DNA of 64,000 nucleotides, taken from contig JBFLXM010000049.1 of assembly GCA_040757175.1 (NCBI GenBank), forward strand, positions 29,532 through 93,531. Reading direction: 5' to 3'. The notes under the pieces are model-generated. The model was not told the origin of the DNA and ran no database searches. It saw nothing but the letters and a program-made list of their open reading frames with translations. Position numbers and translations under genes: made by a program. Numbering within the stretch: the first letter of the stretch is position 1; the number at the start of each line of letters is the position of its first letter. This DNA is from Thermodesulfobacteriota bacterium (GTDB lineage: Bacteria > Desulfobacterota > Desulfobaccia > Desulfobaccales > 0-14-0-80-60-11). Shown here in pieces: positions 1-64,000 of the stretch.

Positions 1-145
1 TGCGGTTTGTCATGATTTAGAAGAGGAAGAAAGAAGGTTTGCAGAAGAAACTAAAGAGACGATGGGGGAGCGGGCCATGCTGGATTCGAACCAAGGAGAT
101 AGTCCAGGAATTTTAACTGGGCAAAAAATTTTGAACCACCCTTTT

Positions 146-169
146 CGGTGAGTAGGTCGGTGAGTAGGT
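146..169. repeat. Tandem 12-mer CGGTGAGTAGGT x2 in the AT-richer left edge
   Basis: Direct reading: cggtgagtaggt cggtgagtaggt. Confidence 0.6.
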
Positions 170-257
170 TTTGCTGGAAAATATATTAAACTATGCTATA
201 TTCTGGAATACAAATTGGTCAACCATGGGGGGTTGCTGGCTTTGGGGTTCTGCTTAT

Positions 258-317
258 CGGGACTCAAAATCCCCCGAGGGCAACCTTGTGCCGGTTCGAG
301 TCCGGCCTCCGGCACCA
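258..317 (+). pseudogene. 3' fragment of a tRNA-Leu(CAA): anticodon arm, long variable arm, T arm, acceptor 3' strand and CCA, with no 5' half
   Basis: cggga-CTCAAAA-tcccc anticodon arm, then a 15-nt variable arm. gccgg-TTCGAGT-ccggc T arm, then ctccggc-A-CCA. The 3' part is nearly identical to the E. coli tRNA-Leu(CAA) 3' end as I recall it. No GCCGGAG acceptor 5' strand or D arm lies upstream. Confidence 0.55.
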
Positions 318-533
318 TTAACTTGCATCCGGTCATCCTCAGAATATCGGTTCGCCAGGGGCTTGAGGCCGCGGCAGATATCTCCTGAAAACCCGCCTCC
401 AACCCCTGGCCCTTGGATTTAATTCCCTAAATTAAGTGGACTTAGCAGCCAAAGCGGACCATCTTATCCTCAGACCCGGATCAGGCCTGAAAGTCTCCGG
501 ATCGTCAGATGTTAACTCCCATCAAGGAGGAGA

Positions 534-1445
534 ATGCAGATGATCGAATTGCCTCTCTGGAATCCCGGGGAGAGTTCCCTCCTGAAAACCGCCAAGGGTC
601 CCATTGAATACGCAGCCGCAGGTGCAGGATACCCCCTTCTGGTCATTCATGGAGGGCCTGGCGGCTATGATCAGGCCCTGGGATTGGGGGATATGTTTCC
701 TCCGGAGGGATTTCGGATTATCTGTCCTTCCCGGCCGGGGTATCTGCGCACTCCGCTAACCGTGGGCGCAACCTACCCGGAACAGGCAGATGCCTTGGTG
801 GCACTGCTCGATGGCTTGGGGATAGATCAAGTCGGGGTCCTGGGGGCCTCGGCCGGTGGACCTGCCGCCTACGAGATAGCCATCCGCCATCCCCAGCGGG
901 TCAAGGCCCTGGTGGCGGTCGATGCGGTCAGCCGCACCTATCTTATACCCCAGCAAGCCGGAGCATTGGCACAAAAGATATTCCTCTCCAAACCCGGAGA
1001 ATGGTTCCTCAACAAGATGCTGGATTATTTCCCCAAGCTGGTTATCTCCAATATCCTCCGGACCGATGGCTACCTAAATGCGGCAGAACTCCATGAACGC
1101 CTTAAACACGTGGTGCAGGACCCCAAGAAATTGCAGTATGTGCGCGTCTTCTTCAGTTCCATGAGCCATTACGATCTCCGCCAGGCGGGGGTGGAAAACG
1201 ATCTGGTGCAGTTGGCCGCCATTGACCGCTTAGAAGTCGGGAAGGTGCAGGCGCCGTCTCTCATCGTGCACGGGACCGCGGACGCGGATGTGCAATTTGC
1301 GGATGCGGACTATGCCGCCTCCACTATTCCGGGGGCAGAGCATTTCTGGATTAATCGGGGCACCCACTTATGTTTCTGGCTCTCTGATCAGGCCGCGGAA
1401 GCGCAGCAGCGAACCATCAGTTTCTTGAAGAAACACCTGCAATGA
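534..1445 (+). CDS. Alpha/beta-fold hydrolase
   Basis: 303-aa ORF. HGGPGG oxyanion-type motif, GASAG nucleophile elbow (GxSxG), AGGAGG RBS 6 nt upstream. Confidence 0.8.
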   Translation: MQMIELPLWNPGESSLLKTAKGPIEYAAAGAGYPLLVIHGGPGGYDQALGLGDMFPPEGFRIICPSRPGYLRTPLTVGATYPEQADALVALLDGLGIDQVGVLGASAGGPAAYEIAIRHPQRVKALVAVDAVSRTYLIPQQAGALAQKIFLSKPGEWFLNKMLDYFPKLVISNILRTDGYLNAAELHERLKHVVQDPKKLQYVRVFFSSMSHYDLRQAGVENDLVQLAAIDRLEVGKVQAPSLIVHGTADADVQFADADYAASTIPGAEHFWINRGTHLCFWLSDQAAEAQQRTISFLKKHLQ

Positions 1446-1575
1446 GACCAGAAAGAGAACGGATTTCCTAAGTGCGCCGTAATCCTGGAGAAGAACCGGC
1501 TTGCCTAGGCAAAATCAAAGGAAACCGAGGAAATTGAAATTTTCAAAGTTCTCCTTACCACTAATACGGGGAGAT

Positions 1576-3117
1576 ATGAAAAAGCTGCCTGCCTTTATTC
1601 TTAGTATCATCTTGGCCATCTTCTTCCTGACCCCGGCTTATGGCCGGGAAGTCTCCCTGAGAATTCTCTATGTCAATGATTTTCATGGGTTTGCGGAGCC
1701 TTACCAGCCCACGGGCTCCCAGGAGAAACTGGGAGGCGCCGCTTCCCTGGCCAGGGAAGTAAAGAGGCTGCGCCAGGGAAAGCCCACACTGCTCCTGGCC
1801 GCGGGCGACATGATCCAGGGCCACAGTTGGGCCACTTTCTTCCAGGGCAGATCCTCCATCGCCCTGATGAACCTGATGCGCTTCGACGCCATGGTGGTGG
1901 GCAATCACGAGTTCGATTTCGGCCAGGACGTCCTGAAAAAGAGGATTGCCGCGGCCCGCTTCCCGGTGCTGGGGGCCAATGTGGAGGGTTTTAAAGACGG
2001 GCTTAAACCCTATGTTATCAAAACTATTCAGGGTCTGAAGGTAGCCATCATCGGCGTGGTCACCCCGGATACTCCCCAAGCCACCCATCCTGGCAACGTT
2101 GCGGGTTTGAAATTTCTCCCCCCCGCCCCGGTGGTGGAAAAATATCTGCCGGAGCTAAAAAAAAGGGCGGACCTGGTCCTGGTCCTCTCCCACCTCGGCT
2201 ACCAGGCTGACCGGGACCTGGCCGCCAAGGCTCCGGGGGTCGCGGTCATTGTCGGCGGGCATTCCCATACCAAGCTGCTGGAACCCGCGGTGGTGGGCGA
2301 CACCATCGTGGTCCAGGCCTGGGAACACGCCAAGGCCCTGGGGGTTCTGGACCTGACGGTGGAAGACGGCAAGATCAAGAATTTCAGCGGCCGCCTGCAG
2401 ATGATCAAACCGGCCGCGGGCCGGGAAGATAAGGAGGTCCGCACTCTGGTCAAGAAGTATGCGGCCAGGGTCAATGCGGTTCTGGGTGAGAAGATCGGCG
2501 AGGCCGCCCTTGATTTGGACGGCGAACACGTCCGGGCCCAGGAAACCAATCTGGGGGACCTCCTGGCTGATGTCCTCCGCCAGGCTGCGGGCGCCCAGGC
2601 GGTCATCATCAACGGCGGCGGCATCCGGGCCGGCATCCCCAAAGGGACCATCGCCGTCAAAGATATTTACTCGGTCCTGCCCTTTGATAATTATCTGGTG
2701 GCCATCAGGCTCACCGGCAAGCAGATCAGAGAGGCCCTGGAACACGGGGTCTCCGGCCTGGAGGAAGGGGCCGGCAGGTTTCCCCAGGTCTCCGGCCTCT
2801 CCTTTATCTACAGCCGCCGGGCCCCCGCGGGCTCCAGGGTGAAGGAGATCGTCATCGGCGGGCAGCCCCTGGACCCCCGGAAGGAGTACGTAGTGGCCAC
2901 CAATGACTTCATGGCCGCAGGGGGTGACGGCTACCGGGCCTTTGGCGAGGCCCTGAAGTCTTCCCCGGATTTTGCCTGCACCGGCGGTATGCTGCAAGGG
3001 GAAAAGCTGGTGTACAACGACGCGGGCCGCTGGTTGCGGGACGTGGTGATCGACTATATCCGCCGGCAGAAAACGGTGGCTCCCCAAGTCAACGGCCGCA
3101 TTAAGCAAATTGATTAG
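1576..3117 (+). CDS. Secreted bifunctional metallophosphatase/5'-nucleotidase (UshA-like)
   Basis: NDFHG, GDMIQG, GNHEFD and GGHSH metallophosphatase motifs plus a 5'-nucleotidase C-terminal domain. Start moved to MKKLPAFIL... (signal peptide) inside track ORF 1501..3117. Confidence 0.85.
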   Translation: MKKLPAFILSIILAIFFLTPAYGREVSLRILYVNDFHGFAEPYQPTGSQEKLGGAASLAREVKRLRQGKPTLLLAAGDMIQGHSWATFFQGRSSIALMNLMRFDAMVVGNHEFDFGQDVLKKRIAAARFPVLGANVEGFKDGLKPYVIKTIQGLKVAIIGVVTPDTPQATHPGNVAGLKFLPPAPVVEKYLPELKKRADLVLVLSHLGYQADRDLAAKAPGVAVIVGGHSHTKLLEPAVVGDTIVVQAWEHAKALGVLDLTVEDGKIKNFSGRLQMIKPAAGREDKEVRTLVKKYAARVNAVLGEKIGEAALDLDGEHVRAQETNLGDLLADVLRQAAGAQAVIINGGGIRAGIPKGTIAVKDIYSVLPFDNYLVAIRLTGKQIREALEHGVSGLEEGAGRFPQVSGLSFIYSRRAPAGSRVKEIVIGGQPLDPRKEYVVATNDFMAAGGDGYRAFGEALKSSPDFACTGGMLQGEKLVYNDAGRWLRDVVIDYIRRQKTVAPQVNGRIKQID

Positions 3118-3120
3118 GAG

Positions 3121-3155
3121 TAAAAACTAAAAACTAAAAACCAAAAACTAAAAAC
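3121..3155. repeat. Period-7 tandem array TAAAAAC x5 (one CAAAAAC), ending TGTATTTAA directly before ATG 3164
   Basis: Direct reading. Fills the spacer between the stop at 3117 and ATG 3164. Confidence 0.9.
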
Positions 3156-3163
3156 TGTATTTA

Positions 3164-3346
3164 ATGCGGGTTTATGTAAACAATAAGCCGGTGGAACTCC
3201 TGCCGGGCATGACTGTCAGGCATGCGTTGCTTCAGGCCGGGCTGCTGGGGCAGATTGAGGCGGGCCGGAAGGTCTACGACGACTGGGGCAACGAAGTGGG
3301 ACTGGCAGGCGCCCTCTCTGCCGAGATGAAGATTTGGGTCAGATAA
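3164..3346 (+). CDS. Small hypothetical protein (60 aa), possibly a ThiS/MoaD-like beta-grasp without the C-terminal GG
   Basis: The ORF MRVYVNNKPVELLPGMTV... resembles the N-termini of small sulfur-carrier-like proteins. No SD. Overlaps the next gene. Confidence 0.4.
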   Translation: MRVYVNNKPVELLPGMTVRHALLQAGLLGQIEAGRKVYDDWGNEVGLAGALSAEMKIWVR

Positions 3347-3354
3347 AGGAGCCG

Positions 3355-3948
3355 ATGTCCATGGCTGAGATCGAATTGCCGGAGCCTGAGGAATTGGAGG
3401 AAAAGAAAAGCGAGCCCTTTACCAAGAGGGTGGCCCTGACCACCGCCATCTTCGCGGTCATCCTGGCCATCACCTCCCTGGGGGGGAGCAACGCCATGAA
3501 GGAGATGCTCCTGGCCCAGCAGCAGGCCTCGGACCAATGGGCCTTCTACCAGGCCAAGGTGATCCGGGAACACCTGTACCGCCAGCAGAAACAGCGTTTG
3601 GAATTGGACCTCCTGGAGAAAGAGGCCCTCAAGCCGGAAGTCAGGCAGCGCTATGAGGCTTTGCTCCAGCAGACCTCCAAGGAAGCGGAACGGTACGGTC
3701 TGGAAAAGAAAGACATCCGCAAGGAGGCCGAAAAGCTGGAGCATGAACGGGACATCAACCGCAATAAGGACCCCTACTTCGACTACGCCGAGGTCCTGCT
3801 GCAGATCGCCATTGTTATGGCCTCCATCTCCATTCTGGCCCATTCCCGCAGGATTTTCATTTTCGCTTTGGTCTCCGCGGCCCTGGGCGCTTTATTGTCC
3901 CTGAACGGCTTTCTGTTGATCCTCCGCATACCTTTCTTACATCATTGA
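3355..3948 (+). CDS. DUF4337-family membrane protein
   Basis: N-terminal TM, WAFYQAKVIRE motif, long charged helix, C-terminal LLQIAIVMASISIL TM pair. AAGGAG lies upstream of ATG 3355 (ATG 3361 is an alternative). Confidence 0.7.
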   Translation: MSMAEIELPEPEELEEKKSEPFTKRVALTTAIFAVILAITSLGGSNAMKEMLLAQQQASDQWAFYQAKVIREHLYRQQKQRLELDLLEKEALKPEVRQRYEALLQQTSKEAERYGLEKKDIRKEAEKLEHERDINRNKDPYFDYAEVLLQIAIVMASISILAHSRRIFIFALVSAALGALLSLNGFLLILRIPFLHH

Positions 3949-3955
3949 CAGGAGT

Positions 3956-4011
3956 AAGGGCGAATCTGTTATCCGCCTCCAATTTCGGGGAAACACCAGA
4001 TTCGCCCCTAC
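3956..4011. repeat. REP-like inverted repeat (AGGGCGAATCTG ... CAGATTCGCCCCTAC)
   Basis: Arms are complementary and end in the CGCCCCTAC signature shared with five other loci. Confidence 0.6.
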
Positions 4012-4021
4012 CCCTGTTATA

Positions 4022-4056
4022 CCGTTTCCGGTTTTCAGTTTTCGGTTTTCGGTAAA
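4022..4056. repeat. Period-7 tandem array CCGTTTC CGGTTTT CAGTTTT CGGTTTT CGGTAAA
   Basis: Direct reading. The minus strand gives CCGAAAA units, the same family as 32823, 61874 and 63646. Lies between convergent genes. Confidence 0.9.
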
Positions 4057-4139
4057 ATGATTCCCAATTATCAATAAGTTAGTAATTAGGTTTGTTGCAG
4101 CAGAAACCGAACTTGATATTATCCCCTCAAAAAGACCAA

Positions 4140-4670
4140 TTAAAACCACAGAAAAAAACCGTTGGCCATGTAAAGGAGGCCCACCGCGCTGAAGGCCAGG
4201 CCCGCGGCCCACATCATCTTCCTTTTGAGCAGCGCGGCCACCGCGGACATCATGATGGCGATCTGCAGCAGCATCACCGCCAGGGCGAAGGCGCTGTTAT
4301 GCCTTTTTAGGATCTCTTGCTCCTTGATGAGGTTTTCCACTTCGGTTTTGATCTGCTTCTTCTCCTGATCATACCGGTTGATTTCCTGGTCATAATCCTT
4401 AATTTTAGCCTTTAGAAACTGCTGCACCTGGGGGTTGGGGTTGGCCAACAGGTTGGCATAACTCAGGATGTCCCGGTTCAGCCGGAAACTGTGCTCCTTG
4501 ATGCTCTTGGACTGGTAATAGGCCCAGTGGTTGGCTTCCCTGGTGGTATGAATCTGCACCTTGGTGGAGTAGCTGGAGGCCTTCAGGGAAGAGATGGCCG
4601 CACACACGGCCAGAATGGTGGTGGTCAGGGCCACCCACTGGATCCAGGTCTCTTTGGGAGGCTCGGCCAT
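4140..4670 (-). CDS. DUF4337-family membrane protein (paralogue of 3355..3948, convergent)
   Basis: WAYYQSKSIKE motif and LLQIAIMMSAVAAL C-terminal TM. Start moved to the ATG preceded by AAGGAG (M10 of track ORF 4140..4697). Confidence 0.7.
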   Translation of the reverse strand: MAEPPKETWIQWVALTTTILAVCAAISSLKASSYSTKVQIHTTREANHWAYYQSKSIKEHSFRLNRDILSYANLLANPNPQVQQFLKAKIKDYDQEINRYDQEKKQIKTEVENLIKEQEILKRHNSAFALAVMLLQIAIMMSAVAALLKRKMMWAAGLAFSAVGLLYMANGFFLWF

Positions 4671-4990
4671 TTGGTCTCCTTTCTTGGCTTGATTCAAGAG
4701 ATAAGTGGATATGGCCGCATAATCTTACCATCCCCGGACCGGAGGGGCAACCGGGAGGCCGTGGTCCTCCGGGGTTTGCCGCAACTCCGTTAGTGCATTT
4801 GCGAAATATTATTGATAAAATAATCGCTAAACTGGATGAGGTGCAAGTTACAGCCGCGCCTCCTGGGCGGCGGCTGGCGTTCTTTCCTCCAAAATGCCGG
4901 AGGCCAAACGTTTCGCGGCCTGGGCTCCGGCTGCTATGCTCGCATAAACTGGACAGTATTTAGTTTAGTTTAGTTTAAAGGAAGCCAAAA

Positions 4991-7900
4991 ATGGCCAGGG
5001 CGCAGATATTGGTGGCGGACAGCAATCCGGGTTTTGCCGTCGAACTGGCGGCGAACCTGAAGTCCTTGGGATACGCGGTGACGGGGGTGGTCTCCTCCCC
5101 GGAAGAGGCCTTGAAAAAGGCACAAGAGAAGCGGCCGGATTTGGTCCTGTTGGACTTGAAGTTGCTGGCAGACGGCCAAGAAGGGAAAGCCGCCGGCCAA
5201 CTCCGGAAGCGCTTGCATAATCTGGTCTATTTGGTGGAGGAGGCAGACCGTCAAACCTTGCAGCGGGCCAGGATTACCCACAGTTTCGATTACCTCCGGA
5301 AAGCCTACGATTCCCGGGAACTGGAAACCATCATCGAGATGGCCCTCTACCGGCGCAAGCTGGAGGGGGAGATAACCCGGGGCAAAGAGACACCCGGCAA
5401 GCCGGATGCGGGGATGAAGGCAGCCGCGTCGGCACTGCAGAGCGAGATCCACCGCCATCAAAGCCTGGAAGAGGCCCTGCAGGCCGAGAGGCAAAAACTC
5501 TATCATCTTCTGGATACCCTGCCGTCCTATATTGTCCTGCTGGCTCCGGACTACTCCGTGCCTTTCGCCAACCGGGAGTTCATCAAACGCTTCGGTGCGC
5601 CGGAGGGCCGGAAGTGCTACGAGTTCCTGTTTGGCCGCACCTCTCCTTGTCCGGATTGCGAAACCTATAAGGTGCTGCAGACCAATGCCCCCCTTGAATG
5701 GGAGTGGACCGGCCCTGATGGCTGCAACTACCAGATCTATGACTTTCCTTTTCCGGACACTGACGGCTCGCCCCTGATTTTAGAGATGGGGGTGGACGTC
5801 ACCGTCCTCAAGGAGAAGGAGGCGCAAATCCAGAGGGCCAATCGGGCCCTCCGGACTCTGAGCAGTGTCAACCAGGCAGTAGTGCGGGCGCATACGGAGG
5901 CGGAACTGCTGGAAGACGTCTGCCGCGTGGTGGCGGCGGAGGGAGGCTACCGCCTGGCCTGGATCGGCTACGCCGAGAACGACCGGGCAAAGACGGTGCG
6001 CCCCCTGGCCCAGGCCGGTTATGAGGAAGGATATCTGGAGACCTTGAAGATGACCTGGGCGGATCAGAAAAGGGGCCGGGGGCCCACGGGCACGGCCATC
6101 CGCACCGGCCAACCCACCCTGGCCCGGAACATCCTCACCGATCCCCACTTTGCTCCATGGCGGCGGCAAGCCAGCAAGCGGGGCTACGCCTCCTCCCTGG
6201 CTCTCCCCCTTTTAGCAAACGGCGTGGCTTTCGGAGCCTTGAATATCTACGCTGGGGAAGCGGACGCGTTTGACACCGCCGAGGTGCAACTCTTATCAGA
6301 CCTGGCCGGGGATGTTTCCTTCGGGATTATGGCCTTGAGGGGCAGGGAGGAGCGGCGGCAGATGGCCGCGGCCCTGCGCCGCTCTTACGAAGAATTGGAA
6401 GCCCGGGTGCAGGACCGGACCCAGGAGTTGGCCCAATCAAACGCCGCCTTGCAGACCGAGATCGCGGAGCGCCTCTGGTCGGAGAAAAGGCTCCGGGAAA
6501 GCGAAGAACGCTACCGCCGCCTGGTGGACCTCTCCCCGGACGCCATTGCCGTGCAGAGCCAGAGCCGCTATCTGTTCATCAATCCCGCGGGCGCGCAGCT
6601 CTTCGGCGCGGCCAGCCCTCAGGAAATGGTGGGCAAAGCGGTCCCGGACATGATCCATCCGGATTTTCGGCAATTTGTCACCGAACACATCTGCAGGATC
6701 AACGCCGAAGGCGCGAAGACCGACCTCCAGGAAATCAAAATTTTGCGTCTGGACGGCCGGGTGGTGGACGTGGAAGCCTCCGGGGTGGGTATTAATTATC
6801 AGGGGCAGCCCGCGGTCCAGGTGATGATGCGGGATATCACCCGGCGCAAGGAGATGGAGCGGCGGCTGGAGCACCAGGCCTCCTTCCCCCGGCTGAACCC
6901 CAATCCCGTCCTGGAAGCGGACCTTTCCGGGAACATCACTTATGCCAACGCGGCCACGTTTTCTGCCCTGAGAAAGCAGGGTCTGGAGAACCAGACAAAC
7001 GCCTTCCTGCCCCAGGACCTGGATGAGATTGTTAAGACCGCGACCAAGACGGGGGAGACGATATTTAGCCGGGAAGTGGAAATAAACGGCGCATATTTTG
7101 TGGAGACGGTTTCTTTCCCCAAAGAGTTCGGGACCATCCGCATCTATGCCCGGGACATCACCCAGCAGAAGCGGGCGGAACTGGAGCGTCAGGAAACCCT
7201 GGACAAGTTGCAGGTGAGTGAGGAGGAACTGCAGGCTACGGTGGAGGAACTCCAGGCGCAGACCGAGGAACTTCAGAGTCAGTCTGAAGAACTCCTGGCG
7301 ACCAACCAACAACTGCATGAAGCCCTCGCCGCCCTCCGGGAGAGCCGGGAGGATCTGAACCGGGCCCAGGCCGTGGCCCATACCGGCAGTTGGCGGCTGG
7401 ACGTGCGGAAAAACGAGCTGCTGTGGTCCGACGAAACCTTCCGGATTTTTGGGATTAAGCAGGGAACGCCGCTGTCCTATGAGTCGTTCCTGGCCGCGGT
7501 GCACCCGGAGGATCGGGAGTACGTGGACCGGCAGTGGCTGGCAGCCCTCCGGGGAGAGCCCTACGACATCGAACACCGCATCATCGCGGGGGACACGATG
7601 AAATGGGTCCGGGAGAGGGCCGAACTGGAGTTCGACCACCAAGAGCAGCTCATGGGTGGTTTTGGAACGGTTCAGGACATTACGGAACGCAAAGAAGCGG
7701 ACACGACCCTCCAGGCCTCCAGGGATTTCCTGGAAATCGCCAACCGCCACACCGAAATGGCGCCCCTGCTCCAGGACTATGTGACCGCCATCAAAGAACA
7801 CACCGGCTGCGAGGCGGTGGCCATCCGCATCCTGGATGAGGGGGGAAGGATCCCTTATGAGGCCTATGAAGGCTTTCCCCCAGAGTTCATCGCCTGTGAA

Positions 7901-9955
7901 AGTCTTCTGTCCCTAGACTCAGACCGCTGCCTGTGCATTAACGTTTGCAAGGGGGCCGTAGCTCAGGATTTGCCCTACTACACCCCCGGCTCCTCCTGTT
8001 ATATCAACAGTCTTTCCCACCTTTTGGCCACGGCCTCCCCGGGACTGCTGGGCGAAACCCGCAACGTCTGCCTCCGGTTTGGTTATGAGTCGGTGGCCCT
8101 GATTCCCATTGTTTTTGGGGGAAGCATCTTGGGGCTGATCCACCTGGCCGACCGCCGGGAGAACATGGCGCCTCTGAGTCTGGTGGCGCGGCTGGAAAGA
8201 ATCGGCCTACAGCTAGGCACGGCCATCAACCGGGTGCGCGCGGAAGAGGCATGGCGCCGGGCCTTGGCTGAGTCCCGGCGGCGCCAGGCGGAGATTTCCG
8301 CCCTGCTCCAGGCCACCCGGGCGGTGCTGGAGGCCGGCACCTTCCTGGAACTCTCCCGCTCCATCTATGGTTCCTGCAAGGAATTGATCGGGGCCTCTTC
8401 CGGTTACATCGCCCTCCTTACCGCCGACGGCCAGGAGAACGAAGTCCTTTTTCTGGACCCCGGCGGGCAGGCCTGCCAGGTGGACCCCTCTCTGCCCATG
8501 CCGGTGAGGGGCCTGCGGGCGGAGGCCTGCCGCACCGGCAGGACGGTGTACCACAATGATTTCTCCGGCAGCGATTACGCCCAACTTCTGCCCCCGGGCC
8601 ACGTGGGCCTGGACAATGTCCTCTTCGCCCCCCTGGTGGTGAAAGGCAAGGTTGTGGGGCTCCTGGGCCTGGGCAACAAACCCGGGGGCTACACGGCCAA
8701 CGACGCCCGCCTGGTTGCCGGGTTCGGGGAGCTGGCGGCCATGGCCCTGGTCAACAACCGGGCCGAAGAAGAGCGGGAAAGGCTGATCCAGGAGTTGGAG
8801 ACGGAGCGGGCCCGGCTGCAGGCCATCATCGCCAGTGCGCCGGAGGCCATCGTCGTGGCCGATGCCGGCGGACGCATGGTCATGGCCAATCCCGCGGCGG
8901 AACGGCTTTACTACCAGCCTTTTGAGGAGGGTGAAGGCCTGGAAGGCTGCGCCTTGTTCCAGCTCTGCCATGGGGACGGCTCCACCTGTGTCCCCGGCAA
9001 TCAGCCGCTGCTCCGTTCGGCCACGGCCGGGGAGACCCACCGCAACCTGGAGATGATCCTCACCTGGCCCGACGGCCAGCGCCGGGATCTGCTGGTGAAC
9101 ACCGCGCCCCTCAAAGACCACCTGGGCCGCAGCAGCGGCGCGGTGGGCCTCTTCCAGGACATTACCCAGCGGAAACAGGTGGAGGAGAAAATCCGGAATC
9201 TAAACGCCGAACTCGGAGACCGCATCCGGGAAGTCAGTGAACGCACCCTGCAATTGGAAGCCGCCAACAAGGAACTGGAAGCCTTTTCCTATTCCGTGTC
9301 CCACGACCTGCGCTCCCCCCTGCGGGCCATCGAGGGCTTTGCCCGCATCCTCCTGGAAGAACATGGGGCCGAATTGGCGGAGGAAGCCTTGCGCCTGCTC
9401 AACGTGATTCGCAGCAACACCCTCATTATGGGGGAATTGATCGACGACCTCCTGGCCCTTTCCCGCTTGGGACGCCAGGAAATAAAGGCCCAAAAAATCG
9501 ATCCGGGGGGCCTGGTCACTTCGGTCTTCGGGGAACTGCGGGCCCAGGCTCCGGAACGGCAAATGCAGCTCATTTTGAACCCCCTGCCTCCGATCTACGG
9601 TGACCGCTCCCTGATCAATCAGGTCCTGGTAAATCTATTGGGGAACGCCGTCAAATTCACCGAATCCAGGGAAAAGACCATAATTGAGGTGGGTGGATGG
9701 ACAGAAGGCAAAGAGGATATATACTTTGTTAAAGATAACGGGGTAGGCTTTGATATGCGTTATGTGGATAAAATTTTCGGGGTTTTCCAGCGTCTGCACC
9801 GGAGGGAGGACTTTGACGGCACCGGCGTGGGCCTGGCCATTGTCCAGCGCATTATCAACCGGCACGGAGGCCGGGTCTGGGCCACCGGCAAGGTGGACCG
9901 CGGGGCTACTTTTTATTTTGCCCTGCCGCACAAAGGAGAAGATAGTGATAAATAA
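4991..9955 (+). CDS. Giant hybrid sensor histidine kinase: N-terminal REC, multiple PAS and GAF domains, Q/E-rich coiled coil, HisKA, HATPase_c
   Basis: 1654 aa. REC (ILVAD...DLVLLDLKL). PAS with [18 protein letters not shown] segments. [24 protein letters not shown] coiled coil. H-box SHDLRSPL. G-boxes DNGVGF and GTGVGLAIV. Confidence 0.9.
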
Positions 9956-9965
9956 CCCCAGCGCC

Positions 9966-10391
9966 ATGGAAATCATTTTGATTGAAGACAATCCCCATGA
10001 TGCCGAGCTGGTCCTCAGGGCCCTGAAAAAACACGGACTGGCCAACAAGGTGCAACTGCTCCAGGATGGGGCGGAGGCCCTGGACTTCATTTTCGCCACC
10101 GGCGCTTATGCGGGGCGGGATCTTAATAATCGCCCCAAGTTGATCCTCCTGGACCTGAAGCTGCCCAAGGTGGACGGCCTGGAGATTCTGCGCCGGATTA
10201 AAGGGGATGAGCGGACCAGGTCGATCCCGGTGGTGGTCATGACGTCCTCCCAGGAAGAAAAGGACATCGTGGAAAGTTACAGTCTGGGAGTGAATAGCTA
10301 CATCGTCAAACCCGTGGATTTCGATAAGTTCGTCCAATCCGTGGCCGACCTGGGTCTCTATTGGCTGTTGCTGAACAAGGTGCCGGGATGA
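9966..10391 (+). CDS. Single-domain response regulator (REC only)
   Basis: [16 protein letters not shown]..., [19 protein letters not shown]. The ATG lies 10 nt after the kinase stop, inside track ORF 9750..10391. Confidence 0.85.
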
Positions 10392-10392
10392 A

Positions 10393-10427
10393 GCAGTAAG
10401 CAGTAAGCAGTGAGCAGTGAGCAGATA
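10393..10427. repeat. Period-7 tandem array GCAGTAA x2, GCAGTGA x2, GCAGATA
   Basis: Direct reading. Begins 2 nt after the stop at 10391. The track's GTG start 10410 lies inside it. Confidence 0.9.
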
Positions 10428-10496
10428 ATTGGCACTCTAAGCTCTGGCTCCAAACTGCTCGCTGCTTACAGTTCACAATTTCAGGGTGAACCGGAC

Positions 10497-11969
10497 TTGA
10501 GAAAACCATTAGATATTTTGCTGCTGGAAGACATGGAGAGCGATGCGGAGCTGATGGCATACGAGCTCCGCAAGGCCAAGATCGACTTCACCTTCAGGCG
10601 GGTGGATACCCGGGACGGTTTCCTCCACGAGCTGCACCAACGTCTCCCCGACCTGATCCTGGCCGACCATAGCCTGCCCTCCTTTGACGGCCTCACCGCC
10701 CTAAAAATGGTGGAGAAGATCTGCCCGGAGACGCCCTTTATCTTTGTCTCCGGGGCCATGGGCGAAGAAGTGGCCGTGGACACCCTGAAACGGGGAGCCA
10801 CGGATTATGTCCTGAAGCAAAACCTGGCCCGGTTGGGTGCGGCCGTGGAACGGGCCTTGCGGGAAGCGGAAGAACGGCGGCAACGCCGCCAGGCTGAAGA
10901 AATGCTCCGGGAGAGTGAGGAGAAGTTTCGCACCCTGTTCCAAACCGCGGGCAGCTTCATCGGCGTGGCGACCCCGGAAGGACGGCTTTTGGAGATTAAC
11001 CCGGAGGCCGAACGGCTCACCGGCTGGCGGCGGGAGGAGGTCCTGGGAGAGGGTTTTTTAGAATTGTTTATACCGGAGGCCTATAAAGAGGCGGTAAGGG
11101 CGGACATGGAAAAGGTGCTGGCCGGAGAAGAGACCCGGGGCATGGAAATGCCCCTCAAGCTGCGGGATGGCGGGGAGCGCCCGTTTCTCTGGAATGTCAA
11201 TCGCTTATTGGGGAAGGAGGGTCAGGTCCTGGGCGTTATTGCCGTGGGGCAGGACATCACCCAAAGGAAACGGGCCGAAGAAGAGTTGCGGGAATCGGCG
11301 ACGAAACTGCGCTTCCTGACTTCCCAGATCCTGACCGCCCAGGAGAACGAACGCAAGCGCATCTCCAGGGAACTCCACGACGAATTGGGCCAAAGCCTGA
11401 CGATCCTGAAACTGAGCCTGCGGGCTGCGGGCAAGCAATTGCTGGAGCCGGTGGAGGTTAAGGAAGAATTGGGTGGTCTGTCCCTCTATTTGGATGAAGT
11501 CATCGACAAAGTACGCCGCCTCTCCCGGGCCCTGTGCCCGGCCATCCTGGAGGATTTGGGCCTGGTGCCGGCCCTGCAATACCTGATCAATGAATTCAGC
11601 AAATACTATGAGATTAACCACCACTTCGGTCTTGAAGATCTGGACCATCTGTTCGATAAGGAGGCCCAGATCATCATTTTCCGAATCTTCCAGGAAGCCC
11701 TGACCAACATCGCCAAACACGCCCGGGCCACCAAGGTGCGTGTGGCCGTCCAGGAATCTGCGGGGGTGGCCCTTTTGGAGGTGGAGGATAACGGCCAGGG
11801 GTTTGAGGTGCTCCAGACCCTGAGCCGCTCCTCCATGGACAAGGGTTTAGGGCTGGCTGCCCTGGATGAACGGGCCAAAATGCTGGGCGGCTCTCTGCGG
11901 ATCTGGAGTCAGAAGGGCCAGGGAACGCGCATCACTTGCGCCATTCCGGTTGGTCAAAAAAGCAATTAA
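10497..11969 (+). CDS. Hybrid REC-PAS-HisKA_3 histidine kinase (NarX/DegS class)
   Basis: REC-like ILLLEDMESDAEL...LILADHSLPSFDG. PAS. H-box RISRELHDELGQSL. HATPase DNGQGF and GLGLAAL. Start uncertain: TTG 10497 is proposed, and track GTG 10410 sits in the heptamer array. Confidence 0.8.
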   Translation: MRKPLDILLLEDMESDAELMAYELRKAKIDFTFRRVDTRDGFLHELHQRLPDLILADHSLPSFDGLTALKMVEKICPETPFIFVSGAMGEEVAVDTLKRGATDYVLKQNLARLGAAVERALREAEERRQRRQAEEMLRESEEKFRTLFQTAGSFIGVATPEGRLLEINPEAERLTGWRREEVLGEGFLELFIPEAYKEAVRADMEKVLAGEETRGMEMPLKLRDGGERPFLWNVNRLLGKEGQVLGVIAVGQDITQRKRAEEELRESATKLRFLTSQILTAQENERKRISRELHDELGQSLTILKLSLRAAGKQLLEPVEVKEELGGLSLYLDEVIDKVRRLSRALCPAILEDLGLVPALQYLINEFSKYYEINHHFGLEDLDHLFDKEAQIIIFRIFQEALTNIAKHARATKVRVAVQESAGVALLEVEDNGQGFEVLQTLSRSSMDKGLGLAALDERAKMLGGSLRIWSQKGQGTRITCAIPVGQKSN

Positions 11970-11973
11970 CCTG

Positions 11974-12002
11974 TTGACTTTGGCAGCTATGGAGATTATT
12001 GG
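11974..12002 (+). promoter_or_regulatory. Candidate sigma70-type promoter TTGACT-17-TATTGG
   Basis: Hexamer match and spacing only, 29 nt upstream of TTG 12031. Confidence 0.25.
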
Positions 12003-12030
12003 GCCAACCTTCCAGGGGAGGGAATAAATC

Positions 12031-12702
12031 TTGGAACACTCTTATCGTATCGTTCTGGCCGATGACCATGCCATGTTCCGCCGGGGGGTAAAGAGAATTA
12101 TCCAGGAAAACCAAGAACTGGAAGTGGTGGGAGAGGCGGCTGATGGCCTGGAATTATTAGAAATTATCAAGAGATCTCCACCGCATATGGTGATCGCCGA
12201 CGTCTCCATGCCCAATCTTCGGGGGCTGGAGGCGACCCGGGAAATCAAAATGTCCTTCCCTGCCATCAAGGTCATCATCCTCACCATGCATAAAGACAAG
12301 GAGTATCTCTATCACGCCCTCGCGGCCGGGGCGGAGGGCTATTTGCTGAAAGAAGACGCCGATATCGAGTTGTTTTCCGCCATCAAGACCATCCGCCAGG
12401 GAGGGACCTATATTTCCCGCCTCCTGGCCCCCCAAATGACGGATATCTTTATGGAGCGGCAGCAGTTGCGGGAAAGGCAGGGCAGGTTGCCGGGGGAGCT
12501 TTTAAGCACCCGGGAAAGGGAGATCATTAAACTCATCGCCGAAGGCAAATCCAGCAGAGAGATTGCCGACCTCCTGTATATCAGTTCCCGGACGGTCCAG
12601 CACCACCGGGCCAATATCATGAGGAAACTGAACTTCAAGAAGACCGCAGACCTGGTGAAGTACGCCATTCAAAAGGGGTATACCTCCGCGGACGGCAGTT
12701 GA
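12031..12702 (+). CDS. NarL/FixJ-family response regulator (REC + LuxR-type HTH)
   Basis: IVLADDH, VIADVSMP, LSTREREIIKLIAEGKSSREIADLLYISSRTVQHHRANIMRKL. Confidence 0.9.
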   Translation: MEHSYRIVLADDHAMFRRGVKRIIQENQELEVVGEAADGLELLEIIKRSPPHMVIADVSMPNLRGLEATREIKMSFPAIKVIILTMHKDKEYLYHALAAGAEGYLLKEDADIELFSAIKTIRQGGTYISRLLAPQMTDIFMERQQLRERQGRLPGELLSTREREIIKLIAEGKSSREIADLLYISSRTVQHHRANIMRKLNFKKTADLVKYAIQKGYTSADGS

Positions 12703-12746
12703 TCCTGGCGACGCCCCACTTATCTGTCTAATTCTTTTCCTACCAA

Positions 12747-12777
12747 ATAGGTAGTTTTACCTATGCCTAAATAGGTA
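12747..12777. promoter_or_regulatory. 31-bp heptamer operator candidate ATAGGTA-N4-TACCTAT-N6-ATAGGTA
   Basis: Direct reading. TACCTAT fits the NarL heptamer consensus TACYYMT. The same architecture recurs at 13801-13831. Confidence 0.55.
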
Positions 12778-13203
12778 TTACTGCTGATTTACTTTGCCCC
12801 CCGCAAAATAATAAATGTATCTTAGAGCCTGCTTCTGGCGGCGCCGCGGCTATGGCATTGCCTGGACTGGGCTCAAAGGATCCGGAAATGGGATGGCGCC
12901 ATAAAAAGGCAGACATGGCGGAGAGCAAAGAACTTCGGATTGTGGGGCTCCTGCCGTCGCGGCTTCATGACCGTTTATACGCGGCCCCCCTATCCTTTAG
13001 AAAAATCAAACTGGAGCTGGCTCTTCCCCCTTTGCGCACCGTTAAGTTGTCCTACCGGCAGTTGGGATCTTTCCAGGGAAGAAAGGTTTGGGAGAGCAGC
13101 CTGAGTTTTTCGTATTTTCATTAAACTTTTTGGTCTTGAAAGGATGAAAAAGACCAATATGTTTGATCAACATGTGCCTGCATGGATGCATGAGGAAAAA
13201 ACT

Positions 13204-13614
13204 ATGGGAAGGCCATATTCCGTAGTATTGGCTGATAGCCATGACATGGTCCGTCAGGAGGTCAGGAGAATTATTGAAACAATAGGAGATATCCAGGTAG
13301 TGGGAGAGGCCAGTGATGGATTTCAGCTTTTAGATGTTTTGAAAGCCACGGTTCCAGATATGGTGGTTGTTGATATTTCTATGCCAAGCCTTAGAGATAT
13401 TGAAGCGATTAGAAAAATAAGGGCGTTGTATAGCGATATCAAACTGTTGTTTTTATCGATGCATGAACGTAAGGAATACCTGAATTATGCCTTAGACTTA
13501 GGTGCTGATGGTTTTATTTGTAAACTAAACTTAGACATGGAGTTGTGTCCGGCAATAGGAAGGATACGTGGTGGAGAAGTATATATTTCACCACTTGTCT
13601 TAAAAGGATCATAA
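13204..13614 (+). CDS. REC-only paralogue of the NarL-type regulator (no HTH), in a clearly AT-richer segment
   Basis: YSVVLADSHDMVRQEVRRII...VVVDISMPSLRD...LFLSMHERKEYLNYAL aligns along its length with 12031..12702 and stops where the linker/HTH would begin. Confidence 0.7.
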   Translation: MGRPYSVVLADSHDMVRQEVRRIIETIGDIQVVGEASDGFQLLDVLKATVPDMVVVDISMPSLRDIEAIRKIRALYSDIKLLFLSMHERKEYLNYALDLGADGFICKLNLDMELCPAIGRIRGGEVYISPLVLKGS

Positions 13615-13800
13615 AGTAATTGTTAATAACATTGCCGCATTTCAACCGGCAACCAAGGAGAGTGGCAAATATCCGCCATTGCCCTGGGAAGGGACGGCCG
13701 AGACAGCCCAGCGTTTTCTCCCAGCCTGTCCCAAAAAAGGTGAGCGTACATCGGCTCCTATCATTAGCCCGACAAATTTCTGCTCTGCCGGCGAATTCAG

Positions 13801-13831
13801 ATAGGCATTTTTACCTAGTCCCAAATAGGCA
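13801..13831. promoter_or_regulatory. Second copy of the 31-bp operator candidate ATAGGCA-N4-TACCTAG-N6-ATAGGCA
   Basis: Direct reading. Identical 4- and 6-nt spacings to 12747-12777. About 110 nt upstream of ATG 13942. Confidence 0.55.
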
Positions 13832-13941
13832 TTTTGGCCGATTGATTTTTCCTTTAAAAAAGGGTTGTATCGACTCTGCAGCAGTCTTCTAACCTGGTGA
13901 AAATGATATTTCACCGGCAGCGTTTAAGAGGAGATGTGATC

Positions 13942-15048
13942 ATGGCTACCTTCGAGATTCTGATGTTCGATGACGGCTCCTCCTTGTTTCGGACTTTGGC
14001 TTGGGTCTTGGATTACAAAGGCTTGGGGGTGAAGACGGCCTCAACCCCGGAGGCCGCCCTGGAGTTAATGGTCACCAAAAATTATGATCTGCTCATCGCC
14101 AAACTGAGCATGGATGGGAATGGCAGCCTGGAGGTCATCAAACGGGCCCACAAGCTGAACCCGGAAACCCGGATCATGGTCGTGGGCGGTGACGGCCAGG
14201 TAGGTTTTCCCCTCGAGGCCTATCGTCTGAAAATCGATGATTATATTCTCCTGCCCTGCACGCCCGCGGCCTTGTGGCGGCGGGTGGCCGATTGTCTGGG
14301 GAGCCTGGAACCCCGGCGTCCGGAATCCGCATCCCAGGTGCGTTTGGCAGCCATCAATGAGCAGGTTTTAAACAAGCTGGCCATCATGTTTCATGATCTG
14401 CGCAGTTCCATGGTTTCAAGCTCCGCGGCTTTAAAGCTTTTACTCCGGGGCGACTATGGAGGTATGGACGAGCCGGTGGCCCAAAAGATTCGGGAAATCT
14501 CCTCCCGGATCAAAAAAATAGTCGGCGTCAGCGAGGAATTCATGGCCCAGGTCCTGTCCGGCAATGGTGAAGTCGCCTTGGGTCCCGAGTTGCTGGATTT
14601 AAAACAGGAGATCGTCGATCCGGTGCTGGATGAGTTCGCCGAAGAAATCCAGGACCATGGCATCATCATAGATAACCGTCTGGCAGCCCAACGCACGGCC
14701 GCCATCCCCATCAGAGGCAGCAAATTGTACCTGAAAAGCGTCTTTCGCAATCTCTTGAGCAACGGCATCAGACATGGCGGCAATGGCAGCACCATCGTCA
14801 TCGATTTGGAAGAACAGGGGGATAATTTCCGTCTGAAAGTCTGCAACAGCAGCTCTTTTGTGCCCGAAGAGAACCGGTCGATGCTGTTCTCCCATAACAG
14901 GCGTCCGGGTAAAGGGGGCAAGCCCCGGGGGCAGGGCCTGGGGATCGGCCTCCACCTCGTCAAGGGCATCATCAAGGAACACGGCGGAGATTTATTGCAC
15001 GAGGCCAAAAACCACGGGTCCGATTACGTGATTACCTTGCCTCATTAA
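13942..15048 (+). CDS. Histidine kinase with an N-terminal receiver-like domain that appears to lack the phospho-acceptor Asp
   Basis: Receiver-like FEILMFDDG...DLLIAKLSM (AK where D is expected). H-box FHDLRSSM. HATPase NLLSNGIRHG and GQGLGIGLHLV. GAGGAG RBS before ATG 13942, inside track ORF 13897..15048. Confidence 0.8.
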   Translation: MATFEILMFDDGSSLFRTLAWVLDYKGLGVKTASTPEAALELMVTKNYDLLIAKLSMDGNGSLEVIKRAHKLNPETRIMVVGGDGQVGFPLEAYRLKIDDYILLPCTPAALWRRVADCLGSLEPRRPESASQVRLAAINEQVLNKLAIMFHDLRSSMVSSSAALKLLLRGDYGGMDEPVAQKIREISSRIKKIVGVSEEFMAQVLSGNGEVALGPELLDLKQEIVDPVLDEFAEEIQDHGIIIDNRLAAQRTAAIPIRGSKLYLKSVFRNLLSNGIRHGGNGSTIVIDLEEQGDNFRLKVCNSSSFVPEENRSMLFSHNRRPGKGGKPRGQGLGIGLHLVKGIIKEHGGDLLHEAKNHGSDYVITLPH

Positions 15049-15068
15049 CGCGGTGCGGGGGTCCTAGG

Positions 15069-15107
15069 GGGGCCGGGGTCCGGGGGACCCCGGCCCCAGT
15101 TTTTTTT
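15069..15107 (+). terminator. Rho-independent terminator
   Basis: Perfect 13-bp stem GGGGCCGGGGTCC/GGACCCCGGCCCC, 3-nt loop, then a T8 run. Confidence 0.75.
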
Positions 15108-15140
15108 CGGGGGTCACCTAGATTTAAAGAACATTCTGGA

Positions 15141-17558
15141 TTATTGAGAAATACCTGGGGGAGACAGGGCCTGGAGCTTGCTTTCCAGGGCCTGCCGCGC
15201 CGGGGCCGGCAAATCCCGGCGCGCCAGTCCCCGGCGGTAGACCTGCCTGGCCTCCTCCCCTTTTCCTTGTTCCTGGAAAATCTCCCCCAAGAGAAAATAG
15301 GCCGGCGCAAAGGCTGGCTGCTCCGCCAGCAGCCGGCGCAATTCCGGGATTGCCGCCTGCAAGTCCCCCTTTTGCCGCTGGTAGAAGGCCAGGGTGTAGG
15401 CGTACTTGGGCTGGTCCTGCCGGAGTTTCCGGGCCTTTGCCAGCCAAAGCAAGGCCTCGGTTAAGCGGTCCGGGGCCAGGAGCACCCCCAGGTTATAGGC
15501 GGCTGCAGCCAATTCCGGGTCCGCTTTAAGGGCCGACCGCAGAGCCTGTTCCGCGGCCCTTTGATCTCCCTTTTCCGCCAGCACCAATCCCAAGTTGAAA
15601 TTGGCCGGAGCATTTTCTGGGTCGAGGCGGAGGGCCCGGCGCAGGGAGGCCTCCGCTTCCCCGGCCTGCCCCATCCTGGCCTGGGCAATGGAGCCGTTGA
15701 CCAGCGGCATAACCGCATCCGGCCGCAGGCGGGAGGCGGTGGTGAACGCGGCCAGGGCCAGGCCGGGTTCTCTCCGGTCCAGATAATAGTTTCCCAGGTT
15801 GTAGTGGGAGGCCCAATCATCAGGACGTGCGGTCAGGGAGGCCAGGAGTTCCCGGTCGGCCTTTTCCAGCCGCAACTGCTCCGCGGCGCTAAGCAATTCT
15901 CGGGGATAGGCCGCCAGGGTGCGGGCGGCCCGGATGCGCACCAGGCGGTAATCATCCCCCACCGCGGCGAGCAAGGCGTCCCGGGCCTCCGGAGGGTAAT
16001 GCCCCTCCAGACCCGCGGCCGCGGCTCCCCGCACCAGGGGCGAGGCGTCTTTTAGAGCCTGAGCCAGGGCCGGCCACTTGCGGGGATCGCCACAGGGAGC
16101 CAGGAGCCGGATCAGACCGGCGGCGTAAACTTCGTCCCGGGCGGGGTCATTAATATACTGCAAAATCTCCGGCAACCGGGACCAATCCCGCCGCCGGGCC
16201 GCGGCCAGCAGGGCCGCCCGCCGCAACACCTCTTTCTGGTAATCCCGCTGCTGCCATTGCCGCACCTGTTGATCCGCCCAGGCCGCGTCCTTATCCCGAT
16301 GGCAGAGGTTGCAGGCGTTGGGCGACTGAAACGCCAGGGTGGCCGCGGGCGCGGGCGGACGCAGGGAGTGGTCGCTCCGGCGCATGCGCGCGAACTCGGT
16401 TAAGGGCATATGGCAGGAGATGCACTGGGGCGCGCCCGGTTTATCCGGCGGATGGCGGGTATGCGCGGCGGCGTTGGCCACTCTCTGCCCGTGGCAGGGG
16501 AGGCAGGCCCGGTTGGCCTTCTCCGGGGCTTGGAAGCGGTAGCGGCCGCTGGAGGTGTGGCAGTGGAGGCAGGATAACTTGCCCGATTTGACACAGGGGC
16601 TGGTGAGCCAGAGGGTCAGGGTAAAATTCTCCCCCAAATCCCGGGCGTCCGGGTAAAAGTCCGCATCCTCCAGGGTGACGAGGTCATAGTGGTCGAAGAA
16701 GCGCTCCCCCGGAGTATAGGCGGGGGTCAGGGGGATCATCTTGGCGTGGCAGGGGGAGCAGGTGTCGTTATGCTGGGCAATGGTGAATTTTTTGCTGCTG
16801 ATGATTTTCAGGTCCGGGGGCACGGTCCCCGGGGGCGCCTCCCGGCAGATCCGGTTGTGTTCCGCTCCCGGGCCGTGGCAGGTCTCGCAGTTGATGCCCG
16901 GCTCGGTCCAGGCGGAGTGATAAGTGTCGGTCTGAAGATCGTAGTTGGAGGAAAACTGGCTGACGTGGCAACCATAGCAGGCGGTGTTGAAGGTGAGTAG
17001 GGGGTCCTGCCAGTAAAGCGGTTTCTCCCGCTGTACGGTTCCCAGGTGGCGCAGCATGCTCCGGGTGGTGTCGAACCATTTTTTCTTCCGCACGTCGTAG
17101 GCCACCGGCAGAACCTGGAGACGGCCCTTGTCCATGGGGGTTAAGAAATAATAGACATTCTTGCCCCCCAGGGCCTGGGCCATCCGGTATTTCCTTTCCC
17201 CCTGGGGGCCATGCTCCAGTACCCAGCCGGCGCCCTGATCGCTGACGGCCCGGTAGCGATATTCCTTTATGTGAATAGGGTCTGGGGCGAAGGTGATCCT
17301 GGTTTCCAGGAACTCCGGGGTCACGGGTTGCATGGCCAGGCCGTGGTGGGAGGTGGACCAGAGCTTATAAAATTTTTCGTGGCACTCCCGGCAACTGGCG
17401 GCCCCGGCAAAGCCGCGGCCCGGGGCGGCCGCAGGCGCACCCCGGGGGCCCGGGGCCGGGGTCCCGGGCCACAGCAGCCAGATCCCTGATAGGGCCAGGA
17501 CAAGGCCCGACCCCATTGCCACCCCTAGCAGAACCTTGCGGAGATTGGCGGGGCTCAC
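15141..17558 (-). CDS. Membrane-anchored octahaem cytochrome c fused to HEAT-like and TPR repeats
   Basis: Eight CxxCH motifs: CRECH, CYGCH, CETCH, CSPCH, CLHCH, CLPCH, CISCH, CNLCH. N-terminal TM. C-terminal half is HEAT/TPR-like. GTG start overlaps the upstream stop (GTGA). Confidence 0.85.
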   Translation of the reverse strand: MSPANLRKVLLGVAMGSGLVLALSGIWLLWPGTPAPGPRGAPAAAPGRGFAGAASCRECHEKFYKLWSTSHHGLAMQPVTPEFLETRITFAPDPIHIKEYRYRAVSDQGAGWVLEHGPQGERKYRMAQALGGKNVYYFLTPMDKGRLQVLPVAYDVRKKKWFDTTRSMLRHLGTVQREKPLYWQDPLLTFNTACYGCHVSQFSSNYDLQTDTYHSAWTEPGINCETCHGPGAEHNRICREAPPGTVPPDLKIISSKKFTIAQHNDTCSPCHAKMIPLTPAYTPGERFFDHYDLVTLEDADFYPDARDLGENFTLTLWLTSPCVKSGKLSCLHCHTSSGRYRFQAPEKANRACLPCHGQRVANAAAHTRHPPDKPGAPQCISCHMPLTEFARMRRSDHSLRPPAPAATLAFQSPNACNLCHRDKDAAWADQQVRQWQQRDYQKEVLRRAALLAAARRRDWSRLPEILQYINDPARDEVYAAGLIRLLAPCGDPRKWPALAQALKDASPLVRGAAAAGLEGHYPPEARDALLAAVGDDYRLVRIRAARTLAAYPRELLSAAEQLRLEKADRELLASLTARPDDWASHYNLGNYYLDRREPGLALAAFTTASRLRPDAVMPLVNGSIAQARMGQAGEAEASLRRALRLDPENAPANFNLGLVLAEKGDQRAAEQALRSALKADPELAAAAYNLGVLLAPDRLTEALLWLAKARKLRQDQPKYAYTLAFYQRQKGDLQAAIPELRRLLAEQPAFAPAYFLLGEIFQEQGKGEEARQVYRRGLARRDLPAPARQALESKLQALSPPGISQ

Positions 17559-19036
17559 GGGGCGCGTTGGACCCCGAGTGGGACCCAGGACCCATCTAAT
17601 ACCGCTTTCTGGGGCCAGTAGAGCCGCAAGATGACATTAAAATCGTCCTTGGGCGCAGGGAGCCAGTTCGCTTCCTTGTCCTTGCCGGGAGATTCATGTT
17701 GCAGGTAAAGGTCCAGGGAGCCGTCCGGGTTGAACTTCAGCTTGTCCCGATCGCCAATGGCATAGCGGTCCAGGGGGTTAGGGACGAAAGCCTGCTTCGA
17801 GTTATACATGCTCAGCGACCAGAAGGCGTTGACCGGCGGCCCCCCTGGGGCCAAATGGAGCACGTAGCGATGGGCGCCGTTGAGCTGCTGGCCGCGGGCA
17901 TCCAGTTGGGCGCTCGGGTAAACCGCGTCTTCCGGCCAGTTGGCCCCAAAGCCGTACAAAGCCATATACGCCCGCAGCGCATAGTCCGTTCCATACCTGC
18001 CCAGCTTCATGGGAGGGAGCATCCAACCGTTTTTGACATTCGTCAAGACCCTCCGGATCGCATTATTCAAAATTTCGAGAGCCTCCCTGGTCACGACGCT
18101 CTCCTCGATGGGGCCCTGAGTGCCTTTAGCGGCCGCATCGAAGAAGGCCTTGACCCACCAAACGGCCTTCTCCAGCCCCTGCATCACCGCCGGGTCCACC
18201 GCGGCCGGGTCAAAGGGCTGGCCGGGAACGATGCCCAGGCCCGCGAGTTTCCGCACCATGGGGGCATCGGCCGGAGCCGGGGGATTGTCTTGCAGCAGCA
18301 GCGCCAACCGGTTGAAGAAGGTCGCCGCGTCCATCTTGGCCACCTGGGTGACCGGCGGCGTATTCACGTCCACGGAGGGATCAACCGGCCCGAAACCAGG
18401 AGGTGTGTATGGCTTGCCCAAAAAGGACAGCGGGGTCAGGGAGTACTGCCGCTGGATGGCGTTCACCGCGGCATAATCGGCTTTGCCGTTGCATTGCGTC
18501 CGGCCGATGATCCAGACCAGGTTGGTGGGTGATTGAATCTTTTTGACCCCTGGGGGCAGATTTCCCTGCCACCCCGGTCCGGCAATGGCGAAATCCCCTG
18601 CCTTGGTGCCCGTGGTGCGCTTGCCCGGGGCGGCAATGACGTTGCTCCAGGCATCCATGATTTGCATTAAATAATAGCGGCCCCCAGTGTCCGGCACATG
18701 CAAAATCAGGGGCTCCCGGGAAAGGTCAACGATGGCGGTGGAGTACAGCGTATCCGCATTGGGGCTGACAATAATGGTCAAATTCGGGTCCGGGAAGGAC
18801 CAGATGTGGATGAACTGGTTGATCGGTCCGTGGGGACCTGGAGCATTGGGCTGCGAGCCCACCTGCTTCGTGACGTCCATAAGGACCAGGGGATAGCCAA
18901 AGAGGTAGGCCTCTACGCCGTTCTTCAGGGCTTGCGCTTCCTTTACCAGTCCAATTTTTCCTTGGACGGAGCCGGTCAGGGCAAAGGTCGCAGCCAATAA
19001 CAGGGTAGAGGTGGCAATGAATAATGCACCTTTCAT
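17555..19036 (-). CDS. Secreted DUF1254/DUF1214-domain protein
   Basis: Signal peptide. FGYPLVLMDVTK and MDAWSNV (DUF1254-like). NAFWSLSMY (DUF1214-like). Confidence 0.75.
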   Translation of the reverse strand: MKGALFIATSTLLLAATFALTGSVQGKIGLVKEAQALKNGVEAYLFGYPLVLMDVTKQVGSQPNAPGPHGPINQFIHIWSFPDPNLTIIVSPNADTLYSTAIVDLSREPLILHVPDTGGRYYLMQIMDAWSNVIAAPGKRTTGTKAGDFAIAGPGWQGNLPPGVKKIQSPTNLVWIIGRTQCNGKADYAAVNAIQRQYSLTPLSFLGKPYTPPGFGPVDPSVDVNTPPVTQVAKMDAATFFNRLALLLQDNPPAPADAPMVRKLAGLGIVPGQPFDPAAVDPAVMQGLEKAVWWVKAFFDAAAKGTQGPIEESVVTREALEILNNAIRRVLTNVKNGWMLPPMKLGRYGTDYALRAYMALYGFGANWPEDAVYPSAQLDARGQQLNGAHRYVLHLAPGGPPVNAFWSLSMYNSKQAFVPNPLDRYAIGDRDKLKFNPDGSLDLYLQHESPGKDKEANWLPAPKDDFNVILRLYWPQKAVLDGSWVPLGVQRAP

Positions 19037-19240
19037 GATCCCTCTATGAGCACCGTTGGGTAGTCAAAGGTGAAAGCTTCTTTGGCGAGGGCCATTGTTC
19101 GCGATGTTTGTCCGGGGTTACCCCTTCGCAGGCGCCAGACGCAACATCCAGTTGAGATAACAGAAACGAGAGGAAGGCGCGCAAAAGGCCGATTTTCTCG
19201 CGACTGGTTCTCTTCCAAACGGCTGGAAGGTTTTCCCCGG

Positions 19241-21217
19241 TTACGGGGTCACAATATTGAACCGCTGATCAAATTTATCCATCAAAGAAAACAATTCTTT
19301 GATTTTCTCTTTATTGCCCTCAACCTTGATATCCCCCGCGGCGGTTTTGGCATCAAGGGAGGCTCCACCAAGGATGACTTCGTTGAGCGCGGCCCGGGTC
19401 AAGGTGACGGTGGCGTCCGCATCCTTGGCCTGCTTCTGGGCAGTATGATTCAGAACGCCGTTTTCCAGGGTGAGAACATATTGCTCTTTGGTGTCTATGC
19501 AGTTCCAGTTCAGGACCATGGTCTTACCCGCGGCCTTGGGGCCGTTGAGCCGGATTCCCAGATAATCGAAGAACAGGTTGAGGGGCATGGCCTTGATGCT
19601 GTCCGGACTGCCGGCAGCGCCCAGAGCTTCCTTGTTTACCCCCTGGCGGAGTTCTTGGGCTCCGGTAAGATAAAAATTACGCCAGGGACCGGATTCGGCT
19701 TGGTAGCCCAACTGTTCCAGCGCCTGGGCCTGGAGAGAGCGGGCTGCGGTATTTTGAGGATCAGCGAAGACCACGTGGTTCATGACCTGGGCCACCCAGC
19801 GGTACTCGCCCTTGTCATAATACTTGCGGGCCTTATCCATTACCGCTTTCGCGCCACCCATGAATTCCACGTACCGCTTGCCGGCCTCCACCGGCGGCAG
19901 GGGGTGCAGATTGGCGGGGTTGCCGTCGAACCAACCCAGGTATTTGACGTAGACCGACTTCACATTGTGGTTCACGCTGCCGTAATAGCCCCGGGCATAC
20001 CACTCCCTGGCCAGGCTTTCCGGCAGTTCCAGCATCTCGCCGATCTCCAGCATGGTGTAGCCCTGGTTGGCCAGACGAAGAGTTTGATCATGAAGATACC
20101 GGTACATGTCCCGTTGCTTGGCGAGCCGGTCGACGATCCTCTTTTGCCCCCAGACCGGCCAGTGGTGGACGCTTAGGAGCACTTCGGAGACGTTCCCCCA
20201 CCGCTCCAGGGCTTCGTTGAGGTATTTGGACCAGGCCAGGGAGTCCCGGATTTTGGCCCCCCGCAGGGTGTACAGGTTATGGAGGGTGTGGGTGCAGTTT
20301 TCGGCAGTACAGAGCACTTTGAGCTGGGGCAGGTAGAAATGCATCTCCGCGGGGGCTTCCGTGTCCGGCACCATTTGGAACACGAATTTCAGGCCGTCGA
20401 TAGTCAATTCCTGGCCCGTCTTGGTGACGCTGTCAGTGGGGGGGATGAGAGTGACGGTGCCCAAAGATGTCGTCACTCCCAGCCCTGCGGTCACCTGCCC
20501 TTTGGGCCCCGGCGCCAGGAGGATGCCGTACATATAAGAAGCCCGGCGGCTCATGGCCGGGCCGGCCATCACGTTCTCAGCCAATGCGGCCTTGAGGAAG
20601 CCCTCGGGCGCGATGATCTTGACTTTGCCCTCCTTCACCTCCTCCTCGGAAACGACTCCTTTCACGCCACCAAAGTGATCCACGTGGCTGTGCGTATAGA
20701 GCACCGCCACCACCGGCTTCTTGGGCCGGTGCTGATAATAGAGATTCAGGGAGGCTCTGGCGGTTTCCGCGGAAATAAGGGGGTCTACCACGATGACGCC
20801 GCTGTCCCCCTCGATAAAGGTGATGTTGGATAAATCAGCGCTCCGGACCTGATAGAGCCGGTCCGTCACCTGGAACAGGCCGGCGTGCAGCAGGATTTGG
20901 GACTGCCGCCAGAGGCTGGGGTTGACGGTGTCCGGCGTGGCCGCGCCCTGCTTGATGAACGCGTACCGGGTTAAATCCCACACGGGTTTACCCTCCTTAC
21001 CCCTAATAACCCCGCCATTCGGCAACGGAGCGATGAAGCCCCGCTGTGCGTCTGTAAAATCCTGCTTATCGGCAAAGGGGAGCTTCTTTAAAACGCTGGC
21101 ATTGGCTCCTTTGGTCTGCTTGGTGGCTTCGCCGTCCGGATGGGGCCCGGCGATTGCTGCCAGACACATTACCAGACCGAGACAGCAGATCATGAGGGCG
21201 AGATTAATCTTTAGCAT
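19241..21217 (-). CDS. Metallo-beta-lactamase-fold alkyl/aryl-sulfatase (SdsA1/YjcS type) with an SCP2-like C-terminus
   Basis: YTHSHVDHFGG (HxHxDH). Alkyl-sulfatase dimerisation-type middle region. Signal peptide. Confidence 0.85.
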   Translation of the reverse strand: MLKINLALMICCLGLVMCLAAIAGPHPDGEATKQTKGANASVLKKLPFADKQDFTDAQRGFIAPLPNGGVIRGKEGKPVWDLTRYAFIKQGAATPDTVNPSLWRQSQILLHAGLFQVTDRLYQVRSADLSNITFIEGDSGVIVVDPLISAETARASLNLYYQHRPKKPVVAVLYTHSHVDHFGGVKGVVSEEEVKEGKVKIIAPEGFLKAALAENVMAGPAMSRRASYMYGILLAPGPKGQVTAGLGVTTSLGTVTLIPPTDSVTKTGQELTIDGLKFVFQMVPDTEAPAEMHFYLPQLKVLCTAENCTHTLHNLYTLRGAKIRDSLAWSKYLNEALERWGNVSEVLLSVHHWPVWGQKRIVDRLAKQRDMYRYLHDQTLRLANQGYTMLEIGEMLELPESLAREWYARGYYGSVNHNVKSVYVKYLGWFDGNPANLHPLPPVEAGKRYVEFMGGAKAVMDKARKYYDKGEYRWVAQVMNHVVFADPQNTAARSLQAQALEQLGYQAESGPWRNFYLTGAQELRQGVNKEALGAAGSPDSIKAMPLNLFFDYLGIRLNGPKAAGKTMVLNWNCIDTKEQYVLTLENGVLNHTAQKQAKDADATVTLTRAALNEVILGGASLDAKTAAGDIKVEGNKEKIKELFSLMDKFDQRFNIVTP

Positions 21218-21238
21218 CCAGGGCTCTCCTCTCCAACC

Positions 21239-23635
21239 TTACTTCAAATCAATAGTCACCCTCTCCAGCTTGCCGGTGAAGCGGAAAGGCACCCGGTAGT
21301 CCCCCGCAGGGGTGCCAGAGTCCTCACCCACGTCGAAGGTCTCGTCAAAAGAGAAACCGGTCATCATGGTGTGCTCCAGCCGGCCCTCGCCTGCTTTTTT
21401 GTCGTTGACAAAGATGGTGCCGGTGCCCCCCGCGCCCGGCTTGCCGCCGTCCCAGGCGAAATCGAAGCGGATGGTGGCTTTGCCGGCGGGGAGGGGCTCC
21501 GCGCTGGTAATGGTATAGCGGGCGCTGTCGCCCCAGTTGTAGACGAAGGAGGGTTTGCCGTTCTGGACAAACAGGCCGTAGCCGCCGAACTTGCCGCCCT
21601 GGGTCACCAGGACCCCTTCGCCCTTGCCGTCGGGGTTATCCACCTGCGCGGAGATGCTGTAAGACTTATTGAAGATATCCGGGGCCAACTCCGCGTTCAC
21701 CCGGGTCGTGCCGGGGTAGTAGGTGAAGGATTTCCGCATCTGGGCCATCATCTTCCTGGCCTCGAAGACCCGATCTGCGAAGCGGTCGTCCAGGGGCAGG
21801 ACGTTATACTTTTTGGCCTCTTTCAAGAAAAGTGACTGCAACTCTTTGACCTTCTGGGGATATTTCGCCGCCAGGTCATCGGCCTGGCTGAAATCCTCGG
21901 AGACGTGATAAAGCTCCCATTGGTCGTGATCGAAATCGCCGGAGGCATAGCCCAGGGTCTGCCAGGGCAGGCGGCCGTGGCGGGTGGAGGCCATCCAGCC
22001 GTCGTGGTAAATCCCCCGGTTGCCGAACATCTCGAAGTACTGGGTGAGATGGCGGCTCTTGGCCTGGGCCCCGGCCTTATCAAAGGTATAGGCCAGGCTC
22101 ACCCCTTCCAGGGGTTTTTGTTTGACTCCGTTGACCATGGTGGGGGCCTGGATGCCGGTCACCTCCAGGATGGTGGGGGCCAGGTCGATGACGTGGTGGA
22201 ATTGGGGCCTTATCCCCCCCTGGTCCGTGATCCGCTTGGGCCAGGAGATGACCATGGGGTTGCGGGTGCCCCCGAAGTGGGAGGCCACCTGCTTCACCCA
22301 TTTGAGAGGCGAGGACCCGGCCCACGCCCAGCCCACGGGGTAGTGGCTCACGGTGTTGGGACCGCCGATCTCGTCATAACGCTTGAGCATCACGTCCAGG
22401 GGTTCAATAATGGCATTGCCTGCGGCGGCCACTTCATTCAAAGTGCCCTGCAGGGTGCCCTCGGCGCTGGGGCCGTTGTCGCCGACGATATAGATGGCCA
22501 TGGTGTTGTCCAGCCGGCCCTGTTGCCGCAGGGACTCCACCACCCGGCCGATTTCATGGTCGGTGTGGGCCAGGTAAGCGGCATAGACTTCCATCATATG
22601 GGCAAACAGGCGTTTCTGGTCAGGGCTCAGGGTGTCCCAGGCCGGGATTTCCGGGGGCCGGGAGGTCAGCTTGGTGTTTGGGGGGATGACCCCCGCCTGC
22701 TTCTGCCGGGCAAAGGTCTCCTCCCGCACCTTGTCCCAGCCCTGGTCAAACTTGCCCTTAAACTTCTCGATCCATTCCTTGGGCGCATGATGAGGAGCGT
22801 GGCAGGCGCCGGGCGCGTAGTAAATAAAGAAGGGTTTGTGCGGGGCCACCGAGTGCTGGTAGTGCAGCCATTTGATGGCGTGGTCCGCCAGGTCTTTATT
22901 CAGGATATAGCCCTCTTCCGGGGTAGCTGGAGGCGAGATGGGATTTTTATTCTCAAAGAGGGCCGGGTAGTACTGGTTGGTCTCCGCGGCCAGGAACCCA
23001 TAATAGTATTCAAATCCCTGGCCCGTGGGCCAGCGGTTGAAGGGTCCCAGGGCGCTGGTCTCCCGGCCCGGGGCCAGGTGCCACTTGCCGAAGGCCGCGG
23101 TGTTGAAGCCGTGCTGCCGGAGGACCTCGGCGATGGTGGCCGCGCTCTTGGGCATCATGGCGTCATAGCCGGGATAGCCGGTGGCGAACTCCATGATGTT
23201 CCCCACTCCCACCGAGTGGTGGTTGCGGCCGGTGAGGAGCGCCGCCCGGGTGGGGGAACACAGGGCCGTGGTGTGCAACTGGTTGTAACGCAGGCCGTTC
23301 GTGGCCAGGCGGTCCAGGGTGGGGGTGCCCACGGGTCCGCCGAAAGTCCCGGCGTGGCCGAAACCTACGTCATCCAGGATGATGAGCAAGACGTTGGGTG
23401 CGTCTTTAGGAGCTTGCACCGGTTTGGGGAAATCCGGCACCGAGTCTTTATAGGTCTGGCCGATTTTGCCCTGAAAAGGAGATTGGGGCAGGGGCAATGT
23501 CTCCGCCGGGGCCGCCTGGGCCCCCAGGAAGATGAAGAGGGTGAGGAGGGTCAGGGCGGCGGCCAGGGCCGCCCAGAGCACCGGCCGCTTTCCCCTATTC
23601 CGGATGGGCATCCTAAGCATTTCCACCTCCTGCAT
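21239..23635 (-). CDS. Type I (formylglycine-dependent, Cys-type) arylsulfatase
   Basis: CSPTRAALLTGRNHH signature, DDVGFG metal-binding motif, signal peptide, 798 aa. Confidence 0.9.
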   Translation of the reverse strand: MQEVEMLRMPIRNRGKRPVLWAALAAALTLLTLFIFLGAQAAPAETLPLPQSPFQGKIGQTYKDSVPDFPKPVQAPKDAPNVLLIILDDVGFGHAGTFGGPVGTPTLDRLATNGLRYNQLHTTALCSPTRAALLTGRNHHSVGVGNIMEFATGYPGYDAMMPKSAATIAEVLRQHGFNTAAFGKWHLAPGRETSALGPFNRWPTGQGFEYYYGFLAAETNQYYPALFENKNPISPPATPEEGYILNKDLADHAIKWLHYQHSVAPHKPFFIYYAPGACHAPHHAPKEWIEKFKGKFDQGWDKVREETFARQKQAGVIPPNTKLTSRPPEIPAWDTLSPDQKRLFAHMMEVYAAYLAHTDHEIGRVVESLRQQGRLDNTMAIYIVGDNGPSAEGTLQGTLNEVAAAGNAIIEPLDVMLKRYDEIGGPNTVSHYPVGWAWAGSSPLKWVKQVASHFGGTRNPMVISWPKRITDQGGIRPQFHHVIDLAPTILEVTGIQAPTMVNGVKQKPLEGVSLAYTFDKAGAQAKSRHLTQYFEMFGNRGIYHDGWMASTRHGRLPWQTLGYASGDFDHDQWELYHVSEDFSQADDLAAKYPQKVKELQSLFLKEAKKYNVLPLDDRFADRVFEARKMMAQMRKSFTYYPGTTRVNAELAPDIFNKSYSISAQVDNPDGKGEGVLVTQGGKFGGYGLFVQNGKPSFVYNWGDSARYTITSAEPLPAGKATIRFDFAWDGGKPGAGGTGTIFVNDKKAGEGRLEHTMMTGFSFDETFDVGEDSGTPAGDYRVPFRFTGKLERVTIDLK

Positions 23636-23916
23636 ATTAAAACCTGGGAGACCAATGGATCATCAACAGGTGCAGTCAAGCTAACGGCAAAATTGTCTCA
23701 TCCCGTTAAAACCCCGGGGTATTGACAATGGCAGGCCCTGTTCTTTTCCCAGAGAGCCACTATAGCATAAGAGGTCTGGCCAAAAAAAGGAAATTGACGG
23801 CTGCCGGGGAACCGCGGCTACGGCTCTTATATTTGTCAGCTTGGCAATTATTCCCTCGACAGCACGATGTCCGGTTCTTATTTATTAATGAAAGCTCATA
23901 GGCGATAATCCTAATA

Positions 23917-26664
23917 ATGCCCGAAGAGACCATTTCTTATTACAGCCTGAGTTCCTTGCAGGTAATGGAGCTGCTGGACACCGGCCCCTCCGGGCTCAGC
24001 ACCTCCCGGGCTCAAGAAGGCCTGGAACAACACGGCCCCAACGAACTGGCCCCACCCCCCAAAATTTCCCCCTTATCCATCTTTTTCCGGCAATTTCAAA
24101 ACCTCCTGATCCTCATCCTCATCGCCGCCACCGGGATTTCCTTTTTCCTGGGGGAACATCTGGACGCCTATGTCATCCTGGCCATCGTCCTGGCCTGCGC
24201 GGTCCTGGGTTTCGTCCAGGAGTACCGGGCGGAAAGGGCGGCCGCGGCCTTAGAAAAAATGGCCGCGCCGGAGGCCACCGTCATCCGGGAGGGGCGGGAG
24301 CAGGTGGTTCCGGCTCGGGAGGTAGTCCCCGGAGACCTGCTGGTCTTGCACACCGGGGACCGGGTGGCCGCGGACGGCCGCTTGCTGGAGGAAGTCAACC
24401 TCAAAGCGGATGAAGCGCTGCTTACCGGAGAGTCAACCGCAGTCGCCAAAAACCTGGCTCCCTGTGAAAGGCCGGACACCCCGGTGGGCGACCAACGATG
24501 CATGGTCTTTGGGGGCACGGTGATCACCTATGGCCGGGGCCGGGCGGTGATCACCGCCACCGGCATGCACACCCAATTCGGTAAGATTGCCGGCCTGTTG
24601 GGCGAGGTGGCCGGGGAGCAGACACCCCTGGAGAAGCGCATGCGCACCATCGGCCGGGTTCTGAGTGCCGTCTGCCTGGCCGTGGCTGTCGGCGCCTCCC
24701 TGTTGGGGGTCCTGCGAGGACATGGCTGGATGGAGATGCTCATCTGGGGAATCAGCCTGGCGGTGGCCGCGGTCCCGGAGTCGCTCCCCGCGGTGGTCAC
24801 CGGCGCCCTGGCCATCGGCACCACCCGCATGGCCCGCCGCCACGCCATTGTCAAGCGCCTGCCCGCGGTGGAGACCATGGGCTGCACCACGGTGATCTGC
24901 ACCGACAAAACCGGCACCCTCACCAAAAATGAAATGACCGTGCGCCGCCTTTTTCTGGAAGGGCGGCGGGTGGAGGTCGGCGGTTTGGGTTATCAGCCTG
25001 CCGGGACCTTTTCCCAGGGTGAAAAAGACCTCGCCCCGGGTGCGGACCCGGTCCTGCAGATGGCGGCCCGCATCGGCCTGTTGTGCAACGATGCCCTCTT
25101 GCAGGAAGAGAAAGGCGTCTGGACTATTCAGGGCGACCCCACGGAAGGGGCCCTGGTGGTCCTGAGCCGCAAGGCCGGGTTGGACCCCCTGGCCCTAAGC
25201 CGCGAACTCCCCCGGGTGGCGGAGGTGCCTTTCTCATCGGAACGCAAACTCATGACCACCATCCATCAAGGCCCGGCGGCAATCCTGGCCTGTATCAAGG
25301 GCGCGCCGGAAAACCTGCTCCCCCGCTGTCCCCGGGTTTTGACCAGATCCGGAGAGCGGCCTTTGACCGCGGCCGATCAACAGGAAATCATGCAGGCAGC
25401 CGGGGAGATGGCCGCGGGGGCCTTGCGGCTTCTGGGGCTGGCTTACCGGGAGATGGAAGCCGTACCGGAATTTCCTTCTGAAGAATTGGAGTCGGACCTG
25501 GTGTGGGTGGGGCTGGTGGGCATGATGGACCCGCCCCGGCCGGAGGCCAGGGACGCGGTGAGCCAATGCCAGCGCGCGGGTATCCGGGTGATCATGGTCA
25601 CCGGCGACCACCCGGACACCGCCGCGGCCGTGGCCCGGGAGTTGGGCCTAGTGGCCGGGGACCGGCAAAAGCAGACGGTGCTCACGGGGGGAGAAGTAAA
25701 CCAACTCAGCGACTTCGAGATTACCAAAGCCCTAAAAAAGGTCCGGGTCTTTGCCCGGGTGGCCCCGGAGCACAAGCTGCGGCTGGTGGATTTGCTCAAG
25801 GCCCAGGGGGAAGTGGTGGCCATGACCGGAGATGGGGTGAATGACGCGCCGGCCCTGAAACGGGCGGACATCGGGGTGGCCATGGGCATTACCGGCACCG
25901 AGGTCACCAAGGAGACCGCGGCCATGATCCTGGCGGACGACAATTTCGCCACCCTGGTGGCCGCGGTGGACGAAGGCCGGGCCATCTTCGACAATATTAA
26001 AAAGTACCTGATATTTCTGCTGAGCTGCAATTTGGCCGAGATCTTCGTGCTCACCGGCGCCATCTTTTTGGGTCTGCCGCTGCCCCTTTTGGCCCTGCAT
26101 ATCCTCTGGGTAAATCTCGATTCCGACGGCCTGCCGGCCTTTGCCTTGGGGGTGGACCCCAAGGCCCCGGACATTATGAGCCGCCCACCCCGGCCCCTCC
26201 AGGAAGGGGTCTTTACCTCCACGGTCAACGGTTTGCTGGCCGTCATCTCCGTTTATCTGACTTTGGTTCTCATACCTCTATTTGTGTACTATTATTATGG
26301 AAAACCCGGGGGGCACAGCAATCCGGAACAAGTTTTGGCCAAGGCCCAAACCATGGTTTTCGTCACCCTGATCCTGGCGGAACAGGTGAATGCCTTCAAT
26401 TGCCGTTCGGACTTCCATTCCCTTTTCACCGTGGGGGTCTTTGCCAACCGCTTGTTGATCATCAGCGTCGTTCTTTCCACCAGCATGCTGGCGGCCGTCA
26501 TCTATTGGCCCCCCCTGGCCGCGCTTTTTCACACCGCGCCCCTGGGCTGGCGGGACTGGCTGCTGGCAGCCGGGTTGGGGCTGACCATCCTGCCGGTGGT
26601 GGAGGCAGCCAAGTGGTTCATCCGCCGGAGCCGGCGCCATCGTCCCGGGATGGCCCGGAGCTAA
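23917..26664 (+). CDS. P2-type cation-transporting ATPase (SERCA/Ca2+-Mg2+-like)
   Basis: ICTDKTGTLT, VPESLPAVVT (PEGLP-type TM4), MTGDGVNDAPALK, WVNLDSDGLPAFALG. Confidence 0.9.
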   Translation: MPEETISYYSLSSLQVMELLDTGPSGLSTSRAQEGLEQHGPNELAPPPKISPLSIFFRQFQNLLILILIAATGISFFLGEHLDAYVILAIVLACAVLGFVQEYRAERAAAALEKMAAPEATVIREGREQVVPAREVVPGDLLVLHTGDRVAADGRLLEEVNLKADEALLTGESTAVAKNLAPCERPDTPVGDQRCMVFGGTVITYGRGRAVITATGMHTQFGKIAGLLGEVAGEQTPLEKRMRTIGRVLSAVCLAVAVGASLLGVLRGHGWMEMLIWGISLAVAAVPESLPAVVTGALAIGTTRMARRHAIVKRLPAVETMGCTTVICTDKTGTLTKNEMTVRRLFLEGRRVEVGGLGYQPAGTFSQGEKDLAPGADPVLQMAARIGLLCNDALLQEEKGVWTIQGDPTEGALVVLSRKAGLDPLALSRELPRVAEVPFSSERKLMTTIHQGPAAILACIKGAPENLLPRCPRVLTRSGERPLTAADQQEIMQAAGEMAAGALRLLGLAYREMEAVPEFPSEELESDLVWVGLVGMMDPPRPEARDAVSQCQRAGIRVIMVTGDHPDTAAAVARELGLVAGDRQKQTVLTGGEVNQLSDFEITKALKKVRVFARVAPEHKLRLVDLLKAQGEVVAMTGDGVNDAPALKRADIGVAMGITGTEVTKETAAMILADDNFATLVAAVDEGRAIFDNIKKYLIFLLSCNLAEIFVLTGAIFLGLPLPLLALHILWVNLDSDGLPAFALGVDPKAPDIMSRPPRPLQEGVFTSTVNGLLAVISVYLTLVLIPLFVYYYYGKPGGHSNPEQVLAKAQTMVFVTLILAEQVNAFNCRSDFHSLFTVGVFANRLLIISVVLSTSMLAAVIYWPPLAALFHTAPLGWRDWLLAAGLGLTILPVVEAAKWFIRRSRRHRPGMARS

Positions 26665-26675
26665 AGGGAGGCCCC

Positions 26676-27743
26676 ATGCCCATCGACCCGGTCTGCAAAA
26701 TGACAGTGGCGGCAGAAGGGGCGGTTACCGCGGAGTGTGACGGGGTGGTTTACTATTTCTGCTCCACGGGTTGCCAGGATAAATTCCTGGAAGGAAAAGT
26801 CTGCGAGCCCCGGGCCGCCTACGAACTCATCATTATCGGCGGCGGGCCCGCGGGCCTCACGGCCGCGGTCTATTCCACCATCCTGAAGACGGATGCCTTG
26901 CTCCTCACCAAGGATTTAGGGGGCCAGGCCATCGACAGCGCCAAGATCGAGAATTACATGGGCTTCGATTTTATCACCGGGCCCGAACTCATTGAGAAAT
27001 TCAAGCATCAGCTCTTCCGCTCCCACTACATCGACCACCTGGTGAGCGAGGTGGAGAAGATCGAGGCAATAAAAGACGGCTTTAACGTCGTCACTTCGGA
27101 ACTCCGGACCTTTTTCGCCCCTGCCCTGCTGGTGGCCACCGGCATGACCCGGAAGAAGCTGCAAGTGCCGGGGGAGGAGAAGTTCCTGCGCCGGGGCATT
27201 TTTTACGCCAACATTCAGGATATTTCCTTTGTTCAAGGCAAAGACGTGGCGGTCATCGGCGGCGGCAATACCGCGCTGCAACTGATGGAAAACCTCCATA
27301 CCGTGGCCAGGAATATCTACCTGATTTCTCATTCGCAATTATCCGGGGATCCCGCCATCATTGGGCGGGTCGTTCCCTGCCGCAATGTGCATCGCTATGA
27401 AAATTATACGGTCGCGGAATTTACCGGGGAAAACCTGCTGTCGGGCCTCACCATCAGAAGAATGGCGGGCAGGGAAACCGTGGAACTGGCGGTTCAAGGC
27501 GCGTTTATCGCCATCGGCCTGCGCCCCAATTCCGCGCTGGCGGCTTCCCTGGTCCAACTCAATGCCCGGGGGGAAATCATAATTCAGCCCGATTGCTCCA
27601 CCTCCCGCCCGGGAATCTTTGCGGCCGGGGATGTCACCAACGCCTTTGGCAAGCGCATCATCATCGCCTCCGGGGAAGGGGCCAAGGCGGCTATGGCCGC
27701 GCGCCAGTATCTGCTGGATTTGCGGAAAAAACCCTGCGTTTAA
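26676..27743 (+). CDS. YHS/TRASH-domain fused to a thioredoxin-reductase-like FAD/NAD(P) oxidoreductase that lacks the redox CxxC
   Basis: DPVCKMTV...YYFCSTGCQDKF (YHS). IIIGGGPAGLTAAVY and VIGGGNTALQ dinucleotide folds. GIFYANIQD occupies the CATC position. ATG lies 12 nt after the ATPase stop, inside track ORF 26400..27743. Confidence 0.8.
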   Translation: MPIDPVCKMTVAAEGAVTAECDGVVYYFCSTGCQDKFLEGKVCEPRAAYELIIIGGGPAGLTAAVYSTILKTDALLLTKDLGGQAIDSAKIENYMGFDFITGPELIEKFKHQLFRSHYIDHLVSEVEKIEAIKDGFNVVTSELRTFFAPALLVATGMTRKKLQVPGEEKFLRRGIFYANIQDISFVQGKDVAVIGGGNTALQLMENLHTVARNIYLISHSQLSGDPAIIGRVVPCRNVHRYENYTVAEFTGENLLSGLTIRRMAGRETVELAVQGAFIAIGLRPNSALAASLVQLNARGEIIIQPDCSTSRPGIFAAGDVTNAFGKRIIIASGEGAKAAMAARQYLLDLRKKPCV

Positions 27744-27899
27744 TTATCGCCAGGGCCAAAAGTTTCTTCCTTTTATCTCCTTCCCCCCGGCGGAGGTAGA
27801 GACCTAGGGTGAGGGGGGATAAGAAAAAACCTTTGGCAACGCGTATAGGACCTGCCAGGGCTGAGAATAATAGAACCTCTGCCAAGAAAAGGATTAACC

Positions 27900-28295
27900 A
27901 TGAAAAGGATTGCCCTTGACCTCTTTCCCGGCCTGGACTGGACCTTGAAGTGGATTTCTTTGGGCATAGAGGTGGTGGGGGTGGCCATCATCGTCTGCGG
28001 GGCCCTGGTCTCCAGCGGCATCTTTCTCTACCGGCTGGCACAGAAGGAATCCCCGGCTGCTTGTTACCAGCGATATCGAGGCACGTTCGGGAAGGCCATT
28101 CTTTTGGGCCTGGAGTTTCTCGTGGCTTCCGACATCGTCGGCACGGTGGCCGTGGGCCTGACCTTCCAGGACCTGGGCCTCCTGGGGATCCTGGTCCTGA
28201 TCCGCACCTTCCTCAGCTTCGCCCTGGAGGTGGAGATCAACGGCCATTGGCCCTGGAAGAGCAGTGAATTGGCCCTGAAATTGACCAATAAATAA
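27900..28295 (+). CDS. DUF1622-family membrane protein
   Basis: LGLEFLVASDIVGTVA and LIRTFLSFALEVEI motifs, 131 aa. Confidence 0.65.
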   Translation: MKRIALDLFPGLDWTLKWISLGIEVVGVAIIVCGALVSSGIFLYRLAQKESPAACYQRYRGTFGKAILLGLEFLVASDIVGTVAVGLTFQDLGLLGILVLIRTFLSFALEVEINGHWPWKSSELALKLTNK

Positions 28296-28384
28296 GCGGG
28301 GAGGCCAGGGGTAGGAAGCCGCCCCGTCCTGAACCAACCGGGCCGTGGACCGCAAATAGTCCTGACCTCTGCCCAAACAAAAAG

Positions 28385-28416
28385 GCTAGCAGTCTGAAGA
28401 CTGCCAGCCTTTTGTA
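28385..28416. terminator. Bidirectional rho-independent terminator
   Basis: GGCTAGCAGTC-TGAA-GACTGCCAGCC stem-loop flanked by an A-run and a T-run. Serves the plus gene and minus-strand tRNA-Pro. Confidence 0.7.
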
Positions 28417-28432
28417 ATTCCCGGGTAATAAC

Positions 28433-28509
28433 TGGTCGGGACGAGAGGATTTGAACCTCCGACCCCCTGAACCCCATTCAGGTGCGCTACCAGTCTGCGC
28501 CACGTCCCG
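28433..28509 (-). tRNA. tRNA-Pro (anticodon GGG)
   Basis: Minus strand reads CGGGACG-TG-GCGCAGACTGGTAGCGC-A-CCTGA-ATGGGGT-TCAGG-GGGTC-GGAGG-TTCAAAT-CCTCT-CGTCCCG-A-CCA. Confidence 0.9.
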
Positions 28510-28769
28510 ACAACTTTTTATCTTACCAAGGGACCTCCGGGGTGTCAATGGCTTTGCCCCTCCTGGCCCCGGCCCCGGCCGGGAAGATGGGGAAAATTTC
28601 TTTTTACCCGGGGGGCTGGCTTAGGGATTCCAGTTCCAATAAGTTTTCAGGGTGGGCACTGCCCACCATAACTTCACTTTTCATGATTTACGGGTGGGCC
28701 TCAGGCCCATGAGGAACTGTTTCCGAATAGTCATTCATCGTAGAGCCGGCGTCTCACCTGCGCTAAACC

Positions 28770-28796
28770 CGGGCGGGCGAGGACGCCCGCCCCTAC
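28770..28796. repeat. REP-like hairpin GGGCGGGCG-AGGA-CGCCCGCCC-CTAC
   Basis: 9-bp stem and the CGCCCCTAC-type end. Embedded in a run of other hairpins (28650-28800). Confidence 0.65.
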
Positions 28797-28920
28797 GAGA
28801 TTTCTTAGCTCTATATTGCCATGGTTATACAGGTTGAAGAGAAGAGGGATTTCAGGTCCTTATCCCTCTCCCTGCCGATATCCAGCAACCATCCGGGTTT
28901 GGCGGCCTTGATTGCAAATT

Positions 28921-28949
28921 AAGGTAAAATTGTTTATGCTCCGATAACA
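28921..28949 (+). promoter_or_regulatory. Candidate sigma70-type promoter TTGCAA-17-TATGCT
   Basis: Hexamer and spacing match only. Upstream of the SH3b/M48 pair. Confidence 0.3.
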
Positions 28950-29022
28950 CGATAATATGTTTAGGGTTCTTTCTCCAGTATCTTGCGCCCTGCCTTGGCA
29001 AGTCAGGGAAAAAGGAGGAAAA

Positions 29023-29526
29023 GTGAAAGTGCCAGTTTGGTTGATAAAGTCCCGGGGTTGGCTGCTTCTCATGGTTCTGGCCGCCCTGCTTTGCACCCCG
29101 GTTCTGGCCGGGGCGGAAACCATGAAAGTCTCCATGGGCAATCAGTCCCTCTATGCGGAGCCGAATTACTCCGGCACCCCCATCACCCCGGTGCCCGCGG
29201 GCGCGGAAGTGAATGTGGTCACCACGTCCGGGGATTGGTACAAAGTGGAGTACCAGGGCAATACCGGTTGGATGCACCGGGGGGCCTTCGCCCAGGCCCA
29301 GTCGCCGCAATTGAATCTTCCGGGCATGCTTTTCGGCGGCGGGGTGAAACAGACCAAGAGCGATGAAGTGGCTCTGGCCGGCAAGGGCTTCACTCCTGAG
29401 GTGGAGGCCGGCTATCGCCAGAAACACCCGGAAATGAATTTTGCCCTGGTGGACCAGGTGGAAAGCTTCAAGGTGGATAGCGGCAAACTGCAGGCCTTTA
29501 TCAAGGAAGGAGGGTTGACGCCATGA
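29023..29526 (+). CDS. Secreted SH3b-domain protein
   Basis: AGGAGG RBS plus GTG 29023. Signal peptide LLLMVLAALLCTPVLAGA. SH3_3-like segment VSMGNQSLYAEPNYSG...GDWYKVEYQGNTGWMH. Confidence 0.65.
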   Translation: MKVPVWLIKSRGWLLLMVLAALLCTPVLAGAETMKVSMGNQSLYAEPNYSGTPITPVPAGAEVNVVTTSGDWYKVEYQGNTGWMHRGAFAQAQSPQLNLPGMLFGGGVKQTKSDEVALAGKGFTPEVEAGYRQKHPEMNFALVDQVESFKVDSGKLQAFIKEGGLTP

Positions 29527-30380
29527 GACGCCTGATGATGTGGAGTATGTTCCTGGCGCTGGCCCTCACCCTGGTTTGGGGCTGCGCCAGCATGGATTAC
29601 GCCTCGGTGGCCAGCATTGCCGTGAAGACCACCGTCAAGGCGGTCGAGGCCTCCCGGCCCATCAGCGATTCGGAGGAATACTATATCGGCCGGGCCGTGG
29701 CGGCCCGGGTCCTGGGCACCAGCCGCCTCGTCCAGGACCCCCAGTTGACCCTCTACGTCAACGAAGTGGGGGAGACTGTGGCCCGGAAGTCCCCCCGGCC
29801 CAACACTTACAAGGGCTATCATTTTGCCGTGCTGGATAGCGCCGAGCCTAACGCCTTCGCCTGTCCCGGGGGCATTATCTTTGTTACCAAGGGTTTGGTG
29901 GTGATGTGCGGCAATGAGGACGAACTGGCCGCGGTGTTGGCCCATGAAGTGGCCCATATTGCCAATAAGGACGGGATCAACTCCATCAGCAAGGCCCGTT
30001 GGACCGAGGTCCTCACCACCCTGGGGACGGAGACCGCCAAGCAATACGCGGGCGCGGGGGGCCAGTTGATCACCCTGTTCGAAGGCTCCATTGACGACGT
30101 GTTCAAGACCATCGTGGTCAACGGCTACAGCCGCAGCGCGGAGGAGGCCGCGGACGCCCAGGCCGTGGCCACCCTGAGAAAGGCCGGATATGATCCCGGG
30201 GCCCTGCCCGCGCTGTTGAACAAGATGATGGCCAAGACCGGAGCGGGAAGCTCGGGCATCTTCAAGACCCATCCGCCCACCAGTGATCGCTTGGCCAAGG
30301 TGAAGACCGGGACCCCGGGCGCTACCCCGGATAAGATGGAAGCCGTACGCACCAAACGCTTCCAAAGTATCAAAATGTAA
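29523..30380 (+). CDS. M48-family zinc metalloprotease (lipoprotein)
   Basis: HEVAHIANKD (HExxH). Lipobox LVWGC. ATGA overlap with the upstream gene. Confidence 0.85.
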   Translation: MRRLMMWSMFLALALTLVWGCASMDYASVASIAVKTTVKAVEASRPISDSEEYYIGRAVAARVLGTSRLVQDPQLTLYVNEVGETVARKSPRPNTYKGYHFAVLDSAEPNAFACPGGIIFVTKGLVVMCGNEDELAAVLAHEVAHIANKDGINSISKARWTEVLTTLGTETAKQYAGAGGQLITLFEGSIDDVFKTIVVNGYSRSAEEAADAQAVATLRKAGYDPGALPALLNKMMAKTGAGSSGIFKTHPPTSDRLAKVKTGTPGATPDKMEAVRTKRFQSIKM

Positions 30381-30387
30381 CCCTCTT

Positions 30388-30433
30388 CCCAGGGGGCCGG
30401 GGCCCAGCCCCGGCCCCCTGGGGGCAACTTTTG
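30388..30433 (+). terminator. GC-rich hairpin terminator candidate
   Basis: CCCAGGGGGCCGGGG / CCCCGGCCCCCTGGG 15-bp stem followed by a weak T tract (CTTTTGG). Confidence 0.5.
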
Positions 30434-30578
30434 GAAAGAGGCGCCTGGGGAGCAGGAGTTGGGTCCTGCCGCCACCCCCAGATCCCCTTTTAGACAGGCC
30501 CCTTTATTTTCTACCACCCTCTAGCCTGCCTCCATATTTTCCTTATCCATCCTGGGAAATTAGCCGATAAAGCATCAG

Positions 30579-31292
30579 GTGCCGGTAATGCAAAACCCGC
30601 TCTGTTCCCTGACCGAGTGCCCCTTTGGGGCTGAAGATTGCCCTCTGTGCGCGGAAGTTCAACGTCTGCGAAGTGAGTGCGATCGCCTCCATGAACTGTC
30701 CCACACCGACTCCCTCACCGGAGTTTTCAACCGGCGCTATTTGATGATCGCCCTGGACCAGGAAAGGGAGCGGACCCGGCGCACCGGCCTCCCCACCAGC
30801 CTGATCATGATCGATCTGGATCATTTCAAGCGGATCAACGACACCTATGGCCATCACGCGGGAGATGAGGCCCTCAAGTGGGCCAGTCAGTTGTGGCGGA
30901 AGAATTTGCGGCGCATCGATATTCTCTGCCGTTACGGGGGTGAAGAATTTGCCGTTATCCTTCCCGGGACCCGTCTTCAGGCCGCAGTGCGGGCAGCCAA
31001 GCGCCTGCAGACTACCATGCAACAATCGCCCCTGACCCTGCTGGGCCGGAAGGTAACTCTGACCGCCAGTTTTGGGGTGGATACTTTCCTGTACACGGAA
31101 GAACTGACGTCCCGGGCTTTCATCAAACGGGCTGACAAGTTTTTACTGGAGGCCAAGATCAAGGGCCGCAACCAGGTATGTTGCCGGAAACCGGAGAAAG
31201 CCAAACAGACCATGGAAGTCACCGTGGACGAAAGGACGGCGCTCTTTGGCGGCGGCATCCTGCCCCAACGGGGGGCGGCGCGCAAGAAATAA
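30579..31292 (+). CDS. Diguanylate cyclase (GGDEF) with a short Cys-rich N-terminus
   Basis: RYGGEEFAV active site. RRID I-site 5 residues upstream. N-terminal CSLTECPFGAEDCPLCAEV. Confidence 0.85.
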   Translation: MPVMQNPLCSLTECPFGAEDCPLCAEVQRLRSECDRLHELSHTDSLTGVFNRRYLMIALDQERERTRRTGLPTSLIMIDLDHFKRINDTYGHHAGDEALKWASQLWRKNLRRIDILCRYGGEEFAVILPGTRLQAAVRAAKRLQTTMQQSPLTLLGRKVTLTASFGVDTFLYTEELTSRAFIKRADKFLLEAKIKGRNQVCCRKPEKAKQTMEVTVDERTALFGGGILPQRGAARKK

Positions 31293-31314
31293 ACCTCTAT
31301 AAGGGGCTGAAGTT

Positions 31315-32130
31315 ATGGCAGAAATAACCAGGCACAACTCCCTCAAACCCATGATGGCCTGCATAAGCAGCGGCAAGGGTGGCGTGGGGAAGACCAGCCT
31401 GACGGTGAACCTGGCCTTTTCCTTGGCGCAAAAGGGTCTCAGAGTGCTAGTGGTGGACGGCGATCTCGGACTGGCCAACGTGGACGTGCTGCTGGGCCTC
31501 CAGGTGCAAACCACCATCAACGACATCCTGGACCGGGATGCCGACCCCCTGGAAGCGGTAGTCTATGTGGAGCCGCGCCTGGGTATCCTGCCCGCCAGCT
31601 CCGGAGTGCCTGACCTGGCCAAGCTCGGGCCGGAGGATCACCGGCAACTGGGCAGCATTTTGCTCCCCATCACCCGGCATTTCGATTTCGTCCTGGTGGA
31701 TACCGCCGCGGGCATCGGCTCCTCGGTGCTTTGGTTCAACACCTTCGTGGATTATAATATCCTGCTGCTCACTCCCGACCCCACCGCCATGACCGACGCC
31801 TATGCCCTGATCAAGGTCCTGTCCCGGGACTATCACCGGCAGACCTTCCACTTGCTCCTGAACCAGGTCAAGAACGAAGCCGAAGCCCGCCAGGTTTACG
31901 ACCATCTGGCCCGGGTGGCTTCCCATTTCCTAAACCTGAACCTGGAGTACCTGGGCGCGGTGCCCCATGATGCCTCGGTGAGCAAGGGGGTGCGCCATCA
32001 GAAGCCTTTCATCAAGGTTGCCCCCCACAGCAAGGCGGCCATGGCCATTTCCAGCCTGGCCGAGCGCCTCAAGGGTTGGGTCCCCCAAAAATCAGCGTCC
32101 CGGAAAACCGTGGGGGAAGCAGGGGGTTGA
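31315..32130 (+). CDS. MinD/ParA-family P-loop ATPase (FlhG/YlxH-like)
   Basis: SSGKGGVGKTSLTVNLA deviant Walker A. VDGDLGLANVDVLLG. Confidence 0.8.
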   Translation: MAEITRHNSLKPMMACISSGKGGVGKTSLTVNLAFSLAQKGLRVLVVDGDLGLANVDVLLGLQVQTTINDILDRDADPLEAVVYVEPRLGILPASSGVPDLAKLGPEDHRQLGSILLPITRHFDFVLVDTAAGIGSSVLWFNTFVDYNILLLTPDPTAMTDAYALIKVLSRDYHRQTFHLLLNQVKNEAEARQVYDHLARVASHFLNLNLEYLGAVPHDASVSKGVRHQKPFIKVAPHSKAAMAISSLAERLKGWVPQKSASRKTVGEAGG

Positions 32131-32164
32131 GAGACTGGATCGATGGCGTCCCCCCACGCGGTTT

Positions 32165-32446
32165 TTAGACTTGCCGGGTGCGGGCCCGGATCAGAAAAAA
32201 GATCATGATCCCCGAAACGGCCTGGGCTAAAGTGGCCAGGCCCAGAATAATCCGGTAGACGCCGCCCAGGGGGGGCCAGCCCAAATGCAGGAAACTCAAA
32301 AGGCTATCTAACCGGGAAGGGTCGCCGCCGGGAATCAACCCCAGGGCTGCAAGGCCCAACCCCGTCAGGGTCTGCCCCATCAGGAACCAGACCACAATCA
32401 TCCCCAGAAGCCGGTGGAACTTCCGCACCTCCAATTCTTTCATCAA
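32165..32446 (-). CDS. Small hypothetical membrane protein (93 aa, about 3 TM)
   Basis: ORF with hydrophobic helices. No recognised family. Confidence 0.45.
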   Translation of the reverse strand: MMKELEVRKFHRLLGMIVVWFLMGQTLTGLGLAALGLIPGGDPSRLDSLLSFLHLGWPPLGGVYRIILGLATLAQAVSGIMIFFLIRARTRQV

Positions 32447-32504
32447 GAATCTCCCTTGCCCGGTTTTCTGATACTAATTCGTCGCCGACCGTATATGTTT
32501 GCCC

Positions 32505-32556
32505 AGGGGCGAATCTTGTATTCGCCCATAATGAGAGGGCGAACACCAGGTTCGTT
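32505..32556. repeat. Degenerate REP-like double hairpin (AGGGGCGAATCTTGTATTCGCCC ... GGGCGAACACCAGGTTCG)
   Basis: Same GGGCGAAC...GTTCGCCC motif as 57599-57658. Confidence 0.55.
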
Positions 32557-32575
32557 ACAATTTGCTGCCATTTGA

Positions 32576-32794
32576 TTGCGACTTGGTATTAAATCCTTGG
32601 AAAATCGTGCCATCGAAGGGCAGTTGCTCACCGTCAAGCAACTGCTTCCCGAAGTGTCCCAGGCGGTGGGCCATGAGGTTTCTCTGGGATATATCTACGC
32701 CCTCCTGAGACGGCATCGTTGGCGGAAACTGGGACCTCGCCCGCGTCACGTCAAGGCGAAGCGCGAGGTTCAGGAAGAATTTCAAAAAAACTAG
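32576..32794 (+). pseudogene. Relic of an IS630-type transposase N-terminal wHTH region (no DDE domain)
   Basis: The 72-aa ORF ending LLRRHRWRKLGPRPRHVKAKREVQEEFQKN resembles the HGWRK..PRPRHPKADP..QE.FKKN block of IS630-family transposases. No catalytic domain follows. Confidence 0.45.
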
Positions 32795-32843
32795 CCGACC
32801 TCCCCATTTCCCCCCTTCGCTTAACAGAAAACAGAAAACCGTC

Positions 32844-33599
32844 TCAAGCATACCTATCCACTTCATCATCATTTACGGCAGGGGGGGCGGGGCGCTCCTT
32901 CTTCAATTCTTCCTGCCAATATTGATTGGCCAGTTGAATCAGGGCCTCCCGGGGGGCCAGGTCCTGGGTCAGGGCCTGCATGGTCTCTTGACTCACTTTT
33001 CCCCGGCGCACCACCTCTTCCCCGGCCAGGAGGGCCGCGTCCAGCACCATTCCCACCTGGAGCTGCAAGGGCGGCATGGTGAGAAACTCGGAGGAATGGC
33101 GGTAGATTTCAGCTACCAAGTGGGGGCCGAAAATCAGGCGCATATTCAGGGACAGGGCCTCAAAATTGTATTGCTCCGGGAAGCCGCAAACGCTTAAGAC
33201 CGCGATCCGGGGGACCCGGGCCACCCGGAAGGGGTGGCCGGTGCGGTTCCCCCGGTCGGTAAGGAAGGGCTCCAACATGGGCAAGGTGCGTTCGATGAAG
33301 GATTTCATGCGGGCGTTCATGCTGAAGTGATACAAGGGCGTGGCCAGCACCGCCAGGTCGGCCCCCAGGAAGCGCCCGAACAATTCCCCGGCCATGTCGT
33401 CCTGCTGTACACACTGCCCTTTATTCTGGAGCCAGCAGCCGAAGCATCCCAGGCAATGCTTGATCCGGTAGTCTCGCAGATAAAGGGTTTCCGCGGCTGC
33501 CCCGGCCTGCCTGGCTCCCTCCAGAAACTTTTGCAGGATGAGCTCGGTCTTACTGGTCTGGTTATCCCGGGGACTGCTGTTGAAAGCCACGATATTCAT
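32844..33599 (-). CDS. Flavodoxin-like-fold NAD(P)H-dependent FMN reductase / iron-sulfur flavoprotein-like
   Basis: MNIVAFNSSPR...CLGCFGCW...GQC motif typical of Isf/NADPH-FMN reductase family proteins. Confidence 0.7.
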   Translation of the reverse strand: MNIVAFNSSPRDNQTSKTELILQKFLEGARQAGAAAETLYLRDYRIKHCLGCFGCWLQNKGQCVQQDDMAGELFGRFLGADLAVLATPLYHFSMNARMKSFIERTLPMLEPFLTDRGNRTGHPFRVARVPRIAVLSVCGFPEQYNFEALSLNMRLIFGPHLVAEIYRHSSEFLTMPPLQLQVGMVLDAALLAGEEVVRRGKVSQETMQALTQDLAPREALIQLANQYWQEELKKERPAPPAVNDDEVDRYA

Positions 33600-33640
33600 G
33601 GGGGCTCCTGTTTAAATTAGCAAGAGAGGTTAACGAGAGG

Positions 33641-33712
33641 TCAGGGTTAAAAATGGGGAAAAAGGTGAAAGGGGGAAAAGGGAAAGACGAAATCTTTTCC
33701 CCTCTTCGCCCC
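33641..33712. repeat. Purine-rich tract followed by a complementary pyrimidine tract (imperfect long hairpin)
   Basis: GGGGAAAAAGGTGAAAGGGGGAAAAGGGAAAG ... CTTTTCCCCTCTTCGCCCC. Same style as 63001-63104. Confidence 0.6.
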
Positions 33713-33725
33713 ATGGCCAAGCGTC

Positions 33726-34478
33726 TCAGTCTTTCCTATTAATTAGTGCGGCTAAGCAGCCGGCGCCGAAGCCGTTGTCGATGTTCACCACGGCCACGCC
33801 GGTGGCGCAGGAATTGAGCATGGTGAGCAGCGCGGCCAAACCCCCGAAGGAGGCGCCGTAGCCCACGCTGGTGGGCACCGCGATCACCGGCCGGTCCACC
33901 AGGCCCCCCACCACACTGGGAAGGGCCCCGTCCATGCCCGCCACCACGATGAGGCAGGTGGCCTTGCTCAACAGTTCCTGGTGGGCCAGCAAACGGTGCA
34001 ATCCGGCCACGCCCACGTCATAGAGGGCTTCCACCCGGTGCCCCATGATTTGGGCGGTGAGGAGGGCCTCTTCCGCCACCGGGATGTCGGAAGTGCCCGC
34101 GGACATGACCACGATCACCCCCCGGCCCCGGTCATTGATCACCCCCTGGATGATGGTCAGCACCTGGGAATCGGGGTGGTAGCGCGCCTCCGGGAACTCC
34201 GGGAGCAGGACCTCGGCCTTCTCCGGGGCCAGCCGGGTCACTAAGATATTGGTGGTTTTGGGCTGCAAGGCGGTGAGAATACCCCGGATTTGGGCCACGC
34301 TTTTGCCCGCGGCAAAGATCACTTCCGGGAACCCCTGGCGCAACTGGCGGTGGTGGTCCACCCGGGCAAAACCCAGGTTTTCAAAGGGCAGGGTGCGCAG
34401 GCGCTCCAGGGCTTCCGCCACCGGCAGACTGCCCCGGCGCACCTCCTCCAACAACTGCTCCAGGATGTTGATATCCAT
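33726..34478 (-). CDS. larB: Nickel-pincer cofactor biosynthesis protein LarB (PurE-like carboxylase/hydrolase)
   Basis: N-terminal LEEVRRGSLPVAEALERLR, then an AIR-carboxylase-like core AGTSDIPVAEEA...VAGMDGALPSVVGG. Confidence 0.8.
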   Translation of the reverse strand: MDINILEQLLEEVRRGSLPVAEALERLRTLPFENLGFARVDHHRQLRQGFPEVIFAAGKSVAQIRGILTALQPKTTNILVTRLAPEKAEVLLPEFPEARYHPDSQVLTIIQGVINDRGRGVIVVMSAGTSDIPVAEEALLTAQIMGHRVEALYDVGVAGLHRLLAHQELLSKATCLIVVAGMDGALPSVVGGLVDRPVIAVPTSVGYGASFGGLAALLTMLNSCATGVAVVNIDNGFGAGCLAALINRKD

Positions 34479-34551
34479 GGGGGCATCCTTTTTTGCAAGG
34501 GATAAAAGATAATCAGGATCAATACCAGGTGCGCCCGGCGCACCAAGAATC

Positions 34552-35685
34552 TCATTCCTCGGCTAATTTCCCTTCCCGGGAGACGCGGTAGGCGCGGCCG
34601 CCCCAGGTGACCCGGTCGCCAAGAAAGCTCAACAACCAAATAATACCGGACCAGAAGTCTTTCAAGGGAAGCAGGAGAAAAAAGGACCAGGGGAGACTTC
34701 CCTTAAGGGCCCGGCGCTCGGAAAAGGAGGCCAGCGTCCCCCGGACTGCCAGGGTGGCCCCCAGTAAGCCCAAGGCCCAGGGGGCCAATCCGGAGGCCAG
34801 AAAGAGGGCGCCGCTGAATATCAGCGCGTGGGTGATGCCGTAGGCCAGGTAGCCCCGGGGGCGGCAGACCCGGTAAGTCCTGGCCCAGCGCAGTTGATGG
34901 GCCAGGTATTCTTTGAACCCCATCCGGGGGGTCAAGGTCTCCACCACCTCGGGGAGGAGCCGCACCCGGTAGCCTGCCTGGGCCACCCGCCAGCCCAACT
35001 GGTAGTCATCGGCTAGAAAGTCGGCCAGGGCTCCAAAACCCCCGCTGGCGGCCAGGGCCTGCCGGGAAAGCGCCATGGCGGCCCCCAGCGCGAAGCGGAT
35101 GCCTTCCACATAAAAGGCCGTGGCCACTGAAGGGATGAAATCCCCGCTGATGGTCAGGGCCTCCAGACCCGCGCCCAGGGTCCGCACCGGCCCGGCCCGG
35201 TATATACAGGAGACCAGCCCCACTTTGGGTTCCTGGAGCGCGGCCGCGATCCGGGTTAAAAAATCCGGCCCCACCTTCACGTCCGCGTCGGCGATCACCA
35301 GGAGGTCATAAAGGGCGTGGGGCTCCAACTGCCGCAAGGTGCTCACTTTAGGGTTTAAACCCAGGGTCTCCGGACAGATGACGATTTCCACCCCGGGCCG
35401 GGGAAAGGAACCTCGCAATTCCTGGAGAAGGGGCAGAAGGGGATCATCCGGGTTTTTCACCCCGAAGATCACCTGGAAGGGATGATAGTCCTGGGAGAGA
35501 AAACTCTCCAGGCATTCCCGGGTGGTTTCGTCCAGGGCCTTGAGGGGTTTAAACACGGTAATGCCGGGCAGGGGAGGGGAGGGGCCGGGGTCGCGGGGCC
35601 GGCTGCAGAAGCGCCACAAGCAACACAGGGCCAGAACCTGGTATACCAGGGCGGCCAGAAGTAAAAAAAATAAGGGATAAGTCAC
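34552..35685 (-). CDS. Membrane glycosyltransferase, GT2/GT21-like (ceramide glucosyltransferase/HpnI-like)
   Basis: N-terminal TM. GITVFKPLK...SFLSQDYHPFQVIFGV. DADV motif. QLRWARTYR (Q/RxxRW-like). Confidence 0.65.
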   Translation of the reverse strand: MTYPLFFLLLAALVYQVLALCCLWRFCSRPRDPGPSPPLPGITVFKPLKALDETTRECLESFLSQDYHPFQVIFGVKNPDDPLLPLLQELRGSFPRPGVEIVICPETLGLNPKVSTLRQLEPHALYDLLVIADADVKVGPDFLTRIAAALQEPKVGLVSCIYRAGPVRTLGAGLEALTISGDFIPSVATAFYVEGIRFALGAAMALSRQALAASGGFGALADFLADDYQLGWRVAQAGYRVRLLPEVVETLTPRMGFKEYLAHQLRWARTYRVCRPRGYLAYGITHALIFSGALFLASGLAPWALGLLGATLAVRGTLASFSERRALKGSLPWSFFLLLPLKDFWSGIIWLLSFLGDRVTWGGRAYRVSREGKLAEE

Positions 35686-35819
35686 CGGATTACCTAAAAA
35701 AGGTTTTACTTTATCATATCATCTCCCGATAAAAATAGTATCTAATACAGGGATTAAATCCCGGGAAAGAGCCGCGGTTGCCTTCATCGGGCCCCAGCCT
35801 CTTTCGGGGGAGGCTCATA

Positions 35820-36530
35820 ATGATACAGGCGGTTCTGTTCGACCTCTACGGCACCTTGGTGGACATCTTGACGGATGAATGGGATTTGTTCACCTACCGC
35901 ATCCTCAGCAGTTTTCTTGGCTATTTCGAGATCTACATCGACCCGGAGGAGTTGGCCGCCAAATATCAGCAGAAGACCGCGGAGAAAATGATGGCCTATC
36001 AGGAAGGCCCTTACGGCGAGATCGACGTCTTTCAGGTCTTCGAGGAATTTCTCCAGGAAGGATGGCACAAGCAGCCGGAGCGGTCCATGGTGGTTTGGCT
36101 GGCCCGCCTCTTCCGCTCCCTCACCCGGCGCCGCTTCGGTCTCTTCGAAGACGCGCTCCCGGTTTTGGAAGAGTTGGAGGGGAACTATCAAATGGGGATT
36201 GTCTCCGACGCCCAGTGGGTGTTCAGCGAACCGGAAATACGGATGTTGGGGTTAACCAAATTTTTCGACCCCATTGTCCTCTCCTCCCGCTATTTTGTCC
36301 GCAAACCCGATCCCCAAATCTATGCCCACGCCCTCAAGGCCATGCGGATTAAACCCGCCGAGGCTCTGTACGTGGGCAATGACCCGGACACGGATGTGAC
36401 CGGTCCCCAGACTATTGGCATGCCGGTGATCCTCATCGACCGCGGGGATTGCCTGCACCAGGCGCCAGTGCCCCGCATCCGGGATTTGCGGGAGCTGCCC
36501 GGATATATTGAGAAAAACTTTCCTGCTTGA
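35820..36530 (+). CDS. HAD-superfamily hydrolase
   Basis: MIQAVLFDLYGTLVD (DxYGT motif I), SDAQ, GNDPDTD motif IV. Start inside track ORF 35778..36530. Confidence 0.8.
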   Translation: MIQAVLFDLYGTLVDILTDEWDLFTYRILSSFLGYFEIYIDPEELAAKYQQKTAEKMMAYQEGPYGEIDVFQVFEEFLQEGWHKQPERSMVVWLARLFRSLTRRRFGLFEDALPVLEELEGNYQMGIVSDAQWVFSEPEIRMLGLTKFFDPIVLSSRYFVRKPDPQIYAHALKAMRIKPAEALYVGNDPDTDVTGPQTIGMPVILIDRGDCLHQAPVPRIRDLRELPGYIEKNFPA

Positions 36531-36611
36531 TTTCCATTCTTAAGCATTTCCCCCCTTTATTTCCCCCGGAAGATGCTTAGGATATAAGGAATTAGGGACA
36601 AAGGAGAGGCT

Positions 36612-36953
36612 ATGGCGGCGACTATACAATGGCGCGGGAATTGGGAAGAGGCTGCGGCTGAGGCCAAAGAGGCCAATCTGCCCCTGTTGTTGGAGCTTTA
36701 TTTGGAGGGCTGCCCCCACTGCCAGCGGTTGGACCGGGAAACCCATGGGGACGCGGCCGTGGCTGCGGCCCTCAATGCGCGCTTCATACCCGTGCGCCTT
36801 GAGGGTCGCAGCCATATGGACCTGGTGCAAAAGCTGGGAGTCCGGGGCGCGCCCGCCACCCTCATCTTCAGTCCGGAGGGCAAGGAATTGCGGCGCTTTG
36901 CCGGCTTTCTGCCCCCCCAGGAATATCTCCGGGAAATACAAGAAGCCCCTTGA
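36612..36953 (+). CDS. Thioredoxin-fold protein (CPHC)
   Basis: LELYLEGCPHCQRLD redox motif. AAGGAGAGG RBS. Confidence 0.7.
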   Translation: MAATIQWRGNWEEAAAEAKEANLPLLLELYLEGCPHCQRLDRETHGDAAVAAALNARFIPVRLEGRSHMDLVQKLGVRGAPATLIFSPEGKELRRFAGFLPPQEYLREIQEAP

Positions 36954-37091
36954 AGCGAACCTTCCCACCCCGCCCTTTTCTCTTTCCGGGGTTATTTCTG
37001 GTTTGCTAATCCGGGCGATTTTGCATAATATTAAGAGGTCGGCCTGAAGGGCTTCCGGAGCCCCGGCTTAAATCCAGAAACAGGGTATTGC

Positions 37092-38087
37092 ATGAGATTG
37101 AGCCTGAAGCCCCAGCTTTGGGCCTGGTCTTTGGCCCTTCTGCTTTTGGCTGCGCCCCTGGCGGCCAAGACGGAAGAAGGCCTGGACCTCACGGCCCGTG
37201 CCTTTGTCATCATGGACGCCAATACCGGCGATGTTCTGCTGTCCTATAACCCCCAACTCTTTTGGCCTCCCGCCAGCACCCTCAAGGTGATGACCGCCAT
37301 GTATGTGCTGGACCGCTTGAAAATGGATGATAAAGTAACGGTGAGCGCCACCGCGGCCGCGGCTCCCCCCTCCAAGATCGGCATCAAACCCGGGGAAGTC
37401 TACACCGTGGAAGAGCTGCTCTATGCCCTGCTGCTTAATTCCGCCAATGACGCGGCCCGGGCCCTGGCCGAGCGGGTGAGCGGCAGCGAGGAGGCTTTTG
37501 CCCGGGACCTCACCCGGCAGGTGCGGCAGTGGGGAGCCTATCGCACCACCCTGGCCACCGCCAACGGCTTGCCCGCGGACAACCAGTACTCCACGGCCCA
37601 GGACCTGGCCCTGATGCTGAAAAAGGCCATGGAGTACCCGGAATTGGTGAAGATCATGGGTACCAAGTATCACCACATTCAGGGTGACCGGGAGCTGCGC
37701 AATCACAACCGTTTCTTGTTTACCACTCCCCTGGCGGTGGGGGGTAAGACCGGCTTCACCCGGGCCTCCAAACACACCTACGTAGGCATGTTTCGTAAGG
37801 ATGACCGGGCCATCATCATCTCCTTGATGGGCAGTAATCAGAAATGGGCGGATTTGCGGCCTCTGATTGAGAAGGGCTTTGAGCTGGAAGGCACTCCCAT
37901 CGCCAAGCTGCCGCCTCAGGAGGAGAAACTCTGGTTCCCCAAAAGACATATGGGCAAATATGCCGCGACCGGCGGAAAATCCAAACTGCGGCGGGCCCCC
38001 AAGGTGGCCATGGGTTCCGCGACCTCCTTTCCCGGGAAGAAAAAAAGCCGCCCAATTAAAAAGAAAGCCAAAGGCCAGGAGCAATAA
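37092..38087 (+). CDS. D-alanyl-D-alanine carboxypeptidase (PBP5/6-like, S11)
   Basis: ASTLKVMTA (SxxK), NSANDAA (SxN), GKTGFT (KTG), signal peptide. Confidence 0.85.
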   Translation: MRLSLKPQLWAWSLALLLLAAPLAAKTEEGLDLTARAFVIMDANTGDVLLSYNPQLFWPPASTLKVMTAMYVLDRLKMDDKVTVSATAAAAPPSKIGIKPGEVYTVEELLYALLLNSANDAARALAERVSGSEEAFARDLTRQVRQWGAYRTTLATANGLPADNQYSTAQDLALMLKKAMEYPELVKIMGTKYHHIQGDRELRNHNRFLFTTPLAVGGKTGFTRASKHTYVGMFRKDDRAIIISLMGSNQKWADLRPLIEKGFELEGTPIAKLPPQEEKLWFPKRHMGKYAATGGKSKLRRAPKVAMGSATSFPGKKKSRPIKKKAKGQEQ

Positions 38088-38113
38088 ATTTCCCGGTTAG
38101 AGTCCACCTGTTA

Positions 38114-38368
38114 ATGAAGGGTCTATTTAATAAAATCAAGAACTTGCCTACCCGCCGACGTTTTGTGGTCTCCACCATTCGCAAGGAAGACAACACCTTT
38201 GAGACCGCGGTTTTTGAGGCTAATTTTTTCTACCTGCCCCGGAGCTGGTCCCAGCCGGCACTGGTGGTGGCCACGGCTACCCAGGATGAGGCTTGGGATA
38301 CCCATTACCTGCTGACGGTCAGGTTGACCAAGGAATATCCCCTCCGCATTTTTCAAGAATATTCTTGA
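38114..38368 (+). CDS. Hypothetical protein (84 aa)
   Basis: ORF only. No family recognised and no clear RBS. Confidence 0.35.
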   Translation: MKGLFNKIKNLPTRRRFVVSTIRKEDNTFETAVFEANFFYLPRSWSQPALVVATATQDEAWDTHYLLTVRLTKEYPLRIFQEYS

Positions 38369-38507
38369 TTTTTTCCCGATGGAAAATTATGCCGCAGCCG
38401 CCTCTATGAGGGCTCTGGCCCCCACTATTTGCGGGTCTTACCGGAAACGCGCCGGATTAAAGATTTATGGAAGGAATGCCGATAGAAACATAAAATAGCT
38501 TAGTATT

Positions 38508-38606
38508 GTTGCTAGGCATCGAAAGGGCAAACTACTCCGAAAGGGTAGGACGCAAAGTCTCCGACCTACAGCCCCTGGGCCACGGTAGCGGGATTGCCGA
38601 AATGCA
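38508..38606 (+). promoter_or_regulatory. c-di-GMP-I (GEMM-I) riboswitch aptamer
   Basis: AAGGGCAAACTACTCCGAAAGGGTAGGACGCAAAGTCTCCGACCTACAGCCCC...ACGGTAGCGGGATTGCCGAAATGC. Matches the conserved GGCAAAC / GAAA tetraloop / GGACGCAAAG-CUCCG-CCUA / GGUAGCGGGGUU-CCGA blocks of GEMM-I. Confidence 0.85.
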
Positions 38607-38623
38607 TGGGCGATCTGTGTTGC

Positions 38624-38659
38624 TAGGGGCTCGACTTTGGTCGGCCCCTTTCATTTTTC
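38624..38659 (+). terminator. Intrinsic terminator forming the riboswitch expression platform
   Basis: AGGGGCTCGAC-TTTG-GTCGGCCCCT stem with one bulge, followed by TTCATTTTT. Confidence 0.7.
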
Positions 38660-38748
38660 CCGAAAATGGCGCAACGTTGGATGACAAATCAGAAACTCCC
38701 CAGCAGCAAGGCGGATGCCCTACCCAGGGATTTATCTACTTTAGGCAG

Positions 38749-39261
38749 ATGAGACTGATGATGCCGGCAAAGAAAAGGCCAGGGAAATCAAGGCGGGAAA
38801 CAGGCAGCGTCGTCATGGAGATGGCCCTGGTATTGCCCGTCTTGCTGTTGATGGTGGCCGGCACCATCGACATCGGCCTCCTTTTTTGGGAAAAGGAGGT
38901 CCTCACCAACGCCGCCCGGGAGGGCGCCCGGGCTGCGGCCCGGGCCCAGATCAGCGGCAGGCCGGAACAAACCACCAAGGCCGCGGTCATGGCCATAGTC
39001 CAGGCTTACCTGAATAATTACAACTTGCGGGATGATTCCGGGGTCCCCATAACCCTGGTGAATGGCACCAATTTTATCTACGAGTGGGACTTTGGCAATA
39101 ATCCTCCCATATTGTCAGTGGAACTCAAGGATATACCGGTCAAGATGCTGATGCTCCCCAATGTCAGCAAGCCATGTTGGGGGACATTCAGCAATGTTTA
39201 CTATTTAAACGCCAAGACCACCATGGCGCCGCAGTGGTTAAGCACTTTTCCCCCGACTTAA
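38749..39261 (+). CDS. TadE-like protein (Flp/Tad pilus pseudopilin-type)
   Basis: ETGSVVMEMALVLPVLLLMVAGTIDIGLLFWEKEVLTNAAREGARAA, a typical TadE N-terminus. Start inside track ORF 38506..39261. Confidence 0.75.
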   Translation: MRLMMPAKKRPGKSRRETGSVVMEMALVLPVLLLMVAGTIDIGLLFWEKEVLTNAAREGARAAARAQISGRPEQTTKAAVMAIVQAYLNNYNLRDDSGVPITLVNGTNFIYEWDFGNNPPILSVELKDIPVKMLMLPNVSKPCWGTFSNVYYLNAKTTMAPQWLSTFPPT

Positions 39262-39323
39262 GGTTTATTCATTTCCCCCGTTACTGGCCCAAGCCTGGGG
39301 GCGGAAAAAAGGAGGACAGGTTG

Positions 39324-40706
39324 ATGAAAAGGTTTAGGTTTTTTAGCGCTCCCCCAGGGGAACGGGGCTCCATTACCCCGATTGTCGCCTTGGGCCTGGT
39401 GGCTTTTGCCGGGTTTATGGCTTTGTCCATCGACCTGGGCCAGCTCTATCTGGTGAAGAACGAGGTGCAAAACGTGGCGGACGCCGCGGCCCTGGCCGCA
39501 GCCAAGAAGCTGATCCAGGACAAAAACGGCGACGGGGTGGCGGAAGTTTACTGCGCGGAGGCCATCCAGGCCGCCATTGACTACGCCAAAGAAAATTCCT
39601 CGTTCGGAGTCACTTCTCCCATCGCCATCACTGAGACCGATGTCACCATCGGCAAATGGAATCTGGCCACCAAGCAGTTCGACGCCACCGGCTGCACCGA
39701 CGGCACCACCACCGCCATCCAGGTAAATGCCGTGCAGGTGACGGTCAACCGGGCGGGGGGTGAAGGTGGCAATGACAAGGTGTCCACCTTTTTCGGGAGT
39801 GTGATGGGCGTGGGCACCCGGGATACAGATCCGGACACTTTGATAGAGACCGGTCCCCCCAAACTGAGCGTGGCCGCCTCCTCGGTGGCCATGCTGGGGC
39901 TGGCGGGCACCAGCGCCCTGGATCTCCCCTTCGCGGTGTCCACCAATTGGCCCGCGGGAGGAACGCCCACTGCCTCCAACGGCATCCACCGCCTCCTGGA
40001 GAAGTTCGCCCCCTCCCCGGCCTATGCCAGTGATCCCCAAACCTACACCTGGAAGGACCTGGGGGGCAGCAACCTGGACACCACCAGGGCCACCTTTGTC
40101 ATGCCCTTATACTCGGAGCGCACCAGCCTGACCAAACTGCAGCAGTACATCAAGGGGCCGACCGTTTCCGGAGGACTTCAGTATCCCCAGGTGACGGTGG
40201 GCCAGAAGGTCTATCCCATCAGCGAATATCTCTGGGGGTCCAATATCAAAAACAATTTCAACTACATGAAAACCCGGTTTACCGCGGTTGATAAAACCAA
40301 GACGAACGGCAAGTGGCGGGTGACCGCGGCGGTCTATAACACCACCCCGGTGACCTCGGCTCTGCCCCAGGATTCCTGGTATAAGCTGGCCTCCAGGCTC
40401 CTGCCCGGAGTCTCCCAGGCCCATGCCTGCATGTCTTACACCGTGCCTGCGGTCTATGTCCAGGGTTTCATCGAACTGGATGTGACGAATGTTGTCTGTC
40501 CTTCAACCTGCACCACCGGCGATCAATCGTATTCCACCAGTTGCCGTAACCAATGCTATGCCACGGTTGAGGTGCCGTTGAACCAGAACACCGTCAGCAC
40601 GGATAAGGGAAGCAACCCCATTCCTTATCAAAAGGATTATAAGGACATGAATTCCACGGCCAATAAGGTGGGAGTCTTTGCCTCGGTGCCGCGGTTGGTG
40701 AAGTAA
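39324..40706 (+). CDS. TadG-like large secreted/pilus-associated protein with a Cys-rich C-terminus
   Basis: ERGSITPIVALGLVAFAGFMALSIDLGQLYLVKNEVQNVADAAALAAA (TadE/G-like N-terminus). AAGGAGG RBS. C-terminal CPSTCTTGDQSYSTSCRNQC. Confidence 0.7.
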   Translation: MKRFRFFSAPPGERGSITPIVALGLVAFAGFMALSIDLGQLYLVKNEVQNVADAAALAAAKKLIQDKNGDGVAEVYCAEAIQAAIDYAKENSSFGVTSPIAITETDVTIGKWNLATKQFDATGCTDGTTTAIQVNAVQVTVNRAGGEGGNDKVSTFFGSVMGVGTRDTDPDTLIETGPPKLSVAASSVAMLGLAGTSALDLPFAVSTNWPAGGTPTASNGIHRLLEKFAPSPAYASDPQTYTWKDLGGSNLDTTRATFVMPLYSERTSLTKLQQYIKGPTVSGGLQYPQVTVGQKVYPISEYLWGSNIKNNFNYMKTRFTAVDKTKTNGKWRVTAAVYNTTPVTSALPQDSWYKLASRLLPGVSQAHACMSYTVPAVYVQGFIELDVTNVVCPSTCTTGDQSYSTSCRNQCYATVEVPLNQNTVSTDKGSNPIPYQKDYKDMNSTANKVGVFASVPRLVK

Positions 40707-40788
40707 TTAGATGTCGGGTTTGCCGGCGAGAGGCCTTACCCACCTCTCACCATTTTCTCCCTCCGGGCGGGGGCGGGAGAAGGCAAAC

Positions 40789-40829
40789 GGGGGAGACGGC
40801 CCTGGGGCTGCCTCCCCCGGGTTTTTTTT
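40789..40829 (+). terminator. Rho-independent terminator
   Basis: GGGGGAG...CTCCCCC stem followed by a T8 run. The T-run overlaps the stop of the convergent mgtC-like gene. Confidence 0.6.
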
Positions 40830-41505
40830 AACTAATATCCACCCGTTTGACGCCCTCCAGGTCAAAGACTTCCTGCATGGCCTGGCGCTGGGGGTGCACG
40901 GTGCGCTGCCTGAGCAGGAAGGTTAGGGTTACTTCCTTTTTCTCCCGGTCCTTGCTCAAACCGGAATCCAGGACCTTGAAGCCGTGCCGGTCGATGATCT
41001 CCCGGATGCGTTCCTCCTGCCCGGGCAGGTCCGCGGCAACCACGGCCAGCTCCTGATACCAGTCCCGGCGCAACCTTTTCTCCACCGGCTTCAACCCCAC
41101 GAGAGAAAGCACGGTAATGGCGGCCACCGCGCCGCCATAAAAATAAAAGCCCGCGCCGATGGTCAGTCCCACCGCGCAGACCACCCAGACGCAGGCCGCG
41201 GTGGTCAAACCCCGGATGGTGTCTTTGCTGCGGATGATTACTCCCGCCCCCAGGAAGCCGATGCCGGCGATGGCCTGCGCGGCGATGCGCCCCGGATCCA
41301 CCTGCAGGTTAATCCCCGGCACCCCGCCCTGATACTTGTGGAAGAGGTATTCGGAAATAATCATGATCAAGGCGGACCCCAGGGAGAGGAGGAGATAGGT
41401 GCGCACCCCCGCGGGCCGGCCGTGCACCTCCCTTTCCAGGCCCACGGCCCCTCCCAGGATGGACGCCAGGATCAGCCTAAAGATGATTTCCAGGTCAGTG
41501 ATCAT
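40828..41505 (-). CDS. MgtC/SapB-family membrane protein
   Basis: ILGGAVGLEREVHGRPAGVRTYLLL motif, C-terminal ACT-like domain. Confidence 0.85.
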   Translation of the reverse strand: MITDLEIIFRLILASILGGAVGLEREVHGRPAGVRTYLLLSLGSALIMIISEYLFHKYQGGVPGINLQVDPGRIAAQAIAGIGFLGAGVIIRSKDTIRGLTTAACVWVVCAVGLTIGAGFYFYGGAVAAITVLSLVGLKPVEKRLRRDWYQELAVVAADLPGQEERIREIIDRHGFKVLDSGLSKDREKKEVTLTFLLRQRTVHPQRQAMQEVFDLEGVKRVDIS

Positions 41506-41605
41506 CTTTGCATCCTAGTGGTCAGGTTTGAAAGCAATTTTTCTAACAAAAAACCGGTTAAAAGAAATCCTTGTTCCCGTTTTGGGATCATGTTATGTTG
41601 TTGCC

Positions 41606-41899
41606 ATGCGGGTCATTTCCCGAAAGACCCTCAAGGAATTTTGGGAACAGCATCCAGAGGCGGAGCAGGCGCTCAGGGCTTGGTATGCCGATGTCAAGAG
41701 AGCCGTTTGGAAGTCCCCGGCCGATATCAAAAAAGTCTACCGGAACGTTAGTTTTGTGGCCGGCAACCGCGTGGTTTTTAATATCAAAGGCAACACTTAC
41801 CGCCTGGTGGCGATGATTCACTATGAGTTTGGCATTGTCTTTATTCGCTTTGTCGGGACCCATGGCGATTACGATCGTATTAATGCCGCCACGGTCTGA
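41606..41899 (+). CDS. higB: Type II toxin HigB (mRNA interferase, HigB_toxin family)
   Basis: MRVISRKTLKEFWEQHPEAEQALRAWY...FNIKGNTYRLVAMIHYEFGIVFIRFVGTHGDYDRI. Start inside track ORF 41528..41899. Confidence 0.8.
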   Translation: MRVISRKTLKEFWEQHPEAEQALRAWYADVKRAVWKSPADIKKVYRNVSFVAGNRVVFNIKGNTYRLVAMIHYEFGIVFIRFVGTHGDYDRINAATV

Positions 41900-41914
41900 C
41901 CGGAGGTCAAAATC

Positions 41915-42292
41915 ATGAACATCAGGCCCCTTAGGACGGAAAAGGACCACCAAGCTGCGTTGCAAGAGGTGGAGCGTCTTTTCCATGCCTCCCCCAACAC
42001 GCCGGAGGGTGACCTCCTGGAAGTGTTGACCACTCTTATCGAGGCTTATGAAGATAAACACCATGACATCCCCTGGCCGGACCCCATAGCCGCCATTCTC
42101 TATACTATGGAGAGTCGCGGCCTTGCCCGCCGGGACCTGGAGCCATACATCGGCAGCCGCGCCAGGGTTTCCGAAGTCCTCAGCCGGAAGCGCCCGCTCT
42201 CCATTGAGATGATACGAAAGCTCCATGCCGGTCTGGGCATCCCCGCGGAGGTCCTGATCCAGCCTTATCCGTTGGCAAAGTCTGCCGCGTGA
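41915..42292 (+). CDS. higA: HigA-type HTH antitoxin
   Basis: Lies 15 nt after higB. IRPLRTEKDHQAALQEVERL...LSRKRPLSIEMIRKLHAGLGIPAEVLI (Xre-type HTH at the C-terminus). Confidence 0.8.
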   Translation: MNIRPLRTEKDHQAALQEVERLFHASPNTPEGDLLEVLTTLIEAYEDKHHDIPWPDPIAAILYTMESRGLARRDLEPYIGSRARVSEVLSRKRPLSIEMIRKLHAGLGIPAEVLIQPYPLAKSAA

Positions 42293-42373
42293 AATCAAAA
42301 CTTCGCCAGCTCCCCTCCGCCGCTTCCTGCGTGTGCCTATCCAGATGATCCACCCTAAAACCGAAACCTGTAT

Positions 42374-43177
42374 CTACACCCCCCAGACGGCGATGCCGGC
42401 CCGGTCAGCCTCCTTTAGCATCTCGGCCATATTGAACATCAGGCTCTTGCCCGCTTCCACGGCCAAGGCCGCGGCCTTCACCTCCGCCATGGCCTGGATG
42501 GTCTCCCGGCCCACCGCGGGGACGTCAAACCGCAAATCCTGGTTGGGCTTGCTCACCTTGACCACCACCGTGCCCGCCCCGGCCAGCAGCCCGCCCCGGC
42601 GGATGGTCGCATCCGTGCCTTCAATGGCCTCCAGGGCCACTACCACCTGGCGGCGCACCACCACGCATTGGCCGATATCCAGGCGGCCGATTTCCTTGGC
42701 CAACCTAAACCCGAAATCGATGTCCTGGTGTTCTGCGGGGGTGGGGGCCCGGCGGCTCAATTGGCCCGGAGAGGCCAGGATTTCTTCCATGAAGAGGGTG
42801 GAAGGCGCGATCTGGATGCCTTCTCCCTCCAGTTCCGCGGCCACGGCCCGGAGCAGCCGGTCGTCCTGGCCCCCCCCCACCCGGCGGATGAGGCTGAGGG
42901 CCCGAAAATCCGGGCGGAAGTGGCGGAAGAGGCGGCCCCGGGTGATGCCGCCGGCCATCACGGCCCGGCTAACCCCCTCTTTTTTAAAGATGCGGATGAT
43001 CTTGCCCAACTGGCCTACGTAAATCCAATGGCACCGGTGCACTAGAGACGCCAGCGCCGGGTCAGTCTCATCCCGATGCGCCACGGCAATGACCTGGAAG
43101 CCCTGATTTCTGGCGGCCTCCGCAAAGAGGAGGGGGAACTGGCCCTTACCCGCGATTAAGCCGATGTTCTCGGACAT
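42374..43177 (-). CDS. lpxI: UDP-2,3-diacylglucosamine diphosphatase LpxI
   Basis: [23 protein letters not shown]-terminus, DUF1009-like. Follows lpxA. Confidence 0.8.
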   Translation of the reverse strand: MSENIGLIAGKGQFPLLFAEAARNQGFQVIAVAHRDETDPALASLVHRCHWIYVGQLGKIIRIFKKEGVSRAVMAGGITRGRLFRHFRPDFRALSLIRRVGGGQDDRLLRAVAAELEGEGIQIAPSTLFMEEILASPGQLSRRAPTPAEHQDIDFGFRLAKEIGRLDIGQCVVVRRQVVVALEAIEGTDATIRRGGLLAGAGTVVVKVSKPNQDLRFDVPAVGRETIQAMAEVKAAALAVEAGKSLMFNMAEMLKEADRAGIAVWGV

Positions 43178-43961
43178 CCGCCGGCAACAGCCCCCGTTCT
43201 GAGGTTTCTATGAAGCGGAGCAGATGTTGGACTTCCGGGACCTGGGGGAATTCTTCCCGGACCCGGTCTAGAGCTTCTTTGAGGTTGTACTCCGATAGAA
43301 AAAGCAACTCATAGGCCCGTTTCAGGCTCTGGAGAGTGGCGAGGCTGAAACCCTGGCGCTTCAAGCCTACCTGGTTCAGGCCCACCAACTTGGCCCGGTT
43401 GCCCACGGCCATGGCGTAGGGCGGCACATCCCGGTGCACCGCGGAGCAGCCGCCGATAAAGGCGTGGCGGCCGATGCGCCCGAACTGGTGCACCGCGGAC
43501 AAGCCCCCCAGGATGGCATGGTCTTCGACAATGATGTGACCGCCTAAAGTGGCGGCATTGGACATGATGATCCTGTTGCCCACCCGGCAGTCATGAGCCA
43601 CGTGGGTGTAAGCCATAAACAGATTATGGTCGCCGATGCTGGTGACGCCGCCGCCACCCCCGGTGCCCCGGTGCATGGTGGCGAATTCCCGGATGGTGTT
43701 GTTATCGCCGATGACCAGCCGGGATTCTTCCCCCTGGAACTTCAGGTCCTGGGGGATCTCTCCCAACACCGCGAACTGGAAAATGCGGCAGCGGCAGCCG
43801 ATGGTGGTAAAATCCCGGATTACCACATGGGGGCCGATTTGGGTTTCCGGGCCGATGACCACCCGGCCTTCAATAATGGAGTAGGGCCCCACGGTTACCC
43901 CCGGGCCCAGTTGCGCAGCTCCATCCACGATGGCGGTGGGGTGAATCTGGGGCACGGTCAT
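43146..43961 (-). CDS. lpxA: Acyl-ACP--UDP-GlcNAc O-acyltransferase LpxA
   Basis: IHPTAIVD start, hexapeptide repeats, lpxD-fabZ-lpxA context. Confidence 0.9.
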
Positions 43962-44413
43962 TCTCCTTCCGCGCCCACTGAGGCCATGAGCTCCGCCTCA
44001 GTCACCACGACCTGGTTTACCAGGGCCTTCCCTTGCATCTTCCAGAATTTTTTGCCGCTGCGCAGGGTTTCTAGTTCCATGATCAATTGGTCCCCGGGAA
44101 CCACGGGTTTGCGGAAACGCACCTTGTCGGCGCCCAGGAGGAAGATGGCAGGATTTCCCAGATTCTCCGGGGTGGACAGGAGGGCCAGGATTCCCCCCAC
44201 CTGAGCCATGGCTTCGATGATGAGAACCCCCGGCATAATGGACCGCCCGGGAAAGTGACCCTGAAAAAAGGGTTCATTAATGGAGACGTTTTTCATCCCC
44301 ACGATCCGTTTTCCCAATTCTACGCTGAGGATACGGTCCACCAGGAGGAACGGATAGCGGTGGGGCAGGATGCGCTGAATCTCTTCCACATTCAGGGATT
44401 GGGGCTGGCTCAT
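43958..44413 (-). CDS. fabZ: 3-hydroxyacyl-ACP dehydratase FabZ
   Basis: [18 protein letters not shown]...PGVL motifs. Confidence 0.9.
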
Positions 44414-45453
44414 TCTTGGCGCTCCTCAGCGGTCTTGGCGGCCAGTTCCGTTACTCGTTTCTCCAGTTCCTTCAGACGCCGGTAGATTTCCGGCAATTTC
44501 GCCAGGTGGCTGGTAATTCGCAAATTTTCCTGGTGAGGCCGGGCCGGGGAGCCGGAAACCGTTAAACCGGCAGGCAGGGAGTGGGGTACTCCGGATTGGG
44601 CCGCCACCTGGACGCCGTCTCCCAATTCGATATGGCCCAATATCCCCGCCTGGCCTCCCAGGGCCACTCCTTTTCCCAGTTTGCTGGACCCGGCCACCCC
44701 CACCTGGGCCACCAGGAGAGAATGTTCCCCCACCGTGACGTTGTGGGCCAGGTGCACCAGGTTGTCCATCTTCACGCCTCGCTCCACCCTGGTCTCCCCT
44801 AAGGCGCCCCGGTCGATGGTGCAATTGGCCCCGATTTCCACGTCGTCCTCGATGACCACGGTGCCCAATTGGGGAATTTTCTGGTGGCCCTCTTTCCCCG
44901 GCACAAATCCAAAGCCGTCGGCGCCGATTACCGTGCCGCTGTGGACGATGACCCTCTGTCCCAGAGTGCACCGCTCCAGGATGGTAACATTGGGATAAAG
45001 AAGGGTGTCGGCGCCGATTTGCACCTGATCTCCCAGAACGCAGCCGGGCATGATGGTTACCCGGTCCCCCAGCCGCACGTCGTTGCCGATGCAGGCCAAA
45101 GGGGAGATAGAAACCTCCTGGCCTATTTCCACCCTTTCACCCAAAAAGGCCAGGGGACTGACGCCGGGCCAGCGGCTCCGGGGTGGTGCGAACAGTGCTG
45201 CCGCCTGGGCATAGGCCAGGTAGGGATGGGGCACGATGATCAAAGGTCGCGCCAGATCCGCCTGGTCGGGACCGACAATGAAGGCCGCGGCCCGGCTCTG
45301 GGCCGCCAGGCGGGCGTAACGCTTCTGGGTGATGAAGGTGATATCCCTTGGGGTGGCGCGATCAATGGCGGCAATACCCTGAATTACCAGGCCTTCAGGT
45401 CCCTGGAGTTTTCCTCCCAGCAGGGCCGCCAATTCACCAAGGGTGCGTTCCAC
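44410..45453 (-). CDS. lpxD: UDP-3-O-acylglucosamine N-acyltransferase LpxD
   Basis: N-terminal uridine-binding domain plus a long hexapeptide-repeat region, with matching context. Confidence 0.9.
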
Positions 45454-45461
45454 GGTGGAGG

Positions 45462-45974
45462 TTAACGGCCAAAGCGGCTGCGCACTTTCTCAGTGATGTC
45501 CAGTGCCGGACTAAAAAACAACAAGCCGGAAAGGCGTCTATCCAGAACCAAATCCAGCTTGTTTTCCTGGGCCACGGCATTAACCGCCTGTTGCAGTTTA
45601 TTCAGCAGGGGCTCCTTTTCTTTCTGTTCCAATTGCGCCAATTGCTTGTCTGCCTCCTGCACCCGGCGCTGAAATTCACTGGCTCGTTTGTTGAGTTCTT
45701 CCTGGCGCTTTTTCTTGGCATCTTCCTTCATAACCGCGGCCTGTTTCCGGAAGTCCTCCACCATGCGCCCTATTTCTTGATCCTGTCTTTGTAGGTCTCT
45801 ACCCAATTCGTCGCTTTTACGCTTGAGGATATCTTGAATCTTTTTCCCTTCCGCGGATTTTCCCAGAATGTCGCTGCTGTCCACCACGCCTATCTTGACA
45901 TCCGCGGCTCCTGCCAGCAGCGGCATCAGAACCAAACTCAGGGTTAATAACAAACCAACGCCTAGTTTAACCAT
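45462..45974 (-). CDS. skp: OmpH/Skp-family periplasmic chaperone
   Basis: Signal peptide plus a K/E/Q-rich coiled coil. Located between bamA and lpxD. Confidence 0.8.
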   Translation of the reverse strand: MVKLGVGLLLTLSLVLMPLLAGAADVKIGVVDSSDILGKSAEGKKIQDILKRKSDELGRDLQRQDQEIGRMVEDFRKQAAVMKEDAKKKRQEELNKRASEFQRRVQEADKQLAQLEQKEKEPLLNKLQQAVNAVAQENKLDLVLDRRLSGLLFFSPALDITEKVRSRFGR

Positions 45975-46075
45975 TTAAAACCTCCCGATATTTGCCAAGA
46001 TAATCACCTCTAACAGGTGATTCTCAAAAACTGTTCCCACCTTACCTTACCGGCAACCGACCTGGGGTACTTGGA

Positions 46076-48718
46076 TCAGAATTGGCTGCCAACGGTAAAT
46101 TCCCAGTTGCTGTGTTTCTCCCAGGACTTGGGCGCCAGGTTATAGCCCCATTCCACCCGCAAGGGGCCCATGGGCGAGAACCATCTAAAGCCGACTCCCG
46201 CCGCGGTGCGCAAGAAGGGATTAATCTGGTTGGCGCCGTAAACATTACCCGCGTCGAAGAAGACGGTGCCCATCACTCCCAGCTTCGTAAGCAGTGGAAA
46301 GCGATATTCGACGTTAAGCTGTACGAACTTGTCGCCCCCGATGCGGTCGTTCGTCGAGGGATCCCGGGGGCTGATATCAGCATATTTAAACCCGCGGATG
46401 GAGTCAATGCCCCCCAGATAAAACTTCTCGTACGCGGGCAGGGCGCCCCAGGGTAGTTTTTGCATATAACCGAAGCGCCCGTGCAGGACTCCCACGGTTT
46501 TCCAGAAGAGAGGGAAATACCATCCTGATTCCGCAATATAACGCATGTACGCAGTATCTCCTCCCAAGCCGGCCATTTCCAAACTGATGCTGTTGTCAGA
46601 GCCACGGGTGGGGTTGAAGACGGCATCCCGGGAATCCCGCCTGACGGACGTGGAAACCGCGCTGGTGTTATGGATGGTAGCGGCTTCCTGCAATACCGGC
46701 GAGGCATTGGTCTGCAGGCCGGAAAGCTTGACATTTTCAAAGCGATACATGCCGTAGATACGGGTATACTGCCAACGTAAGGGATGGCCGAAACGTACAT
46801 CCCCGCCCCAGCTATTCCGGGTATATTCTGTGTAGTCCCGGGACCAATTGAAAAGATCAAAACCGCTGGACAGGGGCCGGTCAAAGAGATAAGGTTCCGT
46901 AAAGCTGAGCCGGAACCGGTGGGAGATGGCGCCTACGATTCCCTGCACCTTCAATTGCTGCCCCCGGCCGAACAGGTTGTTCTGGCTGACTTCCACCAAT
47001 CCCACTAACCGATCCTGGGTGCTGTAACCCGCACCGAGTCCAAAGGTGCCGGTAGGTCTCTCTTTAACGGTAATTTTGAGATTCATCCGGTCTGGGGCGC
47101 TTCCCGGATTGGTGCTGAAATTCACATCTTCAAAATACTCCAGGCGCCGCAGGTTCTTAATGCTCTCTTTGAGCTTGGTGGCGGAGAACATCTCCTGTTC
47201 GTAAACCCGCAACTCCCGCCGGATTACTTTGTCCCGGGTCCTGACATTGCCGGCGATCTCAATGCGGTCGAAATAGACCTTCTTCCCTTTGTGCAAATCA
47301 AAAGTCACATCCACCGTCAGATTCTGGTCATTTTCCTTAACCAGGGGGGTGACATCGGCATTGGCGTACCCGAAGTCCGCATAAAAATCAGAGAGGGTGG
47401 AAATGTCTTTCTGCACCACCTCCCGGCTGTAAATCTTTTCCTTGGGCAGGTCGATGAGGTCGTTGAGCTTAGCCTTCTCCTCTAAAAGTTCTCCCTGGAA
47501 ATCGATCTTGCCGATTTTATACTGGGGGCCTTCCTCCACGGGGATGGTGATATAGATGTTTTTCCCCTGAATATCTATTTTGGGTTCTCCCACCTTGGCT
47601 TTGATGAACCCATGGTTGAAATAATAGGCGGCCACTTTTTCCAGATCCCGCTCCAGGACCTCCTTTGTCAGTTTTCCAGTGCCGGTAATGAAAGAAATAA
47701 GACTTTTTTCCTTGGTCTCCATGACCTTTTTCAGCTCTTTGGCCTTGACCGACTTATTGCCCGTAAAGTTGATTTCCTTGACACCCACTTTATCGCCTTC
47801 GTTGATGTGCAGCACCAGGGTGGTTTCGGTTTTGCTCACCGGTATTAGTTCATAGGTTACCTTGGCCTCATAATATCCCTTATCCCGGTAAAGATTGATG
47901 ATCTTATTGATATTTTCTCTAATAGCCGTTTCCGAAGCCACCATGAAAGGTTTGAGGTCGGTGACCTCCAGGATCTTATCCTTTTTGATCTTGTGCTGGC
48001 CCTTGACGATGATCTCTTTAACGGCCGGTTTCTCCTGAACCAGCAAGGTCAGGACCCGGCCCTCCGGAGTATCGCTGACATCGAACTTTACATCCGTGAA
48101 ATACCCCATCTTGTAGACGGCCTTTAAATCATCACGGAGACGGGAGGGGGAGATGATTTCTCCTTCCCGGGTCTGCATGACGCCCAGGATGGCGTCTTTT
48201 TCAATGCGGCGGTTCCCTTTGATGATAATGCGATTGATCCGCTCTTTCCCCAAAATTTTGAGGCTCACATCCTGGGCCAACTGGCGGCTGAGGCCGGGAA
48301 GGGCCTTCAGCCCCGTGCCTTGAAGTTTGATGGGGGCCGTGGGGACCCGGCGGGAGAGGTCCAGAATCTTTGCCTCCAGGGCCAGGGCATCAGCCACGAT
48401 GATCAATTGGCCCCAAATAACCACATCCGCGCTCACCTTGCGGCCGATCTCCTGGGCCAGGGTCTCGGTCAGCGGCTCCTTAATCTTGGCTAGTTCCCGG
48501 TGCAAATCTTCCTGGGAGACCAGGGTAAAACCCTCGGTCTTGAGCCGGTCATCCATTTCCTGGCGGACCTTTTCCCCCAAAACCTCCATTGGCGTCTTGC
48601 TGACGACGCTAAAAGGCAGAACCGCGACTTTCTTAAAGACTAACTCTTGTTCCTGAGCCAGTGCTGGCCAGGAGCAGGCCAGCACTAAAAGGATTGGAAA
48701 TATCAGGCGTTTTAACAC
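46076..48718 (-). CDS. bamA: Outer-membrane protein assembly factor BamA with an extra N-terminal domain
   Basis: POTRA repeats (e.g. INRIIIKGNRRIEKDAI, VKEIIVKGQHKIKKDKI, VKEINFTGNKSVK). C-terminal beta-barrel ending in Phe. About 130 aa precede POTRA1. Confidence 0.9.
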   Translation of the reverse strand: MLKRLIFPILLVLACSWPALAQEQELVFKKVAVLPFSVVSKTPMEVLGEKVRQEMDDRLKTEGFTLVSQEDLHRELAKIKEPLTETLAQEIGRKVSADVVIWGQLIIVADALALEAKILDLSRRVPTAPIKLQGTGLKALPGLSRQLAQDVSLKILGKERINRIIIKGNRRIEKDAILGVMQTREGEIISPSRLRDDLKAVYKMGYFTDVKFDVSDTPEGRVLTLLVQEKPAVKEIIVKGQHKIKKDKILEVTDLKPFMVASETAIRENINKIINLYRDKGYYEAKVTYELIPVSKTETTLVLHINEGDKVGVKEINFTGNKSVKAKELKKVMETKEKSLISFITGTGKLTKEVLERDLEKVAAYYFNHGFIKAKVGEPKIDIQGKNIYITIPVEEGPQYKIGKIDFQGELLEEKAKLNDLIDLPKEKIYSREVVQKDISTLSDFYADFGYANADVTPLVKENDQNLTVDVTFDLHKGKKVYFDRIEIAGNVRTRDKVIRRELRVYEQEMFSATKLKESIKNLRRLEYFEDVNFSTNPGSAPDRMNLKITVKERPTGTFGLGAGYSTQDRLVGLVEVSQNNLFGRGQQLKVQGIVGAISHRFRLSFTEPYLFDRPLSSGFDLFNWSRDYTEYTRNSWGGDVRFGHPLRWQYTRIYGMYRFENVKLSGLQTNASPVLQEAATIHNTSAVSTSVRRDSRDAVFNPTRGSDNSISLEMAGLGGDTAYMRYIAESGWYFPLFWKTVGVLHGRFGYMQKLPWGALPAYEKFYLGGIDSIRGFKYADISPRDPSTNDRIGGDKFVQLNVEYRFPLLTKLGVMGTVFFDAGNVYGANQINPFLRTAAGVGFRWFSPMGPLRVEWGYNLAPKSWEKHSNWEFTVGSQF

Positions 48719-48719
48719 C

Positions 48720-49430
48720 TCATTCCCCCTGTAAAAATACCGCCTTGCCGTCCACCAGGGTGACCCGGCGATCCAAAGCCTGGGCCAACTCCATATTATG
48801 GGTGACGATGACTGAAGTAAGACCCCGCTCCCGGTTAAGCTGGAGCAACAACTCCTGCAATCTGGCCCCGCTCTTGGGGTCCAGATTGCCGGTGGGCTCG
48901 TCCGCCAAGAGTACTTCCGGGTCGAGCACCAGGGCCCGGGCCACAGCCACCCGCTGCTGCTCGCCGCCGGAAAGGGTGGAGACCCGGTGGGTCAGGCGCG
49001 CCTGCAGCCCCACGCTAACCAATATGGCCTCGGCCCGCTTCCGCACCGAGGCATAGGGCTCCCGGGCGATAAGTCCCGGTATCATCACATTCTCCAGGGC
49101 ATTGAACTCCGGGAGCAGATGGTGAAATTGAAAGACAAAACCCACCTTCCGGTTGCGGAAGGCCGCCAAGCGGCGGTCATCCAGGGAGAAGACCTCTTCT
49201 CCATCCCAGAGAACCTCACCCCCGGAAGGCCGCTCCAGGGTTCCCAGGATATGGAGCAGGGTGGATTTGCCCACCCCGGAAGCTCCCACCACGGCCAAGG
49301 TCTCCCCGGAGAAGATGTCCAGATCCACCCCCTGGAGCACTTCCACCAGGATGCTGTTGTGTTTAAAGGTCTTGGTTAGCCCTCGGAGCCTGATTTTTAC
49401 AGGCTTCTCCTCTGGACGTCCGCCTACCAT
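48720..49430 (-). CDS. lolD: Lipoprotein-releasing ABC transporter ATP-binding protein LolD-like
   Basis: GASGVGKST Walker A, LSGGEQQRVAVARAL, LLADEPTGNLD. ATG at M9 of track ORF 48720..49454 is preferred. Confidence 0.85.
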   Translation of the reverse strand: MVGGRPEEKPVKIRLRGLTKTFKHNSILVEVLQGVDLDIFSGETLAVVGASGVGKSTLLHILGTLERPSGGEVLWDGEEVFSLDDRRLAAFRNRKVGFVFQFHHLLPEFNALENVMIPGLIAREPYASVRKRAEAILVSVGLQARLTHRVSTLSGGEQQRVAVARALVLDPEVLLADEPTGNLDPKSGARLQELLLQLNRERGLTSVIVTHNMELAQALDRRVTLVDGKAVFLQGE

Positions 49431-49460
49431 ATCACTTTCCCCCGGGGGCGTCAATCTTGC

Positions 49461-49495
49461 GAGTTTTGAGTTTCGAGTTCTCAGTTTTCAGGCTG
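49461..49495. repeat. Period-7 tandem array GAGTTTT GAGTTTC GAGTTCT CAGTTTT CAGGCTG
   Basis: Direct reading. Lies between the stop of 49530..49994 and the start of lolD. Confidence 0.85.
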
Positions 49496-49529
49496 ACACC
49501 GCGAATCAGCGGAGCCGATTAAGTTGCCG

Positions 49530-49994
49530 TCAACCTCTTTCGTCATCCCCATGTCCATTGCTTGCGTGGTTAATTTTGCCCTCTAATTCAAGCGGCTTCA
49601 AATTCTTGACCAGTTTGCAAAACAGAAGGGAACCAAACAAAACAACGTAAGAGCTAGGCCAGGCCCCCACACCTGCATAAGGGGTAACGGCCGCCACCCA
49701 GAGCAGCACAGAGCCGAATACGATGGGTACTGCGACTCGAAGATTTCGTTCGCGCAAACAAAAATAGGCCGCTACAAAGGTTATTATCCCAGAGATAAAT
49801 GCCACCCCGTTGAAAGTGTCTCTGATAAAAGGATCAGAAAAGGTCTGAGAAAAGGTCTGTCCATAAGCAAGATCAGTCGGCGGCAATGATTTGTTTAATG
49901 CGACCACAAACACGAACGCCGTCAAATAGCTCCCAACAAAACTGATTACCAGTATCAAGAATGGATTATTTCTTTTCTTCATCCATAAAACCAC
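49530..49994 (-). CDS. Hypothetical 4-TM membrane protein, AT-richer than its neighbours, inserted between lolCE and lolD
   Basis: 154-aa ORF with four hydrophobic helices. No family recognised. Flanked on both sides by period-7 arrays. Confidence 0.55.
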   Translation of the reverse strand: MVLWMKKRNNPFLILVISFVGSYLTAFVFVVALNKSLPPTDLAYGQTFSQTFSDPFIRDTFNGVAFISGIITFVAAYFCLRERNLRVAVPIVFGSVLLWVAAVTPYAGVGAWPSSYVVLFGSLLFCKLVKNLKPLELEGKINHASNGHGDDERG

Positions 49995-50075
49995 TGACCA
50001 CTGACCACTGATTACTGGCCCCTGACCCCTAATCCCTGCCCTCTGCCCATTAACTGCTCACTGCTCACTGCTCAC
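49992..50075. repeat. Longest period-7 array (about 12 units): CCACTGA x3, TTACTGG, CCCCTGA, CCCCTAA, TCCCTGC, CCTCTGC, CCATTAA, CTGCTCA x3
   Basis: Direct reading (coordinates +/-1). Spans the whole spacer from the lolCE stop to the start of 49530..49994. Confidence 0.9.
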
Positions 50076-51316
50076 TCATATCTGATGGCCTCCACCGGGT
50101 CCAGCCGGGCCGCCTGCCAGGAAGGATACAGCGTGGCCACAAAGCTGATGGCCAGGGCCGCGCCGATGATGAACACCAGGTCCAGGCCATCCACCCTCAC
50201 CGGCAGGGTGGAAATATAGTAAACGTCCCGGGGCAGCTTGATGAACTCATAGCGCTTCAGCAGGCCGCAGAGGAACAGGCCCAATCCCACCCCGATGCTG
50301 GTGCCGATCAAACCGATGACCATGCCCTTGAGGATGAAGATCTGCATGATGCTCTGCCGGGTGGCGCCCATGGATTTGAGGATGGCGATGTCCTTGGTCT
50401 TTTTCATAACCATCATAAACAGGGTGCTGGCAACGCCGAACGCGGCCACCAGGATGATCAGGGTGAGGATGATGAACATGGCGATCTTTTCCAGCTTCAA
50501 AGCCGAAAAGAGGCTGCGGTTCATCTGCATCCAGTCCTTAGTGGTGAATTGGGGGCCTAATTTCTCCTGGATGGCCGCGGCGATCCGGTCCGCGGCGTAG
50601 ATATCCTTGACCTCCACTTCCAGGCCGGTGACCCGGTCTCCCAGGCCCAGGAACTCCTGCAAAGAGGGGATGCTGGTATAGACCAGGGTGTTGTCGAATT
50701 CATACATCCCGGAATGAAATATGGCGGTCACCCGGAAGGGTTTCATCCGGGGCATCCGGCCCATGGGAGTGAGGGTGCCCAGGGGGGAGATGATGTTCAG
50801 ATAGTCGCCGATATTGAGGTTCAGGTTGCGGGAGAGTTCGTTGCCGATGGCGATGCGGGGCGGGTCGCCCGGGGCCGCCTCCGCCAGGTCGGCAAAGCGC
50901 CCTTTCGACACTTCCAGGCCCCGGGGGCCCCCTTTGCGGATAGTCTCCAGGTCCAGGCCCCGGATCACCCCCCCGGAGATATTGCCGGGAGCGGAAAGCA
51001 TCACCTGGGTATAGATGAAGGGGTAGTCATCCACCACCCCGGGAACGGTTTTTACCCGGGCCGCCACCTGGCGGTAGTCCGTCAGGCTGGTGCCGTGCTT
51101 GAGGACGATGATGTGGGCGTTGACGCTGAGGATCTTCTTCTTCAAGTCCTGGTCAAAGCCGGTCATCACCCCGATGACCACAATGAGGGCCATGACTCCC
51201 ACGGCGACGCCGGCTACGGAAATCAGGGTGCTCCAGGAGATGAAGCCTTTTTGCCGTTTGACCCCCCGCAGGTAGCGCAGGGCCACAAAAGTCTCAAAAA
51301 AACCCAAACATTTCAC
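50072..51316 (-). CDS. Lipoprotein-releasing ABC transporter permease LolC/E (FtsX/MacB-type)
   Basis: 414 aa. 4-TM FtsX-like topology with a large periplasmic loop. lolD nearby. GTGA-type overlap with lysS. Confidence 0.85.
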   Translation of the reverse strand: MKCLGFFETFVALRYLRGVKRQKGFISWSTLISVAGVAVGVMALIVVIGVMTGFDQDLKKKILSVNAHIIVLKHGTSLTDYRQVAARVKTVPGVVDDYPFIYTQVMLSAPGNISGGVIRGLDLETIRKGGPRGLEVSKGRFADLAEAAPGDPPRIAIGNELSRNLNLNIGDYLNIISPLGTLTPMGRMPRMKPFRVTAIFHSGMYEFDNTLVYTSIPSLQEFLGLGDRVTGLEVEVKDIYAADRIAAAIQEKLGPQFTTKDWMQMNRSLFSALKLEKIAMFIILTLIILVAAFGVASTLFMMVMKKTKDIAILKSMGATRQSIMQIFILKGMVIGLIGTSIGVGLGLFLCGLLKRYEFIKLPRDVYYISTLPVRVDGLDLVFIIGAALAISFVATLYPSWQAARLDPVEAIRYE

Positions 51317-52800
51317 CTTTCTGGCCGCATTTGGGGGAAGAGGATCACGTCCCGGATGGAGGGAGAGTCCGTGAGGAGCATCACCAAGCGGTCAATGCCG
51401 ATGCCTTCCCCCGCGGTGGGGGGCAGGCCGTGCTCCAGGGCCAGCAGAAAATCTTCATCCACTGCGGGGGGCTCTTCTTCATCGCCGGCCAGACGGGCGG
51501 CCACCTGCTTCTCGAAGCGTTCCCGCTGGTCATCCGGATCATTAAGCTCGGAAAAGGCGTTGGCCATCTCCCGTCCGGCGATGAACAGCTCAAAGCGGTC
51601 CACCACTTCCGGGTCGGCATCGCTCTTGCGGGACAAGGGGGAGGTCTCCAGGGGGTAGCCCAGGATAAAGGTGGGCTGCTGCAGATGGACCTCCACCAGC
51701 AGATCGAAGAGCTTGGTCAGGGCCCTCCCGTAACCTTCCCCGGGCCGCAGGGCGATGCCTTCCTCCCGGGCCAGGGCCACCAGGGCTTCCCGGTCCCGGA
51801 CCACCTCCCGGGGGATGCCTCCCACCGCGGTGAGAGATTCCCTCAGGTCCAGGCGCCGCCAGGGGGGGGTGAGATCGATCTCCTGGCCCTGATAAGTGAG
51901 CTTAAGACCCCCCAGGAGGTTTTGGGCCACATGGGCGACGAGGTCCTCCGTCAGGGTCATCAGGTCTTCATAAGTGGCATAGGCCTGGTAGAACTCCAGC
52001 ATGGTGAACTCCGGATTATGCTGGATGGACAGACCCTCATTACGAAAATTGCGGTTGATTTCAAAGACCCGCTCCAGTCCCCCCACCACCAGGCGTTTCA
52101 GGTAGAGTTCCGGGGCGATGCGCAGATAGAGATCCATATCCAGGGCCTGGTGATGGGTGATGAAGGGCCGGGCCGTGGCCCCCCCGGGGAGGGGCTGCAT
52201 CATGGGGGTTTCCACTTCCAGGAAGCCCCGGTCCTCCAGGAATTGCCGCACCAGGCGGATGATGGCCGTGCGTTGGACAAAAACCTCCCGCACCTGGGGA
52301 TTGACCATCAGGTCCAGATAGCGCTGGCGGTAGCGGGTCTCCACGTCCGTGAGACCGTGATATTTCTCCGGCAAGGGTTTCAGGGACTTGGTGAGCAGAG
52401 TAAGCTTCTGGACTGCCAGGGTAAGTTCCTGGGTGCGGGTGCGGAAGAGGGTGCCTTCCAAACCCACGAAGTCTCCCAGGTCCAGCTTTTTAAACAAGGA
52501 GAAGGCCTCGTCCCCCACCACTTGGCGCTGGACGTAGGCCTGGAGGCGCTCTCCGCTGCCGTCCTGAATATGGCAGAAGGAGGCCTTGCCGAACTCCCGG
52601 AGCAGCATCAGGCGGCCGGCCAGGCGGAAGGTCTGGCCCAGGTTCTCCAATTCCGGCCCGCTTACGGAGTCATATTGGCCCCGCACCTGGGCGAGGTGGT
52701 GGCTGGGCCGGAAGCGGTTGTAGAAGGGGTCGATCCCCTGTTGGCGGAGTTCAGCCAGCTTTTGCCGTCGCTGGCTCAAGATGCGGTCGGATAGGGACAT
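51313..52800 (-). CDS. lysS: Lysine--tRNA ligase (class II)
   Basis: OB-fold N-terminal domain, class II motifs (FRNEG..., GIGIDRLVMLL), 495 aa. Confidence 0.95.
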   Translation of the reverse strand: MSLSDRILSQRRQKLAELRQQGIDPFYNRFRPSHHLAQVRGQYDSVSGPELENLGQTFRLAGRLMLLREFGKASFCHIQDGSGERLQAYVQRQVVGDEAFSLFKKLDLGDFVGLEGTLFRTRTQELTLAVQKLTLLTKSLKPLPEKYHGLTDVETRYRQRYLDLMVNPQVREVFVQRTAIIRLVRQFLEDRGFLEVETPMMQPLPGGATARPFITHHQALDMDLYLRIAPELYLKRLVVGGLERVFEINRNFRNEGLSIQHNPEFTMLEFYQAYATYEDLMTLTEDLVAHVAQNLLGGLKLTYQGQEIDLTPPWRRLDLRESLTAVGGIPREVVRDREALVALAREEGIALRPGEGYGRALTKLFDLLVEVHLQQPTFILGYPLETSPLSRKSDADPEVVDRFELFIAGREMANAFSELNDPDDQRERFEKQVAARLAGDEEEPPAVDEDFLLALEHGLPPTAGEGIGIDRLVMLLTDSPSIRDVILFPQMRPER

Positions 52801-53195
52801 TTTTCAGGCCTAAAGAAATTTTGACAAAATATTAAGGAGATGATTCTTAAAACTTTAGATTTTTAGATTATTACCGAAATATAGTCAACCCCTAATCAGG
52901 GGGCCTGAGGGCTGCCGGGAAGTGTGCGCCCCGGGGCAATCTCTCTGCCTCCCGCCGTGCCCAGGATTCCCTGTGTCTCCCGGCTGGGGGGTGGAATCCT
53001 TTACCATAAGCCCAGAATATGACGTTTCTCAATTTAGATAATTTCCCGCCTTTTTTATTAATTCTATAGTTCAGCTTTAGTTTTTAATTTATGATACAAT
53101 TAAATTTAAATCCTCGAGAGCGGTGCCCGGACCCGGCCCAATTTGGCTCCAGGCGTAACTTTTTTTGCTTCTTAAAAATAATCTCGCATAATTTT

Positions 53196-53224
53196 TTGTA
53201 GATAAGAATAGTTTCTGCTAAAAT
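53196..53224 (+). promoter_or_regulatory. Candidate sigma70-type promoter TTGTAG-17-TAAAAT
   Basis: Hexamer and spacing match in an AT-rich divergent region. Only about 12 nt before ATG 53237, so it implies a very short leader. Confidence 0.3.
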
Positions 53225-53236
53225 ACGCAACCGAAA

Positions 53237-53670
53237 ATGTTCTCCCTGGAGACCTTTTCTCTGGAAATTAGCACCACCGGGGGCACCGACATCCTGGATC
53301 TCACTCCGGCGGTGGCCGATAAGGTGCGGCAAAGCGGCATGACCGCAGGCTTGCTCAATCTCTTCATCTCCGGGTCCACCGCGGCCTTGAGCACCATCGA
53401 GTACGAGTCCGGGGTGGTCAACGACCTGAGGGACGCCATCGAGCGCCTCTTCCCCCGGGACCTGATCTATGAGCACGACGCCCGCTGGGGGGACGGCAAC
53501 GGCTACTCCCACGTGCGGGCCGCTTTTCTGAAACCCTCCCTAAATATCCCCATTGAGGACGGACGCCTGCTTCTGGGGACCTGGCAGCAGATCGTCCTGT
53601 TGGACTTCGACAACCGCCCCCGGCAGCGGCGCATCCGGGGCCAAATCATGGGGATCAGGCCGGCAAACGG

Positions 53671-53674
<4 letters not shown>
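53237..53674 (+). CDS. yjbQ: YjbQ/UPF0047-family protein (secondary thiamine-phosphate synthase type)
   Basis: 145 aa. [16 protein letters not shown]...GNGYSHVRA...[12 protein letters not shown] motifs. Confidence 0.8.
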
Positions 53675-54679
<1,005 letters not shown>

Positions 54680-54687
<8 letters not shown>

Positions 54688-57130
54688 AAAAGAGTCCCCG
54701 GAAAAGATCAGACGCATTTTCGGACAGGGGCGCTGGAGCTCCCTGCTAAGCAAGCCCTTTGCCCTGACTTCCCTATCCAGCCGCCGGCAAGAGAGAATCC
54801 TCAAAATTCTCCTGCTCCTGGGACTGAGCCTGGCCATCACCATCATCCTGACTCCCCGGACCCACAAACCGCTCCGTCAATACCAGGTGGGGGATATTGC
54901 CCAGGAAAACATTAAGGCCATCGGCACTTTTCTGGTGGAGGACGTGGAGATCACCGCCCAGCGGCAGCGGGAGGTGCTGGCCGAGACTCCTCCGGTTTTC
55001 GATCTGGATGAGCAAGCCGCAGTCAAGGTTTCTGACCGCTTGCGCCAGGCCATGGAATTAATGCGCCGCAAATATCAGGAACTCGCCCAGGCCCCGGCCC
55101 CGGGAACGGGGCGGAGTGGGGCCCGGAATAATCCCCACCCCAGGTTTTCGGTGATATACAAGGGACTCCTGGAACAGAAGCCCGAGTTCGACCGCGTTCT
55201 GGGGACCACCATCCCCAACCCCACTTTCCATCTCCTGGCCCGGGCCGAATTTTCCCCCCAGTTGGAGGCCCTGATCAACCAGGTATTGACCCAGTTTTTC
55301 CGCCAGGGCATCATCAGCAGCCGTAATCTGCTGACCCCGGAGCCTAAGGAGATCTTGGCCCGGCGCCTCTCTTCCGGGAAGGAGCAACTGGAACGGCCCC
55401 CCTTCTCCTTTGTGGACTTGGAGGACGCGCGCAAGCCCGTCGCCGGCTACTGCCGGGAGATGGCCGCGGATTTCACGGCCACGGAACGCTGGCTGGTCTG
55501 CGATCTGACCCAGTATTTGCTGGTTCCCAATGTTTCCCCCAATTACGCCGAAACCCAGGAACGGCAGAAGGCCCGGTTAAAAGAACTGCGCCCCGCGTAT
55601 TTCCAGGTGAAAAAAGGGGAGATGCTGGTCCGGGAAGGGGAGCGCCTCACCCCCCTGCACCTGGCCAAGCTCCAGGCCCAGAGCCGCATCTATCCCCAGA
55701 GCCGCCGGGTGCTCATCTTTCTGGGCACCTTTCTCAGCCTCACCCTGCTCCTGGGAGTGACCTACGAGTTGGCCCGGGCCTCCCTGAAGCAATTTTCCCC
55801 CCGGCTCCGGGACCTGGTCTTTCTCTCCGTCCTGCTCCTGGCCGGTCTCATGCTGAACAAGGCCTTGCTGGGCCTGGGGGAGGCCGTCACCCGCATCAGG
55901 CCGGAGGTGGGCCAGAACCTGATCTATTTCCTGCCCGCGGGGCTGGCCGCCATGTTTGCCGCCATCTTCCTGGGCCTGGAAACCGGCGTGGGCATGGCGC
56001 TCCTCAGCGCCACCGTCACCGCCCTGCTCCTGGAGAAACCTTTTCCCTTCTTCATCTACCTGGTGAGCGCCGGCTTAACCGGGGTTTGGGGAGTGAAAAA
56101 TTGCCGTCACCACAACGTCCTGATCAAGGCCGGCCTTGCCATCAGCCTGGTCAACCTGGCCATGGTCAGCGCCTTTAAACTGATGGAATTTCCCTTTACC
56201 GCCCAGGACCTGTTTATCGCCCAGGCCTTCGCTCTGGGGGGCGGACTCCTCACCGGCGTTCTGGCCCTGGGCTTGACTCCCATTATTGAGGCAGGGTTCC
56301 ATTACTCCAGCAATATCCGCCTGTTGGAGCTTCTGAACCTGGACCAGCCCATCCTCCGGGAACTGATGCTCATGGCCCCGGGCACCTACCACCACTCCCT
56401 GGTGGTGGGCCAGATGGTGGAGGCCGCGGCCGAAGCCATCGGCGCCAACCCCATGGTGGCCAAAGCCGCGGCCTATTACCACGACATCGGTAAGGTGAAG
56501 AAACCCCTCTATTTCGTGGAAAACCAACTGGGCGGGGAAAATAAGCACGAAAAACTGGCCCCCTCTTTGAGCGCCCTGATCCTCATCTCCCATGTGAAGG
56601 ATGGCGTGGACCTGGCCCGGAAGCACAAGCTGGGGGATCGCATCGTCGACATCATCCAGCAGCACCACGGCAGCAGCTTCATCAGCTACTTCTTCCATAA
56701 GGCCAAGACCCAGGCGGGCCAGACCCAGCAGGTAAACGCCGAGGACTACCGCTATCCCGGTCCCCGGCCCCAGACCCGGGAGGCCGGCTTGGTGCTCTTG
56801 GCGGACCAGGTGGAAGCGGCTTCCAAGACCCTGAGCGACCCCACCCCGGCCCGCATCCAGGGCATGGTCCAGAAAATCATCAACAACGTCTTTGCGGACG
56901 GCCAGTTGGATACCTGCGAACTCACCCTGAAAGACCTGCATCTCATCGCCAAGAGCTTCAATAAGATCCTTAGCGGCATCTTCCACCAACGCATTCACTA
57001 CCCCGTGTCCCCGGAGAAGAAAAAGACCCATGAGGATCTGGATAAGCAACCGGCAAAGAAAGCTGGCAATAAATCCGGAGAAAATCAGGAAAAAAGCCGG
57101 GAAGATCTTAAACGCCTTGGGCTGGAGTGA
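54680..57130 (+). CDS. 7TM-HD (HDIG) membrane phosphohydrolase, PgpH/YqfF-like
   Basis: Multi-TM middle region. [11 protein letters not shown]...YYHDIGK HD motif. ATG 54680 overlaps the phoH stop, inside track ORF 54563..57130. Confidence 0.85.
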
Positions 57131-57479
57131 AGCCGAACTCAGCCTCACTCTGATCAGCGACCGGCCCATGGCCCTGCTTAACCGGCAGACCTTCGGGCGC
57201 CGGGGCCCCACCAACGTCATCGCCTTTCCCCTGCACCCCGCCTCCATCCCCGGAGGCCCGCCCCCCCTCCTGGGAGAAGTGGTCATTTCCCTGGAAACCT
57301 GCGCCCGCCAGGCCCGGGAAAGCGGCTGGAGCACGGAAGAACTCTTCGACTTTTTTCTCATTCACGGTATATTACATCTACTGGACTACGACCACCACAC
57401 CCCGGAGCAGGAAGCCCGGATGGAGGCGAAGAGCCGGGAATTATTGCGTTTGCTGCATCCGGATATAAAGGATATTTGA
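57030..57479 (+). CDS. ybeY: rRNA maturation endoribonuclease YbeY
   Basis: HGILHLLDYDH zinc motif and PTNVIAFPL. If this start is right it overlaps the upstream gene by 101 nt. Confidence 0.85.
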   Translation: MRIWISNRQRKLAINPEKIRKKAGKILNALGWSEAELSLTLISDRPMALLNRQTFGRRGPTNVIAFPLHPASIPGGPPPLLGEVVISLETCARQARESGWSTEELFDFFLIHGILHLLDYDHHTPEQEARMEAKSRELLRLLHPDIKDI

Positions 57480-57496
57480 GAGGCAGGCCAGGATTT

Positions 57497-57531
57497 GTCG
57501 GCTGTTAGCTGTCAGCGATCAGCTTTCAGCC
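57497..57531. repeat. Period-7 array GTCGGCT GTTAGCT GTCAGCG ATCAGCT TTCAGCC
   Basis: Direct reading. Inverted partner at 57662-57692. Confidence 0.85.
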
Positions 57532-57598
57532 AAAAAATTGCTGAACAACTTTTTTCTTTTAATAAATCCATATTGTAAATAAATAATGGTATTAAAAT

Positions 57599-57658
57599 GT
57601 AGGGGCGAACCTTGTGTTCGCCCCGATGCTGCCGGGCGAACACAAGGTTTGCCCCTAC
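57599..57658. repeat. REP-like double hairpin GTAGGGGCGAACCTTGTGTTCGCCC-N10-GGGCGAACACAAGGTTTGCCCCTAC
   Basis: The two 25-nt arms are complementary with one mismatch. Each arm is itself a GGCGAAC...GTTCGCC hairpin. Confidence 0.85.
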
Positions 57659-57661
57659 GAA

Positions 57662-57692
57662 GGCTGACCGCTGGTAGCTGAAAGCTGACAGT
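57662..57692. repeat. Period-7 array GGCTGAC CGCTGGT AGCTGAA AGCTGAC AG, ending GTTTTAA
   Basis: Direct reading. Inverted relative to 57497-57531. Followed by a GGAGG RBS and GTG 57720. Confidence 0.85.
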
Positions 57693-57719
57693 TTTAATTA
57701 ATGCTGGAGGACTGATTCA

Positions 57720-58436
57720 GTGCCGAAGTTAGAAGTCAACGTCGATCACGTGGCCACGCTCCGCCAGGCCCGGCTGGGTGCGGAGCCCGATCCGGTAACC
57801 GCCGCGGCCCTGGCGGAGCTGGCCGGCGCCGACGGCATCATTGTCCACCTCCGGGAAGACCGCCGTCACATCCAGGACCGGGATCTGCAACTGTTGCGGC
57901 AGACGGTGAAGACCCGCCTCAATTTGGAGATGGCCGCCACCGAGGAAATGTTGCATATCGCCAGGGAAGTGAAGCCGGATCTGGTGACCCTGGTGCCGGA
58001 GAAACGCCAGGAGCTCACCACCGAAGGGGGCCTGGAAGTAGCTGGTTTTATCGGCTTCCTCCGGGACTATGTACAAAAACTCCGGGAAGGGGGCTTGCAG
58101 GTGAGCCTCTTCGTGGACCCGGTCCCCAAGCAGTTGGACGCGGCCCTGGAGGCGGGGGCCCAATGGGTGGAGCTGCACACCGGCGCTTATGCGGAGGCCC
58201 CGTCCGCCAAAGAGGCCCAGCGCCTTTTTGAAGAGCTTCTGAGCGCGGCCCGCCATGCCCGGAGCGCGGGCCTGCGGGTCAAATGCGGCCACGGCCTGAA
58301 CTATACCAACATCAAGCCTTTCCGGGGGCGGCCGGAGTTCGAGGAGTTCTCCATCGGCCACAGCATCATGGCCCGGGCCATCCTGGTGGGCATGGAACGC
58401 GCGGTCCGGGAGATGATCGCCTTAATCAGGGGTTAG
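57720..58436 (+). CDS. pdxJ: Pyridoxine 5'-phosphate synthase PdxJ
   Basis: [29 protein letters not shown] motifs. GTG start with a GGAGG RBS. Confidence 0.9.
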
Positions 58437-58467
58437 GGGGCAGGGGCCAGGGGTCAGGAATTAGGGG
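58425..58467. repeat. Period-7 array TCAGGGG TTAGGGG GCAGGGG CCAGGGG TCAGGAA TTAGGGG, ending TTTAAAG
   Basis: Direct reading. The first two units overlap the pdxJ 3' end. Confidence 0.85.
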
Positions 58468-58533
58468 TTTAAAGTGTCATTCTGAACAGTTCCTCATGGG
58501 GGAGTGGCCCACCCCAAAGCATAAAAAGTGAAC

Positions 58534-58559
58534 GTAGGGGCGGGCGTCCCCGCCCGCCC
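58534..58559. repeat. REP-like hairpin GTAGGGGCGGGCG-TCC-CCGCCCGCCC
   Basis: GTAGGGGCG head and a complementary arm. Sits within a run of at least 8 unrelated hairpins (58470-58870). Confidence 0.65.
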
Positions 58560-58911
58560 AGCCCGCACAGGCTGGAAAGCCTGTGACACTGCTCGGAACT
58601 TTTGGGGACGGAACGCAGTGGAGTGAATAATCTCATTCCCACTTGGTAGCCGTAGGCTTCAGCCTGCGTTTTGGCTCCCTAAAAGGGATGTGGTGCGAGA
58701 AAGGCGAAGCCGGGAGCTTCGCCGCCAACGGCGTTCCCAAGCCAAGCTTGGGAACGAGTATAGAAAGTCCCCCTTTGAAAAAGGGGGATTTAGGGGGATT
58801 TGGAGGCGCCCGTGAAATCCCCCCTGCCCTCCTTTTAAAAAGGGGGGTAAGAATCTGAAATTTCAGGGGGTTATAAAAAATGCCCCCAATGAGGCACAAT
58901 CTGGATAGAAG

Positions 58912-59466
58912 ATGGTAACTGAACAAAACACCACCCAAAACACAACTCCTGGACGTCCGGACCGGGAGAAGATGAAATCTCTCTCCCTGGGCATGGTTAG
59001 CGATATCAGCCGGCTGTTGGCGGACAAAGGCTTTGGGGACCGGGCCATCGACATCGTGGAGGCCCTGGTTTTCGCCATGTATCTCATCGCCGACACCTAT
59101 TCCCTGGCCAAGCCGGAAAAGGACCGGGCCATCGAAGTGATCCACGCCTTTTATAATGATATGCAGGACCACTTTATCAACCAGATCATCATCAAAGACC
59201 ATCGCCTGGCGGATGCCGCGGAAATCCAGGCGGTGGCCGCCAAATTTCACGATCTCAGCCGGGGCCGCTTTCACGCCTACGGCGCCAAATTCAAAGAGGA
59301 TATCGCCGACCCCCTGTCCCTGTCCTGCCCGCTGACGGTGAGCTATCTGCTGGATAACCTGTTTATTGAGCCGCTGGCCCAGGAAGAGAAGATTAAATTG
59401 GTGGGCGCAGTGTCGGATAAAGTTCTTTATTATTGGTCCGGCTGCGCCCAGCATTTTAAATGCTAA
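58912..59466 (+). CDS. Hypothetical protein (184 aa)
   Basis: ORF with coding-like codon use. No family recognised. ATG 58972 is an alternative start. Confidence 0.5.
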   Translation: MVTEQNTTQNTTPGRPDREKMKSLSLGMVSDISRLLADKGFGDRAIDIVEALVFAMYLIADTYSLAKPEKDRAIEVIHAFYNDMQDHFINQIIIKDHRLADAAEIQAVAAKFHDLSRGRFHAYGAKFKEDIADPLSLSCPLTVSYLLDNLFIEPLAQEEKIKLVGAVSDKVLYYWSGCAQHFKC

Positions 59467-59509
59467 CTTCATCGTTCCCAAACCGGGATTCGGGAACGAA
59501 AGGATTAAG

Positions 59510-60373
59510 ATGAACCTCATCGACCTCCACACCCACTCCACCGCCTCCGACGGCTCCTTGCGTCCCGGGGAGGTGGTGCGCCTGGCCAAGGAGGCGGGTC
59601 TTAAGGCCCTGGCCCTCACCGACCACGACACCACGGACGGCCTGGCCGAGGCCATGGCCGCAGGGGAAAAATTAGGGGTGGAGGTCATCCCCGGGGTGGA
59701 GATCAGCGCCCAGTTCACCGATGACACCATGCACATCCTGGGGTATTTCATCGATTTTGCCAGCGGCAAACTGGCGGAGCGCCTGGAGGTGCTGAAACAG
59801 GCCCGGAAGGAGAGGAATCCCAAGATTGTGGCCAAGCTGAACGCCCTGGGCCTCCCCATCACCATGGAGCAGGTGGAGCGGCTCTCCGGCGGCGGCCAGG
59901 TGGGCCGCCCCCATATCGCCCGGGCCCTCCTGGAGTCGGGCTACGTCGGCACCATGCAGCAGGCCTTTGATATTTATCTAAAAAACGGCGGCAAGGCTTA
60001 CGTGGAAAAGTACCGCTTTCCCCCCAAGGAGGCCCTGGACATGATCCGGGAGGCCGGGGGGGTCCCGGTCCTGGCCCATCCCTTCACCCTGGAAATGGGT
60101 TCCGCCGCCGCCCTGAAAGAAGTGCTCCTGGACCTGCAGGCCAAGGGTCTGGCCGGGATCGAGATTTTTTACGCGGACCACAGCCCGGAGCAGGAAGCCA
60201 TGTACCTCAAACTGGCCCGGGAACTGGGCCTGCTGATCACCGGCGGCTCCGATTTCCACGGCCTCAACAAACCGGAAATCACCCTGGGGAACATCCGCTC
60301 CCGGAACCGCCTCACTTACGACCTGGTCACCGCGCTGAAAGCCTGGCGGCAGAAGGAATATGGGTTGGGTTGA
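59510..60373 (+). CDS. PHP-domain metal-dependent phosphoesterase (TrpH/YciV-like)
   Basis: MNLIDLHTHSTASDGS, ALTDHDT, GGSDFHG motifs. Start inside track ORF 59366..60373. Confidence 0.85.
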   Translation: MNLIDLHTHSTASDGSLRPGEVVRLAKEAGLKALALTDHDTTDGLAEAMAAGEKLGVEVIPGVEISAQFTDDTMHILGYFIDFASGKLAERLEVLKQARKERNPKIVAKLNALGLPITMEQVERLSGGGQVGRPHIARALLESGYVGTMQQAFDIYLKNGGKAYVEKYRFPPKEALDMIREAGGVPVLAHPFTLEMGSAAALKEVLLDLQAKGLAGIEIFYADHSPEQEAMYLKLARELGLLITGGSDFHGLNKPEITLGNIRSRNRLTYDLVTALKAWRQKEYGLG

Positions 60374-60394
60374 TAATTTTTGGGGGAGGGGGCT

Positions 60395-60423
60395 GTAGGG
60401 GCGGGTTTAAAACCCGCCCCTAC
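60395..60423. repeat. Perfect 29-bp REP palindrome GTAGGGGCGGGTTTAAAACCCGCCCCTAC between convergent genes
   Basis: Direct reading. Likely also a bidirectional terminator hairpin. Confidence 0.85.
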
Positions 60424-60442
60424 GCTTCCTGGCCCTCGTATC

Positions 60443-61732
60443 TTAATGTTTGAAGGCTCTTTGCCCCGTGAAAACCATAGCCACCGCGGGCTCCGCTTCG
60501 TTGCAGGCCTCGATGACCTCGTAGTCCCTCACTGACCCCCCCGCGTGGGCGATGGCACTGACGCCCTCCCGGATGCCCACGTCCACCCCGTCACGGAAGG
60601 GGAAGAAGGCGTCGGAGATCATGGCCGCGCCGATGAGGCCCCCTTTGGCCTCCCGGGTGGCCAGGTCGATTTCCACTTTGTCGGACGCGTCCCGCTTGGC
60701 CTGGAGGATCTCCAGTTCCAGGTTTTTATAAGGCATGCCGAAGCGCTGGAAGCAGAGGGCGTCCGCGTACTTGGTATAAGCCTTATAGATGGCGATTTCC
60801 GCTACCCCCACCCGGTCCTGCTCCCCGGTGCCGATGCCCACGGTGACCCCGTCCTTGACGTAGAGAACAGAGTTGGAGGTCACCCCCTGCTCCACCCACC
60901 AGCCGAAGAGGAGGTCTTCGTATTCACGCTCCGTGGGTTCCCGGCGGCAGCGGTATTCCTGGCCCTGGTGGGTAGCCGCCGCGGGTTTGAAGTCTTCTTT
61001 CTTGAGGATGGCGTTCAGGGGTGACTGTTGCACGATGAGGCCGCCGTCGCTGAGGCTTTTGAATTCCACGAAGCGGTTGTGCACCAAGTGCTGCAGGCGG
61101 TCGAAGCGGGCGATGCGGATGATGCGCAGGTCCTTGGCCTTTTTCAGGATATCCAGGGTGCCGGCTTCGAAATCCGGCGCGGCCACCACCTCCAGGTAGT
61201 TCTGGGACACCAGTTCCGCGGTGGCCTTATCCAAGGCCCGGTTAAACACCGCGGCCCCGCCGAACGCGGCGATGCGGTCCGCCATGTTGGCCTTATCGTA
61301 GGCCGCGGCCAGGCTGTCGGCCCAGGCCGCGCCGCAGGGGTTGTTGTGTTTCAGGATCACGGCCGCGGGCTTCTTTTGCAGAAATTTGATGATATTCAGG
61401 CCGTTGTCCACGTCCGTGAGGTTGGTTTTGCCGGGGTGCTTGCCGGCCTGGACCATGGCCGCTTCGTCGATGGCGCTGGTCAGGGCCCAGCCGGGCTCCA
61501 GGAAATGACAGGCGCCCAGTGTGAGGTTCCCTCCTACCAACTCATAAAGGGCCGCCTCCTGGCCCGGGTTCTCCCCGTACCTGAGGCCCATCTCGATGAC
61601 TTCGCCCTTGGAGTCGGGGAGCTTCCAGGTGCGTTTGCGGTAGACGAGCTTCTGGTCTCCGAAAGTGATGGTCATTTCCGGAGGGAAATGGTCCGCCATC
61701 ACGGTGCGGTACATGGCCTTGATGTCGCTCAT
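60443..61732 (-). CDS. AICAR-formyltransferase-type PurH-like protein lacking the N-terminal MGS/IMP-cyclohydrolase domain
   Basis: LRYGENPGQ, KHNNPCGAA and AFFPFRDG motifs of the AICARFT domain. Only about 45 aa precede the first motif. Confidence 0.75.
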   Translation of the reverse strand: MSDIKAMYRTVMADHFPPEMTITFGDQKLVYRKRTWKLPDSKGEVIEMGLRYGENPGQEAALYELVGGNLTLGACHFLEPGWALTSAIDEAAMVQAGKHPGKTNLTDVDNGLNIIKFLQKKPAAVILKHNNPCGAAWADSLAAAYDKANMADRIAAFGGAAVFNRALDKATAELVSQNYLEVVAAPDFEAGTLDILKKAKDLRIIRIARFDRLQHLVHNRFVEFKSLSDGGLIVQQSPLNAILKKEDFKPAAATHQGQEYRCRREPTEREYEDLLFGWWVEQGVTSNSVLYVKDGVTVGIGTGEQDRVGVAEIAIYKAYTKYADALCFQRFGMPYKNLELEILQAKRDASDKVEIDLATREAKGGLIGAAMISDAFFPFRDGVDVGIREGVSAIAHAGGSVRDYEVIEACNEAEPAVAMVFTGQRAFKH

Positions 61733-61816
61733 GGGGTTCTCCTCGGCAGTAATTGAGCCTCCATTGTGGCACGACCGCCCGGGGATGACAAGGCCCTTTC
61801 CGGGGGGTAGGCAAAA

Positions 61817-61845
61817 TTGACAGTGACCACAGCAAATGCTAATAT
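61817..61845 (+). promoter_or_regulatory. Near-consensus sigma70-type promoter TTGACA-17-TAATAT
   Basis: Exact -35 consensus, 17-nt spacer, 5/6 match at -10. About 68 nt upstream of ATG 61913. Confidence 0.5.
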
Positions 61846-61873
61846 TTTAGGTATATTTGGGTATAAAGCTATT

Positions 61874-61908
61874 ACCGAAAACCGCAAACAGAAAACCGAA
61901 AACCGTCT
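61874..61908. repeat. Period-7 array ACCGAAA ACCGCAA ACAGAAA ACCGAAA ACCGTCT, ending GTCTTTAA directly before ATG 61913
   Basis: Direct reading. Lies between the candidate promoter and the start codon. Confidence 0.9.
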
Positions 61909-61912
61909 TTAA

Positions 61913-62149
61913 ATGGAGATCAAACCCCTGGATTTCTTTCTGGGATTGACCTTGGGGGGCGCCCTGGGAGTGGGCCTGACCCTGGGGGTCATCAAGGTGC
62001 GGGGCTGGCTGGGCCGCTCCGAAGCCGGCCGCCTGCTGTCCGAAAACCGCACCCTGAAACGCCGCCTGGCGGAAAAGGACCGGCACATCGGCAAGATGCT
62101 GTCGGAAACGGAACGATTGGCGGAAAAGCTGGGACAAGAAAAGACTTAA
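61913..62149 (+). CDS. Small membrane-anchored coiled-coil protein (78 aa)
   Basis: N-terminal Gly-rich TM (FFLGLTLGGALGVGLTLGVI) plus a basic coiled coil. No SD. No family recognised. Confidence 0.45.
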   Translation: MEIKPLDFFLGLTLGGALGVGLTLGVIKVRGWLGRSEAGRLLSENRTLKRRLAEKDRHIGKMLSETERLAEKLGQEKT

Positions 62150-62265
62150 CCACAGAGACACGGAGGACACAGAGATTCACAGAGAATCTTTTTATTTATG
62201 CGGGTTCCCCACCAAAATAAAAAAGCTTCTCTCTGTGAAACTCTGTGCTCTCTGTGCCTCTGTGG
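62150..62265. repeat. Large imperfect inverted repeat of CACAGAG-type units flanking an inner A/T hairpin
   Basis: CCACAGAGACACGGAGGACACAGAGATTCACAGAGAA ... TTCTCTCTGTGAAACTCTGTGCTCTCTGTGCCTCTGTGG. Inner element TTTTTATTT...AAATAAAAA. Confidence 0.8.
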
Positions 62266-62286
62266 TAAGGTACTTAAGGAGGAATT

Positions 62287-62610
62287 ATGGCCAGAAAAGA
62301 ACTCTCCCTCACCGGCGCCTTGGCGGGGGGTATGGCCGGCTGGGTGGCGGAAGTGGCCATTCAGGAAGTCACCGGCCATCACATCACCACCGGGGTCCTG
62401 GAACTTTTGGGCGCGGCCGCGGGCCTCTGGCGCCTGGACCGGCGTTTGGGCGATGCTTTTAGGGACACCCTGGAACGGGCCCGGGATGACCGGGACGATG
62501 ACTACCGCCAGGTGAAGGCCCGCATTGCCGAACTGACCCAGGACCTGCCGGAACTCCGGGAGATCCTGTCCAACATGGTGGACGCGGGCATCCAGGCGCA
62601 AAAGGCTTAA
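62287..62610 (+). CDS. Hypothetical protein (107 aa), Gly/Ala-rich N-terminus and acidic helical C-terminus
   Basis: Strong RBS TAAGGAGG 5 nt upstream. No family recognised. Confidence 0.55.
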   Translation: MARKELSLTGALAGGMAGWVAEVAIQEVTGHHITTGVLELLGAAAGLWRLDRRLGDAFRDTLERARDDRDDDYRQVKARIAELTQDLPELREILSNMVDAGIQAQKA

Positions 62611-62612
62611 AG

Positions 62613-62990
62613 ATGCTGGGAGTGAACCTGCTGGTGCGGGCCGGGCGCAGCCTGCTGGCCGGGCCGGTGGCGGACGCGGGCTGGCTGCCCGCCAAGTACT
62701 ACCGCCACCTGGTCCTGGAGGCCCTGGAGGAGGACGATTTTCCCGGGGCCTTGCATTATCTCCGCTGGACCGATGAGCCCTTGCTGGCCCAACTTCTCAT
62801 CCTCCGGTTGCGCCTCCTGGCCCGGGGGCACCAGCAGCAGCGGGAGACTTTGGAGGGTCTGATGGCCAACGGCCTCCCGGCGGAGCGCCGGGAGAACTGC
62901 CGGGCACTGCTGGAGAAGCAGGAACAAGCCCTGGCACTGCTGAGAGAATATGAGAACCAGGCTCTGCGGTCTGTTAAAAAGGAAACTTGA
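62613..62990 (+). CDS. Hypothetical helical protein (125 aa)
   Basis: Starts 2 nt after the previous stop. L/R/E-rich helical repeats. No family recognised. Confidence 0.5.
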   Translation: MLGVNLLVRAGRSLLAGPVADAGWLPAKYYRHLVLEALEEDDFPGALHYLRWTDEPLLAQLLILRLRLLARGHQQQRETLEGLMANGLPAERRENCRALLEKQEQALALLREYENQALRSVKKET

Positions 62991-63000
62991 GATAGGAGCC

Positions 63001-63104
63001 GAGGGGAAGGGGTTAAAAGGTTAAAAGGGGAAGGGGGTAAGAGGCGTTCTGGGATCATTTCCCTCTTCCCCTCTTTCCCTCTTCCCCTTTTCCCCTTTTT
63101 CCCC
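63001..63104. repeat. 43-nt purine-rich tract, 17-nt spacer, then a 44-nt pure pyrimidine tract (long imperfect hairpin, H-DNA-prone)
   Basis: GAGGGGAAGGGGTTAAAAGGTTAAAAGGGGAAGGGGGTAAGAGG ... CCCTCTTCCCCTCTTTCCCTCTTCCCCTTTTCCCCTTTTTCCCC. Confidence 0.85.
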
Positions 63105-63140
63105 AATTCAACGATCTTTCCTTCGCAATTCCTTCAAGAT

Positions 63141-63590
63141 ATGGACATGGATCATAAATACATGGGCGAGGCCCTGGACGCGGCCCGGAAGGGCCTGGCC
63201 GCGGGGGAGGTGCCCGTGGGCGCGGTGCTGGTGGCGGAGGGAGAGGTCCTGGCCCGGGCCTATAACCGTCCCATCGGCCTGAGCGACCCCACGGCCCACG
63301 CCGAGGTCCTGGCGCTGAGAAACGCCGCGGCCCGCCTGGGGAATTACCGGTTGCCCGGCACCACGATTTATGTTACCATCGAACCCTGTATCATGTGCGT
63401 GGGGGCCTTGATTCAGGCCCGGGTGGCCCGTCTGGTCTTCGGCGCTCCCGACCCCAAGGGGGGGGCCTGCGTCTCCCTGTACCGCCTCCCGGAAGACCCC
63501 CGCCTCAACCACCGCCTGGAGGTAACGGGCGGCGTCCGGGAAGAGGAATGCCGGGAACTGCTGCAAGAGTTTTTTAAGGCTAAAAGATGA
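63141..63590 (+). CDS. tadA: tRNA adenosine(34) deaminase TadA
   Basis: HAEVLALR and PCIMCVGAL zinc-binding motifs, 149 aa. Confidence 0.9.
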   Translation: MDMDHKYMGEALDAARKGLAAGEVPVGAVLVAEGEVLARAYNRPIGLSDPTAHAEVLALRNAAARLGNYRLPGTTIYVTIEPCIMCVGALIQARVARLVFGAPDPKGGACVSLYRLPEDPRLNHRLEVTGGVREEECRELLQEFFKAKR

Positions 63591-63600
63591 GCATTTAGGG

Positions 63601-63622
63601 GTGGCGTACCGCCGCTCTTTTT
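63601..63622 (+). terminator. Short hairpin terminator candidate
   Basis: GTGGCG-TAC-CGCCGC (includes one G-U pair) followed by TCTTTTT. Confidence 0.4.
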
Positions 63623-63645
63623 GAGGTCGGGGAAACCCCATCCTT

Positions 63646-63680
63646 ACGGAAAACAGAAAACAGAAAACGGAAAACAGTCT
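63646..63680. repeat. Period-7 array ACGGAAA ACAGAAA ACAGAAA ACGGAAA ACAGTCT, ending GTCTTTAA directly before the tRNA-Ser 5' end
   Basis: Direct reading. Same unit family and same terminal box as 61874-61912. Confidence 0.9.
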
Positions 63681-63684
63681 TTAA

Positions 63685-63778
63685 GGAGGGGTACCGAAGA
63701 GGCCGTAACGGGGTCGACTCGAAATCGACTTGGGGGCTAATCACTCCCACGTGGGTTCGAATCCCACCCCCTCCGCCA
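63685..63778 (+). tRNA. tRNA-Ser (anticodon CGA)
   Basis: GGAGGGG-TA-CCG...CGG-G-GTCGA-CTCGAAA-TCGAC, a long variable arm, GTGGG-TTCGAAT-CCCAC-CCCCTCC-G-CCA. Confidence 0.9.
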
Positions 63779-64000
63779 TTTAATTAGTTAAAATTATTGG
63801 ATAAACAATTAAGAGATCGAGCAAAAAGTATAGCCCCAGAGTAGCCCTCAGAACGGAGAGTGAACCATCAGTGACAAGGTTCCCAAGTCTCACCTATCTA
63901 AGGTTTAGAATTTTGAATTCGCCCTGGTCCCCTAGGAGCCTTCCTAAGAAGTGTCCCTAATCTGTCCCCAGAACTATCTGGTTAGTACAATCCGTTTTCT

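Follow-up and report, generated by a model that had tools for sequence, protein, structure and literature searches.

Spacer-confined heptanucleotide repeat arrays in a Desulfobaccales genome and their possible roles as RNA modules

The window analysed here is a 64-kb stretch of a Desulfobaccales (Thermodesulfobacteriota) MAG, from an uncultured organism related to sulfate reducers. TRF and a separate scan find 8–11 period-7 arrays in it, every one in a spacer. The arrays and the elements that accompany them are as follows.

3121–3156, + strand: (TAAAAAC)x5.1 array (TRF), beginning 3 nt past the 5′-nucleotidase stop codon
3157–3163, + strand: GTATTTA heptad immediately 5′ of ATG 3164
4022–4053, − strand (A-rich strand): AAAACCG-type array x4.3 (TRF) in the convergent spacer between two DUF4337 genes, beside a REP-like palindrome (3957–4011)
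4957–4979, + strand: (TTTAG)x3.8 expansion (TRF) of period 5, not 7
10391–10424, + strand: (AAGCAGT/GAGCAGT)x4.9 (TRF), predicted hairpin arm 1, beginning on the response-regulator stop codon
10452–10471, + strand: degenerate ACTGCTC-type inverted partner (13/14 match), predicted arm 2 of the 10391 hairpin
32823–32844, + strand: (AACAGAA)x2.4 plus CGTCT junction in a convergent context, the weakest member
49461–49491, − strand (sense): CTSAAAA-type array x4 (TRF), some 30 nt 5′ of where the lolD-like ABC gene starts
49988–50079, − strand (sense): composite run of about 12 heptads (GAGCAGT x3, CAGRGGN x5, CAGTGGT x3), then TTTATGG and ATG 49982
57500–57531, + strand: AGCTGTC-type array, arm 1, 21 nt past the ybeY stop codon
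57599–57658, + strand: REP doublet (GTAG...CTAC palindrome), predicted inner hairpin enclosed by the 57500 and 57662 arms
57662–57703, + strand: AGCTGAC-type array with GTTTTAATTAATG tail, arm 2, inverted to 57500
58426–58467, + strand: (YAGGGGN)x6 array with TTTAAAG on its 3′ side
61817–61845, + strand: promoter-like TTGACA-17-TAATAT with TG extension, which L001 and L165 also have conserved
61874–61912, + strand: (ACCGAAA)x4.6 array (TRF) plus TCTTTAA heptad, abutting ATG 61913
63646–63684, + strand: (ACRGAAA)x4 array (TRF) plus TCTTTAA heptad, abutting the tRNA-Ser(CGA) 5′ end
63685–63778, + strand: tRNA-Ser(CGA), directly 3′ of the TCTTTAA heptad

The TRF period-7 calls are 3121–3156 (5.1 copies), 4024–4053 (4.3), 10391–10424 (4.9), 32823–32839 (2.4), 49461–49488 (4.0, 76% matches), 49990–50027 (5.4), 50053–50076 (3.4), 58426–58458 (4.7), 61874–61905 (4.6) and 63649–63677 (4.1); the degenerate arrays at 57497 and 57662 were seen by eye in the sequence and as an inverted pair. 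Under a single scoring scheme applied to periods 4–12 in the window, period 7 gave 8 arrays, all intergenic, against 0.0 expected from compartment-preserving shuffles, and the other periods gave 0–4 arrays each, with no enrichment. TRF, scan and shuffles thus agree with the original prediction of a window-wide, spacer-confined family of STRR-like micro-arrays, although the three units it counted at 32823 come to only 2.4 by TRF. At least four dissimilar unit families are present (CAGGGGN, CAGTGRN, AGCTGNC and AAAACNG), and the units CAGTGAG, YAGGGG and ACMGAAA do recur at unlinked sites, as had been proposed. No Rfam family was found to overlap any array. The statistics draw on about 170 kb of partly orthologous sequence, with gene starts that are automatic calls or our own.

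Relatives with 88–99% identical proteins, all independent assemblies, carry arrays in the same spacers at other copy numbers and at times with other units. The 5.1 units at 3121 become 3.4 in L167–L169 (95%) and 1.6 in L170/L171 (99%), and the near-identical strains L165 and L166 show, in 2019 nt, five substitutions and one 7-nt indel located within an array, so that the suspected variation in copy number is real. After pdxJ, the six units of the window correspond to about 3 in L001, 3.7 in L162 and 3.6 in L165; the 49461 array has about 3.6 units in L002 and is absent from L162, L164 and L165; and L167 carries 3 copies in the 10391 arm and 3.4 in the 10452 arm. Different unit families occupy the same spacer both among 95% relatives and among 89% relatives, which indicates rapid turnover: the 4022 array is identical in L170, and L167/L168 carry a GAGCAGT/ACTGCTC inverted pair in its place. 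[quoted passage not shown] We take them to be long SSRs of a genus-level Desulfobaccales clade, with 7-nt units gained and lost most simply by replication slippage.

Copy-number differences between strains also speak for contingency loci, in which slippage toggles downstream genes in the manner of classical phase variation, a possibility raised at the outset. It is barely credible here because the arrays occupy neither promoter spacers nor reading frames and the genes concerned are housekeeping ones (pdxJ, tRNA-Ser, lolD/E, two-component genes). No array lies between −35 and −10 elements or within a reading frame, and many either follow a gene or sit between convergent genes.

Half of the arrays (16/32) are no more than 11 nt away from a gene boundary, compared with 8 expected (p ~8e-4). 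In the window, five arrays contact stop codons and four contact starts or a tRNA 5′ end. Co-directional spacers hold 1.9 arrays/kb, convergent ones 1.75/kb and divergent ones 0.44/kb. A placement specific to gene starts therefore does not hold: stop codons are touched as often, convergent spacers are nearly as dense as co-directional ones, and promoter spacers are not enriched. Products of slippage would persist only in spacers that are not translated, since a 7-nt period breaks reading frames and stop triplets occur in many units. They would extend until they meet the first constrained base, whether this belongs to a stop codon, to a start region or to the end of a tRNA. The first units at 58426 encode the pdxJ C-terminus and stop codon (..ATC AGG GGT TAG), the CGTCT junction at 32823 runs into the stop codon of a minus-strand FMN-reductase gene, and the composite run at 49988–50079 overlaps the lolE stop. 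This mode of change by gain and loss of units, survival in spacers only and spread up to a boundary is largely borne out.

The sequence confirms that arrays abut ATG 3164, ATG 61913 and tRNA-Ser 63685. The 3121 array ends 7 nt 5′ of ATG 3164, which opens a conserved 60-aa ORF without an SD; CTG(T/C)ATTT(A/G) is kept before this gene in all relatives, which identifies 3157–3163 as the gene's own AU-rich initiation region. ATG 61913 starts a conserved 78-aa ORF that also has no SD. Here a promoter had been proposed, with the array as the whole 5′ UTR. The promoter-like element at 61817–61845 and the missing SD stand, but with this element the array becomes part of a 5′ UTR some 60 nt long, of which it forms only the distal half. 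The units of this array have diverged in L001 and number 3.4 in L165, where they end in AGTTTCCC. The tRNA-Ser leader has an identical layout in L165 (five heptads and GTCTTTAA, then the tRNA), and its retention in an 89% relative hints at constraint. Folding predicts the A-rich arrays, including those at 3121 and 61874, to be unstructured as RNA (z ~0); such leaders before SD-less starts were missed or only partly seen by the original prediction.

Six array ends (3157, 4973, 57691, 58467, 61905 and 63677) carry the endings GT(N0–2)TTTAA or GTTTAAA, which had suggested a shared TTTAA terminal box. A T-run followed by A is indeed enriched, with TTTA found no more than 12 nt into the sense-strand 3′ flank in 8/26 arrays of the window and relatives against a background of 7.7% (p = 5e-4), and in the 5′ flank of 1/26. 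A strict shared junction, AAAACMGTCT, exists only in the AAAAC subfamily. The box is mostly AU-rich conserved boundary sequence or an array-adjacent T-run, not the terminus of a mobile element: CTGTATTTA precedes the 60-aa gene in all relatives, and GTCTTTAA precedes tRNA-Ser in L165.

AAAACMGTCT occurs three times, with 0.1 expected, and always at an array end, as might a dispersed micro-element that, at least in the AAAAC subfamily, spread from one locus to another by gene conversion or a REP/RAYT-like process and did not arise locally. The 5′ flanks end in TT, and REP-like GTAG palindromes adjoin or sit inside array-bearing spacers. We nevertheless judge such copying distinctly unlikely: there are no target-site duplications or longer shared flanks, no transposase or RAYT gene was seen in the window, and relatives with only 1.6 units already have the box in front of the 60-aa gene, so that the box predates the expansion of the array.

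Several arrays are inverted pairs predicted to fold into long hairpins, a form likewise missed or only partly recognized before. The arrays at 57497 and 57662, described as mutually inverted, do form an inverted pair, which encloses the REP doublet; arm 2, ending just 5′ of the GGAGG RBS of pdxJ, is conserved in L001, and the whole spacer around the pair folds with a dG of −108.4. The dG of the 10391 hairpin is −39.3. Inverted array partners exceed shuffled controls, and the pairs fold strongly, with z = −11.7 (whole spacer before pdxJ), −4.5 (10391), −6.3 and −5.5. The partner arm at 10452–10471 does not appear in the original prediction.

We suppose that the arrays are transcribed with their flanking genes and that, as RNA modules, they are tolerated or under weak selection. 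Inverted pairs would give long intercistronic or convergent-spacer hairpins, which could be 3′-end, stabiliser or terminator-like structures; the A-rich arrays, which are purine-rich and predicted to be unstructured, may keep SD-less start regions and the tRNA leader single-stranded; and G-rich CAGGGGN arrays just past stop codons might be a third form. These roles are put forward tentatively. Across relatives, the two arms of a pair change in length independently of each other, which speaks against strong selection for the stems and leaves the roles unproven. Taken together, SSR class and RNA-module roles make an explanation that we consider probable.

The sense strand is purine-rich in 14/16 independent spacers (spacer background 0.505). 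Slippage alone explains neither this strand polarity, nor the recurrence of the same few unit families at unlinked loci, nor the exact AAAACMGTCT junction common to three AAAAC arrays. The polarity would suit multimeric mRNA sites for an oligomeric or cooperative RNA-binding protein (S1, cold-shock, CsrA or HutP/TRAP type) that governs a post-transcriptional regulon; HutP reads NAG triplets spaced 7 nt. Moreover, most units fit C-A/C-G plus 4 nt, arrays stand in for the SD at ATG 3164, 61913 and 49982, array positions are kept across relatives, and an equivalent proposal exists for TAACTGA repeats (PMC4679880). Such a regulon is still unlikely, given at least four dissimilar unit families, arrays that are also found between convergent genes, over stop codons and to either side of tRNA genes, close relatives that swap unit identity at the same site, and adjoining genes that are unrelated housekeeping genes; a candidate protein was not found.

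Action at the DNA level, through G-quadruplex or cruciform tracts or sites for nucleoid proteins or transcription factors that affect transcription, supercoiling or replication, is highly improbable. G4-type motifs do lie within two arrays (58429–58453 in the 58426 array and 50019–50048 in the 49988–50079 run), inverted pairs could extrude as cruciforms, and heptamers of Xanthomonas and Nostoc have been shown to form G4 structures (PMC4692102). However, G4 capacity is limited to the CAGGGGN subfamily, polarity tracks the direction of transcription even where genes flip orientation within 10 kb, and array density is lowest in divergent, promoter-containing spacers.

As heptanucleotide SSRs, the arrays have counterparts elsewhere. 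According to summaries of Mrazek 2007 in PMC4679880 and PMC4692102, most genomes have heptanucleotides as their most abundant long SSR, the intergenic DNA of many bacteria is over-rich in them, and polymerase slippage was proposed as the cause. As far as these summaries go, our arrays resemble the SSRs of Mrazek, Guo and Shah 2007 (5–11-nt units, heptanucleotide-dominated) in their over-chance tandem 7-nt units, intergenic location, several types per genome, sporadic phylogenetic distribution and length polymorphism between relatives, and differ in strand polarity and frequent inverted pairing. The literature on heptanucleotide SSRs that we examined yielded no Thermodesulfobacteriota example.

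The architecture had been thought undescribed, but the main finding on the TAACTGA repeats of Beggiatoaceae, cyanobacteria and Bacteroidetes is that these heptamers stop a few nucleotides short of RBS-less start codons (MacGregor 2015, PMC4679880); Cyanothece strains differ there by indels in 7-nt steps. Like the repeats of marine Beggiatoaceae, ours comprise 2–6 heptamers in spacers, are gene-oriented, end near RBS-less starts, show 7-nt-step indels between strains and have functionally unrelated downstream genes. Unlike that single family, they comprise several, and stop codons, convergent spacers and the surroundings of tRNAs harbour them at least as often. The window contains no TAACTGA unit, and the nearest unit is TCACTGA before recR in L165.

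Cyanobacterial STRR (Mazel et al. 1990, as cited in PMC4692102) likewise place several heptamer families in tandem at many non-coding sites, but the present host is not a cyanobacterium. Our scan of the Nostoc pdxJ locus (L017) found 7 arrays in 20 kb. Canonical STRR units were not found as arrays, except for GTGGTCA, one mismatch per unit from STRR2. Intergenic heptamers of Xanthomonas vary in copy number and sequence between species and also form inverted pairs (PMC4692102). Our G-rich spacer heptamers share with the G-quadruplex-forming repeats GGGAATC of Xanthomonas and GGGGAYT of Nostoc (Rehm et al. 2015, PMC4692102) wide length and sequence variation between close species and occasional inverted pairs; their unit, however, is CAGGGGN, one of four subfamilies, directly on or after stop codons. 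Since such repeats are already known from cyanobacteria, Beggiatoa and Xanthomonas, the Desulfobaccales heptamers represent a new host, not a new mechanism.

Like REP/BIME (REPIN) elements, the arrays are associated with predicted hairpins in spacers of co-transcribed or convergent genes, and true REP-like GTAG palindromes co-occur with them (57599–57658). Unlike these elements, which are single imperfect palindromes headed by a conserved GTAG, they are tandem repeats whose arms would change by unit slippage. The period-5 (TTTAG) expansion, which precedes the RBS of a 1654-aa hybrid histidine kinase, also varies in copy number, with two copies in L170 and one in L167.

TRF detects period-7 arrays in the 64-kb window at 3121, 4024, 10391, 32823, 49461, 49990, 50053, 58426, 61874 and 63649. 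Two further, AGCT-anchored arrays (57497, 57662) are degenerate, and recognisable by eye in the sequence. When periods 4–12 were scored by one scheme, with shuffles that kept coding and intergenic compartments apart, the window contained no array of period 4, three of period 5, four of period 6, eight of period 7, one of period 8 and none of periods 9–12. All eight period-7 arrays (8/8) are intergenic, against 0.0 in the shuffles, and because their units also recur, the arrays are real and far beyond chance. An assembly artefact was rejected, as independent assemblies from other samples have the same arrays; an Rfam search returned no family matching any array. The original prediction of a window-wide period-7 family in spacers is thus borne out, as is its claim that CAGTGAG, YAGGGG and ACMGAAA are common to unlinked sites. 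The 32823 array, described there as three AACAGAA copies, exists, and comprises only 2.4 copies by TRF.

Syntenic contigs fall, by identity to the window PdxJ (57720–58436) or DUF4337 protein, at 99% (L170, L171), 95% (L001, L167–L169) and 88–89% (L002, L162–L166). PdxJ matches a protein of the source, a Thermodesulfobacteriota MAG, at 100% identity, and the nearest named relatives are Desulfobaccales; a metagenome scan gave, among the matches listed, no relative closer than 84%. In these contigs, orthologous spacers retain an array with altered units or copy number.

Array-bearing spacers and dispersed elements in the window and its relatives
3121, spacer before the 60-aa ORF: 5.1 units in the window, 3.4 in the 95% relatives, 1.6 in the 99% relatives
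4022, convergent DUF4337 spacer: AAAACCG array and REP-like palindrome; arrangement identical in a 99% relative
ybeY–pdxJ spacer: AGCTGNC arms in the window, the AGCTGNC family also in L002, CAGTGAT arms in L164 and L165
58426, spacer after pdxJ: 6 units in the window, ~3 in L001, 3.7 in L162, 3.6 in L165
61874, 5′ UTR of the 78-aa ORF: 4.6 ACCGAAA units in the window, ~4 diverged units in L001, 3.4 in L165
63646, tRNA-Ser leader: 4 units and GTCTTTAA in the window; identical layout with CAG/CGG swaps in L165
3957–4011, 57599–57658 and 58534–58559, also L162 ~9930–9965 and L170 ~2420–2480: REP/REPIN-like palindromes that start GTAGGGGCG and end CGCCCCTAC
58471–58500, also L001 ~865–900, L162 ~10740–10790 and, reversed, L170 ~3230–3260: dispersed element starting TGTCATTCTGAAC(GGAGCGCAGCGAAGTGAAGAATCTC)

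The unit count of the 10391 array also differs between relatives. The DUF4337 spacer of the 95% relatives carries a GAGCAGT/ACTGCTC inverted pair in place of the AAAACCG array, and the ybeY–pdxJ spacer of L162 has a REP-like hairpin only. Two sequences near the arrays are conserved: CTG(T/C)ATTT(A/G)ATG at the start of the 60-aa ORF and the TTGACA-17-TAATAT promoter of the 78-aa ORF. The final pdxJ codons and stop are, in the window and its relatives, always encoded by the first units of the array. L165 and L166, near-identical strains from different samples, differ over 2019 nt by five substitutions and one 7-nt indel, which falls inside an array. Invariance of copy number across strains, the outcome that the original prediction had set against itself, was thus not what we found, either in this pair or in the orthologous spacers. 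Local expansion also accounts for the period-5 TTTAG run at 4959 (3.8, 2 and 1 units in the window and relatives). REP-like palindromes of the relatives occupy the same spacers or different ones, and the TGTCATTCTGAAC(GGAGCGCAGCGAAGTGAAGAATCTC) element lies directly 3′ of the pdxJ array in several relatives.

Slippage that switches gene expression, as at phase-variable contingency loci, is an unlikely reading of such variation, because no array sits inside a reading frame or separates a −35 from a −10 element (as judged from array positions and one clear promoter), and the adjoining genes are housekeeping genes.

Of the 32 intergenic arrays in the window and four relatives, 16 come within 11 nt of a gene boundary, where uniform placement would give 8 (p ~8e-4). 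Five window arrays adjoin or overlap a stop codon (3121, 10391, 32823, 50053, 58428) and four end 7–9 nt 5′ of a start codon or tRNA end (3121, 49990, 61874, 63646). Array density per kb of spacer, computed from small numbers, is 1.9 for co-directional, 1.75 for convergent and 0.44 for divergent spacers; at these small numbers there is no sign of a preference for promoter or upstream regions, and the similar density of convergent and co-directional spacers speaks against start-codon specificity. The start-specific placement originally proposed is therefore not upheld. Boundary counts, spacer densities and the arrays that follow tRNA genes in L165 argue instead that arrays occupy spacers as far as the next constrained sequence. 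Arrays just upstream of starts that have no RBS are present in the window (3121, 49990, 61874) and in L165 (13139, 19359), and an equal number touch stops; the starts at 3164, 49982 and 61913 lack an SD. A single T-rich heptad stands before the ATG or tRNA +1 at 3121, 49990, 61874 and 63646; as this register was picked after the fact, the apparent phase of arrays with the start was not counted. Stop-triplet enrichment within units was set aside, the sample being too small.

At L165 15899–16480, tRNA-Ser CGA and GGA genes are each followed within 6–8 nt by a CAGTGRT-type array, and a 58-aa ORF between them terminates inside a CAGGGGT array. On the minus strand of the window, 49530–49982 encodes an extra 150-aa membrane protein between lolE and lolD, with heptamer arrays on both sides and no Pfam hit; this ORF is missing in L162, L164 and L165, and L002 keeps only a remnant.

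The terminal box that the arrays were said to share holds up in part. GT(N0-2)TTTAA or GTTTAAA stands at six array ends in the window. With 26 arrays oriented by their flanking genes, TTTA occurs within the first 12 nt of the 3′ flank in 8/26, compared to a background of 7.7% (p = 5e-4), and in the 5′ flank in 1/26; TTT is found in the 3′ flank of 15/26 against 24%. Loci outside the window agree (L165 18530 ttttaaaag, 19246 tttttttt and 19359 catttaatATG; L002 GGGGTTTAAATG), so that arrays do tend to be followed by a T-run and then A. This tendency does not amount to a fixed box: in L165, the orthologue of the 61874 array ends in AGTTTCCC, and at 3157 the box is the 60-aa gene's conserved initiation region, present with only 1.6 units upstream. 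A strict shared junction exists only in the AAAAC subfamily (AAAACNG units), where AAAACMGTCT occurs three times (32835, 61899, 63671) against 0.1 expected. TTTAA before the tRNA was rejected as a promoter −10 element, since it adjoins the mature 5′ end and transcription would start inside the tRNA.

The arrays are oriented with respect to transcription. With one array counted per independent spacer (the first, where there are two), purines predominate on the sense strand in 14 of 16, while the remaining co-directional spacer sequence has a mean purine content of 0.505; the polarity switches with gene direction, from minus at 49–50 kb to plus at 57–63 kb. A second array, where a spacer has one, is complementary to the first, and such inverted partners are above the level of shuffled flanks in the window (10391/10452, 57500/57662) and in relatives (L165 9295/9355 and 19246/19359; L164 9874/9928; L167 17838/17894). 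The RNA fold of the window ybeY–pdxJ spacer has a dG of −108.4 kcal/mol and a z-score of −11.7, with the arrays as outer stem and the REP doublet as inner stem. The mutual inversion proposed for 57497 and 57662 is confirmed. The REP-like element at 57599–57658, a perfect doublet hairpin, is enclosed by the two heptamer arms. Further z-scores are −4.5 (window 10386–10480), −6.3 (L165 9290–9385) and −5.5 (L165 19243–19390), and the A-rich arrays 3121, 61874 and 63646 are unstructured (z ~0). The arm lengths of inverted pairs show no correlation and vary independently between relatives, and thus no strong selection on stem length is apparent.

The window arrays are hypervariable heptanucleotide microsatellites limited to untranslated spacers, with a transcription-linked polarity, and a subset of them are hairpin-forming inverted pairs. 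In the mechanism that we favor, units would be gained and lost by replication slippage, and the arrays would be transcribed and tolerated, or be mildly useful, as RNA modules. Inverted pairs would supply hairpins to intercistronic and convergent spacers, and A-rich arrays single-stranded leaders for the SD-less starts 3164, 49982 and 61913 and for the tRNA. Slippage alone leaves the limited set of unit families, the strand polarity and the AAAACMGTCT junction unaccounted for, and three other, less likely explanations stay in play for this reason: an RNA-binding protein that reads heptads, G4 or cruciform effects at the DNA level (CAGGGGN arrays hold canonical G4-type motifs), and copying of arrays between loci. 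We consider it improbable that, rather than neutral microsatellites, the arrays are a selected regulatory system, in which slippage-prone heptads would form an evolvable RNA toolkit of fixed polarity, with a purine-rich array at the stop codon and the complementary array ahead of the following start, unit number would tune the length of intercistronic hairpins or leaders and hence the relative expression of neighbors, and a heptad-reading RNA-binding protein might act as the reader.

The canonical cyanobacterial STRR units are CCCCA(A/G)T (STRR1), TT(G/T)GTCA (STRR2) and CAACAGT (STRR3). No window array contains a doublet of the STRR1 or STRR3 unit as written here, and a single near-STRR2 doublet, GTGGTCAGTGGTCA, lies at 49995–50008; among the window units, only GTGGTCA resembles STRR2. 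Like STRR, the window arrays comprise several heptanucleotide tandem families dispersed over non-coding DNA; unlike STRR, their host is a member of the Thermodesulfobacteriota and not a (heterocystous) cyanobacterium. Unlike REP/REPIN elements, each a single imperfect GTAG-headed palindrome often found as inverted doublets, they consist of heptads in tandem and have no GTAG head, and the genuine REP-like doublets at 3957–4011 and 57599–57658 are features apart from them. Among long simple sequence repeats with 5–11 nt units, heptanucleotides dominate (Mrazek et al. 2007, as quoted in PMC4679880 and PMC4692102). The window arrays show every property of this class that was tested, and the STRR-like character proposed for them stands in that general sense.

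The closest described architecture is that of the TAACTGA direct repeats found in marine Beggiatoaceae, in some cyanobacteria and in Bacteroidetes, which occur in two to six copies (MacGregor 2015, PMC4679880), mostly a few nucleotides upstream of RBS-less start codons and oriented toward them, before genes without a common function and with 7-nt indels between strains (PMC4679880). As these repeats already adjoin RBS-less starts, the architecture is not undescribed, contrary to the original prediction. The TAACTGA doublet TAACTGATAACTGA has no match in the window at up to two mismatches; judged by unit sequence, the arrays fall outside both the TAACTGA and STRR families. They share interspecies variability with the Xanthomonas GGGAATC and Nostoc GGGGAYT repeats, which occasionally form inverted pairs (PMC4692102). 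No description of such repeats from Thermodesulfobacteriota turned up in the literature searched, repeat surveys included, which is weak negative evidence.

An outgroup panel of pdxJ loci from ~150 other genomes and metagenome contigs was scanned identically. Most of its phyla have zero arrays; a Nostoc locus has seven in 20 kb, and Oscillatoria, a SAR324, a Nitrospirae and a KSB1 contig have 1–4 each. Other Desulfobaccales (PdxJ 80–83%) carry 0–1 arrays per 20 kb, and the close clade from 3 (L162) to 12 (L165). The trait is patchy and lineage-specific, a distribution also described for long heptanucleotide repeats in the literature (PMC4679880). Arrays directly after the pdxJ stop are also seen in Nostoc (L017 10747), Nitrospirae (L023 10723), KSB1 (L033 10731) and Desulfonatronospira (L013 10828), which may be a coincidence in array-rich genomes or mark a recurrent seeding site.

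A patchy and puzzling phenomenon thus extends to an uncultured Thermodesulfobacteriota lineage, with three testable regularities added: polarity with transcription, abutment to stops, starts and tRNA ends, and frequent hairpin-forming inverted pairs. These are the parts of most interest genome-wide, and they constrain explanations of how 7-nt repeats accumulate, because pure slippage predicts neither polarity nor shared unit families. In practice, the arrays are hypervariable strain markers and a cause of assembly breaks and of miscalled gene starts and stops in MAGs.

Other elements were noted in passing. In L001, a public metagenome contig, the first 54 nt consist of Illumina adapter/index sequence (CGGCATACGAGAT...GCTCTTCCGATCT), which is an assembly artefact. 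Window 12700–13936 has a GC content of ~0.48 compared to ~0.59 and no confident gene call by a crude caller, and may be degraded or of foreign origin. At 63058–63096, upstream of a tadA-like deaminase gene, a CT-rich period-8/16 repeat (TTTCCCTCTTCCCCT x2.4) also fits a C-strand G4-type motif. A full-length c-di-GMP-I riboswitch aptamer (RF01051) lies at 38516–38601 on the plus strand and scores 73 bits, where the gathering score is 35.

Follow-up and report, generated by a model that had tools for sequence, protein, structure and literature searches.

Paired four-part operators downstream of a NarL/FixJ-type response regulator gene in a Thermodesulfobacteriota genome: predicted control of receiver and kinase genes

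The locus lies on the forward strand of the window, the whole 64-kb stretch of DNA that was analysed, and opens with a histidine kinase gene (positions 10410 to 11969) that Pfam resolves as REC-PAS-HisKA_3-HATPase. This gene sits directly upstream of a response regulator gene in all syntenic loci. Because the two genes are adjacent and HisKA_3 kinases pair with NarL-family regulators, the kinase is presumed to be the cognate partner of the regulator. The regulator gene itself (12031 to 12702, forward strand, TTG start) encodes a REC domain (Pfam, 1.5e-26) followed by a GerE/LuxR helix-turn-helix (3.3e-18), in agreement with the initial annotation, which had placed a NarL/FixJ-type regulator directly upstream of the first site described below. 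Its translation contains a phospho-acceptor at Asp57 and the recognition helix SSRTVQHHRANIMRKL, and its closest solved homologues are LiaR/VraR (5hev, E = 4e-36), then DevR and NarL. Comparison with NCBIfam did not reach any equivalog: the best model, MctR, scored 187 bits against a cut-off of 300, and the NarL equivalog scored 133 bits against a cut-off of 250.

Three further genes follow on the same strand. The first is a small open reading frame of 78 amino acids with a conserved ATG (12888 to 13124); the mechanically called frame starts at 12852. Its protein aligned with those of loci L001, L003 and L004, and in its C-terminal half the third-codon positions varied most (0.34, versus 0.16 and 0.21 at the other two positions), although no Pfam or NCBIfam match was found for it. 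Thus, what had been listed as a doubtful 90-amino-acid frame is probably a real gene beginning at 12888. The second gene (13204 to 13614, with 13204 as the probable start and a mechanical frame from 13144) encodes a REC-only protein (Pfam REC, 9.5e-20) that lacks a helix-turn-helix, shares 48% identity with residues 1 to 132 of the regulator and retains the acceptor aspartate. As had been remarked earlier, this gene is low in GC, at 0.40 versus 0.54-0.56 in its neighbours. The third gene (13942 to 15048) encodes a 368-amino-acid kinase with Pfam REC and HATPase_c domains, which matches the kinase gene previously placed at 13942 downstream of the second site.

Two related sequence elements flank the small gene and the REC-only gene. 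Direct reading of the sequence gave ATAGGTA-GTTT-TACCTAT-GCCTAA-ATAGGTA at 12747-12777 and ATAGGCA-TTTT-TACCTAG-TCCCAA-ATAGGCA at 13801-13831, reproducing the coordinates, heptamer orientation and spacers of 4 and 6 nucleotides of the initial annotation. In both sites the third heptamer (h3) is identical to the first (h1), and the second (h2) is inverted relative to h1. The three heptamers reported earlier are therefore present, but the unit contains four half-sites, as seen in a logo of 101 listed family sites. The fourth half-site (h4) lies 4 bp past h3 and reads TGCTGAT at 12782-12788 and GGCCGAT at 13836-13842. With this element included, the operator unit measures 42 bp (7+4+7+6+7+4+7) and consists of two tandem 7-4-7 palindromes, all four elements of which are conserved in the logo. 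Operator 1 thus extends from 12747 to 12788 on the forward strand (h1 12747-12753, h2 12758-12764, h3 12771-12777, h4 12782-12788), and operator 2 extends from 13801 to 13842 on the same strand (h1 13801-13807, h2 13812-13818, h3 13825-13831, h4 13836-13842). The dyad ATAGGYA-N4-TRCCYAT occurs twice per operator, with half-site centres 11 bp apart, a spacing that suits a helix-turn-helix dimer, and the dyad centres of the two palindromes are 24 bp apart. The consensus reads (A)TAGGYA-nTTT-TRCCYA(T), N6, ATAGGYA-nTTn-TGCCnAT, and the likeness between the two window sites runs on for about 25 bp beyond h4. Each 31-bp motif is the left three-quarters of a predicted 42-bp operator.

Within the 64-kb window, the 31-bp pattern with up to three mismatches was found at these two places only, apart from the reverse reading of site 1, and none was expected in 100 shuffles. 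The ATAGGYA heptamer alone was not enriched (7 found versus 6.5 expected), and five of the seven copies in the window lay inside the two sites. When scored with a position weight matrix built from sites in other genomes, operator 1 reached 63.3 bits and operator 2 reached 60.7 bits, while the best unrelated position in the window scored below -10 and the shuffle maximum was -1. Taken with their conservation and intergenic placement, these scores point to protein-binding operators rather than chance repeats, as had been predicted.

Both operators were present in every syntenic Desulfobaccales locus examined, these loci having been fetched by regulator homology (93-72% identity). Operator 1 was kept at the same place in L001-L004, L007, L010 and L022, and operator 2 preceded the REC-HATPase orthologue in every syntenic locus as well as in many others. 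In some syntenic genomes no gene lies between the operators, which stand 101-104 bp apart. A public scan of species-representative genomes returned at least 119 further instances of the motif versus approximately 17 expected by our own arithmetic, which assumes uniform base composition. Among the matches listed, most came from Desulfobaccales or other Thermodesulfobacteriota, and 101 non-redundant sites were used for the logo. The h4 element, T(G/A)CC-n-AT, lies outside the search pattern, yet 55 of the 101 listed sites carried TGCC (43 sites) or TACC (12 sites) there. Also conserved outside the pattern were A29 and a T-rich second spacer, and the information content of the logo was approximately zero outside positions -1 to 45, except for a block at 63-68.

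Of these 101 listed sites, 93 were intergenic, in that they did not fall inside a stop-free frame of at least 150 codons, and half of the eight intragenic exceptions lacked the fourth half-site and were chance-like. A dispersed repeat, a miniature inverted-repeat transposable element (MITE) or the end of a mobile element was considered and rejected because the flanks are unrelated and the sites intergenic, with only two copies in 64 kb. The dispersed-repeat outcome, which the initial annotation had named as fatal to its proposal, was thus not encountered, and the sites stand at a fixed distance from promoter-like elements. Among the matches listed, REC-only genes came after the first operator at 19 sites, and at 45 sites the gene after the operator encoded a REC-HATPase homologue or a short REC protein of that type. 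Some mechanically picked frames downstream of sites, such as the low-complexity ones of 661 amino acids in L035 and 209 amino acids in L075, were left out as spurious.

From this comparative evidence, we consider it probable that the phosphorylated regulator, binding each operator as a dimer of dimers, activates two promoters. Under this model, the adjacent REC-PAS-HisKA_3 kinase would phosphorylate the regulator on Asp57, and four helix-turn-helix heads of the resulting dimer of dimers would be arrayed across the 42 bp of each operator. The bound regulator would then switch on an adjacent weak sigma-70-type promoter, with operator 1 driving the 78-amino-acid frame and the receiver-only paralogue and operator 2 driving the REC-HATPase kinase. 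Since the pathway would induce extra receiver and kinase parts of its own phosphorelay, feedback is suggested. In this wiring a response regulator would induce a shortened copy of its receiver domain, and the paralogue might serve as an inducible sink for phosphate or possibly as a competitor.

The putative promoters lie immediately downstream of the operators on the forward strand. Candidate promoter 1 (12788 to 12816) consists of a -35-like TTTACT at 12788-12793, a 17-bp spacer and an AT-rich -10-like ATAAAT at 12811-12816. Candidate promoter 2 (13842 to 13870) consists of a -35-like TTGATT at 13842-13847, a 17-bp spacer and a -10-like TTGTAT at 13865-13870, the latter a weak match to TATAAT. 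All of these hexamers are weak matches, and a sigma-70 consensus scanner called no promoter at either operator, so that the proposed positions derive from the family logo, in which TTGa occupies positions 40-43 of the 101 listed sites and positions 63-68 are rich in T and A. The GGTTGTATCGAC block at promoter 2 is kept in orthologous leaders. A sigma-54 promoter (-24 GG/-12 GC) was rejected, as the GG-GC gap in TAGGCAnnnnTGCC is 7 bp versus the 10 needed (TGGCAC-N5-TTGC) and the bases downstream fit TTGC at neither of the two sites. The -35-like hexamer shares its first base with h4; with the right end of the operator on the first base of the -35-like TTGA, the dyad centres would fall at approximately -44 and -68 from the likely start. 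The predicted starts are near 12823 and 13877, some 7 nucleotides past the -10-like hexamers. These centres are 24 bp, or approximately 2.3 helical turns, apart, and two dimers would therefore not lie exactly on one face of the DNA.

An operator that touches the -35 element could in principle repress, and we examined the reading in which the regulator is a repressor that blocks the -35 region and so provides negative feedback. The overlap of h4 with the first base of the -35-like hexamer is in keeping with this reading, as is the repression of some promoters by NarL (PMC4549865). However, the operator would span approximately -36 to -77, upstream of the -35 element, leaving the -35/-10 core and the start site uncovered; the hexamer matches are poor, as is typical of activator-dependent promoters; and at the analogous sites of LiaR, VraR and ComA the effect is activation. 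Repression is thus unlikely, and activation by the regulator is the reading that we prefer.

The proposed arrangement was compared with characterised members of the same NarL/FixJ family, among which the four-reading-head operators of LiaR/VraR and the RE1-RE4 sites of ComA came nearest. The core recognised by LiaR/VraR is a 16-bp dyad with T first and A last, a feature shared with the sites here. In Enterococcus faecalis, LiaR protects 43 bp, the footprint arising from the core and an adjoining "secondary" site, which compares with 42 bp for the window operator; the protein is modelled as a tetramer whose four helix-turn-helix heads span approximately 42 nucleotides, with three of the four engaged at one promoter (PMC4482077). 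At some promoters one LiaR head is weakly engaged, which resembles the degenerate h4 of the window sites, and LiaR is an activator that recruits RNA polymerase (PMC4482077). The likeness does not extend to orthology: no NCBIfam LiaR model passes for the window regulator, and LiaR is served by the LiaFS sensor, whereas the window sensor is a cytoplasmic REC-PAS kinase without LiaF. Further, TAGGTAnTTTTACCTA agrees with the LiaR consensus T(X)4C(X)4G(X)4A only at its ends, T1 and A16, and carries A at position 6 and T at position 11. The secondary sites of LiaR are degenerate and may be placed on either side of the core, whereas the window dyads are well defined with a fixed 24-bp phasing.

ComA of Bacillus subtilis, also of the NarL family, offers a second parallel. 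A few base pairs past its RE1-N4-RE2 inverted repeat comes RE3, which points the same way as RE1 (PMC4797271), an order also seen in h1 to h3 of the window sites. The third element was at first an unexplained "half-site," a degenerate fourth was recognised later, and two dimers per promoter are both required for activation (PMC4797271), a history of discovery that parallels the earlier three-heptamer description of the window sites. In contrast to the window operators, where 4 nucleotides separate the inverted h3 and h4, RE3 and RE4 of ComA form a direct repeat with a 5-nucleotide spacer, and the ComA hexamers TTGCGG/CCGCAA are unrelated in sequence to ATAGGYA. If the model holds, the window operators are a further in silico case of a four-reading-head, dimer-of-dimers design that is experimental for LiaR and ComA.

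The heptamer consensus of NarL is TACYYMT, and TACCTAT of site 1 fits it, as had been claimed; TACCTAG of site 2 departs from it at the last base. Related half-sites occur in the tandem boxes of DosR/DevR, the NreC palindrome TAGGG-N4-CCCTA and the GerE half-site TRGGY, all of these family members reading G-G-containing half-sites in dyads of 14-20 bp, often tandem and with the nearer dyad abutting the -35 element. The window sites presumably share TAGG with the NreC and GerE half-sites, with TAGG-N8-CCTA in the window against what we take to be TAGG-N6-CCTA for NreC; since no usable paper was found for the NreC and GerE consensus strings, this comparison is offered as a lead only. No description of the motif emerged from a literature search that combined its half-site strings with "response regulator". 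Like the window operators, NarL-dependent promoters of Escherichia coli carry multiple heptamers (PMC4549865). The NarL 7-2-7 arrangement, TACYYMT-N2-AKRRGTA, was not found: in the window sites and the 101 listed family sites the spacers are 4 or 6 and never 2, and the 7-4-7 heptamers are reversed, as AKRRGTA-N4-TACYYMT.

The orientation of h2 and h3 matches that of the NarL 7-2-7 site, TACCCCT-AA-AGGGGTA (PMC4549865), and this raises another reading, in which TACCTAT-N6-ATAGGTA is the core bound by one dimer, while h1 (and h4) are auxiliary heptamers bound by monomers, as happens at certain NarL promoters. The h2-h3 spacer is 6 nucleotides long at every site seen, and NarL reportedly uses single heptamers too (PMC4797271). 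Yet the N6 spacer carries only 0.0-0.2 bits per position, except for the AAA flanking h3, while the N4 spacers are T-rich; the fourth half-site completes a second 7-4-7 dyad; and the half-site centres of the 7-6-7 pair are 13 bp apart, versus the 11 bp, or one helical turn, of the 7-4-7 dyad. Moreover, at head-to-head sites (L035, L056, L099 and Bacteroidota loci) it is the 7-4-7 unit that is inverted as a block, together with its asymmetric spacer. We therefore hold a 7-6-7 core to be improbable. The earlier proposal of the 7-6-7 pair as a distinct operator was correct in setting it apart from the NarL 7-2-7 site, but the low-information N6 and the whole-unit flips suggest that the pair probably marks where two dimer sites meet.

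The link between regulator and operator was assessed in a motif-blind sample of 80 metagenomic loci picked only by regulator homology (59-87% identity), 64 of which had at least 450 bp of downstream sequence. At least one operator (at least 20 bits) was detected on the same strand downstream of the regulator in 54 of these 64 loci, usually as two copies, and no operator was found upstream of the regulator gene in any of the 80. The only other same-strand match of at least 20 bits fell inside the regulator match of L182 (20.6 bits, on a 1,041-bp contig). Likewise, matrix searches upstream of the kinase/regulator operon revealed no autoregulatory site in the window, nor in six syntenic loci, where the sole high-scoring sites were the two operators downstream of the regulator. 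The regulator-operator pair is also kept with different downstream genes, including one for a Mo-oxidoreductase in a Nitrospirota metagenome-assembled genome (MAG; L074) and those for unknown 242-amino-acid proteins in Desulfobacterales (L054, L097 and L064), and it occurs in a Pseudomonadota MAG (L026). The regulators of these five loci have in common the helix FIS-RTV-HHRANIM-KL, so that the recognition helix is conserved across phyla. By this linkage and helix conservation, the regulator at 12031-12702 is by far the best candidate binder, as the initial annotation had supposed.

A different transcription factor, for example another LuxR/GerE protein encoded elsewhere, might instead bind the sites, with adjacency reflecting a conserved gene order of regulator and targets. 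Each genome encodes many NarL-family proteins, and the operator was absent from 10 of the 64 loci, three of them at 70-72% identity (L140, L141 and L145). In addition, near-identical palindromes occur in Bacteroidota, where a screen of 8-kb stretches at 24 loci found a 36-38% identical NarL-type regulator approximately 2 kb away at two (L013 and L025) and one of 36% identity approximately 5 kb from the sites at L113; the remaining screened loci held none. These palindromes suggest that other family members can read similar sequence. Against a different binder, the pair persists as the downstream gene changes (at L079 and L084 as well as the five loci named above), the operators of the 54 motif-blind loci are always downstream and on the same strand, and nearly every MAG in which sites stand at other genes also contains the regulator locus. 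We give this alternative a low probability and retain the encoded regulator as the proposed binder.

A role at the RNA level, with alternative h1:h2 and h2:h3 hairpins terminating or attenuating transcription beyond the regulator gene, is very improbable: although site 1 RNA folds at -17.8 kcal/mol (z = -4.3 versus shuffles), a terminator-like hairpin (CTACC/GGTAG then TTTT) with a weak 5-bp stem overlaps h1 at site 1 only, and h1-5 and h2-2 co-vary (odds ratio 3.6, p = 0.005), site 2 folds no better than shuffles (z = -1.2), the direct repeats h1 and h3, which are unable to pair, co-vary too (odds ratio 2.7), the outermost pair (-1:16) is not maintained, no Rfam match was obtained, the flanks are unrelated between loci, and the conserved sequence stands at a fixed spacing from promoter-like elements, a placement in which the site itself would not be transcribed. 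Consistent with this assessment, no covarying structure was detected in orthologous leaders of the REC-HATPase kinase gene.

The proposed switch is well supported but of an ordinary bacterial kind, and it involves no new principle of gene regulation. The present analysis provides a concrete operator consensus, together with a list of targets, for a family of two-component regulators that is widespread among uncultured sulfate-reducing and syntrophic Thermodesulfobacteriota, bacteria for which, to our knowledge, there is essentially no regulatory knowledge. We tentatively raise the possibility that these operators define a cross-phylum regulon not described before, with members in Desulfobaccales, Desulfobacterales, Nitrospirota and some Pseudomonadota MAGs and governed by an uncharacterised NarL/FixJ subfamily with the helix RTV-x-HHRANIM, which would induce a receiver decoy or sink lacking a helix-turn-helix together with feedback through a REC-fused kinase, and would co-control NlpC/P60, YkuD and small envelope proteins. 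If true, this would amount to a cytoplasmically sensed (PAS) envelope-remodelling programme of anaerobes. In related genomes the operator was also found ahead of genes for NlpC/P60 and YkuD cell-wall enzymes and for small secreted or membrane proteins, and the window sites are thus the locus-proximal members of a regulon. The motif is not private to this locus and marks a putative multi-gene regulon in many genomes. Several sites per genome were found at different genes, as in JBAVAG01 (L020, with two sites, L038, L069, L109 and L117) and on chromosome OY969108 (L032, L067 and L105, the last with two sites).

The two 31-bp strings reported by the initial annotation, ATAGGTA-GTTT-TACCTAT-GCCTAA-ATAGGTA at 12747-12777 (site 1) and ATAGGCA-TTTT-TACCTAG-TCCCAA-ATAGGCA at 13801-13831 (site 2), were exact when read from the sequence of the window, which derives from a Thermodesulfobacteriota (Desulfobaccales-like) MAG. 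Searching the 64 kb with the composite pattern at up to three mismatches returned sites 1 and 2, the reverse reading of site 1 and no others, with 0 expected in shuffled sequence. The bare heptamer was not enriched in the window (7 observed, 6.5 expected), and five of the seven copies lie inside the two sites, whose likeness in pairwise alignment runs about 25 bp past the third heptamer. Gene order was drawn from Pfam annotation. A large hybrid kinase (4991-9955), a REC-PAS-HisKA_3-HATPase kinase (10410-11969) and, as claimed earlier, a REC+GerE regulator of the NarL/FixJ type (12031-12702) precede site 1; a small ORF (12852/12888-13124) and a REC-only gene (13144/13204-13614) separate it from site 2, which is followed by a REC-HATPase kinase (13942-15048) and a convergent multihaem/TPR gene on the minus strand (15141-17558).

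In all orthologous sites a fourth element (TGCTGAT, GGCCGAT, TGCCGAT or TGCCAAT) was found 4 bp past the third heptamer. A motif search was run across a species-representative genome collection with the pattern TAGGYANTTTTRCCYANNNNNNNNTAGGY, which leaves this element unconstrained; it matched at least 119 stretches, against about 17 expected by our own arithmetic (18 effective bases, 2 x 596 Gb). Among the matches listed, 101 non-redundant, non-Bacteroidota sites were informative at unconstrained positions: A at position 29, a T-rich second spacer, a fourth half-site T-G-C-C-n-A-T at positions 34-40 (TGCC in 43/101, TACC in 12/101), TTGa at positions 40-43 and a T/A-rich block at positions 63-68. 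The unit is thus 42 bp long (12747-12788 and 13801-13842) and consists of two 7-4-7 dyads with centres 24 bp apart. Thus, the three heptamers first described are present, but a fourth half-site makes the architecture a double dyad. The last base of the operator would be shared with a -35-like hexamer, with a -10-like block 17 bp further; taking the start about 7 nt past that block, the dyad centres would fall near -44 and -68. In locus L044, from a 'delta proteobacterium' MAG, successive GGGCAGA/GGGCAAA heptamers (about 6180-6250) follow directly on the 3' side of an operator-like site.

The initial annotation had suggested that the 7-6-7 inverted pair may define a distinct operator. In the 101-site logo, however, the N6 spacer between the second and third half-sites (h2 and h3) has next to no information content and the N4 spacers are T-rich, as they are in synteny-derived sites chosen without the pattern (GTTT, TTTT, CTTT, ATTT). 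Where sites are arranged head-to-head (L035, L056, L099 and several Bacteroidota loci), AAAn is the spacer of the second dyad and the entire 7-4-7 unit is inverted. Half-site centres within a dyad are 11 bp apart. Together, these features lead us to read 7-4-7 as the putative dimer site and 7-6-7 as the junction between two dimers.

Linkage of regulator and operator was found from both directions. Among the matches listed, about 35 pattern-derived loci have, immediately 5' of the site, a regulator with 56-93% identity, including MAGs labelled Nitrospirota (L074, L084), Desulfobacterales (L054, L064, L079, L097) and Pseudomonadota (L026), and the recognition helix FIS-RTV-x-HHRANIM-KL is common to all these regulators. 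In these distant lineages a Mo-oxidoreductase, an unknown 242-aa protein or some other product, instead of the REC-HATPase kinase, is encoded after the site; therefore, the site follows the regulator and not one particular target. In the motif-blind direction, 80 metagenomic loci were picked by regulator homology alone (59-87% identity), and 64 had at least 450 bp downstream. At a threshold of 20 bits or more, 54 of these 64 carried at least one same-strand downstream operator, usually two, the first typically at about 40-400 bp and the second at about 260-1,170 bp. No same-strand operator reached this threshold upstream of the regulator gene in the metagenomic loci; in L182, one further same-strand hit (20.6 bits) falls within the stretch matched to the regulator. 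The exceptions included most loci at or below 62% identity and L140, L141 and L145 (70-72%), where no operator reached this threshold in 3 kb downstream; their gene order may differ or their site may have diverged. Comparative evidence gives good support to the operator reading of both sites; what we infer is binding and its stoichiometry, the sign of regulation and the promoter positions.

Both sites occupy corresponding places in all syntenic loci, which were retrieved by regulator homologues alone (93, 91, 85, 83 and 72% identity). The 72% group (L007, L010) lacks the small ORF and the REC-only gene, and its sites lie 101-104 bp apart in a single intergenic region; genomes with such a gene-free pair and a regulator of about 72% identity are L007 (6821-6963), L020, L047, L095 and L105. 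Each copy keeps its own 3' sequence, ...CAGTTTATTTC after copy 1 and ...GCCGATTGACC after copy 2. Therefore, the site duplication is old and not tied to the low-GC gene, and the two intervening genes, the small ORF and the REC-only gene, either entered between sites already in place or were lost.

Among the matches listed, 45 sites precede a REC-HATPase kinase or a short REC protein of this type, 19 a REC-only paralogue of the receiver of the regulator, 6 an NlpC/P60 peptidoglycan hydrolase and 1 a YkuD L,D-transpeptidase; in several clusters, not counted, the genes after the operator are small ORFs for secreted or membrane proteins that lack a Pfam match. Six listed sites fall in JBAVAG01, four in the complete chromosome OY969108 and three in the closest relative, JAGVAH01; the sites of one MAG can fall on several contigs. 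By these sequence comparisons, the operator-bearing genes form a predicted regulon.

An RNA-level explanation draws on the folding of site 1, which is good relative to shuffles (z = -4.3), whereas that of site 2 is not (z = -1.2); neither site had an Rfam match. Y-R co-variation was seen between h1 and h2 (odds ratio 3.6) and also between h1 and h3 (2.7), which are direct repeats unable to pair, so site classes, and not base pairing, are indicated. A dispersed repeat, which the initial annotation had named as counting against its proposal, is rejected on the intergenic position of 93/101 sites and on flanks unrelated from locus to locus. Separately, TTTTCCTACC 5' of site 1 (12735-12757) can pair with h1 (CTACC/GGTAG), followed by TTTT, giving a weak terminator-like hairpin that lies directly 3' of the regulator gene and overlaps h1. 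It is lineage-specific: L001-L003 and L022 keep it, L004 does not.

By sequence, the regulator falls in the NarL/FixJ family as a generic member: the closest solved structures are LiaR/VraR (4e-36), then DevR, NarL and DesR, and no NCBIfam equivalog was reached. The heptamer matches that of NarL, as first proposed, but spacing and dyad orientation both differ from the 7-2-7 site TACCCCT-AA-AGGGGTA (PMC4549865). LiaR has a 43-bp footprint comprising a consensus and a secondary site, and the model for it is a tetramer whose four reading heads extend over about 42 nt, with three heads engaged at liaFSR (PMC4482077); the geometry found here by comparison is the same, but the consensus is different. 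ComA recognizes an RE1-N4-RE2 inverted repeat followed by RE3, which was initially described as a half-site on its own, and a degenerate RE4 (PMC4797271). Logic and history are alike, although RE3/RE4 are direct and h3/h4 inverted. No prior description of the half-site strings was found in the literature. The predicted operator and regulon are new and belong to a branch, so far uncharacterised, of a very well-known regulator family; they are useful but would not surprise a specialist.

The REC-only protein is 48% identical to the regulator's receiver domain and retains the acceptor Asp. Its gene has a GC content of 0.40, against 0.54-0.56 in its neighbours; close orthologues share this (L001 7114-7581, 0.40; L002 7112-7582, 0.43), and those of more distant relatives reach 0.48 and 0.50. 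As judged from these orthologues, low GC is a lineage trait and not a recent acquisition by the window genome. The small ORF has a conserved start at ATG 12888 (78 aa), preceded by AAAGGA, and substitutions in its C-terminal half are codon-periodic (0.16, 0.21 and 0.34 at positions 1, 2 and 3); it probably is a genuine gene and shares a transcript, from predicted promoter 1, with the REC-only gene. The REC-HATPase gene leader (13865-13941) contains a block TTGTATCGAC-n-CTGCAGCAGTC and a segment TAACC...TCACC, both retained across nine orthologous leaders. No covarying RNA structure was predicted for these leaders; the conserved sequence could cover the start site or be a second site of protein binding.

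Bacteroidota loci (L013, L014, L017, L025, L041, L042, L046, L052, L078, L082, L088, L092, L101, L104, L110, L112, L127) carry two or three tandem copies of a near-perfect palindrome, TAGGTAATTTTACCTA, with the same 24-bp phasing as the window operators. Some pairs are head-to-head, with spacer TTTT and then AAAA, and the genes 3' of the sites are small ORFs without known family. In L025 and L013, a NarL-type regulator 36-38% identical to that of the window lies about 2 kb from the sites.

Follow-up and report, generated by a model that had tools for sequence, protein, structure and literature searches.

A two-gene operon headed by a riboswitch was found in a stretch of 64,000 nucleotides from a Thermodesulfobacteriota bacterium, the whole of which is called the window in the following. 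On balance, we regard the operon as a detached tip and initiation cassette of a Tad (type IVc, Flp) pilus that is gated by a c-di-GMP-I riboswitch and forms its own transcription unit. After the riboswitch, it contains only a gene for a 170-aa TadE-like protein and a gene for a 460-aa protein with Tad and Tad_C domains, and then ends in a terminator. That these two genes are the sole cargo had been proposed in the original prediction and was borne out by Rfam and Pfam. A terminator had been placed at 40789; a hairpin with a run of eight T was indeed found, at the nearby position 40801-40829, where it sits between the cassette and a convergent gene assigned to MgtC by Pfam. The features of the operon, all on the forward strand, are as follows.

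38457..38496, +, promoter-like region as read from the sequence (putative promoter)
38457-38462, +, TTAAAG of the promoter-like region
38477-38484, +, conserved box TGCCGATA
38491-38496, +, TAAAAT, the likely -10 element
38516..38605, +, c-di-GMP-I (GEMM-I) aptamer (Rfam RF01051), including the 3′ strand of P1, AUGC, at 38602-38605
38609..38624, +, putative switching (anti-aptamer) strand GGCGAUCU, complementary to the aptamer 3′ strand GGAUUGCC
38625..38658, +, intrinsic terminator of the leader, AGGGGCUCGAC-UUUG-GUCGGCCCCU followed by UUCAUUUUU, with a stem of -17.7 to -18.7 kcal/mol
38749..39261, +, TadE-type minor pilin, 170 aa (Pfam TadE, PF07811, 5e-16)
39310..39315, +, Shine-Dalgarno sequence AGGAGG of the second gene, read from the sequence, 8 nt upstream
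39324..40706, +, TadG/CpaL-type large minor pilin, 460 aa (Pfam Tad and Tad_C)
40801..40829, +, terminator-like end of the operon from a consensus scan, a 7-bp GC-rich hairpin and a T8 run

As judged from its score, its covariation and its equivalents of G20 and C92, the RNA in the window is a member of the c-di-GMP-I class. RF01051 matched positions 38516-38601 of the + strand over the full model (positions 1-87) with 73.3 bits, compared to a gathering score of 35, and an E value of 1.8e-12. Among 22 related aptamers, 98.7% of the cells in the helices are paired, as opposed to 17-49% in slid controls. Six pairs are changed on both sides, a number that none of 500 shuffles reached; since the 22 sequences are closely related, these changes represent few independent covariation events. 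The helix P1 also covaries between the two types of leader described below (GCAU/AUGC versus CAC/GUG).

Recognition of c-di-GMP is defined by G20 and C92 in the numbering of Vc2 (PMC6140456). The equivalent of C92 in the aptamer of the window lies within GCCGAA, and the selectivity position (Rfam model position 11, nucleotide 38526) is a G, as it is in 20/22 of the related aptamers. The assignment of Vc2 G20 to model position 11 is based on our own numbering of the Vc2 sequence and agrees with the "G11" given for Cd1 (PMC9262584). These nucleotides bear on the question whether the ligand could be 3′,3′-cGAMP instead of c-di-GMP, as in the GEMM-Ib riboswitches of Geobacter. The host does fall within the former Deltaproteobacteria, in which GEMM-Ib is common (PMC6456294, PMC9262584). 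However, an A at position 20 is what gives rise to cGAMP recognition (PMC6140456, PMC6456294), and the exchange A20G turns the selectivity of a cGAMP riboswitch to c-di-GMP (PMC6456294, PMC6140456), so that the G found here makes cGAMP a very improbable ligand.

Upstream of the aptamer, a box of the sequence xGCCGATA is present at a distance of about 35 nt in 8/8 leaders compared. A direct repeat (GUUGCUAG) that flanks the aptamer of the window was considered as well, but rejected since it is not conserved in the orthologues. Downstream of the aptamer, the strong leader terminator at 38625-38658 had gone unmentioned in the original prediction. This terminator is likely the expression platform. 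It is present in ten type-A loci, nine of which were modelled, and its stem is kept despite sequence changes in the loci L090, L091, L093 and L101; a second type of leader (type B), which is rich in C and U, has no terminator. In unconstrained folds, the switching strand pairs with the 3′ half of the aptamer, and the complementary aptamer 3′ strand includes the C that contacts the ligand. The element GGC(R)(A/U)UCU is found in 9/9 terminator-type leaders. When the aptamer was enforced in a thermodynamic model, the terminator formed with a probability of 0.97-0.98 in 9/9 leaders. In the free ensemble its probability was <=0.01 in 4/9 leaders, including that of the window, 0.98 in another four of the nine and 0.79 in L103. 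A Cd1-like behaviour, in which aptamer and terminator coexist and an alternative fold competes with them, is therefore modelled as full competition in only 4/9 leaders. In the 4/9 leaders whose terminator is formed in both states, either switching has to be kinetic or something is missing from the model.

Aptamer and terminator that coexist, and that compete with a fold using the aptamer 3′ strand, are the design of the Cd1 riboswitch of Clostridioides difficile, and therefore c-di-GMP probably represses the cassette, as far as can be told from modelled folds. Cd1, an OFF riboswitch of the same aptamer class upstream of the flgB operon, has as its hallmark that aptamer and terminator coexist and are opposed by an antiterminator made from the aptamer 3′ strand, unlike the ON riboswitch of pilM (PMC9262584). 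In the modelled folds of the leader described here, the terminator can likewise coexist with the aptamer, the putative antiterminator uses the aptamer 3′ strand including the ligand-contacting C, and the ligand is predicted to favour termination. In contrast to Cd1, the cargo consists of pilus tip genes and not of flagellar genes, and several orthologous leaders lack the competition in the models. Binding of c-di-GMP would thus lead to termination and turn the cassette off, and at low c-di-GMP the polymerase would read through into the tadE- and tadG-like genes. An adhesin induced by c-di-GMP is not supported by this leader architecture, which probably points to an OFF switch instead.

The same tip cassette could also be controlled by an ON switch, with high c-di-GMP inducing the pair for an adhesive tip in the biofilm phase, and we give this a smaller but real chance. 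ON switches are frequent among the terminator-bearing GEMM-I elements of Deltaproteobacteria (Weinberg 2007, PMC1950547), with pilM as an example (PMC9262584), and Tad pili are adhesion organelles in general. Moreover, 4/9 leaders do not show OFF behaviour in the thermodynamic model and L103 is intermediate, so the model may miss the true antiterminator. On the other hand, the terminator of ON designs overlaps the 3′ side of the aptamer, and only one of the two folds can form at a time (PMC9262584, PMC1950547), whereas the terminator here begins 24 nt after P1 and has a probability of at least 0.97 with the aptamer enforced in 9/9 leaders. In the leader folds inspected, by our own reading, the released switching strand has no conserved pairing with either half of the terminator, and nothing conserved was seen of an extended P1 that pairs with the 5′ leader. 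The pilM riboswitch of Geobacter, a GEMM-Ib element, resembles the RNA of the window in belonging to the GEMM-I family, in stemming from a former deltaproteobacterium and in controlling pilus-related genes through an intrinsic terminator (PMC9262584, PMC6456294). It differs in its ligand, which is cGAMP (position 20 is an A), in being an ON switch whose folds exclude each other and in its target, the T4aP assembly genes pilMNOP and not Tad minor pilins.

The 170-aa protein would be a conventional minor pilin with a cleavable leader. Pfam TadE matched residues 19-61 with 59 bits, compared to a cut-off of 22.9, and the protein has the prepilin-peptidase motif RRETG/SVVME (the slash marks the cleavage site) with Glu at +5. 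The motif G/xxxxE is invariant, in G as well as in Glu+5, in 19 TadE orthologues, and the dN/dS of the gene is 0.37 relative to locus L001.

The 460-aa protein, judged by its domains and motifs, is of the TadG/CpaL apical-pilin architecture. Pfam Tad (PF13400) matched residues 15-60 with 52 bits (9e-14), in line with the hydrophobic N terminus of TadE/TadG type that had been recognized before, and Tad_C matched residues 71-167 with 30.4 bits (cut-off 22.1; 8e-7) within a pilin-like module of approximately residues 70-200. The N-terminal helix lacks Glu+5 (G15/SITPI), and this context is conserved in the alignment. A missing Glu+5 is the mark of an apical subunit (PMC13533445), and nothing is therefore expected above the large protein. 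Residues 170-460 matched no family of Pfam or NCBIfam, and the earlier statement that the remainder has no assignable family holds for this part; the predicted Cys cluster CPSTCTTGDQSYSTSCRNQC is present. Profile positions 1-196 are common to most of the best-scoring among 28,011 matching proteins, and a module of about 260 aa with conserved Cys is specific to the clade. A homology search gave 99 hits, about 90 of them with 44-100% identity to the query, and the dN/dS of the gene is 0.22 relative to L001.

The protein ends in the motif VPRLVK, and a motif P-x-L-V-x at the extreme C terminus is, by our own reading, common to many TadG-like ORFs of other loci (about 30), the majority of these loci having a CpaF-like ORF no more than 10 kb away. 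From its sequence, this terminal β-strand probably completes the pilin sheet in cis. A first model was of low confidence (pLDDT 63.7); the later AF2 model (pLDDT 85.4, pTM 0.79) has strands at residues 107-206 (pLDDT 81-96), and the C terminus is modelled at a pLDDT of about 95. Foldseek searches of the PDB with both models gave no fold neighbour with E <=0.001, the best E value not being under 0.5, and recovered neither GspK nor any other pilin; with the family profile, no sequence neighbour in the PDB was found at E <=1.

TadG/CpaL is the analogue of PilK/GspK; it lacks Glu+5 and contains a large insertion, and cells are piliated only if its C-terminal strand is present (PMC13533445). The large protein shares with TadG of Aggregatibacter and CpaL of Caulobacter (PMC13533445, PMC12607857) the Tad helix without Glu+5, the pilin-like Tad_C module, the large insertion between the pilin module and the C-terminal strand, and a TadE-type minor pilin encoded next to it. 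Unlike TadG/CpaL, it has no vWA domain or MIDAS, for which no hit was obtained in Pfam or NCBIfam, but the clade-specific insert of about 260 aa without a neighbour in the PDB. Moreover, its gene is outside a tad locus and has a single minor pilin as companion. [quoted passage not shown]

The embedding in a tad locus that is usual for TadE was not found in the 64-kb window. As already seen in the original prediction, the window lacks the other Tad genes: Pfam detected no T2SSE/CpaF ATPase, TadB/C, secretin, RcpC or A24 prepilin peptidase in about 60 ORFs on both strands, and no Flp-type pilin came up in a motif scan. The same is true for related loci, in which neither a CpaF-like ORF nor, in the close family, a Flp-type motif was found within 10 kb. 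A CpaF-like ORF is present within 10 kb in 51/77 generic TadG-like loci. This comparison set stems from a genome scan with the full-length alignment, which responded to generic N-terminal patterns and yielded no more than three true family loci. The pair could therefore serve something other than a Tad pilus, either a type IV filament of a different kind (T4aP or T2SS-like) or a stand-alone, membrane-anchored role of the two proteins in the envelope or at the surface, and the exposed module without a known fold would also be compatible with that. This we consider unlikely, since the Flp-type G/xxxxE is invariant in the TadE protein and the large protein has the TadG-type C-terminal motif common to proteins of loci with a CpaF-like ORF. 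In addition, remote relatives are co-operonic with Flp, and riboswitch-headed cassettes adjoin genes for A24 peptidase, RcpC and secretin. In a Nitrospirales locus (L010), two riboswitch-headed Flp-TadE-TadG cassettes are located just upstream of these three genes, and L115 is arranged as riboswitch, HD-GYP-like gene, TadE, Tad/Tad_C, TadE, TadG of the family and Flp.

Detached tip clusters have a precedent in Myxococcus xanthus, which also speaks against a role outside Tad: of its four TadE/F/G-like Tip clusters, three are encoded at a distance from the Kil machinery, and a single cluster, whichever it is, is enough for the pilus to polymerize (PMC12075869). Tip1-3 (KilL/M/N) resemble the cassette in that TadE/F/G-like genes are set apart from the machinery, and they are proposed to be interchangeable, to prime the pilus and to display a variable domain (PMC12075869). 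They are trios with links to predation and to a T3SS*, and a riboswitch was not reported for them (PMC12075869). The cassette described here is in contrast a duo, or a trio in some relatives, and it occurs once, always at the same locus, under the control of a riboswitch. The trios (L081, L095-L098 and L103/L104) have an additional Tad/Tad_C gene for a protein of 331-349 aa.

The related loci are of the Desulfobaccales type and have the cassette at a fixed chromosomal position. The gene order is S11 carboxypeptidase, an 84-aa ORF, riboswitch, TadE, TadG and then MgtC or an lpx-bamA cluster. A riboswitch precedes the TadE gene in 17/18 close-family loci with enough upstream DNA, in three of them in tandem; the exception is L100. 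The pair is not common without a riboswitch and among unrelated neighbours. A GGDEF cyclase gene is indeed encoded at 30579, as had been noted, but the roughly 10 kb upstream of the cassette are free of GGDEF genes in the four relatives for which genes had been called. Its link to the cassette therefore looks coincidental, and the gene was rejected as a part of the system. The same holds for the MinD/ParA-like ATPase gene beside it, which gave a MinD-like score under every curated cut-off.

That the operon is the remnant of a decaying tad locus with a leftover riboswitch is hardly conceivable. Of the tad genes, usually about a dozen, only two are present, as would be expected of a remnant, but the ORFs are intact across about 90 homologues with 44-100% identity to the query, and dN/dS values of 0.22-0.47 indicate purifying selection. 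The processing and C-terminal motifs are invariant, the aptamer is kept with compensatory changes and the cassette occupies one chromosomal position throughout the clade.

Altogether, the second-messenger-gated minor-pilin or tip pair of the original prediction fits the TadE motif, the TadG architecture, the riboswitch in 17/18 loci and the remote relatives that share an operon with Flp or adjoin a full tad machinery; nothing was found in support of the independent surface structure offered as its alternative. With a Tad tip and initiation cassette, the machinery and the Flp pilin would be encoded elsewhere. The assembly of type IV filaments is primed by complexes of minor pilins, and control of the operon would therefore set the start of the pilus or the choice of its tip. 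What speaks against this reading is that characterized Tad tips consist of three proteins (TadE/F/G), and the operon encodes two.

All parts of the cassette are of known kinds, and lists of GEMM-I elements that precede pilus genes go back to 2007. Weinberg 2007 (PMC1950547) gives GEMM-I upstream of the Tad and type IV pilus genes cpaA, pilM/O/Q and pulF, and TadE and TadG are not among the GEMM-associated families in the excerpt of its Table 2 that was considered. In the literature searched, which covered c-di-GMP riboswitches in connection with TadE, Flp or tad as well as the pili of Desulfobacca, we found no description of a riboswitch-gated Tad tip module.

It is tempting to go further and to speculate, with considerable doubt, that the riboswitch-gated cassette is the sole checkpoint of Tad piliation in this clade. 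By direct action on the RNA, c-di-GMP would then turn off the synthesis of the tip complex upon commitment to the surface and would license assembly at the level of the tip, as opposed to that of motor or pilin, and a disulfide-rich, hitherto unseen fold would set the substrate for attachment. Such a checkpoint might have recurred independently in Nitrospirales and Planctomycetes.

When a Tad pilus starts, and with which tip, is a live question. What is known of the role of TadG/CpaL and its C-terminal strand, and the concept of interchangeable tips, are no older than 2025-2026. The cassette may provide a compact two-gene system to study how the tip licenses assembly, and its exposed module is a candidate for a new fold of an adhesin or sensor. 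Orthologous cargo is preceded by two designs of leader, with and without a terminator, and by tandem riboswitches, which together offer a comparison set for the evolution of expression platforms. A direct link of a c-di-GMP-sensing RNA to the tip or initiation complex, conserved across the order, would be a simple and testable control point. Since the operon is located away from pilus machinery and the switch is kept across the clade, it is probably the second messenger that decides on the start of the pilus or on its tip.

The locus is headed by a full-length c-di-GMP-I (GEMM-I) aptamer on the + strand (38516-38601), which Rfam scores at 73.3 bits (gathering score 35, E 1.8e-12). The elements around it are as follows.

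38477-38496: conserved box TGCCGATA, then TAAAAT; the box stands about 35 nt 5' of the aptamer in 8/8 leaders inspected
38625-38658, + strand: intrinsic terminator of the leader, AGGGGCUCGAC-UUUG-GUCGGCCCCU, then UUCAUUUUU
38749-39261, + strand: gene 1, TadE-like, 170 aa (Pfam TadE 5e-16, residues 19-61)
39324-40706, + strand: gene 2, the large protein, 460 aa, AGGAGG 5' of the start (Pfam Tad/PF13400 9e-14, residues 15-60; Tad_C 8e-7, residues 71-167)
40801-40829: operon terminator, GC-rich hairpin and T8 run, separating the cassette from a convergent MgtC gene

The original prediction had described a TadE-like/TadG-like pair as the only cargo of a riboswitch unit, with no Tad machinery in the window. 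Rfam, Pfam and motif scans agree with this description, since the aptamer, the two genes and the terminator were found and the machinery was absent; the strong intrinsic terminator in the leader had been overlooked. Pfam scans of ~60 ORFs on both strands of the entire window revealed two-component regulators, sulfatases, a P-type ATPase, a GGDEF cyclase, HigBA, housekeeping genes and an lpxI-lpxA-fabZ-lpxD-ompH-bamA-lolD block, and no T2SSE/CpaF ATPase, TadB/C, secretin, RcpC or A24 peptidase. A motif scan of the window gave no Flp-type pilin. The HigB/HigA toxin-antitoxin pair (41528-42292) separates MgtC from LpxI. These two genes are direct neighbours in the syntenic locus L085, and the pair therefore looks like a strain-specific insertion. 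The tRNA at 28436-28509 is an ordinary tRNA, and in two relatives a tRNA-Sec gene is found ~7 kb upstream of the cassette (L003 1790-1883, L083 1668-1761).

The arrangement is conserved. The large protein is identical to one NCBI MAG protein, and a search with it gave 99 matches, roughly 90 of them at 44-100% identity, whose named sources are MAGs or metagenomes of Desulfobaccales, Desulfobacca, Syntrophobacterales and Syntrophales. Long contigs share the gene order GT21 glycosyltransferase, HAD hydrolase, (thioredoxin), S11 DD-carboxypeptidase, 84-86-aa ORF, gap, TadE, TadG-like, followed on the 3' side by MgtC or an lpx-bamA cluster. A c-di-GMP-I aptamer (72-79 bits, Rfam) occupies the gap before TadE in 17 of the 18 close-family loci with sufficient upstream DNA, the window included; several near-duplicates among the 18 bring the count of independent lineages nearer to ten. 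In three loci two complete aptamers, spaced by ~230 nt, precede one TadE-TadG cassette (L090 8256-8575, L093 235-554, L101 8239-8558). The sole exception, L100 (8200-10687), has an AT-rich 500-nt upstream region in the riboswitch's place, where even a dedicated covariance model gave no hit at E ≤ 1. Selection on both genes is purifying (dN/dS 0.22 and 0.37 versus a 90%-identical orthologue). In some close relatives a third Tad/Tad_C gene (331-349 aa) stands before or after the large gene, and there the cassette is a classical trio. The 84-aa ORF of the window (38114-38368, MKGLFNK...RFVVSTIRK...DEAWDTHY) has no Pfam or NCBIfam family and is conserved directly 5' of the riboswitch promoter in L081, L083, L085 and L088.

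Is the cassette really detached? For comparison, 77 generic TadG-like loci from many phyla were collected by a genome scan with N-terminal patterns. A CpaF-type Walker A ORF (428-517 aa) lies within 10 kb in 51 of these, and one such ORF proved to be CpaF; the corresponding number for cassette-family loci is zero. No tad locus adjoins the cassette in the window, and none lies within 10 kb of it in the related loci examined. Nor is the pair widespread without a riboswitch or among unrelated neighbours. The GGDEF cyclase pointed out 8 kb upstream (30579) is present, but none lies within ~10 kb upstream of the cassette in the four relatives with called genes, and it is probably unrelated to the cassette. 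In the stretch 30579-32130 this stand-alone cyclase stands before a MinD/ParA-like P-loop ATPase that scores below all curated cut-offs and has no TadZ signature.

All 19 TadE orthologues have the Flp-type prepilin-peptidase site R-x-x-G|x-x-x-x-E with Glu at +5. In the large protein the conserved G15 is followed by SITPI, and Glu+5 is therefore lacking. Cysteines 77, 124, 369, 396 and 407 are nearly invariant, as is, almost, the C terminus VG(V/N)FA(S/A)VP(R/Y/F)LVK. A profile search of 1.84 billion cluster representatives gave 28,011 matches; most of the best-scoring share the N-terminal roughly 196 positions, and only 11 of the best 150 are full-length. On this evidence the large protein joins a widespread pilin-like module to a rare one that is specific to the clade. 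Residues 170-460 have no family in Pfam or NCBIfam, and a profile search gave no sequence neighbour in the PDB. AlphaFold2, proposed earlier as a check, returned a confident model from an 81-sequence alignment (pLDDT 85.4, pTM 0.79, last block about 95), with no fold neighbour in the PDB (Foldseek, best E 0.7); the exposed module thus has no known fold.

In Tad pili TadG/CpaL corresponds to PilK/GspK: Glu+5 is missing, a large insertion is present, and the protein contributes its extreme C-terminal beta-strand, a strand that piliation requires (PMC13533445). The large protein matches this architecture in the missing Glu+5 and the large insertion, and its conserved C-terminal motif would be the counterpart of the strand. 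However, the insert of CpaL is a vWA domain (PMC12607857), and none was detected in the large protein. The terminal P-x-L-V-x is also present in about 30 TadG-like ORFs of the generic loci (counted by eye) from Desulfuromonadales, Chlorobiaceae, Burkholderiales, Nitrospirae, Geomonas and others, most with a CpaF-like ORF within 10 kb. C termini in these loci (L004-L080) fall into two classes, P-x-L-V-(K/E/Q/D/R) and (I/V)(R/K)LYR, the latter in about nine proteins of 450-540 aa, mostly from Betaproteobacteria; these classes may represent two variants of the cis beta-strand.

Of the pair cells in 22 aptamers, 98.7% hold standard pairs, and six pairs show changes on both sides, a number reached by 0 of 500 shuffles. 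P1 reaches as far as AUGC (38602-38605), and this helix covaries between the two leader types (GCAU/AUGC versus CAC/GUG). At the selectivity position (Vc2 G20; Rfam model position 11 by our own numbering of the Vc2 sequence) the window has G, as do 20 of 22 relatives, and the C92 equivalent is kept. cGAMP-sensing GEMM-Ib RNAs have A at the selectivity position (PMC6456294, PMC6140456); judged by these nucleotides, the ligand should be c-di-GMP.

Two leader types were observed. Type A (the window and nine others) consists of the aptamer, a conserved GGC(R)(A/U)UCU element complementary to the aptamer's GGAUUGCC, and a terminator whose stem is preserved despite sequence changes in L090, L091, L093 and L101. 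With the aptamer enforced, terminator probability was 0.97-0.98 in 9/9 modelled leaders; unconstrained, it was 0.01 or less in four (window, L001, L088, L091), 0.79 in one and 0.98 in four. The Cd1 OFF riboswitch of Clostridioides difficile, as opposed to the ON switch of Geobacter pilM, has a coexisting aptamer and terminator, with a competing antiterminator built on the aptamer's 3' strand (PMC9262584). In the folding models the terminator forms alongside the enforced aptamer in all nine leaders, and its loss in the free ensemble is seen in four. Judged by these models, we lean towards c-di-GMP causing premature termination, by which the cassette would probably be switched off. Type B leaders (L003, L081, L083, L105-L108; e.g. 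L083 9170-9450) are longer (244-363 nt), have no convincing terminator and contain a C/U-rich, G-poor tract of roughly 50 nt with partial complementarity to the Shine-Dalgarno region (AGGGAGG); this platform may be translational or Rho-dependent. In type A leaders TAAAAT comes after the box TGCCGATA. This box could act as an operator or promoter element and bring in a layer of control by protein in addition to the riboswitch.

More distant loci provide links to Flp pili. In a remote subfamily (about 30-35% identity) the riboswitch is retained in L087 and L115. The L115 operon (5726-11103) comprises riboswitch, HD-GYP-like (HD_5) protein, TadE, a 335-aa Tad/Tad_C protein, TadE, the family TadG and an Flp pilin; its first gene product could form a c-di-GMP feedback loop. 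On the Nitrospirales chromosome OZ245001.1 (L010, 4293-14461) our own covariance model found two GEMM-I elements, each heading an Flp-TadE-TadG cassette. The two cassettes stand in series, and the genes for A24 prepilin peptidase, RcpC and secretin come directly after them, so that riboswitches control the head of what looks like a full tad locus. The same approach placed an aptamer directly 5' of a TadG-like gene on a Planctomycetaceae contig. L087 (6009-17392) has three TadE and TadG-like pairs within 12 kb, the riboswitch before the first only, together with a phage-integrase ORF and a weak PilZ ORF; it may be a mobile or duplicating tip-cassette region.

Every part of the locus is of a known kind, and a 2007 survey lists GEMM elements upstream of pilus genes, cpaA among them (PMC1950547). 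In the literature searched we found no earlier description of a riboswitch-gated, machinery-detached TadE/TadG cassette. What appears to be new is the conserved association of the riboswitch with such a cassette, the vWA-less, clade-specific tip module and, judged by the folding models, a likely OFF logic. In Myxococcus, too, TadE/F/G-like genes stand apart from the machinery: of the four "Tip" clusters, three are located away from the kil loci, and for pilus polymerisation any single cluster is enough (PMC12075869). Our preferred reading of the locus is a detached Tad tip/initiation cassette that c-di-GMP controls directly. By analogy with TadG/CpaL and the Kil tips, both proteins would serve as cap and primer of an Flp filament that machinery encoded elsewhere assembles, and because of this, control of the cassette would be control of piliation or of tip identity.
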